NCBI GenBank assembly: GCA_964247055.1
Contig: OZ176053.1
Coordinates: forward strand, 4,526,001 to 4,590,000
Origin: Paragordius varius
Taxonomy: Eukaryota > Animalia > Nematomorpha
Direction: 5' to 3'
Length of the DNA stretch: 64,000 bases
Part shown: piece by piece, positions 1-64,000 of the stretch
How the letters are laid out: each line of letters begins with the position of its first letter
How positions within the stretch are numbered: the stretch's first letter is position 1
Notes under the pieces: generated by a model
Seen by the model: only the letters and a program-made list of their open reading frames with translations
Database searches by the model: none
What the model was told of the DNA's origin: nothing
Position numbers and translations under genes: made by a program

Positions 1-39
1 GAATGTTTTATTAACATAATAGTATATTTTTACTTATAG

Positions 40-1295
40 TGCCACTGCCATCAAAACCCCGTGATTTTTCCAACACTATTCGCCACATATCGGAAAACAA
101 TGTAACAGCACTGTTAAGTTGGAAAGCCCCCCTAAGCTCGACAGAAAACGAAATGTTGTTGAATCGAAACCTTGAATCGGGTAACAGGGTACAAGAGAAT
201 TATATTGCGAATGAAAAGGCGGCATACATAGATCCTAACATTATAGGATATCGCGTTGTGTTTTATGGTAAACGGGCAACCATTACAACCAATCCCTCCT
301 CCTCCACCGAAAATGGTAGAACATTCACATCTATGCTAAACAATGGTGGAAATATTCTAATCAAAGTCTTTTCACCGGTAAGTTAGTGATAAATTCATGT
401 TTGTTGGTTGGAATACCTAGCCTTAGAGATCAAATTTTAAAAATGTAATAATAAATATTTGTTAAAACATCAGATATAAGCCTGATTATTTATTATATTT
501 TGCAATTCTTAATATACATACTAATTATATGTTGTTATCTTTCATCAGTTACAAACATCATATTATGTAACGGACCTCCTCCCAGAACGGGATTATGCGG
601 CTGATGTTCAAGCCTTTTCGGAATCAGGGCCCGGGGAAGTTTCCCATATCGAATTCAGAACCCCGAAATATCACAAACCCATTCAATATGTTCAACCAAG
701 TATTATTATTACAATATTTTAGAAAAATATTATTTTATGGAATCAGGATTACATTACAAAACATAAAAAATCCGTTACTTTTACTTATTTGAGATGATTC
801 ATCAAAAAGGACCATTAATATTTGATAATTTCTACACAATTTTGTAGATTTATTAAATTATAATATTTCTTTCCTAATACATTAGATGCTCCATTTTATG
901 GTATGTATCATCAAGCTTTACCCTATGCCCGTCGGCATTATCCAATTTTTTCACATTTTAAAGATAATAGCCAGCTACCACAAAATACCTTTCCGAATTT
1001 CAAAGAACCTCCACCAACTTATAACTCAAACAGCAAAAACCAAAATAATAATTTTTACATTGAAAGGACAGACAATGGTGACATATTATATTATAATGCT
1101 GCTGGACAAAAGAATAATCATGAATACTTTAATCGAGTATACCAAAATGGGTTTTACATTTCAACCAAAACAAAGGAACAAAAATCAACCGGGCTGCATC
1201 AAATCACATCTCCTTACACTATGATTCAAATAATCACATCTATATTGGCATACAAAATAATGTTCAAATACACACATTATGCCCCATTATTTTAG
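40..1295 (+). CDS. Fibronectin type III domain-containing protein, 3' part (gene begins upstream of the window)
   Basis: Exons 40-377, 549-699, 886-1295 join in frame via GT-AG introns. FN3-like motifs KPRDFSNTIRHISENNVTALLSWKAP, IIGYRVVFYG and YYVTDLLPERDYAADVQAFSESGPG. Family not identifiable. Confidence 0.7.
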
Positions 1296-1693
1296 CAAAA
1301 AAAGTCTAATGAATTATTTTGTAAAATTGGGAATTAAGTTAGATCAAGTCGGTTAGCAAGAGTCGAATGCAATCGATGTACCAATTTATAGATTATTGGA
1401 TCATCTGTATAACATACTGTATTCGCTGAGTATTCTAAAAGCTAACAAAAAACCTCTCTCTACTTAAAACATACTCGGTGCTAAATGCTTGGAAAATTAC
1501 ATCAAAGTTAATACAATTTACATATATATATCTATCTATATCATATTGTTATCTAATATATTCTCATCCTGTAAATACGATCAATATGTATTATTTCTAT
1601 ATATATATATATATATATTCGATAAAATTTTAAACACATATGGGTAAACGACAAATAAATTGTGATGAAATAAATATTGTTTTATATATTAAA

Positions 1694-2265
1694 CTAGCGT
1701 AAATCTCGTGCTGTACGCAGCTCGAGGATGCCCTTCGGACTTCTGGGGGCTATTTGAAAAAAGGGACAATAAAATGATCCACATATGTGGAATGTTTCGA
1801 AACATTGATCTCATAGGAATTCCAAAACGGTGCATTCATACTAATATATTGTTTACTTGGGCGAAAAATAGATTCAAAAAATTATTTTTATGGACTTAAT
1901 TTTTTTAGAAAAGATGGCATTTTACGGGGGTAGCGGGTAAAAGGGCCTAAATTAAAAAAACAAGGCGACTATGTTCGGCGCAATCGAAAATAAGTAAACA
2001 AAAATCATATTTGAAATTAAATGGTCCAAAAAGTTCTCCGGAAAATTGTCTCAAAAACACGATTTTTGTGGACTCCTGTTTTCAAAAAAACCCGTTTTTT
2101 ACACAGGGTGGGCCCGAACTGGGGGCCCAATTCAAAAAAGGGCAAAGCTATTGTCGGGGCATTTATTAATGATTATACCTTTTCGACATTTGGATTTGAA
2201 TGGGTCTACCGGTTTTCCGGAAACAGATCACAAAGCAGCATTTTCCATTTTTATAAATATATAGA
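1694..2265 (-). mobile_element. Non-autonomous Helitron, internally deleted copy
   Basis: On the minus strand it starts A|TCTATATATTTATAAAAATGG and ends with a CTCG..CTG-CGTA-CAG..CGAG hairpin plus CTAG|T. Reverse-complement match to both ends of 54921-56216. Confidence 0.85.
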
Positions 2266-3547
2266 TTTAGTATTGATAAAAGTGATAAAAATAAAACCTA
2301 TTTTTTCTTAAAAATTATTCTAATTTTGATTGACCAACATTCTAGCCATTTAACACAAATTCCATTATAAGCCGGCTTATAAACACCTTATATAATCCAT
2401 ATTTTTATAGTACTTTTCAGAATATGAGGTTCTGAATATTAAGCCACCAAAAAAGTTTCCATATTTCTTTTCAATTTTTGAGGCACTTTAGCCGGCTTAA
2501 CCGAAATGCCTGAATCAAAACTCATCCACATGGCTCTAAATTATGCGGAATGAAAGTCAGCATGTGTTTTTCAAATAAATGGAACATAAGCCTTAATTTA
2601 ATATATATATCTTAAATAGTAGAAACTCCAACTTTTAAGATTTCGATATTAGATGGATAGAGCGCTGTAATTTTACGGTTGATTAGCATAAAAATGGTCA
2701 TGTTTAAAATCAGCAATAATCTACAGTCGGTCGAAAAAGAGATGATCTCAAGATGTGGTCATTTTTATATTAAACTTTTTTCATTAAAATAAATCAGTGG
2801 TTCCTAACCTTTTTTTTGTTCTCGCTCCACCAAATTGCAAATGAAATTTCTTGCGCTCTTCTTTCAAAAAAATCCAAGATAAAAATAAGAATTTTGAATA
2901 TTTAAAATATTTCAACGAATAGTTCTGACCGCTATTCTACTGATAAAAACCTTAGTCTCAGGAAAGTTAGTTGGCTTGTAATATTTTTAAATTTTGGTAT
3001 AAATCCCTTAAATATATATGAATGACATAATTAAGACATTTATTATAAATATATGCAAAAGCTAGATTGTCTAATTAAAAATATTGCTATGAGTATTGCA
3101 ATGTATTCATATACATATTATTATTATAATGTAGAAATATTAATATTAAATTTTTAAATAGATAGCTTTATATAACTATATAAAAAATTATATTTTTAAA
3201 ATATGGTATACTATTGCTATATATAAAACCATTAAACTATTTTACAAAAATAAAGGCTGTTTAAATATTGAAGCGTCCGTCTATTTTAAGATAAATAAAC
3301 ATTTATATGTGGTAAATGAACAGAATACTTTTTACATAAAAATAAAATAAATTACATAAACCATTTTTAGCTTTTAAGAGTATTTGCACCTTAATCATAA
3401 GATTTAAACCATAAATTATTTAAGCACTACAAGATTTATATATACCGAATAAAAGCTTTACCATTGCAAAAACGAGCCATGATGAAATTCAAACAAAATA
3501 ATTAACAACAATAATAATGATTGATATAAAAAATGCCAATTTTACAT

Positions 3548-6500
3548 TTAGGAAGGAGACGATGGTACTGATTCAATATAAATGTTATCCGAATTATAAC
3601 CCAATGTTTTTAGGATAAGGGGCATTTTCCTCACATAATCATTATGGCCTTCGACTATATCACTCAAATTTATATTGTACATGCGTGTATTATAACGTTC
3701 AATAGGTTGTAAACCAGCAATCTTAACTTGGGCCGAGGATGTCCGGTATAAAAGTTTGAGGATCCAATCTTTGGTACAATAACAATTTATAAATTTTCCG
3801 GCCACAATGTAATCCATCCATAAGGTATAAACCTAAAATGTTTGAATAGTAAATAAAGTTATTATTGATATTTGGGCTGTATAAAATTAGAGCTTGTCGC
3901 AATAATATGTATTTTCGTGAAAGTTAAAAAGAAACATATAATTTAACTTTCCACTTCAATTTTTCTTAAAATAAAATGGAAAAACAAACCGTACACCCAT
4001 CAATAATAATGAAATAAATATTCAAAGTTAAAAATTAACCAGTTTCAAAAATAATTATATAAATACTAAATTTAACTTTAGATGTAAGGACGTATATAGC
4101 GACATTAGTATTAACGATTTTACGGATACTTTGATGTAAAAATAAAATTATTATGGATATAATTTGTAGTGTTTAGCTTAGATTTTTTGAGTTTAACACC
4201 AAAGTGCTAGAGTGAACAAGTGAGGAAATAGGAGTTGGAGCAGAGATATATGACGGGTATTAATATCAAACATATTACTGTGAGCGCGATTATTTTTAAT
4301 AGGTCGCTCTTTTTTACGCACGTTTATCGACGACTAGGGCATTCATCCAAATTCCGACCTTTGAAAGTTAAATCATTTAACAGCGATCTATATTTTTAAT
4401 CCTTTGTTCTTATTCGGTTACATAAACTAAAAAATTGATATCCATAACCAAAAAAGTTACTATAGAATAAAATTACTGATTTTAGATGTCTAACAGGTTA
4501 ATTACATTCAATTTCGCTCGCTATACTGTAACCTTTAGGGTCATACGCATAAAGTTTTATAATAATTGGATGGAGTACACTTAGATAATATCCCCATAAA
4601 GCGCAAACGCTGCGCCAAACCTATTTTGTATTAAAGTTGAACCCAATTTTTTTTCCACAAAATATTTACTTATAATAGTTGAAGGCGTGATGGTATAGTA
4701 GGTAAAACTCTTACACTGCGTGTCAGGGTTCGAATCCCGAAACTACGCAATTTTTCCATCATCTCACTGTCAGCCCTGGGCAGGCGAGTGTTAAAGTTTT
4801 CACATGTCCGGATACAATTTAAGTCCTTAACCTTAACAAAAAAAGGAAAAAAGAGACTCTAAACTGTATGTATGTATACATTTACTTATAATAGCCAGTT
4901 ATATCCAAACCGCTAATAAAAAAAGTAATAAATTATATGTATTATTTTTACTTTTCTATCATCAGCAGGGATGGGTGAGCCCATGAGAATAACGTCTTGT
5001 ACAATACCTCTGTTATCATTGTTGGGTGTATCTTCTGCCATCATAGTTAATGCATGATAAACTACCCGGGATCCCAGGCCAAATGCTAAGCGATTTATGG
5101 ATAATAAAAAAAATATTTTACATTTTTTTACAATGTATCTATTAATGAGCAAAAATAAACTGTGTTTTAAAAAGTAATGTTTTTAGATTTTTAAACAATA
5201 ATAAAAAAAGTTTAAAAAACTGCCATTTTTCTACAATTATCTAATCGTTGTCTGAAATGAACTCAAATTATGTAAATATTAAATTGTTATTAAATGCGGT
5301 TCTCTAGTTAAACGGTAAAACGATTATTTTAGTTAAGAAGCATTAATGATTGAAAAAATATATTTATCAAACTTTAAAAACTCTTAAATTTTAGTGCTAA
5401 ATATACTAAGAAATATCGGTTTTTTTTATTATTTTACGCTTTGAACTTATTAAAATTTAAGCGAGGAAAATAGCGTTAATTTAATTATACACAAAACTCT
5501 AAACAAAGTCGCACATATAGTTCTATTTTTTATACTCATAAATAAATTTTTAATAGAACAAAAATAACCTACCTATCAGGTTAACAGGTCTCCGACCAGC
5601 CACTCTTTGCGTTAAAACATTAGCAAGTTCCTGGCCAGCCCTTTTAGTTCGGGCAAAAGCCACGGCCCAAGGGTTATCAATCACTCTGGCAAGTGAGATT
5701 AGATTCATTGGCCAAGCTATGGCAGACAAGACACCTACCAAAAAAAAAGAATTATATTTATCAGGAATTTACGGAACTAAAGAAAGATAAAGAGACATTA
5801 TTAAATTTTGTGTATTATAAATATAAAATATAAACTTCAATTAAAGTTATTATTTTTATTTAATATGTATATAAGGATAATGATTTGAATCGTATCAGGA
5901 CTTGTAACACTTTTTGTTTTTATTAAAATATATATTTAGTTTTGAGTTATGTGGCTCCTTGCCGTCTCTAATCCCGTAGTTTCAGAGTTGAAGCAGAATA
6001 CATGATTTAAAACCGCGATAATACTTATTAAAAAATTATATATCAGGACTTTACGGAACTGAAAAAAGGAATCAACAATAAGAGAAATAAAATTGTGTAA
6101 AATCAGAATCTAGCCGAATAAAATATAGAAATATTTTTCGATATCACACAATTTTAATAAAATAAATTTTATAATATCCGAACATTAGGCATAAAAAAGA
6201 ATTTTAATTTTTAATTTTAAGTCTCTGTAAGATTTTTTTATATGTTGCTATACCCTTGGTTCCTAATGCTTGATCAGGAACCGGTTAAAGGTTAAAAGTG
6301 GTTTAACTATCTTAAAAATCATTAAATTAAAAAAAATTCGGTTTTGTTTTTATTTTTCAAATGGCTCATAGTTATAGGATAGGATCAAATTAAACCAGCG
6401 TAACGGGTTGTCAAACTCATGACACATTAATGGGAACTAAATAGAATACTTTCCAGCTTACAAAGCAAAAATTATTAGGGTTAACCACTCTATAAGTTGA

Positions 6501-8871
6501 CAAAAAACAATAATTAAATAAACCATAAAACAAAGGTGATTGAAAAAAAACTTACATCTAAAAGGTAAAATGCACTCAACTAACTTAAAATATTTCATAC
6601 AAGATGATATTTATAATTATCAAGGCTTAAATGTATAAAGCAAAAAGGTCAACAAGGTGAACCAACTTATTCGCAAATTCAGCAAAAATAATTTTGTAAC
6701 TAAAATTATATATTTAACTGATACATTTATCGTAGAACAACTGATTATACAGTATAAAAATAAAGCTACGCACAAACATCCTTTCCCAAACTTCAAAACT
6801 TTTTTTAGTAAAATTATATCAACAAATGTAGCAGTGCTTCAACCACCATGTGAAATGCTACAATATAAAAAAATTATTCAACTCTATTTATATTGTCCGT
6901 TCTAAAAACCTGCTAATGCAGTTTCCTTCAAGACTTCTTGAGCGATTTGACCAGTGGCCCAATTTGCGACATAATTTACGCCTTGACCAAATTCTTTGAG
7001 GTATGTGCTTTCCCAACAAAGCGTATAACATTCCTAACATGATTTTCAACAAATTTATAAATGATATGTGTTCATATTCTTATGTTTCCAGGCAAGAAAC
7101 ATATGATAACCTTAAAATATTTTTAATATAACTATAAAGGCTTGTTAAAAATTGATATTTAGATGATAGTATAATCGGAAATGCAGTAGCAAATATTAAT
7201 GCAATTATGGTAGTTGTTTTATAAGGTAGGTATATGTATATAAGGGAAGAGAAACCGTCGTTACTTTTGTTGAAATATAACGGCTTCGGAATAAGTTTCA
7301 TTATAATTGTTTAATTGATTTTAAATAGTTATCAAATTTTTGCTGTAATCAATGTGACTAAATCAATAATATAGTATCGTTGAATTATGTTAGAAACGAA
7401 GTTTAAAATAAAGTAAATGGTTCTGGTCCAAAGAAAGGCTGCTTTAAATCCGAAACTTTAAATGTCCATTGTTTCCTCTTAATCAAAGCGAAACCGACCA
7501 AAAAAATTAAAATTATCTTAAATGGCAATTATTGAAAAGAAGACCTTGGTTATACGCAAATCGTGCCAAGGCATAGCAAAATCACAGTCCTTACTAATCC
7601 AGCCAGAGATGGCGATTGTGAAGCGTAAACCTTTCCCCGGACGGTCTTGTGGATTGCTCGGTTTGAGTTTTTGAAAGGAAAACTCTTCCAAATCTCCGGT
7701 TCGCCGATTCATTTTATAACCGGTTAGAGCTGCACCAGTTACGCCAAATAGAGAACCTATGCAAAGCAATATATTAACAATTGTAATTTATATTTACATC
7801 AAAATGGTATGCTGATACAAGTTAAGCATTAAAAAAGAATAAAATTACTAATCGTAATAGAAATTTGATCATATCACTTTAAGTTTGAACTCCTAAAAAA
7901 TTTAAACCATTGCATGCAGAATAAATTCATAGACGAAAAAGATAAGAATGTTAAATGATCGCCAGAAAAAACCGTGTAAAGGAAACATATGTTTTTGTGC
8001 CTAATCCTCGCCGGACATATATATTGCCTGCTTTATCGATTTTTTCCCCTGCTTTTTCGCTCAACTTTAAACTAATTCAGATTTATTTAATCGCGTTTTG
8101 ATAAACTTATAGCTGTAAGTATCCAAAAAATTGTCGTCTGCTAACCTATTATTCCCAAACCAGCGGTTGTACCCATCATGGTTGTCAACCAAGCTGATCC
8201 AAAGAGCGTTCCAACACTTACGGCCAGGAATGGAGCTGCTAAAAGTCCTCCAGTCAAACCAATAAGTGATCCGCCTATTATCGAGGCTGCCGCTATCTTC
8301 CAATACCTTTATATTCAAATTAATGGGGGATAATCGTGTTAATATATGGTGATAATTATAGCACTAGGCTTACGCATATGCATGAATAATATTCTTGCAA
8401 AAAATATATTAATACCAACTTTTTAATCTTATTTGGCTTAAATTTCTTGTTGGGAGATGTGGTGCCATACGTGATAAGGTCCAAAAGCTTGTCCTCATAT
8501 TTTTCAAATTTAATTTCATTTAATTTTGCATATTGTATAATATTTTGTATTAGGGCAGCGTTTCGGGCGTCGTAGGAGCCATTTCGCAAGGAAAACGTCA
8601 ACAAAAATAGCGGAATCATGTAGTGATCGGCGCCAAAAGCAGGTTGGGATAGTAAATCATTAAATAATTGCGTGAATTGTTCACGAAAATTTTGGCTAAA
8701 AATTCTTTCTTGGAAGTTATGTACATTTACGTACTCAAGTAGATCATTGGTGAACTTAACTTTGTATTCAGAATAGGAGCCCCTTTTGTAAATATGATTA
8801 AGAACAAAAGTGCATAGGTCTACAAGACTAAATTTAACTGAGTTAATTAAGGTTTTTGGATTGATATCCAA
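3548..8871 (-). CDS. TMCO4: TMCO4 / DUF726 alpha-beta hydrolase-like membrane protein
   Basis: Exons 8871-8420, 8306-8146, 7756-7545, 7033-6910, 5734-5573, 5085-4952, 3832-3548 with consistent phases. Motifs GGSLIGLTGGLLAAP, SLFGVTGAALTGYKMNRR, VIDNPW, GRRPVNLI, DWILKLLYRTSS. Introns 113-1175 nt. Confidence 0.93.
4679..4879 (+). mobile_element. tRNA-derived SINE in the last TMCO4 intron
   Basis: A-box-like TGGTATAGTAGGTAAA and B-box GGGTTCGAATCCC head, (TGTA)n tail, 15-bp target-site duplication ATTTACTTATAATAG at 4664-4678 and 4880-4894. Confidence 0.8.
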
Positions 8872-9000
8872 TTTTTTATCATCAATTTTCTAACAATTAA
8901 GTTTACAATTTACCTTCTTTATTAACATGAACTAAAAGGGTTAAGTATTTACAAATTCATAGATTCATATGTTTTGTTACCTAATGGTAAGTCGGATTTT
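8872..9000. promoter_or_regulatory. Putative bidirectional promoter TMCO4/SETD1 (129 nt between ATGs)
   Basis: Head-to-head start codons at 8871 (-) and 9001 (+). No TSS data. Confidence 0.55.
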
Positions 9001-12000
9001 ATGAATTCCGTAGAGTACAAAGTCGAATACAATAAAAATAATAATGATAATCACCATGTAATAGGTGAAAACTCTGAAGAAAAGCATGGAGAGACAAAAC
9101 AATACAGTTATAAACTTTTGGTAGATCCATTTCTACAGGGTACGGAATGTAAAAAAGTATATCGCTTTGATGGAATTATACCAGAGGTATATTTTATTTT
9201 ATGTAAAAGGATCCTATGATGCCCCTAGTTATGGTTAAAGATCCTAGGCGACCATTGAACCATCTCATATTTGGTACAAAAATTTGTGATTTGATTCTTC
9301 CGAGACTGAGGGTAAAAAATAAAATTTATACTTTATATAGCTGGATAAAAATTATATTGGTGAACCACCCGCTTTAGAATTGACTGTAACGAATATAAAC
9401 GATAATATTCGGGAACCATTTTTACAGGATTTGTGTTTTAAGCATGGGGTTTTAGAATCTCTTAAAATTTATTATCATCCAACTACCAAAAAGCATTTAA
9501 CGATTGCCAGAGTAATATATAAGCATGCAAAGTCAGCCAAACAATTTTTAGAAAAAATGCATAATGTATCAGTTATGGGCAACCCTTTGAAAATATTTTT
9601 GGATCCCTTAGGTAATTGCTTTTTAAAATAATTTTTAGGAAAACATTGCCACAAAATTGTCGACAGTATTATACGATCAACTAAAGACAAACCATTTTCC
9701 ATAGATGCATATCTATCTCAACACATATTTAATCAGCATTTGGAAACTAAGACAAATAATGAACTTGTAAATCAAACGAAATCTTCTCACTTAATTTCTC
9801 TCACCTCTTTACCGAATTTACCCAAATTTGATCCAAGATTAAAGAATAACGCCAACGTTAGTATCCCATCGATCAAACTTAACATTTCACAAACGTATAG
9901 TAATGCGCCACCAGACAAAAACGAATCACCTGAAACATCGCCAGCTGATAATGGTGAGAAATTGGAGGATAAAAATTTGCCAACTACTGCATTTTTGCAC
10001 CAATTAACTGCAGTTGCGCCGTCATCAAATGATCCAAAAGAACAACTTTTGGAGCAGCATGCCGAATTTTCCATGTCTTTTTTCCATAATAATAATGCTG
10101 ATAAAACCACCGCTAAGGTGCGTCCAACAAAGAATGACCATACAATACTTGAATCAAAAAAATCTATCATTCAATCCACAAACGATATTGATTACAAAGT
10201 AGATGATCGTGCTGAAGGCGAAAATGGATATGCAAATGATGTTAACAATTATATAAATCACAAGAGCTCAAAAATAGCCATGGACGAGAAACAAGATACG
10301 CATAAAAAATACGCTGATAGAGGAGGGAGAAAATATTCGCATTCGCATCACCACGCCAATAATATTGCTAGTCATAATCATCAACTCGGTTCTCGTCAAC
10401 GTTCACGCAATTTTTCCACCGGCGCATCTCATAAGAAATCGCGAGATTATCATCATGATAAAGATTATGACGATGCGGCGGCAGAATATAATCATCCACT
10501 AGATGAAAAGAATCAAAATAGCGGCATGAGCAAAAAATTTGATATGAAGGATGGTCGCTCTCATAAACGTGATGACGTGATTAAAAATCATGGCCATGGT
10601 GATGATGAGAATGATAAGTATCATAGTAGTAGACACTCAAATAATAATCAACGTGGACATTATTCTTCCAGAAATCGTTACGAGAGACGAAATAACGCCA
10701 ACAACAAAGATTACAACGTTTCACCCAAACGATTTTCGAGAACATCAGACGATCATAGACATAAATCTACTTCCTCGTCATCGTACCGAAAAGATATTAA
10801 GGAGGAAAAGGATGTTACAAAAGATGAAAAACGTGGCTTAGTCAAAAATGAACCAAATTTATCGATAAATGAATCCCCTTTAGTCCTGCCCACACCTTTT
10901 ATACCATCATTTTTCCCTGGTTCTGCTGGGACAGGAATACAACCTGGAGGTAACTCGGCCTGTTTCGAAGGAGCCAATCTCATCAATAATTTGTATGCTG
11001 CGAATCGCATGTCAGAACAACACAAAAGCTTTGTTTTGGCTCAACAAGAACAGGAAAAACAAAATAATTCACATATCGATTCTGTCCACAACAATACAAT
11101 AAAAACAGAGTTTGCCGACTCCCAAAGTGTTCAATGTACAGAAACGGGAGATGCAGAAGATCGTATGAGTGTATCACCTTTAAGTCCTCGAGCACCAACA
11201 CCACAATATTCTTTGAGTGCCCGTACCATCAAAGCGGAAGAAACCAATACCTCCTCGTCGGTTATTATTAGCAATAATGTTAAAAAGGAGCAAGAATCAT
11301 CATCAAAATTATTAGTATCTACAACAACATCAGCGTCTTCATTTTTGCCGCCACATTTAATAAACTTTCAAAACAGCAATAATCAAGCAGTTTACCAACC
11401 TGCACCTAATAACTTTAATAACATGATGTATGGGAGGGGAATGATGTTTCCACCCCCATCATTACCACATGTGCATCATCATCCCTATTTCTCACCATTT
11501 ATGCCACCGCCTCCAATCCCACCTCCCCCTTTATTGAATGGCTCAGCTTTTTATGGCAGTAATATGATGACGCATTTACCACCACCCTTATTCACACTTT
11601 CTCAAAAACATGAATCAAAGATTGACATACCATCTACAAGTATGTTTGACATGAAAAGTAAGGCTAAATTTTTGATCAAAATGATGAATCATATGCTTGA
11701 TTAGTTTAATTTATAATTTAGGCTCGCAATAATATGGGAACGTAAACTCTTAATGTTTTGTTTTATAATATATTGAGAATTATAAAAATCAACGGAGCCT
11801 GAACCGTTTTCATTTCGCATTCCAAGTTTATTTTAATTACTCCTGGTTCGGATTGCGTTTTATATGTTTAAATAAAGTTTTTGAGATTGATTTCCAGGAC
11901 GCAAAAAAAATTAATAAAATTTTGTCGGCATCATGTTTTTTGGTATAATGGTTCAAAATTGTTTATATTTTGATACAATATAAGACAACATTATAAATCA

Positions 12001-15000
12001 TAAAGAGCAAATTGCATATAAAAAGTTTTTAACAGCAAAATTGTGTAAAAAAATAATAAAATATCGAATTATCGAATTTCGTGCTTTTATAGATAATACA
12101 GCACCTTGGTTTCAGCCTTCAAACATTGCACCATCCCTCTTTTATTATCCTTCCATAAATCAAGCCAGTTTGACAGGAACATCGAATGAATTTGCCCCCA
12201 ATGCCGACCTTACATTCTCTTCCTTTTTGAGTAAATTGACACCCCGTTATAAGGTATTAAATTTTAATCTTTTTTTCTTTGTATAAATTAGTAGAAAAAA
12301 ATCCGTTTTAAAATTTTATTTTTTCTATAACAAATTATTTGATTTATTTATTCATGCTTTATTAAATTTTTCAATAATATTTTAGCGATTGATTCTTCAT
12401 GTGATTGCCAAACTTTTGGAGGAGTTAACAGGTGTCATAAACAAAGATATTCAAAAAAATTTGGTGCAAAAATCTGCCTTTTTACTGTACGATAATTGGT
12501 GGTCTTTCCACGAAAAACAACATCAAGTGAATCATTTAATATAATATATATAACTAAATTATAAAAAATAGTTTTAAAGGCGTAATGATTAAAACTGCAT
12601 TATATAAAAAAAATAAATATAGTCATTATGTTTGTTTTAATTTATAGGAAAAAAAGAAAATTGCTATCCCTAGCGCTAAAACTGATCTCTCTGAATCATT
12701 ACAACAAAACTTTTCCACTGATAATACCACATTAAAATCAATCACTGACACCACAAACACCATATTAAATCAAAAAACAAATTATATGTTGATGACGAGC
12801 TCTTCCTCCTTTACGACGTTGGCAAACAATACTTTATCGACATTGCCTTTGTGCACAGCTGACTCATCTATAAATTCAAATTCTTTGGCTAATGCATATT
12901 GGACACCTTCAAACCTAGATACTACCAAATTCCTAGTCAATAGCCTTTACGATAGACCAGTAACAAATGTCGCCGATGCAAATAATAATACAATTCATGA
13001 CACTTTTTCTCTCCTGGGTTTACGGCCAAATATGTCACGGATGCCGTCTTTTAGGGTAGTTATTAATGAGAAATTTTTCACAGTTGACCTCCTTTATGTG
13101 AACGCGATTATGGTAAAATGCATACATAGGTCACTATGTGCGCGTACCATGACTCTTTTTGAAAAAAATAAAATTATTTTTTTTGATCAAAATATATTAA
13201 TTAATATTTCATGCTTATGGTCCATGTCGACCCTCATAGAAATATTTCCTCCATTATTCTCTATCTTCAGTCATTTGAGTTAATATGCTGAGATATAAGT
13301 TGATTTTATAAAATTTTATGATAATTAATATCCCACATATATTCAAAAAATAATGAACAAATTGATTGGTTGTAATTTACAATTTGTTTCGTATTATGAA
13401 GTGAGCTCAACATTCAACAATTATAATTTTAGAATTAGAAGAATAATCAAAAACCGGAATAATTTATAATGATCAGCACAAGTCAATTAATTTATCGGCG
13501 TTATTTATTCAAAATAACTCATTAAGGGAACGTTCACTGTATCAAGTAGGCTACTTAGTCAATTTTAGGATTTTGTCAATTTCGATTGATTTGGCATCTT
13601 ACTTTTTGTCAACGCAAATATTTTCAAAAATACTTGATAGGGTTTATCTCATAAAATGAGTAAAATTCACAAAAAATACGCAATAAATATAAAAAAGATA
13701 TTGTTATTTACATTATAAAGACAACCAATTTTTTTGATTTAAATTTTTTTGTCAAAGTAAGTGCGGGTGCCTCCTATTTACATTTCGAATCATTATTTCA
13801 CAACCTTTAAATCAAGGACCAAAAAATATGGTTGTTTAAAGAAAAAACGGTATGTTGCATGTTACCTCCATATATTTTAAATTTTACTATAATTATATAT
13901 ATGTGCGCTTACAGAAAATTAAAAAACCCATACCAGTCCCAGTCCCCACTGATGAAAATAAAGATGAAGAATCAAGGCATAAATCTAATCGATACGATGA
14001 CAAAAAATATGATCAACACAAACATAGGCACTCTTCGTCCCATCATTATTCCAAACATGAATCATCTAATAAAAATCATTATGGCGATCGAGGTTATATT
14101 CCCTGTATAAATCAAATTTTTAGAAATATGGTCTTTTTTTACCCTAATGTTTTTTAGTAATATGAGCATAAATATTTTGATTGGCAAGCTCAAATAATAT
14201 CCAACTCACAAAAATTGATAAATTATTTCAGATGTAACAAAAATTGAGATTTAAGTGTCTTTCTTATAGAATTTACTTAATAGATCTCCCCTTCTCAAGT
14301 TTTAAATGACAATTTTTTCCAATTTCTAATTGGTAAGATGGAAATTACACCCATTCAAAAACCAACAAATACTTAGATCAATTAATTTAATCTTTTTTGT
14401 GTAATAAAATAATTTCTGGTTCATAGATTCTCATTATCATCGCAAAAATAAGCACCGTAGTAGCGATGAAAGAACTCCCTCTCCTTATGCCAGAATTACT
14501 TCAGCTAAAATCCCAGCTTCATCTTACACAAGAGATGAGGATCGGGAACATAGTGCTAGGAAAAAAGGTATGTTATCAGAATATTTTTATATATTTTATG
14601 AAACTTTTATTCTTGTAAACAGCGAAAATTCATGATACAATGTTTATATCTCAAATTAAACCGAATTACTTTTGAAAAAATACAGTTTATACAAAATTCT
14701 TTGCTTTAATAAATAAGAAAAGCAAAACAAAAAAGCTATTCTACCTGTTTTATAATTGTAAAATCTGTTTTATACATTTGTTGTATCTATTGATATATCA
14801 GAATGTTTGTATGGGTTATATTAAATTGTTACTATTTTGATTTTGATATTTGTGGCTAATATTTAATTTATGCTCTCATTGGTATTTAAGCTCTTTGTGA
14901 ATCTACGAAAATAATGGGACAAAGAATTTAATTTTTGGCTAAATAATTTTTTCTTTTAAACGTCTCAAGATGAAGTATATGACACATTATCGAATATTTA

Positions 15001-18000
15001 AGCAACACTATTTATATAACACCTAATTAATTATTGTATATATCCATATTAGATTATAACAGAAGGTCCCAATCTTCTGAAAGCTCAACATCCTCTACTA
15101 CTTCAGACAATGAAGATTCCCATATTAAGGTTTGCCTTTATAACCTCCTAAATATTAATCAAATGCTTTTATTTATATTAATTTGGATATATTTTGTTTT
15201 AACTATATCATTTTTATTTATTTGATAACAAAAATTTCGAGTTTTTTGTTGTTTTTAAATATGATAATATTTAGATTTGATAAATAATGAAATATAACAA
15301 AAACGCTTATAACTTCTAAAACAACGTTTACATTGCATTAATAACAAGTTTTAATTTTTACCATAGGATAAGAAGCACTATAATCGCACAGCGCAAAACC
15401 AAATTAATGAAATTATTGAACGTAAAAAAGACGATAACAGAGAAGCCTTTTCAGATCATAAATCTGAAATTTCCAGCCGAATTGATTCTTCCGATAATGA
15501 AGGTCATGCCACTGAAATTCCTTCTTCAAACATTTCAGATTTTGACCATGATTCTACAATGGGAGAATCGGAAAATAAAATGAAATTATCTTCTCAACGA
15601 TCGTATAAAGATGACAAAACTTTTATTCGCAAAAAAGTTAAAAACAAAAAAGGAAATGCTGTCGTTTCAACAAACAAAAGTGCTATGCAAAAATCTGTCA
15701 AATCAACGAAAAAAGTGTCGAAACATGGGTATATAAATAAATAATATTCTATTTCAAATTCTTTAGCACAAATAACTCTAACCCTTTTTTTTACACAATT
15801 TGCGCTTAGTCATTTAAAAAAGTTGGTAATTTGCGTTTCTTAATATACAATTGATTTTAGATCTGTTGTTTTGGAACATGATGAATCATCCCAGGCATCT
15901 TTGCCCCTTATTTTACAGTCTCCCACGACTAAAAATATGCTGCAACCAGTCATTAAATTAACCCCAATCAGTGTAGAACATCAAAAGGTATCAAAGATAA
16001 CAAAAAATCATGCGATTAACGAAACCATAGAGAAGGAAGGCAACGAACAAATTGTTGATTCAAACGATGATACAGTCCATCCCTTTGATAATGATTCCAA
16101 TGATTCAGAAAGCTATTCTACCACCCAGAAAAAAGACGCCACCGCGAAACTGGCCGGTAAAAAACAAAACAATTTGAGCAGTGGTGTCCGTGCCCTGAAA
16201 AGAGCCAAAAAGTTACATAGTAGTAGTAGGAGTAGTAAAAAATCAACCATTTTATCGGACACTTTGTTTGGGAAAAACAGGAAAAAAGTTAAAACTTCGT
16301 CTCACACTCAAAATGTAAATGGTGTAGTATCAGGAGGAACTACTCTTGCTTATGATTTAGATGATTCACGAAATGAACATGCTTATTCCTTGCCCCCTTC
16401 AACCAAAAAATCATTGATACCAATCGATGATTACGATGAACAGGAAATGGAAATGAAAAACAACGATTCTACAAACGATGACGGTTTAAAGATTGACCCT
16501 AGTACCAAGTATTTGTATGCTCACAGTCAAAGATTGCTAAACAAGGGTTTAGCTGCTGCCGCCGCGGCGGCCGCCGAGAATGCACCATCTAACGTTACGG
16601 TTGAAAGGGAAAGGAAATTATTTGAAAGTAATCGTTTTTCTGTTTAAAAAAAGAATTGTCCTATTTACTTTGGTTTATTATCTGAGATTTTAATTATTAC
16701 CGCTTTTTTAAGCGTAAACAAAGTCGTGATTTAATGGTCAAGCAGGTGTTTGAATCAATCATACGTTATATTTCGATAAAGATGGTTTAAGCGACTAATA
16801 ACTAAAATTTTCCATATATTAGAATCACATCCTTTTTTTCAATATCAAGTTGCTCATTAACAATTTTTTTTCTAGTTTCCAAAGCTATTTATGGAACGCG
16901 TGATCCGATTGAAGAAATGAAACTCCTGTACGATATGTGGAACCCGGGTATTGATTTAGAGGATTTAGCCTACCTCAGAGTCGCCTTTGAACGTTTATAT
17001 ATGCAATTCCGCTCTAACCTTATGATCTCAACATCGGCGGCCAAATCAAGTCTCAATAACAATACCACTCATCATTATTGGTTACAATATGCTCATTGGG
17101 TCCCTCATATGGATATCCTTTTATTATCATATTAAACTTTTTAGATTCTATATGTTTTTTTATCAAAAACAACAATTTAAAAGGTTTTTTATTAAAAAAT
17201 AATTGCGTTGATTTGGATTAAAAAATGTTGAATGTACTGATTATTCTTGGGGTATTTTTCCAATTTTTAATCAAGTCGCAAAATCAAAGGATAAAGTAGT
17301 TTTTATCTAGTTAGTTTATTACATTTCAAAGTTTTCCCATTTATCCCATGAACGTATATTTCCTTAACTCAAAAATGCGTATATTTTAACTTATACCTAC
17401 CCATATGATTGACACTATTACAACGAATGTGGATGAATCAAGGCTTGCATATAGCATGCAAGGATCTACACTCTTGGCCACATACCGCAAACGTCATAAA
17501 CGAAACAATAATATCTCCTCAAATGCCAATGTTAATAACTTGTATAATTCTCTTCCCCTACCAGATGCCTTGTTTGTGAACAAAAGTGGTTCCGCCCGCA
17601 GTGAAGGCTATGTTCGGGTAACGGGACAGCAAAAAGCACAATATGTGGAATTTGTTGCGACGGTATATCAAAATATTTAAAATCCCGTTTTTTGGGTTCG
17701 AAAACAATTTATAATAAATAAAAAAGGATTGAAAATTTATTAATACTAGTGTTTGGCTCATTATGAGCGTTTTAAAATACCTACAAAATAGTAAAATTAT
17801 GTATGGGTTGGTATACTCAATTTTGAACGGTTATAGTTTAAAAATTTAAACCTTATTTAAGTTTAAAAGAGTTTATTACAAGGGGGGTTTATATATGGTC
17901 AGTGTTAAATATTTTAGAATTTAAGTTATTTTAAGTTCAATTTATTTCAGCAATCAAAGAAAATGGACCCACATCACGGTGGAAGTAATGATTTGTTGAC

Positions 18001-19693
18001 GCTACCATACAATGCACATTATGCTTTATCTGCTGATTCAAGTTTTATATATATCTATTTTTTATTTAACAACAATTATCCGAAGCTTAATTTTTAACTT
18101 TGAAAAGAATTTTTTTAACAGGAAGTATGACCATGACCGCTTTTTATATTAACCAGTCAAATTTTTTCATGGAATAATATGAAATAATGGTAAAACGTTT
18201 AATATAAATCATAAAAATTGTAAAAATTTAAAACTTTTATCCAATGGCTAACTGTAATCATAGATCTCGTTATCATTGTACAACATATATACTAATTTCA
18301 TTAGCAGTCAGACCGGTTATTATATTATGATTGGTGTAAACCCAACCCTAATATCAAAAATTTTATTCAAATATTCCCCATTTGTGGAATCAAAACTGGT
18401 TATTGATTTAACCATTTTTAATTTTTTTATTTTATAGGCATTTAAAAGCTCTTTGTATAATTGTAGAGATCTCCAAAAACATATCAAACACTACCGCCAA
18501 CTCTAGTAGCCGGCAAGCTCGAAGCGAATTCCGTCGACAAGTTTGGTCCATGAGTCAAGAAATGGGGGATCTCGTTAAATTTAATCAACTTAAAGTAAGT
18601 TTTCATAAAATTTTGATTTTTAATACTACTTTTTTACTAACATTGTTATATTGTTGAGTATCAAATCATAGGATATTTGGATTTTACTGTTTAGTGTGAT
18701 AACTGCCCGTAATATATTTTATAGTTAAAGGATGCTTTAAAATAAATATATTAGTATTAATATATTAGTGTAGTAAGAAATACATTTTGTATAGACACAC
18801 AAAATTATACAGATCTATACGTTAATAATAATGAAAATTGAAAACGTATAATTTTCACACACCTTATCATTTTCCTTATTCTACTTACTCAAATATTCTT
18901 TATTTATATTATATTAATTCTATTTATTTGAAATCTACCTATATAGGCACGCAAAAAACAACTCGCTTTCCGTAAAAGTGCCATCCACGACTGGGGTCTC
19001 TATGCTCAAGAAAATATTGCGGGTAGTGATGAAATGATTATTGAATACGTGGGAGAAATTGTTCGGCAAATTACGGCCGATAGAAGGGAAAAGATTTTGT
19101 ATAAAGAATTATACGGTGAAGAAAATACCGGGAGTTATTTGTTTAGAATTGATGCCGACACTATTATTGATGCCACGAGAACTGGCAATTTGGCACGTTT
19201 CATAAATCATTCATGCAACGTAAGGAGATTACATTTTATAATCTTTCTAAGTGGTTTTTTAATCAATCAAAAAATATGATGTAAAGTTTTACACTGCCCC
19301 GATAAAATGAATTTGATTTACTTTAAAATAGCGCAAAAAAATGATAGTATTAACAGATGTAAATAGATTATACGATAGTGGCATGCTTTAATAATTTTAC
19401 ATTCATTGATATTGACATCTTTTAATTTTTTCGCTGGTTTCAATGTAATACTACAATAATATCAGTTCATCTATATGTAATTTTTTATACCAATACATAA
19501 TATAATTTGCATTTTTTAGCCAAATTGTTATGCCAAAATCATTACGGTTGGTCAATCCAAAAAAATTGTCATATATTCGAAACAACCCATTAAATCTGGT
19601 GAAGAAATCACTTATGATTACAAATTCCCCATTGAAGACGAAAAAATACCATGTTTATGTGGAGCTTATAATTGTCGAGGAACCCTTAATTAA
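9001..19693 (+). CDS. SETD1: SETD1/Set1 histone H3K4 methyltransferase (COMPASS catalytic subunit)
   Basis: 18 exons: 9001-9186, 9210-9311, 9341-9611, 9639-11657, 12093-12253, 12386-12526, 12648-13055, 13915-14092, 14427-14567, 15053-15129, 15367-15728, 15861-16627, 16876-17112, 17391-17662, 17951-18041, 18467-18594, 18947-19219, 19520-19693. Contains YKLLVDP, an RRM, N-SET ([19 protein letters not shown]), WIN motif [11 protein letters not shown] ([21 protein letters not shown]) and post-[16 protein letters not shown]. Middle low-complexity exon boundaries are less certain. Confidence 0.95.
17113..17390 (+). other. U12-type (minor spliceosome) AT-AC intron in SETD1
   Basis: 5' site ATATCCTTTT, branch site TTTCCTTAAC at 17359-17368, ends in AC. 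Joining restores the frame ([15 protein letters not shown]). Confidence 0.88.
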
Positions 19694-20068
19694 TGTAAAA
19701 AAAGATAACTTTTACCGTTTAATATTGTGTAAGATATAGGCAATTATATTATAAAATGTTAAGTGAAACATAGAGCTATAATTATATTGGTATTATTGTA
19801 TTATTATGTGAAATAAAATTATATCACTCAATGTTTTACCCTATATATTGATCCAATCTTATAATACAACCACACTTATATAAAAGGTATGAAAGATAAG
19901 TGAATGGATTTTGAGATAATTATGGAAAAAAATATAATTAATGAAGAACATTTTATAGTGATGATTGTAATAAACAGTTTTGTACGCTGTACACATGTAA
20001 TAAATATACATATTTATTAATCAATAATTAAAAATGATTATATATTTTATATAATTGGGACAAAAAAA

Positions 20069-23000
20069 CTAAACAGGTAATCCTGCAGCCGTTCTTGCTT
20101 TGTATATTATAATTTTGAGCGTAAATTGTTTTCGAGACAAATCCCTTATATTCTAGATTTTCAAATATAAAAAAAAATATTAAAATATGCATATTATTCA
20201 ATAATATATTTTTAAAATGTTTAAATACTATATATTACTTTATTATGAAAAGAATTTGTGATAAATATATAAAATGTTAAATTATACGGACAAACGTGAA
20301 AATATAAAGACAATTTTTTTTTCAAAAGACAACCATTTTTTTCAAACCTTAATTTATCCTATAAAAATTATTTAATTACAATAGTAAAATATATAATTGA
20401 TTGTGTTACCATTATACATCTCATTTTATAATTTGCAGTATAATTAAAATAATTAATATTAAGAAAGGTATGGTTGTTTTTTAGAAAGAAATAATTGTCT
20501 ATATTTTTACGTTTTGTCTGTATAATTTCAATTTTTTCTATATTTGGTCTTAAGACGGTTTGTTATTTAAATCATAACCATTAACAATATGATAAAACGC
20601 CAAATAAAGTAAGTAGATTAAACTTTCAAAAAGTCCTCAAGTGATATTGCATGATGTTTAAGAGCTTCACGGAGATAATACATGGCATCTATGGTTGCAT
20701 TTTCCTCGGCAACTGCTTCCAAGATTCTTTACAAAAAAATAAATAAAATTCTTTTATTTGATTTTATTACAAATTGGACAGTCAGTTTTAAGCATATCAC
20801 CTAATATAGTCAAATATAACTCTGTTATGTAAAAAAAATTTGTATAATTGTTACTGATTTAAATTACTGAATAAGTAGGTGAGTTATTTGTAGAAATTGT
20901 TATCGTAATATATAATCCTTTTTATGATTTTTGGAATGCTTACACTATTGGATTAGTTGGACACATGGGTAAAGGGTGCTTTTATAATTTAAAGTGTATA
21001 TCAATTTTTTTTGTGTTACTAAATGTATCCAACATTACCAAAAATAATTTGGAATCTATAAAAACGTGCTAATAAAAATCGAATTGAATATCAAAATATA
21101 ATGTCTATTATAAGAAAAGGGAATATTTTTATAAGGTACTTCTAATAAATAATATAGAGCCCTTTCCTAATATCTTAAACAAAATAAAATGATACAAACT
21201 ACAAAATAGCAAAAACACTTATACCCATGTGTCCTAATTCATCAGTATATGGCATTCCAAAAACTCATTAATATGTTTCAAACGAATATAATAATAATAC
21301 TAACTACTCATCTACTTTTTACATAGCTAAATATTTAGGTTGAAATATAAAAAAACCTAAATATTTTATGTATTACTAACACTAATAAAACACTGAATTA
21401 ATAACATTTATTTAATTATTTTTGTGATGTTAAGAGACTTGTTACACGGTAAATGGTTGCATTCATAATCGGTCGAACCGCTTTTATTTTTGACAAGATA
21501 GAAACAATCCATAGTTGTTTCATATTTATTTGTTATACAGATACTTTTAAATTAATCCGACCAAAACGAAATCATATCTTATTGTGGGCAAATTTTTTTT
21601 GTGATTTATCCACATAAATAAAATTTTAAATATTTTAATAAACTTTGATGAATACAATTTAAAACTTTAAAAGGGTATATGTTTTTCCATCAAAACAGCC
21701 GATTTTATCTTATGGAAAAAAATTTTGTGCCAATTATTTTCGCGTAAAAAGTGCTTTTTTATAATTTATCAAGATTAATAATAATTGATAAAACTCTAAA
21801 AATATCTTTTTTTAGGCCGTCCAATGTTTCGCAGTAAATGAGCGTTTGATTGTAATAAAAAATAAAACTAATTTAATAAATCAATAACTCGTAGTAAATA
21901 TATAAACTTATCAAAATAGGATATCTCGGAGACCATACTCACCTTTTTTCCAATCATATAAAATAATAAAAATCCCAATTATCTTATTCTTGTAATAAAT
22001 TTATTTATATAATAGTAATCAATAAAAACTCGTATTAAAAATCTTATAAAATAAAATATATATACTGTTTATAGATTGGTGTTGTAGCGTTAACGGCTTC
22101 ATCTAAATAGGTATATTCATCATTACCATCATTTTCATTTTTTGTGTCATTTCCATGATTGTCTTCGTTAACAAATTTTTTGGCATCAATTTTAGCTTTG
22201 GCCAGGGCGTCTTCTAATTCTGTCAACTGTTTTTCTGATTCTTTCTGATGGGGAAAAAACATAAAAAGTAAAAGGCAAATAATATATTTTTAAAGGACAC
22301 CAATTTTTCTAAACCCTAATTTTTTAATTTATTGTTTTAGTTGCGAATTATGCAGGTGTAAATTGTTTTTAATTCATAATAGTAATCATATAAGTTATAT
22401 AGAGTTAGCAAGAATCAAAAATTATGGTTTTTTTACAAAAAAATATTAGCGCTCACTCAATTTTATATTTTTAATCATGGTTGAATAGAAATCAAGGTTC
22501 AAAAAATATGGTTATATTTATATTCTCAATTTTCTATCTTAACGTTTTTTGTCTTTATAAATTTAATTTTAACTAAAAAATATTAATATACCGTTTCATT
22601 GTCTAACATATTGGAAATATTTTGGATAACAATAGCACCATCTAAGAGTCGCTGTTTAGTCTTCAACAAATTGTCCATTTCCACCTACGATTAATTGAAT
22701 ATTAAATTAACAATATACGACAAAAAATAGTTATAGTAAATATAAATATATTTAGTTATATGATTAATATGGATTCAATCGAATACAAATTATATAAAAT
22801 AAAAATGAAATTATACGGACAAAACGTAAAAATATAAAGACAAAATTTTTCTACAAGAGACCCCTACTTTTTAAACCTTACTTTATCCCATAAAAATGAT
22901 TTGAACACAATCGTAAAAACATAATTAATTGTGTTACCAATTTACATCTCTAATTGTATTTTGCAGTTAAAAACAATGAGTTATATTTTAAAAAATAATC

Positions 23001-25350
23001 ATTTTAAAAGTATGGTTGTCTTTTGGAAAAAAAATATTTGTCTTTATATTTTTGCGCTTTTTCCGTAAAATTTCAAGTTTTACTGTAATAGACAACTCAT
23101 TTTTTGGTAGTTTCATGCAATTGAAATGGGTCATACCAATAAAATATGAGAATAATAAGAATATGTAAACCAATTATTTGATACCTGGGCTCTCTCAAAC
23201 GTATCCTTGAGACGGATATTAATTTTATCCTTCAGGACGGAAATTAAACTTTGTTTGATTGCCTCAGGATCTATGGGTGAAGCGTGATCTACAAACCCAC
23301 ATTATATACAGTAAATATAAAAATTCTACAGAATAAAATAAACTTATTTAAATATATTATCGTAGTTTAAAATAATGATCAAAGGTGTAAATTGGTTACA
23401 TACTCAATATCAAAAAGTATGGTTGCCTTTTTAAAAATATTTTCATATAGTTTTTACATTATGTGTCTATAATTTTCAAATCTCACTGTTTATAGAGCTA
23501 TAAGGATCTTGGTTATGTGCCGTAATATATTGCTGATGGTTTTGTGTAGGGCTCGGGTGTGGAACGAAATTTGGATTCACCGGATATGGCAAATTAGTGG
23601 GATTTGGAAATTGTATTTGATTTTGGTTAACGGGGTATGGTGCGAATCCCGTGCTTTGAACATCTTATACACAATAAATGGTAAAAAATGCTTTAATTTA
23701 ATTTGTATCTCGATTATTATTATTATAGTATTTGTCATAAAAACAGAAAACCATAAGTCATATATTTAAACTCTGAGCGTAAAACTATATTAATATAAAA
23801 ATAGATAAAAACGTTTCTGAATGGTCCCTAAAAAACTGATACTATAGCTCTTATGGTTTTGGATCCATATAATTGTAGTATAAGTAGAGAATATAGAGAG
23901 AGACGATAGAGAATTGAATATACCGACAATATTAGTTATAGCTTATATGTACGTTAAAGGGAAAAAACTTTGGTATGGTTAATGGATTGAACAATATTTT
24001 ATGTTTATGATAATTTACTCGTGTTGAATGAATGTGGCAAATTAGGATTATAATTTTGAGGATTTGCTTGAGGAATTGTTTGATGTAAAGACGCCCCAGT
24101 GTTTTGTGAAAAAACTGGACAATATTCTGCGAATACGGCTTGCATGACTTGAATAGCAGAGGTTAAATCATGAGAACTCTATAAATATATATTTAGATTA
24201 AAATGTAGAAAAATGTATTTAAAGATATAAATTGGTTTTACACTTTATATGTGGCAAAAGCTTAAGGATTTTTATTTTAATATATATTATGATAAAACCA
24301 CATGGTCGATATTCTAATCGTAAAAAGGCAGTAAAATCTTTGATCTTTAGGTTTAAAAATTAATTGATATCAAAAAACGATTTTGCTTTTAAATGCGAAC
24401 ACAAAAATAATAACGTAGATTTTTTTATAAGCTTGCGTATTACAATTGTTAAGTAGCTAAATATTAGGGTTTAAATCAGTCACAGAAATATAAAAAAACA
24501 CTTTTAAACTTGGAAAATTCGACATTTATCTTAAAATAATGTGTAGTTTTTCATTATCAAAGCGAGTTAAAATACTAAAATTTATATTTCATATTAAAAT
24601 TATTAATTGCCTACAAATGGTTTTCGACATAAAAGTTTTTACAAATTACAATTGCTAATTAAAAAATTAAAATTTTGTTAAACTTATATGATAAATATTT
24701 AAAAGGACTTAAATATATTTTACAAACCAAAATAACTGTTCTGGATAAATGGGATTAATAGTTTGCGCACAGTCGTAATTAAATAAAAAGGTTGAATGAT
24801 ATCCAACGTAGAGTGCTAATTTTTTAAAATTATTATCTGCACTCTACGTAAAATATATAATAAAATAAAACAATGCAATATATATTTTAACTCTATAAAA
24901 TAATAAATTAGATTAAAAAGCAAAGTATGCATACCTTCCAATCTTTAAAATATGGCAAATATATTTTCCCATCCATATCGATATATTTGGATGGTTTAAT
25001 TACCATGTTCGCAGTTGGCACGATAAAACAATCTGGTGGACTAGACGGATAATTTTCAGGAATCCATATGAGTATGGGAATATTATAAGTTTTACCTACT
25101 TATAAAACGTCTAATTTTACCTTTATATGTAATTGGAATAGTACCATCTAGCTTAACTAATTCTCGTTTATGACCATAAAAGTTTTTGTAAATATAAACA
25201 CCTAATGAACTAGGTAAATTTGAAAAATTTGTTTGCGCAACCTGTAAGTCTTTTTTAACCCGATCCGAATGCTTATACTATTAATTCAATAAAAAATATT
25301 CATACTTTGCAAGAATTAACTAAAGAATTGGTATAGGTCGTATTAATCAT
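20069..25350 (-). CDS. TSG101: TSG101 / Vps23 (ESCRT-I)
   Basis: Exons 25350-25306, 25277-25121, 25095-24935, 24178-24019, 23663-23487, 23288-23185, 22684-22592, 22244-22066, 20726-20624, 20152-20069. UEV motifs GTIPITYKGKTYNIPI and GKIYLPY, Pro-rich linker, coiled coil, SB core PIYKQILEAVAEENA..NIRDLSRKQF. Introns 28, 25, 756, 355, 198, 500, 347, 1339, 471 nt. Largely absent from the ORF track. Confidence 0.93.
20279..20530. mobile_element. MITE family A (TIR AAATTATACGGACAAAACG...), copy in last TSG101 intron
   Basis: Terminal inverted repeats. Related full copies at ~22806-23075 and ~40306-40554, and partial copies near 23330-23480, 38600 and 54490-54690. Confidence 0.75.
20924..21268. 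mobile_element. MITE-like element with ~60-bp imperfect terminal inverted repeats
   Basis: ATGATTTTTGGAATGC..GGACACATGGGTA on the left and TACCCATGTGTCC..GCATTCCAAAAACTCAT on the right. Confidence 0.55.
22806..23075. mobile_element. MITE family A copy in a TSG101 intron
   Basis: TGAAATTATACGGACAAAACG left end, TCCGTAAAATTTCAA right end. Confidence 0.75.
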
Positions 25351-26133
25351 TTTTTAACATATGGATTTTGAATGTGATCAAGGTGATATAAAACATACGG
25401 AAAAAAACAATAGACATAAAATTATTGGATAAATTGTCTTTGCATGGATTCTTGTAAAAAAAGTACGCTTATAGTTTTAATGTTTTTATTAAAATATCAT
25501 CTATTTTATTTTTAAAATAAGTATCATCAATGTTTTTGATATCATTTTTTATAGTAAAACTTTCGTTATGAAAACCCGCATGGAAAAATATAGGATGAGA
25601 ATCAAGCTACAAAGTCGGGTGAGTAGTTCTGACATATTTTTCTCTGTTATAAAGAACTCGGGTCGTCCTTAACACTTCTGAACCTTTTAAGGTAATATAC
25701 CATGGCCATTCAAAATTTATATAACTTAAAAAAATTTTTAGCATTGGTTTAGTAGTTTAGGCGCGTGATACAATATTCAAAAATGTCAACTGTAAAAATC
25801 CTCATGTCAAACTTTTCCTTTAAATCGTTAACTGGCAAAATAATGGTTGAACAATATATAGCATTTAAAGCTTTTTATATACAGTGAAACACTTCATTAC
25901 CTATGGGGAAGCTTTATCCAGAGCGATTTTAAATTTAAATATTAAGCATTAATTCCTTACCTTTATTTTTTGTCCTAGTTTAATTTTTTATATTATATCC
26001 TAGAGCTCAATTTGTGAATAAACTACAGTTTTGAGTAATATTTTAATTAATTATCAAGCATTGTTTTCATGTTAGAAAAAAAGCTTATAATTTTCAATGT
26101 TTTGTGACTTCTACTGTCGAAGATTGGGACAGC

Positions 26134-29100
26134 TTAACACTTCGATTCAAAATGGGGGTATCCAAATACCACAGACTTTATGCAATTACCGAAATGAATG
26201 TTTATGCTCCTATCCTAAAATTATATCGATAAAGCCTAATATCAGGGGAAGTTTAACTTGAGATTTGAGGCGGATGCTACACTTGCTTAAGTTATTTTCT
26301 AGACAAAGTTTCATATCAAACTACTACGCCATTTTTATTTTACATCATTGTTGCAAAATATCGTGTTTGATTTATTAAGCTTGGATCAAAGCGAGTTTTT
26401 TATAAATCGCATATATCAGATAGAAACAGAAGTGGCTTATTTTATATTATTTTTTAATTTATTAAGTGCACACATATGTCATTGTAGAGTAAAATTTTTA
26501 CCTTTGGGTATTACCTAAAAACAGTAATATAAAGTATTTTTGAATGATATATTTATGTTTTGGCTAATGTTGAATAAGTAAATACTTTTACCATGGTTTT
26601 GATTCCTTCATATTTATTAAATTTTACATTAAAAAATTTGAGGTACCAAACGACACCATGAATCGGAATACTCAAATGCATGTGTTGTATTTTCGATGCA
26701 AATTATTTATATTTCGCCATTAACACTTGGATAGAACACACTCATTTTAGTCCTTCAAATCAAATTGGGATAGTGAAATACCCCAGGCCTGTTTATAATT
26801 AAATTGTTTAAAAAATATGGAAGGAATCGAAACCATGGCAAAATTTTGCACTTATATAATAATAACACTAGACAACAATTTTTAACTTTTTTTAACTGCC
26901 ATTCTTGTAAATTTAAAATTAATTTCATTAAAGTGCATATTTAGTATATATGAAAAGAAAATTGGTCTAGCATGGAAGAATTTTTTTATAATAGAGTTTA
27001 TCGATAATTTTTGGCCCCGATTTAACATTAAACTCGAAATTTCGAAAATTAAAAGTTTTAGATATGAAGCCATGTATTTTATATCATTCGAAAGAGCTCA
27101 AAAAACTGCATCTTTTAAATGGTAGTAAGTCATTTAAGTCAATCGGATGTAAAAGTTATTTGAATTTAAATGGTCAAAATTTTCAATCCTTAAATAAGTC
27201 AAGAATTTTCAGAGACAAACTAATTTGAATATCATATAATTTATTTTAATATAATTATTAGGGTTATATTTTAATTTAAAATATGTTTGAAAAAGCTTTT
27301 GGTTTGCTTTTTTAATAAAACTTATTATTATCATAAATATTTTGCCTAGTGGATACTAAAATACATAGTTATAACTGTAAATTTATTACATAATGGCTAT
27401 AAAAGATCAAAAATACCTTAACTTGTTGTTATCTTTAAAATTTCGAAATTATCAGCCTCGCAAAGAAAATAAATTAATATTGATGAGATGGTAATTTTTA
27501 AAAAAAACAAAAAACTTAAAAATGGCTGTTTTGAGTGACATAAAAGCAATAAAAAATGTTTTAATTAAAATTCTTGTGTTATCTTTTTTGGACATTCATC
27601 ACCATCTAAACAAAGTTTGAGTTATTTTCATCCTTTAGTTTCAAAAATATAATAATTAAAAAAAGTGCTCTCGCTTCGCGCGTTTGTCGCTCTTTGTGTC
27701 CAATATTAACTGTCGATGTAATACATATTAGTATGCATTTTAAAGAGTTTTTATTACTCTTTCGAATGATAATAATACAAAAGGGCATTACTTGTATATT
27801 TTGAAAAAACATTTTTTAGTAAAATTTAGATAAAGAGGGCGCATAATCAAAAAAATCAAATTATACAAAAATCTTCCCACGGGTTATTTTTATTTCGGAT
27901 TTACTGTTAGAATGATATTAAATATCAGAAAATGCAAAAAACTCGAGTGGCAGAAAAATTTGTTGTCCAGTGTAAACCTAAATATATGAAAAAATTTAAT
28001 CAAATATACTAGATATTAATTATTTTAAACTGAAATCAAAGGAAAATTTAGTCAACATGGCATGTGTGCAATGGTAAAATTGAAAAATAATACAAAATAA
28101 ACCCCTTTTTCTATTTCTATCAAGGTTAGATGTAATTTAAAAAAAAATTAGCTTTGGTTTTACCCCTGAAATCAAATATAGACGATATTTCCCAAAACTT
28201 TTGTAAAATAAAAATGGCGTCGAAGTAGACATGGAACTTTTTTTTCAAAACAAAATTTTATATAGATATTTTGACATATTTATATATTTTTTATTAGGAT
28301 AGAAGCATGGGACTGTCTCCTTCAGTAGTTTTTTGAAAATCCTTACTCAAATTTAGTCTGGGGTATTTAGATAGCCCAATTTGTCGAAGTGTTAAATGAT
28401 TTTAATATCAACTCTCTATAGATATGGCTTAAAAGCTATCTGAATTTGGGACTCTAAAAGTTCAAATGTAATAACATAATTTTATTTAATACAGGAAATA
28501 TAAAATCAAAAATTTTTGCTTCCTTTTTTCCTAGGACTTATCGTAAACAGGCAAACAAATCTACATTGTAGATTAAATGTAGAATCTTTTAAAATAAAAT
28601 TATCCATCAATTTATTGATCTTATTTTGAAATCAGATGTTTGTCTCAAAAGGCTTTGGACCTATCGCATTTTAAGAATCTTGGAGTTAGAAAACTGTAAA
28701 AGTCTACTTATGTAATAGGCAAAGATATTTGTTTAACAAGGCAACTTTAGAAGAGGATTTTTACAAGTATAGATGTGGAAGTACGAAACTTCCCCAAAAT
28801 GTGATTATCTACATAAATAACGAAAAGGTATTGAAGATAAAATTTAAATGCGAATAGAATAATTTTTCCTCATATAAATTATAATAAAACGCTAAACATT
28901 TTTTAACACATAATTCCAACACATTTATTTCAGTCCTTCTATTCGAATTAGGATAGTTAGATATCCCAGGCTTGTTTAATTAAATATTTTATCAAATATG
29001 GAATAAATTAAAACCATGGCAGAGGTTTGTACTTATACAACATTAATGAACCAAAATTCAATAAAAAAATCAATCAAAAATAATTGATATCACTGAGATA

Positions 29101-29439
29101 GAACCCAAAGGTAGAAATTTAGCCAGCATTACATGTGTGCATAAGCTAAATATAAAATAAAGCAAAAATACCGTTTTTTCTTTTACTAATGTTTAATTTG
29201 TTTTACAAAATAGAATCCTGTAAACACGATATTTTGCAAAAATATATTATACTAAAAATGATGCCCAAATAGTTTGTTTTTCCAAAACTAAATTTAATTT
29301 AGATATTTTGGCTTATTTATATACTTTTTATAAGATAGAATAATATACATCTAAACCCTTTCTTTCATTAGTTTTATAAAGATATCAATTTAGATAATAT
29401 CTGGGGTATTTAATACCACAATTCGCATCGAAGTGTTAT
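26134..29439. mobile_element. Cluster of piggyBac-like (TTAA-flanked) non-autonomous elements, partly nested
   Basis: Ends TTAA|CAC(TT)...AAGTG|TTAA with subterminal degenerate GGGGTATTTAAATACCCC palindromes. Copies at 26134-~26500 (decayed), 26720-28395 (with ~1.1-kb nested insert) and 28903-29439. Confidence 0.6.
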
Positions 29440-29495
29440 TTTCTGGCAAAAGCATAACAAGCACCTCGTATCCTTTTTCTGTTTGTCGACAAAAA

Positions 29496-30061
29496 ATGGC
29501 CCTACCATACAAGGGTCCTGGTCGTATGGTATGGAAGGAAGGAGAACAGTACGACATAACAGTGGAAGAAAAACGTCGGATAATCGAAAGAGGAAAAATT
29601 TGGGACAAAAATCGTTTGACTCACGACGTCAGAAGTCAATATCCATATCTTAATAATATCAATTTAAGAGATTCGGTACGTTGTATGATATTTTTTTGGG
29701 GAAGTGATTCTCGTTATAAGTATCATTTTTATAACGACACTTCTTTCCCGATATTAACAATTTTTTGATGAGAGGAGTTACTTAAGAAATGTATACCTAA
29801 CAGATACAAAATTTACATATTTTAGTGGGATCCAGCCATAGAAAGAACTAATGCCATTTTAAAAGCAAGAGGAAGATATTTTAAGCCCAATCTTAAAACC
29901 TTTATGTATGCCGGACCCATAATTATTGGATTATATTCGCTTATATACATTTGTACTATACCTAGAGTATTATTTATACTTAATTATAGCAAAAATTTTT
30001 GACAAAATGTGAAAAAGGTGAAATCCCTTATAATCAACGGTCATTTTGGTTTCCAGATTAA
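29496..30061 (+). CDS. NDUFB4: NADH:ubiquinone oxidoreductase subunit B4 (B15)
   Basis: Exons 29496-29675, 29826-29966, 29990-30061 (introns 150 and 23 nt). YDITVEEKRRIIER, WDPAIER, YFKPNLK, a single TM segment and GEIPYNQRSF match the NDUFB4 pattern. Confidence 0.8.
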
Positions 30062-31374
30062 TATATTATTTTATATTTATTGAGTTGTTAAAGAAAAAAA
30101 TAAACTATTATTGGTATTTATCTGGATTGATATAAAAATTTACATAATAATATGGTTGTATCAATATCATTATATACTGTTTTTTTATTAAGTTCCGACA
30201 ACCCATAACTTATCTTATCAATTATATTGACTTTTTGAATTTTCATTCTTTTGCTTCTAAGATTTTTAAGGAATTTTCTCAGTTCGCAGATAGTTTTATT
30301 GATTTTAGTTAGAAAATTTTGAGCTACGATGATTCTCTAGATAAATATTGATATATTTATAGCTAAGCCGCTTTTTTTTACGTTTTTAATAAAATTCAAA
30401 GTTTAAAAGAGGAATAGGATTTTAAATTTGAAATAACCATAATTTTTAGAAACCGTTCATTAACATTTTTATCATTTAACGCATATAATTTACGTATAGA
30501 TAAATATATACATTTCCTAATCATTTGGTTCGATGCGAGAAAGGAGAAAGCAATATAATTATAAGCAATAAGATAAATTAGTATTTTTTTGAAATATAAA
30601 TAATTTGAATATCCCTGTAAGATGAGGAATTTGCGAAAAGTTTTGAAAACTATTTGAATAAATGTGGTGTAAATAAACCTAAATTCCTATATTTTCATGG
30701 TATGTTCCAGACGTTTAATGGTTCATATTTTTATAAATAAGAATGATTATATTGTTCTATCTAACGACTTAGGCTTTTGTCATAATTATATTTTAACGTT
30801 AGCCTCATATGATTTATCGAAACCACATAGATAAGGGTTAAAAAAATATAAATTAACATATCAGCAGTACCATCAGAAATCGGCTTATAAAAACAAGGAA
30901 AATCCTTTTTATACATACCCTTTAATTTTAAAATAAAAGTTTTAAAATTTCCAAAGGCTTCTATTTTGCTGTTTACAAAATGTATAAGCAAATGACGGAA
31001 TGTAATAACTGTATGAAAAGCCGCAACATGACAAAAACAATGTCGTCTAGACCCAGTTCTCAGCCCTTCACCATTTATAATAGAGCGCATCAGCGATAAA
31101 ACCACATTATCTACCGTGAAAGCTTACTCACGCTGATTATCTGATCTGTAAATATAATTTGCAAAAATGGCCTTGAGCGCAATGACCAAAGGAAAAACAA
31201 AAATGATTACATGAAATAAATAAGGATATCATTAAACACCATTAAATCTAGTATTCGACTACTATAAATTCCTACTATTGATTTAGTGTATTTGATGTTA
31301 ATATCGGCTAAGCATGCCATAATTATGAATACCACAACGTTATTAATATGCCCTTTGTGTATCGTATCTGAACA

Positions 31375-31850
31375 ATGAGACTAACTCTTAGCTTAAGTTA
31401 TATTATAGCGATACCGAAAGTATTTCCTGAAGACATCGTTTCCTCTCAAAGAGATTCGATGCTCAAAAACATCGGATACAATTTGGCTAGGGAAGGTTTA
31501 TTTAGTTTAAGTGACGGAAAAATATATATGATCGTCATCGCACAAAATAGACGAAAACTAAGAATCATCGATCCTTAATAATAATGACAAATCAATCAAC
31601 GTCAAAGCTTTTTACGGAATATACAGAGACTAGAGAATCATTTATTAAATAAAAAATATGGGAAATATAAAGCGAAACAACAAATTAGCTTTGGACGCTA
31701 ACTAGAGACAACAACATTACTCATATCCAAGTTAAAATATTTAAGTTGGTGATTGAAATGACAAAAAAACCACAAATTTATCAATAAGAATCTTATCAAC
31801 ACAGGATGGGGAAATAGGCATCGATTTCGTTATTTTTCGCAGAAAAGAAT
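31375..31850 (+). mobile_element. Possible decayed Penelope-like reverse transcriptase fragment
   Basis: Stop- and frameshift-interrupted motifs in the expected order: IAIPKV..IVSS, SINVKAFY, YQHRMGK*ASISLFFAE. These resemble GLPKIHK/PIVS, SFDVKSLY and YxQxxGxAMGSPISP. Confidence 0.35.
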
Positions 31851-33250
31851 TATATATTATAATGGTATTATTTAATTTAGATTTCTACCCTATTTAATTT
31901 ATAACTTGCGAAATTTGAGCTGTAGCAGATATCAAATTTTCTTGAAATAATAGGCAAAACACAAAAGACCAGAAAATGATCATTATTCAATAATTCGTAA
32001 GACAAAAAAGATTTTTTAATGAGTATTACTAGATTTATCATAAATTAAAATAATAATAATTAAGGTATTAATCATGTTGGTATTAATAATATTAACGGTA
32101 ATGTAAAAGTAGGTAGGGATTCTATATTTCATAATGAATAATATATTCATTTTTTCAACATATAATGTATCATGTCTTATTCAATTATAATTTAATTTTT
32201 TCGGACCTGGTACAATTTTCTGTTATTGGCAATGCTAAAAAATAATAATATAAACGTATTAACTAGTGATATTTATTATTATATAATGTAATCCTTCTTA
32301 TGAATTAATAATGATGGTTATTTCCAAAAAATGCCCGTACAAATATTTCATAAAAAAACTTTTTGCATTTAAATTAATTATTAAGTTGATGATCAAATTT
32401 AATGTTCTATGATTAGGTTTTATGAACTGAATTTTTTAAGTTTATCGATTCCTGAACTGTCTTCAAGAGAAATAATACTGAAAGCTATCCCAATTGTTTA
32501 GCCATATTTTGATATCCCTAACGGTTTTAAATTTACAACGATTGGTTCTTCCTTTTGGAATTAGCTTATTTGCTCGAATATTAATATTATTTTTCATATT
32601 AAATTAATATTTTGTCTTGCACATATAAATTTTATGATTTAAAAAAGGGCAATCAATCAATAAATCAATATATTTTCTTAATTGCTATGTAAATGGTTAA
32701 TAAAAAAATAAATGATAATAAAAATTAATCTTTTTATAGCATTAACCTAAATACTAAAGAGTTAGTGATAGGGCTTTCATTAGAAAATTTAGGATGGAAC
32801 GTCACATAAGCGAAAATCGCAAAATAAATACAAATGCGCTAAATAGTATATCATTATTGCCATACTTTTTAATTGTATAGTAAAACGGCTTTGATGTTTG
32901 GGCATTTGATTTAAATATTTGAACAATTAAAATATCGAAAAAACGTTTATAATATAAAAATGACATGTTAAAATAATCTATATAGATGCAATTAAGGCTA
33001 ACAAAAATACACAATAAAGTATATTCATTTTTAGATTTTTCTATTAGAAACATGCATAATTTGCTTTCCTAAGTTTTACTAATTTAACCTGTAAAATATG
33101 AGCGCCTTTTAAGTCAAACGTTCTATTATTTGAAGTTTTAATAAAAATATTAAAAATCAGTCGTTACACTCTATATTATTGATAATTTTATCGCTTTTAT
33201 ATTATTACGTTTAATTAAACTGATGTTACATTTATTCAATTTTAAAAGCC

Positions 33251-34756
33251 TTAATCTCTTTCTCTCTTTCTGAAAAATTACCATGATAAAAGTATATAAC
33301 TCAAAAATTAGAATTTAAATCACTCAGACATAAATAAATAGCATTAATATATATTTTTGACCCAGACAAAAAATGTTACTTTAAATTTTCATCATTTCCG
33401 TTTTGTTCGCAAGTCTCACCTGACTATAATGTATTAAAGGCACAAATTAACTTGCTGAATGTTACTCGAAGTTGCATGCGATTGATTTTCATCTTCAACT
33501 GTAATATCAAAATTTGGGTGACTTCTATTATATTTACTGTTTGACAAAAAATCTGTAAATAAAGGAACCACAAAACCTGCCATATTGATAGTGCCATCTC
33601 CTTCGCTAAAAAATTGTCGTTAAATATATAAGTTTAAATAAATTAATTAAAATATGAGTATGGACCGTGATAAATGAATAAAAGGTATGTGCCAAATATT
33701 AGAATTATCTGTCAGATAAATCTACACAAGTTGCGAGTCAATATATCCAAATATATACATATAAAACAATAATAATTATAGGAAAGGGTGACAGTTTGGG
33801 TTTTTGGAATCATTTTCAAAGATATTATTAAAATTTTTATAAACCACAATTTATGGGTAAGCGATGAAATACAAGCCAACATTCTTTTAACGTATTTAAA
33901 TTTTATTTGTGTTTACAATTTTTAAATAACATAAGCGAAAGTTTGATTTGAGTTAAATTAGTAAGAATTTGCAGACATGAATTTTAATACAAAAAGGGCA
34001 TAATTATAAAAGTTAGGATAATAACAAGTAAAATCCATTCTAACAAGTAATTTTTTATGTCTCAATATAAAAATTAATCATTTTTGCTCTTTTTATAAAA
34101 GTCGAAAATGATGTAATTTAAATTCAATGTACTTTATGGGCAAATAATTTTTTACCTTAATAAAAATCTGTTTAAGGAAATAATGTAAAGAACAAAAAAT
34201 ATATTTTATGTCCATATACCCCAAATTTAAATATTTTAGAATACATAATGTTGATAAAAAAACTATAATATGACACATGAAAAAGGATATGTGGCAGCTA
34301 TCTCTCATTATAAATACCTGAATGGAGTAAATTTGATAGATGGAATTTTCATAAAAGCTCGTTTTACAGCTGGAGGCATTGGAGGAGGTGTGGATTTATA
34401 TTTATTGAAACATTCACTCTGGGATATTTCGGGTAATGTTTCTTTATCCGGCTTACATATCTTTTCTTTAGGTTTTCTTAAATAATTATGTGTAATTTAC
34501 ATTTCCGATGTTTTTTCGATTTGTACTTTAAGTAAATTGTCTAATTCCCGTAATTTAATTAGCAATTTGGGATCAAAATTTTGATTGTTCCATGATTCGA
34601 TATCAGACTATATAATATTAAATAATGTGATGTTACCCATTGATTTTCAATTTTTTGTTTTAAATTATCCAAAAAATTGCTTTCCACCTTCATGATATAT
34701 CCATTATCAATAATATTGCGATAGTAATCACACATTTTATTATATTCATCGTCCAT
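33251..34756 (-). CDS. Unidentified ~200-aa protein (orphan-like)
   Basis: Exons 34756-34637, 34607-34501, 34476-34318, 33605-33452, 33423-33380 and tentative 33269-33251 join in one open frame through GT-AG introns of 29, 24, 712, 28 and 110 nt. No family recognised. 3' end uncertain. Confidence 0.65.
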
Positions 34757-34813
34757 GAAAATTTAAATTTCCCTCCGTGAATCCTAAAATAACATTTGTT
34801 TAACTTTTTACCG
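34757..34813. promoter_or_regulatory. 57-nt head-to-head spacer, orphan gene/SUCLG2
   Basis: ATG at 34756 (-) and ATG at 34814 (+). Confidence 0.55.
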
Positions 34814-35315
34814 ATGAGGCTGGCCAATGTAAAGTCGTTATTGGGGCAATCTAATCGCATCTTTGTACGATGTTTAAATTTGCAAGAATATCAGAGTAAA
34901 AATTTGATGGAAAAGTATGGTATTGCCGTTCAAAATTTTAAGATTGTTGAAAATCGGGCGCAAGCTGCGCAAGTTATTGATGAATTAGGTTTAGATTTTT
35001 TTAAATATAGATTATAAAAGTTACGTAATTAAGGCTCAAATTTTGGCAGGCGGTCGGGGGAAAGGTCACTTTGATAACGGTTTTAAGGGAGGCGTTCACA
35101 TAGTTGATGAGTATATAAACTTTTAACAGTATAGTCCACACAAAGTACCCAGTATCGTCGATAAAATGATTGATCATAAGCTTATAACCAAACAAACATC
35201 ACCGCAAGGTGTATTAGTAAAGAAGGTATGCAGTTAATTTTACTATATTGACAAACAGTTTTTTTTATAAATGTATGCTAAAATTTAATTTACTTGCTTA
35301 CTGTTAGGAAATGGC

Positions 35316-35362
<47 letters not shown>

Positions 35363-38300
35363 TAAATTTTCAAATATAATTAGATAAAAATTATTGCATA
35401 TAGTTAGGCTCTTTATCTCGAATTAAGTCCATTTAAATAAGTTTATGTTACACCATATTAGAAATAGTTTAATTTATTTTATTCGATTACACTCCCTGCT
35501 TTGTTAAACATATTTATTTTTTTACTTATATCAAATTTATTCAGGTTATGTTAGGGAGGGCTGTTAACATCAAAAGGGAAACGTATTTGGCTTTTCTCAT
35601 GGATCGAAGCTCTGATGGCCCAGTCATGATTGGGAGTCCGGCTGGAGGAATGGATATTGAAGAGGTCGCTGCAAAAACACCCCATCTTATATTTCGAGTA
35701 ATAATTTAGTTGCTTGAAATTTCTAAATTTGCCTAATTACATTTTACAATGGAAATTAAATTCAAAAGACCAATGTAAAGAATAAAAAAAATTTTCATGA
35801 AGATAGTCATCAATTTAAAAAGCTTGATTTTTTCTACTAAAATATATATTTAAGGGTATATTACCAATTAACATTTCTACTCCTTTTGCATCACAAAAGG
35901 ATGGGTCAAATTTAAAAAATATGTTTGTCTTTTAGTTTTTGCCTTTATTTTAATCTTTACTGTAGTTACAATTAGTGACGTGTAAAGCGTTTATTTTAAA
36001 TTAAATACAGAGTGGAATTCGTCAAAAAATATGATATAACGGGTTTGACAGTATATTATTGCAATTATTTACAATCAAAACCAGTCATTTGATATCATAC
36101 AAATGTATCTTGTAATTAATATCGAACAAATTGAAGATTCAATTATATTAGTTTATTTAAAACATTTTACATTTCATTTTATTACCATTATATATGCATT
36201 TATTGGGTATGTTTAATACCAGGGAATATATTTTAAACCGGTCACACCCAACTGTATTATTTAATAGCTTCAGCAAAAACTTAGGCCTTTAGAGACTTTT
36301 CTGTTTTAATATTCAAAAATACATACGGAACGATTATGACTTTCATATCTATAATTTGTATTTATGTAAGAAATTACACCTTCAAGCATTTTTAATCGGC
36401 TTTGGCAATAAAAAACGGTTTAACTCAATCGTTTCTAGTAAAGAACCAGTGTGTTTAAAAGTAATTAATCCTATTTATTTAATGTTTCCTAATTATTTAA
36501 ATCATATATATAAATTTCCAAAAAAGCACACAATAAATTTTGTTGCTCATTATTCACATTTAATCAATTATGTTTTTGGCGTTTTAAAAATTTTAAAACC
36601 AAAATTCACAACCATCAAAGCAAAAAACGAAAGAACCCTAATTATTTTAACGAATTAAATCTCATCGATCAGTGACAAACGAATAGACTTGGAACTCTAT
36701 ATCGTAAATTTGAGATTTATGGAAATAGCAGTTGAAATTTATTTTTGTTTAGCCGCCATTATAAAACACATTTTAATGGATATTTAACTTATTTCGTATG
36801 CATGTTTGATAGCAAAAAATTGATATACGTGAGGGTTTATACAAACACAATGCCCGGAACATGGCAAAACATTTGGGTTTCAATTCACCACCTCTTTTAC
36901 AACAAGCCACAGATCAAATCTTGGCTTTATATCGAATGTTTATTGATGTGGATGCTACCCAAGTTGAAATTAACCCCTTGGGAGAAACTGACGATGGAAA
37001 AGGTCAGAGAAGATTAAATTGATTAACCTTTTGTAAAATCAAACAATTTTTTATAAAAACTTGTTCACAAGTAAGTATTTAAATTGAATCATGAGTTTTT
37101 TAAACATAAAAGTTAATTTTCAATAAAAGAAGGTAAAGTTTCGAAAATTAAATTGCATAATAAGCTTTCCGAAAACTGAAACATGGTTTATCATGCTCAA
37201 TAGGACTTTTTTATCTTTTTTAAATTTATTCATATGAAATTGGCTAATATTTATAAAATTGGAACTCTATATAATATGTGATACATATTTAAAAACTATG
37301 TAAATTGTTCAATACAATGTTTTTGAATATTATTTTATTTAGTTTTTTAATTAATTTAATTTTACACCCTCAAATAATATATTTCCAAAAATTTTGCATG
37401 TTTAAAAGTTTTGCGTTGTTTTTATTTTTGTGCAAGTAAACGAGTTTTCAGAACAGAATTTAAATTTCTTATTAATTAACAAATTTTCCTGTTATTATAC
37501 TTGATTTATTCTGAATTAATTTACAGTCTTATTTAACAATTCTTTCACAGTCTCATTTAGTGAATTGCTTTTTGTATAAATTACAGTCATATGTTTCGAC
37601 GCAAAAATCAATTTTGACGATAATGCCGAATATCGGCAGAAAAAGATTTTTGCCATGGATGATTGTTCGGAAAGCGATCCCCGTGAAGTTGAAGCCAAAA
37701 AATTCCATCTTAATTACATTGGAATGCAAGGAAACATTGCTTGTTTGGGTATTTTTTATAAGAGATAACTCATTTTTGAAAATAGTTTAGTGTTTGTTCT
37801 ATTTTTCACTTTTAAATAGTTAATAGTACACTTGATTTATATCTCTATTGTATTAAATCATATATTTTTGGGATACCATATATCAAATGTTTAACTTTAA
37901 TTTTTTTAACAAGCTGCAATATGTCTTAAATTTGTACCTCTTCCCCCTCCTCCTCTAATGGTATTTTGGGTTGGGCATCGTTCTTTGATATGTTGATAAA
38001 TGTTAAATTTTGTTTCGAACTTTTATATATTTCATAATAGATATGTTTTAAATAATGTATATCTCTTGTTAAAAAACGCTATATAGTGAATGGAGCTGGA
38101 TTAGCAATGGCTACTATGGACATTATTCAACTGTATGGAGGCAAACCAGCAAACTTTTTGGACGTGGGGGGAAACGTTACAGAAGATCAAGTTTATCAAG
38201 CTTTCAAAATTATCTGCAAGGATCCACAGGTATACATGATCAAATAATTATAATTTTATTTTATCTATATGAATATAATATATAAATCGCTTTTAAAATT

Positions 38301-40182
38301 TAGATGACAATAAAATAGTTTAAAATGATGTGTCTAAAAAAATTGTTTATTAGGTTGTTTATATACAGAAAAACTTTAAATTATTAAGATAATCGAAAAT
38401 TAAAAGCAAATATTTTAGAGAAAGAAGGCCACCATAATTTTTATACCTTGATTTAATTTTACCGATTGTTTTGGGTTGTGAAATAATTAATAGAGATGAA
38501 AATTGGTAGCACACTCAATTTTAGTTCATAATTGGAATCATTTAGCTTATATAGAAAAAACCAAGGATCATAAAATATTGTTTTCTTGATAAAAAAATTA
38601 TGTCTTTTAATTTTTACGTTTTGTCCTTATAATATTATTGTGCAATGGATTTTTTAAATAATGTCCAATAATTTCACACATATTCGTAAATTAGTTATTT
38701 AACATATTTTCAAATTTTTTATGTCATTTCATCGCTATAGGTAAAAGCTATTCTAGTCAACATATTTGGTGGTATAGTCAATTGCGCTGTCATTGCAAAT
38801 GGCATAAGGAATGCGTGCCAAAGCATAAGTCTTAAGATACCTTTAATTGTGCGACTGGAAGGTAAATATTTTTACCCTATTTATAATATAAAAGGATTCA
38901 CTTTATCAACAGTGTAGCTATATAAGAATTAATTGATGTATTTATTAAATTAATTAATGGGTTTAGGCAATAACCTAATATATATATATATATATATAAT
39001 ATTTAGCTAATTGATCAAAATTTAAGAATACAAAATTAATATGGTTTTTTTAAATAAACCGTTATATTAGTAATTATATGGTAAAAAAAATATTCATACA
39101 TTTACTTTAAGTCAAAACATAGGTCCCAAAAATGTCAGTCAAAGGTTTTATTAACTAATGTATAACATTAGGGAATGTTACTAAAAGTTTTGATATTATC
39201 AAAAAGTATCAATTTAGCCTCATCTAATAAAGACACTAATTTACATTATTTAGCCTGGAAAGTATTTTGATTAAAGATTCTGACATTAAATTGGGATTTT
39301 TGTTAGAAATTATAAGTTACATATCTGAAATTTGAATTAAATGATATTTATCTTATTGTAAGGCATCAATTTAGTATATTTGCATTAGACAAAATTATGA
39401 AAAGATATTTTAACATTTGTTGTATTAATTGCTATTTGAATCTTGGCCGAACATTAATTACTAAATGGCCTCTAACGGTACGAATTAAACACTTCAATAT
39501 AAAAATGGTTGTAAATAGAATTGTGATTTTTTGCAAAATATTTTATTTTTTGAATGAGACAATTCATAATGTTTTTTAAAGATTCGTTTGAATCTATGAG
39601 TTGTTATAAATAAAACATTTTCGGTTACTTATTGGTTTCTTCATTCATACATTAATATATTGTAAAAATCATTTACGGCAGTATTGCCATCCTTTTTTGT
39701 TCACGCCCCACCAAATTGAAAAAAAAATTTTGCGCCCTCTTCTCGAAAAATCCAAGATAAAAATGTAAAATATATTATAATAATATTAAAATCCCAATCA
39801 ATAATTCTTTCCTTATATCTGCATTTTTTGGAATAATTTCCATATCGGTGACAAATTCGCACGCCTAATATCGTCCAATTTGTTTCTAGTTTTATTTTTT
39901 AATTAAATTCTCTAAATTTTCCCACCCCCCTCCCCCCTAGATTTCTATGCCCCCATTTGGGAACCACTGATTTAAGGGATCAATTTTGTTCTTTTTTGCA
40001 TATTTATTTAACTGCAAATTTATATTTGTAATATATTTATGACAAAAAAATAACTATTACATTTGTATAATTCAGGCACGAACGTAGAAGAAGGCAAAAA
40101 GATATTAGAAAAAAGTGGATTGAATATTATCACTGCCAATAATTTGGATGAAGCTGCGAAAAAAGCTGTGGCCAGCATATAA
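34814..40182 (+). CDS. SUCLG2: Succinate-CoA ligase GDP-forming beta subunit, mitochondrial
   Basis: Exons 34814-34988, 35011-35110, 35135-35225, 35545-35697, 36813-37002, 37587-37748, 38087-38229, 38741-38861, 40076-40182. LNLQEYQSK and [11 protein letters not shown] point to the GDP-forming type. Also [26 protein letters not shown] and [10 protein letters not shown]. Introns 22, 24, 319, 1115, 584, 338, 511, 1214 nt. Confidence 0.96.
35322..35359. repeat. (TA)n microsatellite
   Basis: Direct reading. Similar tracts near 1599, 38980, 40890, 47949 and 50908. Confidence 0.9.
39679..39969. mobile_element. hAT-like MITE in last SUCLG2 intron
   Basis: Ends GGGAACCACTG (reverse complement CAGTGGTTCCC). 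The internal segment matches the copy starting CAGTGGTTCC at 2795. Confidence 0.55.
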
Positions 40183-40305
40183 TATTTATTATCTAAACAT
40201 ATATATCTGGGAGGAATAAATTATTTTGCAATTCAATCATTAATAAATACAATAATTATAGAAAAAACTTAAAAGCTATTTTCCCTCTTAACATTACATT
40301 AAAAA

Positions 40306-40554
40306 TTGAAATTATACGGACAAAAGGTAAAATTATAAAGACAAATATTTTTTTTTCTAAAAGACAGCCATACTTTTTAAATCTAGATTTATATCAATAT
40401 AACTCATTGTTTAAATTGGCAAAGGTTAAATAAATCAATTTTATAATTTACGAATGTAATTAATAGCTTATATGTGAAAAAGGTTGAAAAATATGGTTGT
40501 CTTTTATAAAAAATATTCTTCTTAGTATGTTTACGTTTTGTCCGTATAATTCAA
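40306..40554. mobile_element. MITE family A copy just 3' of SUCLG2
   Basis: TTGAAATTATACGGAC left end, GTCCGTATAATTCAA right end. Confidence 0.75.
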
Positions 40555-40885
40555 TTTTTACTGTAATTAGCGAATCATGATTGTTAAAATATGACGATAT
40601 AATTATTGATGCATGCTTGATAAAAGCATTAAACCATGCAATAATTTTAAGCCCTCTCCAGGGTTAGCGGCATAAATTTGATTAAAATATAAACTAATTT
40701 TGGTTTTCCTCACATATTAATTGAAGCTTGAGGCCATTTTTTAACAATTCAGCAATTATATCCTCGTTAATTATTAAATATACCTAGCGAAAATTTAATA
40801 ATAAATATGCCGATATCAAATATTTTATAACTTTCAAGTTGTTTAGATATGTACAATGTTCACAAAAAAATAAGATGTTGAAATA

Positions 40886-40917
<32 letters not shown>

Positions 40918-40920
40918 GAT

Positions 40921-41350
40921 ATTCTGATAGGAAAATGTATCAAGGCCATCATGGTGCTTTTGGTTTTGGCCCTTACGGGTGATTTAAGAAAGTTGTAACA
41001 CTTTTGTGGTAAATGCTTCATATCAGAAAATGGCAAAATTTGGGCACATCTTTAGAATTAAATTTTTGGTGAAAACTAAATGCTTCATTCCAAAAATATC
41101 ACTAAAATATATTATAACTACTTGTGAAAAGCAAAACAAAATTTTTATAATATTTTAATTTTTAGATGTGGGCTCAAAAACTTCTAAATTTTTTGCTCTT
41201 TTAAAATGGGCCTAGCGCAAAAATGCCAATAGGGAGCGAAAATTTTAAATATTTACTATATTTTGACATAAAAAAATATTTTTGAAAAATTCATACTTAA
41301 AAAAAATGAAGCGTTTTTCATGCTATTTTAAAGCATGATGGAAACGGTGT
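40921..41350 (+). repeat. Dispersed repeat family with TTCTGATAG terminus, next to a (TA)n tract
   Basis: Homologous segments at ~47790-47950 (-), ~52680-52930 (+), ~53400-53515 (-), ~53930-54030 (-) and ~59330-59560 (-). Confidence 0.6.
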
Positions 41351-42352
41351 AAAAACGATTTAAAATATTTTAAAAACATTTTTTTTATATAATTTAATGA
41401 ATGATATTAATTTCTATAACCTCAAAATTTGATTAAAATATTCGCTTGTCTTCAAGATTATATATTATGTTTTTCTGCAAAAATTCAGCCAACTTAAAAG
41501 TAAACGTACCTTAAATTTTTATCAATTCGAATCGGCCGCGCCCTCACGTTTTTCGGAAAAATGGTTCCAAGCCAATAATTGTGTATCCTAATTTCAAAGA
41601 TGGGTCCCAACAGTGGGCCAAATATTGCTTCAAGATCACTATATCTTTTTAAATATTATTTTTTAACACGTGGGCTCTCGTGGACTAATTTAAAAAATGG
41701 CTCAATTTTTTGAATTCGAATGAACCAAAATTGATTTTAATATTTAAAAAAAAATCTACTAGGTGGCGAAACTAAGTTAAAAACAAATGCCCTAGTGGCC
41801 TTATAATTTTATATTACACTTAAAAAATATCCACCCTTGAATTTGAATGTGCTTACTTATTTTTCGGGGTAATATTAGTTTATATAATTCAGAAAACGGC
41901 TCGGTCACCTCGGCACATTTATAAATAAAAAAATTTCCGCTTTGAAATTAAAATTAGCCTATACATTTTCCCGAAATTCGTTTAAAAGCCCTTTTTCTTG
42001 TTTATAAATATGGAGATTGTCTGTTTTGGAAAAAAATATAAAATATTTTCGACAATAACTTTTATATAAATATTTAAGGGGCTAATATGGACACTTTTGA
42101 ATCAAATCTGTAATACTCCATGCAATCCTTCTGCAGTAAAAACGAAAAATAAAATATTTTACATCTTAAGGTATTTTATTGTTAAAGCGCACATTATTCC
42201 AAAATAATTTCTTTAATCCAAAAAAATTATTAACATTTATAATAAGTAATTGCCGAAAGTCTCAAATTTTTCTGCACCTCTAGAAATAGCTTTATTTCTA
42301 AAAATAAGCCAACAAATGCTAAATGTCCAACAATTTCTAATATATGCTAAAT

Positions 42353-42632
42353 CAGGGGTGCTCAACACGCGACCTTTCAAAATATTTCTGCAGCCCGCTA
42401 GAAATTTCAAATACAAATTTACTAAATTTAAGTAAAGTTGATTTTCTTTAACAATTATTTGAATAAATTTTCCCGAAGTTCGGCCATGAACTAGCAATGT
42501 TGAAATATATGATAGATAGTTTTTAGAATAATAAAATGTTTGTTAATGCCCGTATATTTATGCGGCCTGCAAGATTTTTTGATCCGAAAATGCGATCCGC
42601 GAAGCCATTTGTGTTGGACATTTTTGGGCTAG
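42353..42632. mobile_element. hAT-like MITE (CAGGGGTGCTCAAC end)
   Basis: The left end resembles hAT/Charlie-type termini. The right end GTTGGACATTTTTG is degenerate. Related to 56275-56425. Confidence 0.5.
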
Positions 42633-43193
42633 ATTATGGCATCAAAAAAACATTTATGGAAAATGGCTTAAAATTTGATTACCAAAATTTAGATAAACCG
42701 TATATTATGGTATTTAGAAGCATAGTGGAAACTGTATAAAAATATTTAGCCACATATTATTTGTTTACTTAAAGAAAAATATTTACAAACGAGAAAAGTT
42801 TGGAAATGTCCGAATTTGGAAAAGTCCCATACTCAAAAACGAGCTCGATAAGTAAAAAATTTTTTTCACAGATCTGAGCCCAACACCATAAAGAATCAGA
42901 AAATTGTAAAAATTTAAGCAGAAAATTCTACAAAATTTTGTTGCACAGTGTTATTTGCATGATACAAATTATAGCGATGATAATGTATTCAAATTAGTTT
43001 ACACATATTTTTGTATTAGGATGCAAATACCGTATCTATTAGTATACTTATAATTTATATGTCTTGTGCAAATACCGTCATAAACTAGCTTTAATTTATA
43101 TTTGTGTTGTTATCATACAAATTACTTTCATAGAAAATTGAATGGTTGAAATTGTTTTCATTCTCCGATTATAGTTTTTTTAAGCAACATCAA

Positions 43194-44060
43194 TTAAAAC
43201 TCTTGATAAATTATAATAATTTTGAAGAGAACTTGTTTTTTTTCGTCGTACAATCTCTTAATTCTGCAATATTGTTCCCATGATGTGGTGCATTTAGGTT
43301 TTTTTTCATAATGAAATTTTAATTCGTGAAAAAAACATTCACTAGGATTGAGTTGGGGCGAATAAGGTGGTAAATATATAAGCTTGTTTCTTAAATTATC
43401 CAAAATAGAATATTTATTAATGGGTGCGTTGTCGCAAATGACAAACGCATCTTGTGGTAACATGGCCAAAGACTCCTCCAAAAATGGCTTAAAAGTCTCG
43501 CCATTGAACGCTCCCTGTTTGATGCTATAATTAACAACACCCTGTATGCCAATCATACACAACTAAGAGACGTTTTACCTATAATAAAATAAAGATATAC
43601 CTTTAAAGCCTTAGGCCTGTTCTGACGGTGCCCAACCGAATATATATTTTGCTATCAATGACCCTGACTCATCTAAATAATAGATTTTGTCCAAGGGTGT
43701 ACCGTTCACAAGACAGGCATACTCAAATTGTTTCTGAATAACCAATAAGGAATTGCGCTGTTGAGGTTCCATAATAATACACCTTTTGCGCGTGTAGTTT
43801 ATTATTTTAAATATTTATATAAGTTTTGGATATTTTGCATTCTGTTGGTAACTTATTGAGATTATCATGGACAGTCAATTCACAATCACTATCGAGTATT
43901 GTTTTGACCTGCCTGACTAGACCTTCATTGCATTTCGTTTTCCCACCCTTTTTCAATGGGTCTTTCTCTATTCCCAGAGTCATGCTTCGTCTCACAGGAT
44001 TTATGGAAATTATAGACATGTCCAAATCATCTACAAAATAACGAGACGATAATTCATGAT
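43194..44060 (-). mobile_element. Decayed IS630/Tc1/mariner-type transposase pseudogene
   Basis: HTH-like region 43807-44025, YLDESG motif near 43670 in a shifted frame, and ICDNAP...LPPYSPQLNPSE catalytic segment in ORF 43194-43562. Interrupted by stops and frameshifts. Confidence 0.8.
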
Positions 44061-46663
44061 TTCTGGGATTCCCGAAAATTTTGAAGGCCTCACCCTTTTA
44101 TTAATTTGACGAAAAATGATATTCAAAAATTAACAAAAACGGTACCTTCCTTTTTCCTCTATTAATAAATTTGTCATATTTTCATTCCCGATTTCATTGA
44201 CACCTAAAGTCTAAATAAAAAAAACCATCGTTGCCAGGCACAATACAATTTTGTGTCTGTCTTATACCAGCGTCAACATATTCTGAATCTAACATTATAA
44301 ATGAAAAAAATACCCGCAATACCATCGAATCAAATTGATTATTTAATATAGTCCGTGAATATCCCTTTTATCGTTCCCATATCAAAACAAAAAAAATTAT
44401 AATTGAGATAAAAAAGACCATTTTCCCAACTTTTATACAGTAATTTTAAGTGAAGGGTTAGTTTTTAGTGTATTTTCATTTTTTACCAAAGATTTCCGAC
44501 GCCCTTCCCCCACACTTCTTTTACTTTTTTGATGAAGATGATATGGCTAATACCATAGAGCTCTTGTTTTTCCATTCTTTAACAAATATTTATACCCATT
44601 TAACAAAAAAAAGCAAATTTTTGATAAAATAAAGCATACATGACTGTAGCTCTATTTTTCTAATAAATGCAGTATCATTTTCATACACTATCTCTATGAT
44701 CTAAAGCCAAACTAATAGACTCTTAAAAGAAAAAAAAACTGCAAAATTTTAGCTAAAACGGCCTTTAAAATAGTGGGGCTAAAACTATCCCCCAAAAAAC
44801 CATCTACAAAAACACTATTTTTTGCGAAAAGATAATTTAATCAAAATGGTGCCTAACTAGCTAGATAGGGAGCTTTATTCTTCAAACCAAATATTATTTA
44901 TATAGTTTGTTATCTAGGTTATATATTTTTGCCATCCCCTCTAGTGCCTTTTAAACAATATCATTTCAAAGTTGGCCTGTATCGAAGTTTTAAACAGCAT
45001 ATATTTGCCAGTCTCATTATATGGGCACAGTTATTGAGACAATTAGAGTCTTTTTTGAAAATAAAAGCTTTTTTATCTACATTAACGTTTGATAAATTCC
45101 TTTAGACGGAATTCCTATAAATATCTAATTGATAATGAAGTGTTGAAATAAAAATAAAACAGTGCACAAAATCAGTTTTTAATTTAACTTGAAGAAATGT
45201 GTATTTTAGAAGATTATTTTTTAAATTTATAGGTAAAGAAATGTTTAAATTAAAATGATATGTTAGAAATGTTTAAATCATTCAACCATATAAATAATAC
45301 CAACTATATATCTTTAAAATATAAAATATTAACTTAAAATATCAAATACATTTTGTTTCAGCGGGCAAAAACCCTCAAAAAATTGGGTAAATTAACATTT
45401 TTTGACAATATTTTTTATTATCAAAATATAGTCAATCAAATTTTATTTTATCTTTTTGGATGTTAATAATATTGAAGATATCATTGTGAATAGCTTTTTT
45501 ACCTTTATTTTTAAAAATAAAATTCATTACACCTTTTTTGGTGTTTTTTTTATTTAAAAAGGTTAAAATTTCTGAGTTAGAGACTCTTTATTTCATCTGA
45601 TATTTTTGAATATTGCCTATATATCTGTTCAACAGTAGTAAATTTTATGCCTAAAAATATAAAAAATAATCCTAACAAAATATTTTTTTTAAATTTAAAA
45701 TGGTAAAAATATTGCACCTCAACACCGAAAAATCTAAATATATATATAAACTAATTTGAATACATAAAGTCCAATAATCTAAATATAAATAGCTCTAAAA
45801 CCCAACCGAAATATGCGACAATAATCAAAATCAAAAATTTGGTGGTTCAAAAAGCTGTTAATTTACATATAATATAGACTTATTTTTCTTTAGCTATTTT
45901 AAATTCAAAGAAAATGACAGAAAAGTTTGTGTTTGTATCATGCGCCTAAAGTGCGACAGAATGCATATATTTATTGGCCTAATGTTATAAATACTTTATA
46001 AAATATATAAATTTAAATGCCCTGCCTTAAGAAACTACCCTTAAAGGTAATCAATGTTAATATCAGAAAAAAATGGTGTAATTTGCATTAATTTAAATGT
46101 TAATACAAATATGTCATGTTGTCTGAATTTATGACTTCAGTACTCTAGATTAGTAGTTTTCTGCATCATTATGTAAATGCAATATTAAACAGTTTCAATG
46201 GACTTATTTTAATAATCTTGGATGTTAAAGCATTTTAAACGTCAACTACCCCAATTAAATCATAGACTTTCAAGACAAGATTAGTATTTAACATTTTATA
46301 CGCATATGTAGATATTAACTCAAATTAATACAAGAAATTAAATGAATGATTATGGTCATAAATACACTTTTAGAACCTTTTGCCTCTAGTGTGCCACAGT
46401 TTGAATACCAATCTTCTATAATTTAAAGGGCAAACAGCATAAAAATGATTATAAAAATTTACTGTTAATTGAATTATTAATTTTATTTACGTCCCTAGCA
46501 CATTTTGATTTTCGATTTCTCAACTTTTTAATCCAAAAAATGCCGGCAAAGTAAAAATAATTTTTACATTTTCTCATTGAAATTTGCGTGTTATGCATAT
46601 AAAATGCCAAATAAAAAAATGCCGAGATTGCGCGCTAATTTTAAATATTTGCTAAATTTCATA

Positions 46664-47226
46664 TTAACACTTCAATTTAATTTGGGGTATTTAAATACCC
46701 CATACTAAATTTGAGTTGGGATTTTTAAAAAACTACTGAATGAAACGTTCCAATTTAAAATTATGCACTATCCTAATATAAGTTATATAAATATGCTAAA
46801 ATATCTAAATAAAATTTTGTTTTGAAAAAAAAGTTCCATGTCAAACTACTTCGACGCCATTTTTATTTTACAAAATTTTTGCAAAATATCGTCTTCAATT
46901 AATTTTAAGGGTATAATTAAAGCTAATTTTTTTTATTTAAATTACATCTAACATTGATAGAAATAGAAAAAGTGGGTTATTTTGTATTATTTTCCAATTT
47001 TACCATTGCACACATGTTACGTTGACTAAATTTTTTCCTTTCGGTTTTATCTTAAAATAAGTAATATCAAGTATTTTTGAATAAAAGTTTTTATTCTCGG
47101 TTTATTAATGTTATATAAGTTCTTTCAATATTTTTTACAGAATTCAATTTCAAACAGGCTTGAGGTATTTAAATACCCCAATTTGAATCGAAGGACTAAA
47201 ATGAATGTGTTGTATCCAAGTGTTGA
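46664..47226. mobile_element. piggyBac-like non-autonomous element (same family as 26720-28395)
   Basis: TTAA|CACTT...AAGTG|TTGA. GGGGTATTTAAATACCCC at 46684 and a variant near 47162. The interior is the reverse complement of 27960-28395. Confidence 0.65.
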
Positions 47227-48048
47227 AAGAAATATTTTCTAATGATAAATATTAACATATAATTTTTAACAAATATTGTTTGAACCTTATTTCATACTAT
47301 TTTGAGGCATTAAAACGGTAAAAAATTTAAGATATAAAATTTTGCATAAATTAAATGATGTTAAACATTTCTATGGCTCCGGTTCGTTTACTTAAAAATC
47401 TTTGTTAATTTTGTAAAAATACACAATATTAATTTAATATATTTGAGGGAGACTATTTTTTTAATCATTTTGAGGTGTACAAATGTTTATGATTATATAG
47501 AATAAGTTTTTATCTTAAAGCTTTTTTTAAATATTTCCATCGAGACTCAAAACAGTAAGGAGTACGTTTCAAAAATTTTTGCTATATGTTAATTTTTAAT
47601 TCAAAAAAATATTTTTAGTTGATATGAAAGTTTAGCTTATATAAGATTTTTATCGCACACCGGCGTTTTTTTACTTATATTAAGGGTACTTGCTTATTTT
47701 AAAAAAGCAAAAAAAACGGACGTTTGAAGGCCACATCTAAAAATTAAAATATTTTTTGCTTTTTATATGCTCTTTATGATATATTATTTGTATTTTTTGG
47801 AGTGAAATCTCAAGCTTTCACCAAAAAAATTAAAAAATGTGCGCAAATTTTGCCGTTTTTCGATAAGATGAACTTGCCACAAGTGTAATCTTCAATCACT
47901 CGTTAGAAACTAAAAGCACCATAATAATCCTGGCACATTTCTATCAGAATATATATATATATATATCATCAGGTCAGTTTTCTATATCCTCCCATTTTGA
48001 CACAAAGTATAGGAATATATATAAGTCATATGTTTAATTATTTATATT

Positions 48049-48472
48049 ATGGCCGAACGCCCTGAAGATTTAAATTTACCAGCCTCCATAGTAGCTAGGA
48101 TAATCAAAGAATCTGTATCTATTAATTTATTGTAGCTGCCTGAAGGAACAAATATATCCAAAGAAGCCAGAATTGCAATTTCTAAAGCTGCTAGCGTTTT
48201 TATTCTTTATGCCTCATCAACGTATAGCTTAGTTAAATAATTTCGTAGAGCTAATGCTTATGCAACAGACGCTAAACGGAAGACTTTAACAGCAAATGAT
48301 GTTTTAAATGCTATTGAAGAAATGGGATTCGAAACTTTTATTGAACCATTGAAATTAGCTTTAGACTGTAATTACTAATTTATATACTTTAGCTTTTCGC
48401 CGTAAAAAAATCGAAAAACGAAACTCAACACCACTTGAATCAGAGATTGGTGAACCCTCTGAAGCTTCATGA
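48049..48472 (+). CDS. POLE3: DNA polymerase epsilon subunit 3 / CHRAC17 (histone fold), 116 aa
   Basis: Exons 48049-48114, 48136-48221, 48249-48367, 48393-48472 with introns of 21, 27 and 25 nt. Translation begins [57 protein letters not shown]. Absent from the ORF track. Confidence 0.95.
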
Positions 48473-48532
48473 TATTTATAAACATATATTTATTTATACA
48501 ATAATATAAAATATAAAAATAAAGAACATATA

Positions 48533-50535
48533 TTAACTTTGTCTTAATTTTGCCAATCTTTGACTAAGATCATCTTGTTCTACTGTTGAAGCTACTGCTG
48601 TTGAAGTCGCTGTTCCAATATTTGTGCTTAATTGACTGGGAAGTTCCATTTTAAGTTCGATTCTATATAAAACAAATAAATTAATTTGTGTTTTTAAAAA
48701 ATTTAAATGTAATTTAAGTAATAACTCTTAGAGACAAATTGGTTTTAAGTAAATAAATAAAACGGCAGGATTTGCTTTTTCACAGATTTTAATGCACGAA
48801 TGTTATTCTTTATTATTCATTTACACTTAACCCTTAAAAATTTCAAACCCTTGATTTCAATTTCAAACTAAAAATAAATTAATGAGTTTTTAATCATTAA
48901 AAATTACGTGTTGATATTTTTAAATAATTATTTCATTTAACATAATACATAAAAAATGATAAACTATACCATAAGGAAATATTTATCAATATTAAATAAA
49001 TTAGCTCAAAAAACATTATATTTTTAGCGTGGATTTGAAAGGTTCAAAGTTATTATGGATTTGTAGTCAGAGGTGAATTTAAAGTTTTAAGGGTAAATTT
49101 GAGGTTAAATATATTTGATTTTAAACAGGTCTGAAAACCCAATTTAAATTTTAAACAATTCATTCTATAGATGTGATATGCGTAAGGGGTTAGGCTTTTC
49201 AAAAGAAACAATTAGAGAAACAAATAAAAATTGTATAAATTTAATTTAGTTGTAATATCTTTAAGTATAACAAATTTGATATTTTTATACATAAAGTAGT
49301 TGGAAGAATTCTTTCAGGCGTCATCTTTATGTGCAACCAATAAAAAGTATATATTTACCTTAATCTGAATTGTTAACTCAGTCATGGTAATTTCGCATGA
49401 TGTAAAAAAAATACATTTTGTGGTCACTTATACCACCTCTCAAAAGAGATTTAAATTGTATTCAAAACTTCACTTTTATACATTTTATCAAGTAAAAACA
49501 ATTTGTAAAGTACCCGGCTTCGTCGGCAGCTTGAATCATTAATTTATCGATTTGTTCCTGAGGAGCTGTGATAGTTGTCGTTGATGTCATGGCATTATCC
49601 ATACATTTTGATTGCACATCTAAATCTTCGAATTCTTGTTCAAATTTGTCCATAAGGGCAGAAACTTTTTCAAGATTCATGGATTGCATAGCGGTATCCA
49701 TCGCTTTAACAACACCAGTCATTGAACCGGTTATCTTAAACATGACACATATAGAATATAAACTTAAAACTACATTTATAAGGGTAAATTCAACAAAAAT
49801 AAACAAAATAAAACTGAAAATATGAACTAATATGTGAAAAGAGTTATACTACCTATGAATAATATCTAATACTTATGGTTAAAATTATTTAATTGTTCAG
49901 CATGGTTTAAACAGGATAAGAATTGGAAAGTTTTTACTGGAACCGAAACCAATAGACGTTTTTGGGAAAAAAATATAATTTTTTAAAATCGGCTACAAAA
50001 TTCGGTTTAAAAAATGATTTTATATATGATTTCTATTCTTTAAAATTTATAAGACGGTTCACCTTTATATTTCATTTTTTTAAATTATTTAAATGGTTTT
50101 TTTTTTCATAAAAATAGCAGTTGGATACACTTTTAAAAATAATAGAGAATATAGGCTATTTGTAAATTTGTATGGAAAAATCACTAATGATAAATTAATT
50201 TTACGGTAACCGAACTTTTTTAAATTTTAAAAAATACCTTTTTCATTGCTGATGCTGTTTGAACTCGATTACTTACTGCATCAATCCTGGCACTCATTCT
50301 CAAATAATTTAAAGCTTCATTCTTTTTTCTAATAGCAGTTTCAGCGTAAATTTTAGCCCCTTCCATATTATTATTTTGTATGGCCTAACAATGACATATT
50401 AATATTACTTTTTTCAATTTGTTTTTTTGTTCAACTTCTTCTTTTTCGCATCGTCTGGCATTCCTCAACATATCTTTGGAAGCGAACTTTAAATTGAATA
50501 TATATTCTAAAATAAGTATAAAGCCTACTATCCAT
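48533..50535 (-). CDS. CHMP1: CHMP1 / Did2 (ESCRT-III associated), CHMP1B-like sequence
   Basis: Exons 50535-50529, 50506-50409, 50384-50238, 49734-49514, 48662-48533 with introns of 22, 24, 503 and 851 nt. Motifs FNLKFASK, AETAIRKKNE, MNLEKVSALMDKFE and the C-terminal MIM DDLSQRLAKLR. Confidence 0.94.
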
Positions 50536-50903
50536 CTCAACGTATGTTTATCAACCCTTCATTAACCTGATGTTAATTCATATAATAGAAATCAAATTAT
50601 CTGTACCACATACAAATATATTTCTATTTATAAAAATAATTTTCATATAATTTTATGTGCCAATGTATCATGATTTTTTCGTATTTAGGAAAAGTATTGG
50701 AATGTTATAATAAAGCAGTGGTATTAAAAAAGGGGCCGCATTCACAAGTAACAAGTAAGTGAAGCGCCGGAGAATCGTAGGAGTCCTGTCGTCAAGGCCT
50801 TCTTTACCCACTTGTAGCGCATTAGATCGGAAGATACATCAAAGGTTGGCTTTTGTTAGTATCGTTTTTATGTTTTGTTATTATAAGTTAGTGTGGTTAA
50901 TAA

Positions 50904-50945
<42 letters not shown>

Positions 50946-50948
<3 letters not shown>

Positions 50949-51602
50949 ACCATTTGCACTTCAAGAGTGTTCTTGCACACTTCAAGTTGGTCCTTGAACA
51001 TTTCAAGTTGATCCTTGAACAATTGTTGGTCCTTGAACAGTTCAAGTTGGTCCTTGAACACTTCAAGTTGGTCCTTATTGTTTTTATATTTTATCAATCA
51101 AATCCTAAATAATTCATCTATTATATTGTTTTTAACCTATTTTCTATTATTTAAGATATTAAATCGATATCAACTTTTAATCATTGAGAAACCGTATATC
51201 TTTATTAATTTCTTTAAATAATTTTGGATATTTATAAGATTTTAACACGAAATGAAAAAATATATAGGTTTTCTGGGTTATTAATTAAAATTTTTCATTA
51301 AAAATATTTAAAAGTCAATAATTTTATTCAATTGAAAAAAAAAAGTTTGAAACAAAAAAGTGGTTTTTCAATAAATTTTATTTTTAAATGAATAAATATA
51401 TAATAAAGAAAGAAAATTAGGTTAATAAATAATAAAAAATTAAAAAATAAATGCAAAAATTATGGTTTAAATCAAAATTTATAAATTTTAAGGACCAACT
51501 TGAAGTGTTCAAGGACCAATTGGAACTGTTCAATAACCAACTTGAACTGTTCAAGGACCAACTTGAAGTGTTCAAGGACACTCTTGAAGTGCAAATGGTA
51601 TA
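50946..51602. mobile_element. Foldback-type element with arms made of a 21-bp minisatellite
   Basis: Inverted arms TATACCATTTGCACTTCAAGAGTG ... CACTCTTGAAGTGCAAATGGTATA, each with several CTTCAAGTTGGTCCTTGAACA units. AT-rich loop. Abuts (TA)n/(TGTA)n at 50908-50946. Confidence 0.75.
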
Positions 51603-54195
51603 TTAAAAGAATGTTAGTTTCGCCAGGTTAAAATTATATTTAAATTATGTAATCGTACAAACGTTTGGTGCTTACTCCCACCAAATGTCAATTCCAATTC
51701 TAGTCAAATGTAGAGTTAATTTTAAGATAATATGTTTGCTGAAAAAAGGTGGTTCTAAATGAGAATGGTTTTTGAGGTACAATATCGGAAATATTAGGGA
51801 CAAATGACAACCTTACCCTTTCGTGCGACCTTTCAGCTGTTCAACTGGAATGCAAACCCTACCGTTAACTTCCTGTTTTAAACTAATCAATTTTGGGTCA
51901 TATAATATGCCGAAGATTGGTAGCCAGCTTTGCTCCAATATCAGCGGCAATAACAATACTTCCCAGAATGTCATCCTCCCACGATGATTGGCATAATCTC
52001 GTCATAGTGAGGTCTATCATGAATTGAACTTGCATTACGCATTAGAGGTTGCGCATGGTATGTATGAAAACAAAAAATATAAACCATAGAAATTATGCGG
52101 TTACCTTTAATGTATAAATGTAAATAAATATAAAAGTATTGTCCACATTCTACTTTCCAAAAGTTTGAAAAAAGTTCAAAGTACACCTTAATATAGTAGT
52201 ATGAGGTATAAACATTAAAAATGACCACATCCAACAAAGCCATATTCGTGGATCCATTTTTAATCTTATGGTTTTTGCTAGTGTTTATGGACATGAAAAA
52301 TTGAGCTGCGACAAAATTATCCATTTCTTTCATAAGTGTCATTAAAATAATCATAAATTCATTGCAGCGATTAAATAGATTTGGTATCCGTAAATCTTCA
52401 TGGAAGTAAGCCCGGTGGGACCCACCCACATGTTTATACGATAGACGATTTTAAATCATTTAGTGGAGGCAAATTAACATACGAAACAAATAACAGTCCA
52501 AAATCAACATACGTTGCAAGACTGAAAATACGCCGCTTTGTCACAAGATTGCACTATATAATACCGATAACGCTGCGTCGAAAATCTGGTTCCTGCTAAA
52601 ATATTAAATTCTGATAGTAAATTGTTTCTAGATTATCTTTTTTGGTTTTGGGTAAGATTGATATAGGAAAGTTATATACATTTTTGTGGTAAGTCAATAG
52701 AATATGGCAAAATTTGCGCACATAAAAAACGTTTTTGGTGAGAGTTAAAAATTTCATTCCAAAAATATCACTGAAATGTATCATAAACTACCTCTAAAGG
52801 CAAAACAATTAAAATTTCACCTTTTAGATGGGATCCAATATCAAATTTTTTGTTCTTCAAAAATGGGCTATTTTTTTAAAAGTAAACAGCTGGGAATGCG
52901 CAATAAAAATTTTAAATATATGCTCAATTTTGATATCTTTGATAAAACCTCAAAATTTGGAAAATTTACATTTCTTCAAATTTAAGTTAATTGTGTTTTA
53001 CAAATATTCACCTTTCAAAGCAAACGAGTTAAATTAAAATTTTGAAGGGTGCAATTTTTAGCATCATGAATTATATGGATAATATCTTGGGGGGTTTTTA
53101 TGCCGTTTAAATGCCTGAAGATAAGTAGACGCTTCAACAATATTTTGCTAAAAATTGAATTTTTGAAAAAAGTATGCATTTTTTTTTAATTGATATCAAA
53201 ATTTTGCATATATTTTAACATTTTTATCGCACAATTTCATCATATATGCGTTTTAAGATAACTAGCCCATTTTATAAGAATGAAAAAAATTAGGTCTCTT
53301 GGAACCCACATATAAAATTAAATTTTCTTTAAAATATTGTTTTATTCTTTAATATGTAGTTTATGATATCTTGAATGAAGCATTTAGGTTAAACCAAAAA
53401 AGTTTATTTATGCGCAAATTTTCCATTTTCTGATATGAAGCATAAATCACTAGTAAGGGTCAAAACAAAACCACCATGATAATCGTAATACATTCTCATC
53501 AAATTATATATATAGGATATTTTTTTATAACAATTTTGAACGAATGTATATTTAAAACTGAACATATAACAACTAAGAACTCAGCGATATCTCAATTCGA
53601 TAGACTACAGTTAAGACTACTCCAAAATTCTTGATGTTTTACCGGTTTAAATAATACGCCAAAATTTAATAAAGAAGCGTATTATTATTGTTTATTAAAC
53701 AATAGACGAAAGGATAAATATGATCTCCACAATCAATATCTTGAATCATAACAATGATAAATCAACTGCTGCATATTAATTCTCACAAATTGTATTCTAT
53801 ATTGACACCAAAGGTATTAGTATTTTTATTAAAATTCTCACTGAAAGTAGTAACAGAAGTTCTATCCATCACTCTATAGCTAAAGGTGTAAAAATGATTT
53901 CTGTGAAAGTATCTATTAATATTGTTCGATATAATGTGCGCTAATTTTGCCACTTAGCAAATTACCACAAAAACCTTCTTAAATATGTCAGCCCCAAAAC
54001 CCAAATAATGATAATACATTTTTTTATTGGAATATACATCATCAATTTATTTTTTGCGCACTGTAAATATGGTTTAGCTAAAATAGTAACAAATCAATCT
54101 TATTTATATTATACGTCTAAGCACCATATTTAGATCTAATCCTTATATGACTTTTGTTACAAACTAAATAAATTAATAGTCACACAAATCATTCG

Positions 54196-57100
54196 TTATT
54201 TATTTTTGGATGTACTACTGCCTAACACTTTTTTTACAATTTTAAAATGTTTTTCGTTATTTTTTATGTCATCATAAATTTCATCTTGATCCTCCTTTGA
54301 TGTCGTTTTTCGATATGATTTCATAATGTCAAAATGTTCGTATGGTCGAGCTATTTTATCGCGATGTGCCAATTCACGTTCAGTGAAATAAGAATCTAAA
54401 TCTTTGATACCTTTTAGTTCCTGTATTTCCCATTTTTCTCGCCATGGTCGAGGCTTCATAACAACCTAGACATATAAAGAAAATTGTAATTAAACAGAAA
54501 AAACGTAAAACATATAGCCAAATATTTTTTTTAAAAAAACAACTATGCTTTATTAAACCTTAATTTTTCCTATCATTCAATTATAATTTAAAAATATATA
54601 ATTGATTGTGTTACCAATTTATACAACTTTTCATATTTTGCAATTTAAAACAATGATTTAAATAAATAATAATATCTATTTAAAAAAGTACAGCGGTATG
54701 TAAATAAAAGAGGAGGAGTTAAATTAAAATATTGTTATACTGTGAAACCCTTATAATGACATCCTTCTCTTGATACAGTGCCACTTAATTAATTAATACT
54801 AATCACTTTTCTAATTTTGAATAAGGCTTTAAAATTTAGTAATCTAAAGTTGGATATGCCTCTCTACTAACTTACAAGTTTGTGGGTATTGAACCTTAAA
54901 AATGAGCCAAAAAATTCTAATCTATATATTTATAAAAATGGAAAGTGGTGGCTTTCTGTCTGTTTCCGGAAAACCGGCACACCCATTCAAATCCGAATGT
55001 CGAAAAAATATAATCATTTATAAATGCCCCGACAATAGCTTGGCCCTTTTTTGAATTAGGCCCCCAGTCCGGGCCCACCCCGTGTGAAAAACGGTTTCGT
55101 GTCTTTGAGACAATTTTCCGGGAAACGTGTTGGACCATTCGATTTCAAATAAGATTTTTATTTACTTTTTGATTGTGCCGAACATAGTCGGCTCACTTTT
55201 TAAATTTAGGCCCTCTTTTTACCCGCTCCTTCCGTAAAATGTCATCCGCTAAAAACTGATCCGTCATATCGAAAAAGCGTGCCTTTTGGGCTAAATTTCA
55301 GAAAACCTATCAGGTCATATGAGTTCAATAGCTGCTTAAAATATTACCCGTAACGAGGCACAAATTTTGGCCGTGCGGTTTTTTAAAATTAGCCGTTAGT
55401 TAGGCCCTTCACGCCCTGATTTTTTAATTTTAGGAATTTTTTCCAAAAACTAATGAGAGCATATGTAATCAATCATGATTCCAGGTATTCTCCGTAAATA
55501 GGCAAAAATTTTAATCAAGCGCTTTTTTTGTATCAGCCTCTGGGTAGGCAGCTACCCGCCTAAAACTGCGTCACATATCAAAATTGCGTTGTTTTGGAAC
55601 TAATTTAAAGAAAACCTAGGACATATGAGTTAAAGTTCGAAATAGTACCCGTAACTAGGTAAAAACTAAGGTAAGGCCTTTTTTTATTGGCCGTTAATTT
55701 GGGGCCTTTATGCCCTAAAATTACGCCATCATATAACGATTATTTAGTGTTATTGTATTTCGAATAACCCCTGAGACGATGGTTTCAAAGATGATTCCAA
55801 ATATTTTCCCTATAAAGGCCAAAAATTTAACTTAGTGCTTTTTCCATATAGGCCTATGGGTAGGGTCTACCGGTTTAAAACTGAGACGCCATACGAAACC
55901 GGCGTGGCTTTGGAGCTGATTCCAAAAAACTTAAGAAGCCATACGAGTTCAATAAAGGCTTTATATATTATTCATAAAAAGGTAAAAATTATAGTATAGC
56001 GGTTTTTTCAGTTAGCCGTCAATTTGGGGCCTTTACACCAGTAAACAATATATTAGTATGAATGCACCGTTTAGAAAATCCTATGAGATCGACTATTAAA
56101 TAATGTTTCGAAATAATCCACATATATGGATCTTTTATTGATCCCCTTTTTCAAATAGCCCGGCCAGAAGTCCAAAGGACTTCCTCGGACTGCGTAGCAG
56201 CACGAGATTTACCTAGTTATCTATAAAATATATTGATAAATAGAAAAATGAATAAATTTTATAGATATTTAAATCAGGGGTGTCCAACACAAATACCTTG
56301 ACGGCTGTTTTGGTAATTCTTCTTTTTATATTTATTATGAGCCATTCTAAAAAGTCGTATATTTTTTAACAATTTTTATATTTTTAACATTTTAGCATAC
56401 CGAAAAAACGTGTTAGACATCCCTGATTTAAAACATGATTGCGGATAATCACCCAATTTTTTCCGATCATCGAGGTATAATGATGAGAAGTCTACTGTAT
56501 ATCCCTAAAAAGTTGATGATCCCATTTAAATTTTTAAAAAGCCAAGAGCTTTTGTCGACAAAAAATGCTACTTTCATTTTGCTTAAAAAGGGAATTTTAC
56601 ATATATGGTGTAATACTTTTTTCATTTTTCAATAATCTTAATTTTAAGTGCAATTTAAAAATGTTTTCACAATCAAGTTAGGTTGGCGCCATTAAAAATA
56701 CTGTTTTATATCTTAATTATTGTATTAGATAAATATCACCGATCACACTGTCAAATCTTTCTAAAAAATGTATAATTTTTGGAAGTCGTGTAAGGAATAT
56801 TACGTTTTCCGGGGAAATTAGTGATAATAAACGGATAAAAAGTTTTAAAAACACATTTTTCAGAATAAAATCAAGTCGAAAGTTTTTACAACTTTTAAAA
56901 TGTTATATTTTACAACTTTTAAAATGTTATAAATCAAATCCAATTTATATAAAAAAATTTTTTATGGGTTCAAGTGGTTAATCATGATATAAAACTCTAT
57001 TTTATCTTAAATTTTTTCAGTTGTTAAATTAGCGATTTAGCACTTTAACTTTGTTCTATGTTTCATTGTATAAAAGTAATAAAGCGTTAACAAGGCATTC

Positions 57101-58795
57101 GTCAACAATTATTTTATTTAGTAATCATTCGATCAATTTCTAGGGTATACTGTGTCAAACGCCTTTTAATATCAAAGAAAGGGTGATAGATATTATCTTC
57201 TTTGCTTTGGTAATTATCCCCCAGTTATGATAGGGTATAGATCGGATCTATTGTGCTTGTGTTTCTTGAAACGCAAATTGCATTGGATTGATGGATATAC
57301 CTTCCCTGAATTTATTTTCTAAAACTGATTCTTGACGGTGTGTTCAAGGAGTTCAGAAAGTCGATAAAAAACATTAATTCCCTTTAATTTTTATATATAC
57401 CAATTAGTATGTTTTCATCCTTCAAAAATTTTATCCCTAATTGATTATATGGAAAAGATTTTGAAGTTGGTCTGATATAATAATATCATTTGTAAGCTCT
57501 GTACACAATGAAAGTCTTTAAATCAGTTCTAGAAGATATATTAAACGATTATTCATCAATCAAATACAATGGATCCCAATATAACACAAGTTCAAATCCA
57601 GAACTTTAAAAAACTCAGGAATAAATAACAGAGCAAATGGGAAATAAGGGAAAATATTGTTGAATGGCTTGTTAACACCATATTAATTTTATATGATGAA
57701 CATAGCAAAGTTGGACATCCCTAAATATACCGAAAACTTTTAAATTAACGCAGGCCTTCATCAGGGTTTTTTAGCCCCTACTCTTTACAACGGTTATAAT
57801 GTAAATGAAAATTCTCGAACGATTTCATATAAAATGTTATACGATAATTCAATACACAATAATTCTAATTACAAAGATATAGAAATATTTCGAAAATGGA
57901 TTAAAAATCAAAAACAAAACTAAAATCTTAAATAAAATCGAAAAAGTGTTGGGTTTAACTGAATTCTGTTGGTAATTTTTACTGTGGATCCAAAAGCTGT
58001 GTGATTTTTTATAATATTGTCATCCTACTGATGCTCTTAAAATTTCATAATTATCCGTTAAATTTTATAGTCAAATCATCAAATAAAAATTAAATTTTTT
58101 TCGCCCTCGCTATTTATTCATAAGAAATATATGATAAAAATAACCTGAGTAGTGTTAATGGGAACTGGATCGTTTGGAGAATGAAATGTTTTTGGCATGT
58201 TGGGATCAAAAGTGGAATATTCAGGTAGCGCATCTTTAAGGTATAATAAGTGATCATCCAATCTTTTTTCCAATCTCAAAACCTCAATTGATAAGATGGT
58301 GGGATTGTACATTTCGTAAGAGATTTCCATACCTGTTTAAATAAATATATATATGGTACCCATATTATCGATTACATTTCTTAGCATAAAAAAGTGTCTC
58401 ATTCCATATTCGGCACGTAGTATACACAATCCTGTAAATTTGTTTATTTTTTGGTCGCAATAGGGATCTGATACAGTCACAGTCATTATTGATCCTTTAA
58501 TTAAACAAGCAATTTACCGACATAAAATTCAGGAATATTAATTTGAGAACGCCGCTTTATCATGTCATTTCTTTCCAACATGTGGCATAGTTTGTTCTTC
58601 TTGGTCCAATCAGCATTGTTTGGTAAAAATTCTGGATAAATAAACCTGATACTAGAAATCACAAAACCTGTATTCTCTAACGGTTTTGTCAACAAGCTGT
58701 TGTTCATCTGCATCTTCCATAGGTATTCCATAAAATTTTTGAATAAAACGAAAATTTGAAAAAGTTAAGGGTTTTAAACATCTTTTCACTAACAT
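54196..58795 (-). CDS. MRPL19: Mitochondrial ribosomal protein L19 (bL19m)
   Basis: Exons 58795-58668, 58645-58518, 58494-58360, 58332-58145, 54465-54196 with introns of 22, 23, 27 and 3679 nt. Motifs RFIYPEFLP, IPEFYVGSI, LRLEKRLDDHLLYLKDALPEYSTFD and MKPRPW. Confidence 0.95.
54921..56216 (+). mobile_element. Non-autonomous Helitron with internal ~310-bp tandem repeats, in MRPL19 intron 4
   Basis: A|TC start, CTCGGACTGCGTAGCAGCACGAG hairpin, CTAG|T end. About three diverged units start near 55251, 55562 and 55878. Confidence 0.85.
56275..56425. mobile_element. hAT-like MITE
   Basis: TIR CAGGGGTGTCCAAC / GTTAGACATCCCTG with an 8-bp near-duplication ATTTAAAT / ATTTAAAA. Confidence 0.7.
57100..57700 (-). 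mobile_element. Possible decayed Penelope-like RT C-terminal fragment
   Basis: A long, mostly open minus frame with scattered stops. LYLIDE*SFNISSRTDLKTFIVYRAYK*YYYIRPTS resembles the FLDLxI..LKTSVYRKPT..YLH segment. Confidence 0.35.
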
Positions 58796-59928
58796 TGAAA
58801 AGTTATAATCAGGTGCATTAAAATATATCATTGGTATCGCGATAGATTAAATTTTACAGTTCATTATATCTTTTTTTGTACGCGATGATTTTTATGGGTA
58901 AACAAGTTACTTTTTTGAAACTTGCTAACCTTAAATATCGAACCCTCTTCTCCCGTATCAAAAAACCAATAATTTTATAGTTTATTAATTTGTTCCGAAA
59001 TCGGATAGCTTCGAAATACAATTGAAGGAGGCTGATATTAATATTAATCAATAATTTTTTATAGCATGCTATTTCAAATCTTTCCAAAATTATTTACATT
59101 TTTAACACTTCCTGACATTTTTATTTTTTATAAGCAATGACATATCGTAGTTTTCTATCCCAGTTAAAATAATAAACAAACTGCTGCCTTGAATTATTTT
59201 GGCTATAATTTACTTATCAACCCATCGTCTCGTGTATTAGAAAAACTCAAAATTCTTTTAGAGTCCCGAATTAAGACATCTCCAAAACACAATTCAAATA
59301 AACGGCTAAAATTAAAATCAACAAACATAATATACAGTTGTTTGCGTGTAGTATTCACGTTTATATGTAGTTTATGGTATATTTTAGTAATATTTTTGGA
59401 ATGATGCGTTTAGTTTTTACCAATAAGTTTTTAAAAAATTGTCCGCAATTTTTGCCATTTCCTGGTATGAAACAACAAAGTCTTAATAACTTTTTTTAAA
59501 TAATTATTCAGGGACAAAACCAGAATCAACATAAATCTGATATATTTTTCTATCAGAAAATACATATTTCATTATTTTATTAAAGCTATTTCAAAAAATT
59601 TGTGAAACCAATGTAAAAATTATATAACTAGCTGAAATAAACATCCGTTCATGCCAGGTTAAAGATCTAAACTTTAATATTTGTTATAATTGGTTAAAAT
59701 CAAATTCTTTCATGATGATAATTACAAACTATTTTTTGTTTTTTAATCGTCTTTGATCAATGGTACGCCTGAAAGATCCGTTGTAATCTTAATATACGTA
59801 CCCGTTACTAATGAACATTATTAGTTTAAGCAAATTTAATTGTCCTCAACTTAATGGTCCTAGCAAATCGTTAATTAAAATTAAATTTTGTAATCTCTTA
59901 AGACGTCCATATATTATTAAACAATCTA

Positions 59929-62741
59929 CTAAATGCCATTTATTAAATAATCTTCTATAAATTTATATTTACAAACAGTAATGTTCTTATCCTCATTCTT
60001 TTCAAGGTAAAAACATCCGTACATATTTATGAGTTTCCGTTGAAAATCTGTGATAATCTAAACATGAACATATATAATATATTATATAAAATAGCTAGGG
60101 GGATGGATAAATAGTTTAACCTAAATTTTATGTAAATTAAGAAAAATGCTCAATTAAAAAATCTAATCTATGGGTCATTATTGATTTTTAATATATGTTA
60201 AACTAGACATTTTTCTTAACTATCCATATTATAAAGAAAAATCTATAATTAGTTTTAACCTGGAGTTTCTTTTTCCTCGATGTTTCGTCCTTATTCATAG
60301 ACAATTTCTAGATAAAAAAATCATTATTGATGTTTATACCTCAAATTCAAATGATGAGATCGTAGCCAATTTCGTCAATACCTAATTTATAAAAATGTAA
60401 TATTCATTTGGTTTGGATAATTTTTTTATGAAATATAAAAAATAAATCCAATATTTTATAATTTAATATAAACATTGTTAGAGATAAAGGCATCTACACA
60501 ACCCGTCCCATCCGTCAATTTAACTTGAAGAACCCAACCTGCTTGAGGGTGGCGTTGTAATTTAGTTAGTAAAGTGTGAATCATACCCTACATCAATCAG
60601 AATTAAAGTTTGTAAAGATAAAACATAAATATGTCGAATTAAATGTTTTTTAATAGCCACAATTTTTAAAAGATATACCATATTTTTAGATTCTTTATGT
60701 AACTTTGATTAGGTTTGTTAAATAGGGGTTGTCAAATACGAATTCAGAACTCTTCAGATCAATAACCATTATAATATAAATAGAAAAAACGGGTCTCATG
60801 ATAGCTTACTTTTAAATTGCGGCTCTTACTGACTTTATTGAAGCAATTTAACAATATTATTTTCTATGAAAATTTAAGTACCATAATAACGAATGGTTTT
60901 TGTACATCTGTTTTATCCATGTTTTGATTTTGATTATTATTTAACCATGTTGAAATATGGATTAAATAATTTAATTGATCCATTTTGCAATTGTGATCCA
61001 ATGTATTAGTGTCTTCCCTCTTTTTATCAGGGCTAACTGGAGTAGGTATATTGAGACAAGTATCATCCAAATCTAAAATATTATCGGCAACTAAATAAAT
61101 CATATAAGTAATGCATAATACTTGTCTCATCAAGATCTATACTTATAGGAATAATTTCTTTGTTAGTTATAGGCTTAGATGAAGTTGGATGAGGGCTATT
61201 AACAGCAGTTATTTCCAAATGTGATAAATCTAAAATTGATTTATTTACACTATTACTTGGTAAATTATCTTGAAGTATTTTATTTGTGGCAGGTTGTTTT
61301 AGAGTCATATTATCGGTTTCTAGATTATATTCTGTACCAACATTACAAGACAAATCCATGATTTTTTTAACATTACCATTATGAATTAAGGATATATTGG
61401 GTATGGCTTTTTCAACGACAACATCACAATCATTTCTAATTAATAATTATTAATTAAACTTTCAAAAGTAAATGGCTTAAATCGAAATCTAACTTCGTAT
61501 ATAAATTGTCCGAAAAAAATTAAGAATTTTTATAGTATCCAACCTTTAATGTTTAAAATAATGTTTTTTAACATAAAAAATCGTTTGGTAGTTGGCAACA
61601 TCCTTAAATTAATACTAAGTAGATCAAGTTAACAATCAATAGTTGATTGAAGCGCTAATATGCATTAATCGATTTAAAATTATTAACAAAAAGTGTAATT
61701 ATTTTTTTAATCTCAGAGCAAAGGAAATTTGGCAAGGCGAAAATTGCTAGCAATGATTAATTGTGTAATTTTCATGCATATATTAAACTTTAAACGGTTG
61801 CAAAAAAATGCCTAAATTAACCATAATATTAAGTATTTTTAAGTGATCTCAAAGTTTTTACCGCTAACAAAATCACCTTTAAACATTTCAAATTCACTCT
61901 TGAAGATTTCAAAATCACTTGGGCTAACTAACTCATCTAATAAAATATTATTTAATTATCGGTTTATTATGCTAAATTTAAAGAAAGTATTATTTATAAA
62001 TAAAAAATAGGTATTTTTTTATTTTTAAAAATATGAGTTATTTAGGGCAAATTTAAAAGGTTCGAGGATGATGTATATATCGATTTAAGATAATTTGAAA
62101 AAACTCAAATATAAAAAAATTTATACAGTGAAGAAGGTTGAAGGGTTTCATCCATCGGCAACAAATGCGATCTATATATTTGTAACATTTTACTCAAAGT
62201 TGTTATCATTGTTATATTTGTATTTTTGGATTAAATTGAAAACGTGTCCTCCCAAATATTGACAATTGTTCTTCCGCAATAAAATAATCCCGTATCTTAC
62301 TTCAAATTCGCCATGGATAAGTATTTTACAACCAGGATAAATTAATTCAACAAATTTATCGAATTCAAATGCATGAAATATTTGATAACCATCAGTAACT
62401 GTCAAATACCGGTTTTCATGCGAAAAAGACTGTTTTATATAAAAAAAACTTGCCTGAGATTTTTCGAGTTCGGTTCCATATATATCAAATTTATGAATAT
62501 GGGAATATCCAGATTTTAAAATATCCTTAGCCCAAAGTAGTTGTAAAAGTAATGGGCCTTTGAATGCTTGACATTCAACCAAATTTAAATCTGGCAATTG
62601 ATTTATACGCTTATATTTGGAAATATCAAAAGATTCTGTAATGTCATAATGCATAGCTTCTTTAATAAGCTCATCACCTATAGATTTTCTATTTTTAGCC
62701 CAAAGTTCATTTAAGAATAGATAAGTGCATAAAGCTGGCAT
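59929..62741 (-). CDS. RMI1: RecQ-mediated genome instability protein 1 (BTR complex OB-fold protein)
   Basis: Exons 62741-62194, 61435-61122, 61090-60882, 60587-60474, 60381-60340, 60307-60260, 60057-59929 with introns of 758, 31, 294, 92, 32 and 202 nt. N-terminal OB motifs LTVTDG and PGCKILIHG..YLGGHV. C-terminal OB motifs GWVLQVKLTDGTG and FQRKLINMYG. The C-terminal OB distinguishes it from TDRD3. Confidence 0.85.
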
Positions 62742-62798
62742 TTAAATTTAGGGATTTCAAAATATTAATTCATACATTATGTCATTTGCCAAATTTAA
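62742..62798. promoter_or_regulatory. 57-nt head-to-head spacer, RMI1/CCDC174
   Basis: ATG at 62741 (-) and ATG at 62799 (+). Both are preceded by AAATTTAA on their own strand. Confidence 0.55.
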
Positions 62799-63435
62799 AT
62801 GCACTCTTTGAATTCAATTATATCCACAGGAGTATTTATTTTAATATTATAAATCTTTTTACATAGTTTGAACATATTAAAAAGGATTATTTGCGGAAAA
62901 AGGCACAGCAAAATGAATCAAAATGCAATACTGTCAAAATGGAATCAGAGGGACAAACATTAAATGTTATAATTAATAAACCCAAAGTAATATATTATTG
63001 AGATATTTATTTATAGGATAAAGAATTTAAAATGAAAGTCAGAAGTAAGGAAAGTAATTATCGAAGGAAAAAGGACGAAACAGAAGACGAAGATTATGAA
63101 GAGCAAAGAGTTATTCTTTCAAAGTATGATTCTTTAGTACTTGCCAATTTTATTTTTCAAAATTTATTATATTATTTTACTAGGAAACGTTTATTGGCAA
63201 AAAGCAAAGTTTATGATAAATTAACCCATACTCTCCCAAACGATGATATTAATTCACTCTACAGTGTTGATTTCCAAAGAAAATACTTGGAAAATGACGA
63301 TTCTGGCAAAGAGTTTATTTTTTAAAATTAAATATGTAATCAGAGAAGAATATAAAGAGTATCCAGATAAAGAGCTTAAAGTTTCTGAAGCAGTTCATTT
63401 TCAAGAAGTTTTTGGAGACGGTAATATCTTTAAAA

Positions 63436-63489
<54 letters not shown>

Positions 63490-64000
63490 CATTTTAAATG
63501 TCACAAACATATATCATATATGATTTGTCTAAATATATAATGTTACACTTAGGTTGGGCCTTTGATGTTTCAAAATATAATAACCAGCCCGAACGCTTAT
63601 CAATGCAGTTATTCATGATTATAAATATTAAATATATGTTTTAATCAAACCACTAAATTATGTAAAAGTATGATTTGGGTTTACTTTTAATAATATATTT
63701 TTTACTACTAATAAAAATTTACAAATTATAAAAAATTTTAATTTTATTCTGTTTAATTAAAGTTTTATTTTTTTATCATTTCCTTATACATATTTCACAT
63801 GATAAACATATTTATGGTTTATAAAACGGTCACATTTACGGTCATACATGCATTTATAACCGGTCCGGCCTAACCCAAATTTGAACCAATTTTGTTTTCT
63901 TAAATAATTTATTTTGCACTTTCAATATATTATATATATTTTCTCAGAGGCCCGAGAATTGGGAGTCGGTTATTACAAATTCAGTACGGATGAAGAAGAA
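62799..64000 (+). CDS. CCDC174: CCDC174 (DUF4078) family protein, 5' part (runs off the window)
   Basis: Exons 62799-62831, 62867-62986, 63017-63123, 63184-63312, 63344-63420 and 63948 onward, with introns of 35, 30, 60, 31 and 527 nt. Motifs RLLAKSKVYDKL, LYSVDFQRK and VHFQEV..DEARELGVGYYKFSTDEE. Confidence 0.8.
63440..63485. repeat. (TA)n microsatellite in CCDC174 intron 5
   Basis: Direct reading. Confidence 0.9.

What the first reader, a model, noticed from the sequence alone, without database searches (positions are those of the whole stretch)
9187..63343. A class of 21-35 nt spliceosomal micro-introns in a metazoan genome that also has kilobase introns
Seen: 24 GT-AG introns of 21-35 nt are needed to assemble 10 genes. 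Lengths are SETD1 23/29/27, TSG101 28/25, NDUFB4 23, orphan 29/24/28, SUCLG2 22/24, POLE3 21/27/25, CHMP1 22/24, MRPL19 22/23/27, RMI1 31/32 and CCDC174 35/30/31. Retaining any of them breaks the reading frame or introduces a stop. They are nearly pure A/T, often lack a polypyrimidine tract, and many carry a (C/T)TAAT-like branch candidate. Known: typical animal minimal introns are roughly 45-70 nt, and introns this small are described mainly from ciliates, nucleomorphs, microsporidia and dicyemids, whose genomes are uniformly compact. Inference: here one spliceosome must handle 21-nt and 3.7-kb introns in the same transcript. That points to a modified splice-site recognition system, with intron definition at the steric limit alongside exon definition. 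Standard gene finders with a minimum-intron filter would mis-annotate many genes in this genome.
Basis: partly seen in the sequence, partly recalled or inferred. Interest (0 to 1): 0.92.

Follow-up and report, generated by a model that had tools for sequence, protein, structure and literature searches.

The report
Tiny 21-35-base introns, hairworm genes
Ordinary housekeeping genes of this AT-rich animal genome (most likely a horsehair worm) start with runs of very probably genuine introns only 21-35 bases long, followed by introns of hundreds to thousands of bases. That would make hairworms a third animal lineage with introns under 30 bases, but no RNA data were available to show the cutting.

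Summary
The RMI1 32-nt and orphan 28-nt ones were not found.

For 10 of them, tool coordinates show that removing exactly that segment restores gap-free colinearity with Pfam models, a solved fly CHRAC-14 chain, or full-length homologues. These are POLE3 21/27, CHMP1 22/24, MRPL19 22/23/27, TSG101 25 and SUCLG2 22/24.

The best CHMP1 relative is from Gordionus (Nematomorpha). Its gene has annotated introns of 53 and 38 nt at the same CDS positions as the window's 22- and 24-nt ones. Exons align without indels, and substitutions fall mainly on third codon positions.

MRPL19 combines 22/23/27-nt introns with a repeat-bearing 3,679-nt intron. The micro-introns form uninterrupted runs at gene 5' ends.

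No RNA evidence was obtained: the runs laid were DNA or empty. The branch-motif claim is not above chance, and the "modified spliceosome" idea is untested.

The same two-class, 5'-clustered layout is published for flatworms (peak 37 nt). Introns under 30 nt are published only for dicyemids and myxobolids. Earlier follow-ups in this scan reported the same thing on other pieces of this genome.

The parts
9187..9209 (+). SETD1 intron 1, 23 nt
   Evidence: GT-AG. Joins open frames of 87 and 34 codons. Colinearity with human SETD1A is from memory only.
9312..9340 (+). SETD1 intron 2, 29 nt
   Evidence: GT-AG. The downstream exon is the SETD1 RRM (PDB 8ily/3s8s, E 2.6e-20).
9612..9638 (+). SETD1 intron 3, 27 nt
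   Evidence: GT-AG with an in-frame TAA. Joins the RRM exon to a 687-codon exon.
25278..25305 (-). TSG101 intron 1, 28 nt
   Evidence: GT-AG after a 15-codon first exon. Too short for a tool-based homology test.
25096..25120 (-). TSG101 intron 2, 25 nt
   Evidence: Pfam UEV: exon 2 ends at profile position 44. A split codon and one residue follow, and exon 3 residue 2 is position 47.
29967..29989 (+). NDUFB4-like intron 2, 23 nt
   Evidence: GT-AG and ORF continuity only. The gene name is not confirmed by tools.
34608..34636 (-). orphan gene intron, 29 nt
   Evidence: GT-AG. Joins open frames of 42 and 36 codons. No homologue found.
34477..34500 (-). orphan gene intron, 24 nt
   Evidence: GT-AG. 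Joins open frames of 35 and 55 codons. No homologue found.
34989..35010 (+). SUCLG2 intron 1, 22 nt
   Evidence: Pfam ATP-grasp_2: exon 1 ends at profile position 37 and exon 2 residue 2 is position 40.
35111..35134 (+). SUCLG2 intron 2, 24 nt
   Evidence: Pfam ATP-grasp_2: exon 2 residue 31 is position 62, exon 3 residue 3 is position 67, and exon 4 starts at 95 after 94.
48115..48135 (+). POLE3 intron 1, 21 nt (shortest)
   Evidence: Against PDB 2byk_B (CHRAC-14), exon 1 matches residues 1-21 and exon 2 matches 23-49. The intron ends in an in-frame TAG.
48222..48248 (+). POLE3 intron 2, 27 nt
   Evidence: Against CHRAC-14, exon 2 matches 23-49 and exon 3 residue 4 is residue 55. In Pfam CBFD_NFYB_HMF the exons match 19-38 and 44-65.
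48368..48392 (+). POLE3 intron 3, 25 nt
   Evidence: GT-AG. Joins the histone fold to a basic/acidic tail. If retained, the protein stops after 3 codons.
50507..50528 (-). CHMP1 intron 1, 22 nt (after ATGGATA)
   Evidence: Same CDS position (nt 7) as a 53-nt annotated intron of Gordionus CHMP1.
50385..50408 (-). CHMP1 intron 2, 24 nt
   Evidence: Same CDS position (nt 105) as a 38-nt Gordionus intron. In the DNA alignment, indels fall only inside the introns.
58646..58667 (-). MRPL19 intron 1, 22 nt
   Evidence: The spliced model aligns across this junction with full-length bL19m homologues.
58495..58517 (-). MRPL19 intron 2, 23 nt
   Evidence: The junction EFYVG|SIMTV is gap-free against EFYVGSILAV in homologues.
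58333..58359 (-). MRPL19 intron 3, 27 nt
   Evidence: Pfam Ribosomal_L19: exon 3 residue 43 is position 65 and exon 4 residue 2 is position 69. Homologue alignments are gap-free.
61091..61121 (-). RMI1 intron, 31 nt
   Evidence: GT-AG. Joins open frames of 108 and 74 codons in an unconserved linker. Gene identity comes from the RMI1_N_C domain upstream.
62832..62866 (+). CCDC174-like intron 1, 35 nt
   Evidence: GT-AG after an 11-codon first exon. Weak support; the gene name is not confirmed.
62987..63016 (+). CCDC174-like intron 2, 30 nt
   Evidence: GT-AG with an in-frame stop. Joins open frames of 40 and 102 codons.
63313..63343 (+). CCDC174-like intron, 31 nt
   Evidence: GT-AG; removes a frameshift and stop. 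ORF evidence only.
54466..58144 (-). MRPL19 intron 4, 3,679 nt (long class)
   Evidence: The junction NTTQ|VVMKPRPW is colinear with homologues. 721 nt of the intron have copies elsewhere in the window.
49735..50237 (-). CHMP1 intron 3, 503 nt (long class)
   Evidence: Same CDS position (nt 252) as a 2,291-nt Gordionus intron.
48663..49513 (-). CHMP1 intron 4, 851 nt (long class)
   Evidence: Same CDS position (nt 473) as a 4,527-nt Gordionus intron.
24179..24934 (-). TSG101 intron 3, 756 nt (long class)
   Evidence: The exon 3 match to Pfam UEV ends at position 98.
35226..35544 (+). SUCLG2 intron 3, 319 nt (long class); followed by introns of 1,115, 584, 338 and 511 nt
   Evidence: Pfam ATP-grasp_2 positions 94 and 95 lie on either side of it.

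Best explanation
These are genuine U2-type GT-AG spliceosomal introns that have shrunk to 21-35 nt (median 25). They sit in the nuclear genome of a nematomorph (horsehair worm) that is related to, but distinct from, Gordionus montsenyensis.

They form a separate size class. It occupies the first one to three (in the CCDC174-like gene, four) intron positions of a gene, as an uninterrupted run. Downstream introns of the same genes are 150 to 3,679 nt and carry interspersed repeats.

Shown here: GT-AG ends, frame disruption if retained, exact colinearity with orthologues once removed, orthology of two of them to annotated 53- and 38-nt introns in Gordionus, purifying selection on the host gene, and presence of the segments in independent DNA reads.

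Inferred, not shown: they are removed from the pre-mRNA by the ordinary spliceosome through intron definition. The retained signals would be GTA at the 5' end, an A/T-rich body with some adenosine serving as branch point, and (T)AG at the 3' end, with no real polypyrimidine tract. The long downstream introns would be handled in the usual way.

The two classes most likely reflect different mutational and selective regimes: deletion bias with tight constraint near the 5' end, and repeat insertion downstream. A second splicing machinery is not needed to explain them.
For: - GT-AG in 22 of 22, and A at +3 in 19 of 22. A+T is 82% against 69% in 30+30-nt exon flanks. Lengths mod 3 are 8/8/6.
- Exact profile or chain continuity across 10 junctions: SUCLG2 and CHMP1 pieces, TSG101, MRPL19 and POLE3, and POLE3 against the solved CHRAC-14 chain.
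- MRPL19 against full-length homologues.
- The CHMP1 model is 173/200 identical to the Gordionus protein, with no gap at any junction.
- Gordionus CHMP1 has introns at CDS nt 7, 105, 252, 321 and 473, of 53, 38, 2,291, 112 and 4,527 nt. The window has introns at nt 7, 105, 252 and 473, of 22, 24, 503 and 851 nt.
- In the DNA alignment the only indels fall inside the two small introns.
- Codon-position differences are 22/11/81, so the gene is under purifying selection.
- DNA contigs of runs X1, X4 and X5 cover the micro-introns without gaps, so these are not assembly insertions.
- Taxon: the best hit is Gordionus sp. m RMFG-2023, and the G+C content matches the 26.9% published for Gordionus.
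Against: - No RNA evidence. The only runs that could be laid were DNA-like (X1, X4, X5) or empty (X6). No joint skips a micro-intron.
- RNA-labelled runs of the same species label hold none of the words.
- About half of the 22 rest on ORF continuity, or on similarity recalled from memory (SETD1, NDUFB4-like, CCDC174-like, RMI1, orphan).
- A generic scan that joins ORFs is not above shuffles.
- No branch-point motif exceeds chance.
- Orthologous-intron evidence exists for one gene only.
Confidence: 0.85

Rival explanations
1. The segments are real introns but are spliced inefficiently or conditionally. Such retained or 'detained' introns would throttle expression, as reported for the very short introns of microsporidia. 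Much of the mRNA would then keep them.
For: There is no detectable branch motif or polypyrimidine tract. PMC13644364 cites a median splicing efficiency of about 25% for microsporidian short introns. No RNA data here exclude this.
Against: The host genes are housekeeping genes under purifying selection. Every retention gives a frameshift or a stop near the 5' end, in up to three consecutive introns per gene. That would make most transcripts useless.
Confidence: 0.1
2. The segments are not removed at the RNA level. They would be small insertions in decaying pseudogenes, or errors of the long-read assembly.
For: The genome is AT-rich and repeat-rich, and a blind ORF scan finds as many such candidates in shuffled sequence.
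Against: All 22 are bounded by GT and AG, against a chance of about 0.0017 per exact pair. The exons are otherwise intact, and CHMP1 shows a 22/11/81 codon-position pattern. Two segments sit at positions of annotated introns in another genus. Independent DNA contigs from three runs contain them unchanged.
Confidence: 0.02
3. The segments are excised from DNA, as with ciliate internal eliminated sequences or nematode programmed DNA elimination, or they are bypassed during translation.
For: The sizes resemble Paramecium eliminated sequences. The DNA runs are of unknown tissue.
Against: The ends are GT...AG, not TA...TA. DNA contigs of three runs carry the segments, and no contig lacks them. The orthologous Gordionus segments are annotated as introns of a predicted mRNA. 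No precedent is known in this clade.
Confidence: 0.02

Closest known systems
Flatworm microintrons (Opisthorchis felineus and other trematodes, cestodes, monogeneans, Macrostomum; PMC6530080)
   Same: A two-class intron length distribution in large, repeat-rich genomes. The microintrons lie next to one another and preferentially at the 5' end of genes. They often lose the polypyrimidine tract, coexist with introns of about 3 kb, and are missed when annotation software uses a high minimum intron length.
   Different: The flatworm peak is at 37 nt (with a second at 90 nt), against a median of 25 nt and a minimum of 21 nt here. The phylum is also different (Platyhelminthes, Spiralia, against Nematomorpha, Ecdysozoa), so the origin is independent.
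Ultra-short introns of myxobolid myxozoans and Dicyema japonicum (PMC13644364; Lu et al. 2019, PMC6736024)
   Same: Animal introns under 30 nt (medians 22-27 nt). Signals are reduced to GTa...AG, the introns are A/T-rich with no clear polypyrimidine tract, and the hosts are parasites.
   Different: There, short introns dominate compact genomes of about 20-200 Mb. Here they are one class, confined to gene 5' ends, beside kilobase introns that carry repeats. That paper surveyed 51 animal genomes and reports no other lineage with such introns.
Orthologous introns of Gordionus sp. m RMFG-2023 (G. montsenyensis) CHMP1
   Same: Identical intron positions and phases (CDS nt 7, 105, 252, 473). The order is the same: small introns at the 5' end, long ones at the 3' end. 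The introns are AT-rich and GT-AG.
   Different: The Gordionus introns are 53 and 38 nt rather than 22 and 24 nt. Its long introns are 4-5 times longer, and it has one extra 112-nt intron.
Ciliate and nucleomorph tiny introns (Paramecium about 25 nt, Stentor 15-16 nt)
   Same: They show that a U2-type spliceosome can remove introns of 15-30 nt.
   Different: These are unicellular lineages in which all introns are tiny. Ciliates also avoid 3n introns that lack stops, which could not be assessed here with n = 22.

Membership tests
U2-type GT-AG spliceosomal intron | GT at the 5' end and AG at the 3' end | tested here: met
   22 of 22. A at +3 in 19 of 22 and T at -3 in 16 of 22.
U2-type GT-AG spliceosomal intron | Removal restores a reading frame colinear with orthologues; retention disrupts it | tested here: met
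   10 junctions show exact continuity in Pfam, PDB or homologue coordinates. All 22 shift the frame or add a stop if retained. The other 12 rest on ORFs or memory.
U2-type GT-AG spliceosomal intron | Position shared with an intron of a related species | tested here: met
   CHMP1 only: 4 of 4 positions are shared with Gordionus. Other genes could not be fetched.
U2-type GT-AG spliceosomal intron | Absent from mature mRNA | tested here: inconclusive
   The runs laid were DNA or empty. Run X11's word share (0.71 against 0.69 expected for spliced RNA) is only a lead.
U2-type GT-AG spliceosomal intron | Branch-point adenosine in a yUnAy-like context, and a polypyrimidine tract | tested here: inconclusive
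   Motif counts equal those of composition-matched shuffles (P 0.24-0.48). The 3' half is T-rich, but no more than the rest.
Animal ultra-short introns (myxobolid / dicyemid type) | Introns shorter than 30 nt with signals reduced to GTa...AG | tested here: met
   17 of 22 are under 30 nt and the median is 25.
Animal ultra-short introns (myxobolid / dicyemid type) | Short introns dominate a compact genome (genome-wide median under 30 nt) | tested here: not met
   The same genes carry introns of 150-3,679 nt with repeats. The genome-wide median cannot be measured from one window.
Flatworm-type microintron class | A separate short-length peak beside a long-intron peak | tested here: met
   21-35 nt against 150 nt or more in the modelled genes, with one 60-nt candidate between them.
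Flatworm-type microintron class | Microintrons adjacent to each other and biased to the 5' end of genes | tested here: met
   In SETD1, TSG101, SUCLG2, POLE3, CHMP1 and MRPL19, and in the CCDC174-like and orphan models, they form an unbroken run from intron 1. The exception is the NDUFB4-like gene (150 nt, then 23 nt).
Flatworm-type microintron class | Length peak near 37 nt; taxon Platyhelminthes | tested here: not met
   The median is 25 nt. The closest protein is from the nematomorph Gordionus.

The most novel reading that the evidence does not exclude
Hairworms would have an independently evolved, cap-proximal class of micro-introns, reaching 21-25 nt in this species. This class would be genome-wide and efficiently spliced.

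Because common aligners and gene finders ignore or mishandle introns this short, part of the reported 'rampant loss of universal metazoan genes' in Nematomorpha, and their BUSCO scores near 70%, would be an annotation artefact rather than real gene loss.
Probability: 0.3. Interest if true: 0.8.

Novelty: new member of a known kind. Interest (0 to 1): 0.62.

Why it matters
A September 2026 survey of 51 animal genomes (PMC13644364) states that introns under 30 nt occur only in myxobolid cnidarians and dicyemids, both with compact genomes. It predicts that more cases will turn up. This window, like other pieces of the same genome flagged earlier in this scan, points to a third and independent case, in an ecdysozoan.

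The genome is not compact. In one transcript, 22-nt and 3.7-kb introns must both be removed. The comparison with Gordionus (53 and 38 nt at the same sites) catches the shrinking in progress between two genera. That makes the rate and direction of intron shortening measurable.

In practice, gene models for hairworm genomes built with default minimum intron lengths will lose start codons and 5' exons. This bears on the low completeness scores and the gene-loss claims for this phylum.

Tried and rejected
1. Blind scan for GT(A)...AG segments of 18-40 nt that join open frames. It gave 100 candidates against a mean of 81 in shuffles, so it is useless as evidence and was dropped.
2. My first guess was a dicyemid or orthonectid. 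I rejected it after the Gordionus best hit and the G+C match.
3. RNA evidence. Read laying on X1, X4, X5 and X6 gave only DNA-like coverage, or nothing. The second run search turned up X11 only after the single read-laying run had been used.
4. NDUFB4. The word-index search found nothing, PDB searches of exons 2 and 3 gave nothing meaningful, and the Atlas hits were noise.
5. Fetching a Gordionus MRPL19. I searched with a profile of the window's exons aligned on an Anopheles scaffold. The scaffold's insect relatives filled the list.
6. The representative search gave good full-length bL19m proteins but no nematomorph one.
7. Gap counting at junctions in a 89-sequence CHMP1 alignment was swamped by rare insertions, so I discarded it.
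8. Branch-motif enrichment was not above chance.
9. Rfam found no RNA gene in the window.
10. Cunha et al. 2023 (Curr Biol) and the supplements of PMC13644364 are not held. I could not check whether hairworms were among the 51 genomes, or whether intron sizes were reported.

Full report
**What the window is.** The window is 64 kb at 23-36% G+C and contains no Rfam RNA gene. It carries ordinary animal housekeeping genes. These were confirmed with tools:
- SETD1: RRM against PDB 8ily/3s8s, E 2.6e-20, and a SET domain
- TSG101: UEV domain
- SUCLG2: ATP-grasp_2
- POLE3/CHRAC-14-type histone fold
- CHMP1: Snf7
- MRPL19: Ribosomal_L19
- RMI1: RMI1_N_C

The 'orphan' has no hit.

**Whose genome.** The closest protein to the CHMP1 exon comes from Gordionus sp. 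m RMFG-2023, at 77% identity against 70% or less for all others. Over the whole spliced protein the identity is 173/200. The published Gordionus montsenyensis genome has 26.9% G+C. Earlier notes of this scan had already suggested a horsehair worm. I tested that lead and it replaced my first guess of a dicyemid. The organism is a nematomorph but not G. montsenyensis itself.

**The observation.** I rebuilt the gene models from the sequence. 22 of the 24 claimed segments exist at exact coordinates, all GT...AG. They are 21-35 nt long (median 25) and 82% A+T, against 69% in the flanking exon sequence. Lengths mod 3 are spread evenly, 8/8/6. Each one shifts the frame or brings in a stop if kept.
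- The RMI1 32-nt and orphan 28-nt introns were not reproduced.

**Why it is more than chance.** A blind scan that joins ORFs is no better than shuffled sequence (100 against a mean of 81). So ORF continuity alone proves nothing in this AT-rich DNA. The weight lies in homology coordinates.

Each exon was searched on its own, and in each case below the counts add up exactly across the junction:
- SUCLG2 exons 1-4 match ATP-grasp_2 positions 1-37, 40-62, 67-94 and 95-145.
- TSG101 exons 2 and 3 match UEV positions 2-44 and 47-98.
- MRPL19 exons 3 and 4 match Ribosomal_L19 positions 35-65 and 69-101.
- POLE3 exons 1, 2 and 3 match fly CHRAC-14 residues 1-21, 23-49 and 55-86. This covers the 21-nt intron, the shortest.

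The spliced MRPL19 aligns with full-length bL19m proteins without a gap at the four junctions. GT and AG each occur at about 4% of positions, yet all interruptions defined in this way are bounded by them.

**Comparison with another genus.** The Gordionus CHMP1 locus was fetched, and its exon structure was solved uniquely against the annotated protein.

| | Intron positions (CDS nt) | Intron lengths (nt) |
|---|---|---|
| Gordionus | 7, 105, 252, 321, 473 | 53, 38, 2,291, 112, 4,527 |
| Window | 7, 105, 252, 473 | 22, 24, 503, 851 |

- In a DNA alignment of the 5' part, the exons align without any indel. The only two gaps fall inside the two small introns.
- Differences by codon position are 22/11/81, so the gene is under purifying selection and is not a pseudogene.
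- The two micro-introns are therefore shrunken orthologues of introns already annotated in a relative.

**Two classes and their layout.** The intron lengths in 5'-to-3' order come:

| Gene | Intron lengths in order (nt) |
|---|---|
| POLE3 | 21, 27, 25 |
| CHMP1 | 22, 24, 503, 851 |
| MRPL19 | 22, 23, 27, 3,679 |
| SUCLG2 | 22, 24, 319, 1,115, 584, 338, 511, ... |
| TSG101 | 28, 25, 756, then long |
| SETD1 | 23, 29, 27, then roughly 1 kb (estimated from ORF spacing, not modelled) |
| CCDC174-like | 35, 30, (60), 31, then long |
| NDUFB4-like | 150, 23 (the one exception to the 5' rule) |

The 3,679-nt MRPL19 intron carries at least 721 nt of interspersed repeats that have copies elsewhere in the window. 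So micro-introns form unbroken runs at gene 5' ends and are followed by long introns that carry repeats.

**Is the DNA right?** Contigs of three runs (X1, X4, X5) cover the POLE3 and CHMP1 micro-introns without gaps. They are therefore not assembly insertions. X1 may be the very sample that was assembled.

**RNA.** No direct evidence was obtained.
- X1, X4 and X5 behave as DNA, with even depth over introns and intergenic DNA. X6, labelled RNA, gave nothing.
- A later search showed run X11, from the same sample as X1 and X3, with only 24 M letters of contigs. It holds 0.71 of the sampled words of the MRPL19 5' stretch. Full removal of the introns predicts 0.69, and the same sample's DNA runs hold 0.96-1.00.
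- X11 did not hold the POLE3/CHMP1 stretch, and I could not lay it. It is a lead, not a result.

**Interpretation.** The introns are very probably real.
- The branch-like motif is as common in composition-matched shuffles.
- Nothing in the window bears on the spliceosome.
- For myxozoans with 22-27-nt introns, conventional U2 snRNA and U2AF were reported.
- The premise that such introns live only in compact genomes overlooks flatworm microintrons. Those have a peak at 37 nt, sit next to one another, are biased to the 5' end, often lack a polypyrimidine tract, and lie beside introns of about 3 kb. That is the same architecture.

**What is new.** The size is below 30 nt, which is so far published only for myxobolids and Dicyema, and the phylum is new. 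Neither the Gordionus genome preprint nor a four-species hairworm comparison mentions introns at all. The main hairworm genome paper could not be read.

**Verdict.** This is a new member of a known kind. The same feature was already reported by earlier follow-ups of this scan on other pieces of this genome, also without RNA evidence.

Noticed in passing
It lies after a 5-codon first exon (ATG at 8928-8926) of a DUF726/TMCO4-like gene. That gene's long first ORF otherwise has no start codon for about 95 codons. The gene lies head to head with SETD1.
   Followed up: partly
window 63124-63183 (+): A candidate 60-nt GT-AG intron in the CCDC174-like gene. Its length is a multiple of three and it has no stop, so the ORF reads through it. 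The hydrophobic stretch it would encode looks out of place in a charged coiled-coil protein.
   Followed up: no
window 62172-62193 (-): A candidate 22-nt GT-AG intron directly after the RMI1 OB-fold exon. The 5' end of RMI1 (62742-62880) could not be modelled with any GT-AG intron.
   Followed up: partly
window 54472-54660, 20280-20543, 22792-22983, 40302-40381; also 54913-55246 / 1913-2274 and 56040-56237 / 1670-1857: Two interspersed repeat families at 73-90% identity. One copy abuts the 3' splice site of the 3.7-kb MRPL19 intron.
   Followed up: partly
window 43197-44097 (-): A decayed Tc1/mariner-type transposase (Pfam DDE_3, E 1.2e-11), broken into several frames.
   Followed up: partly
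window 50880-51630: A tandem array that reads as repeated FKLVLEHFKLVLEQ-like peptides on both strands, just upstream of CHMP1. (TA)n microsatellites lie at 63440-63480 and elsewhere.
   Followed up: no
window 48472 / 48533: POLE3 (+) and CHMP1 (-) converge with their stop codons only 60 nt apart. Intergenic DNA can be very short even though introns reach kilobases.
   Followed up: no
L001 8001-15621 (Gordionus OX940784.2): One of the two deposited Gordionus CHMP1 proteins (CAK9295429.1, 'partial') lacks the first three residues. These are encoded by the 7-nt first exon ahead of the 53-nt intron. It is an example of a tiny 5' exon being lost from a gene model.
   Followed up: yes
runs X5 and X6-X10: A run labelled as another organism (B) carries this locus at low depth with near-identical sequence. 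RNA-labelled runs under the window's own species label carry none of it. Either labels are wrong or cryptic species are involved.
   Followed up: no
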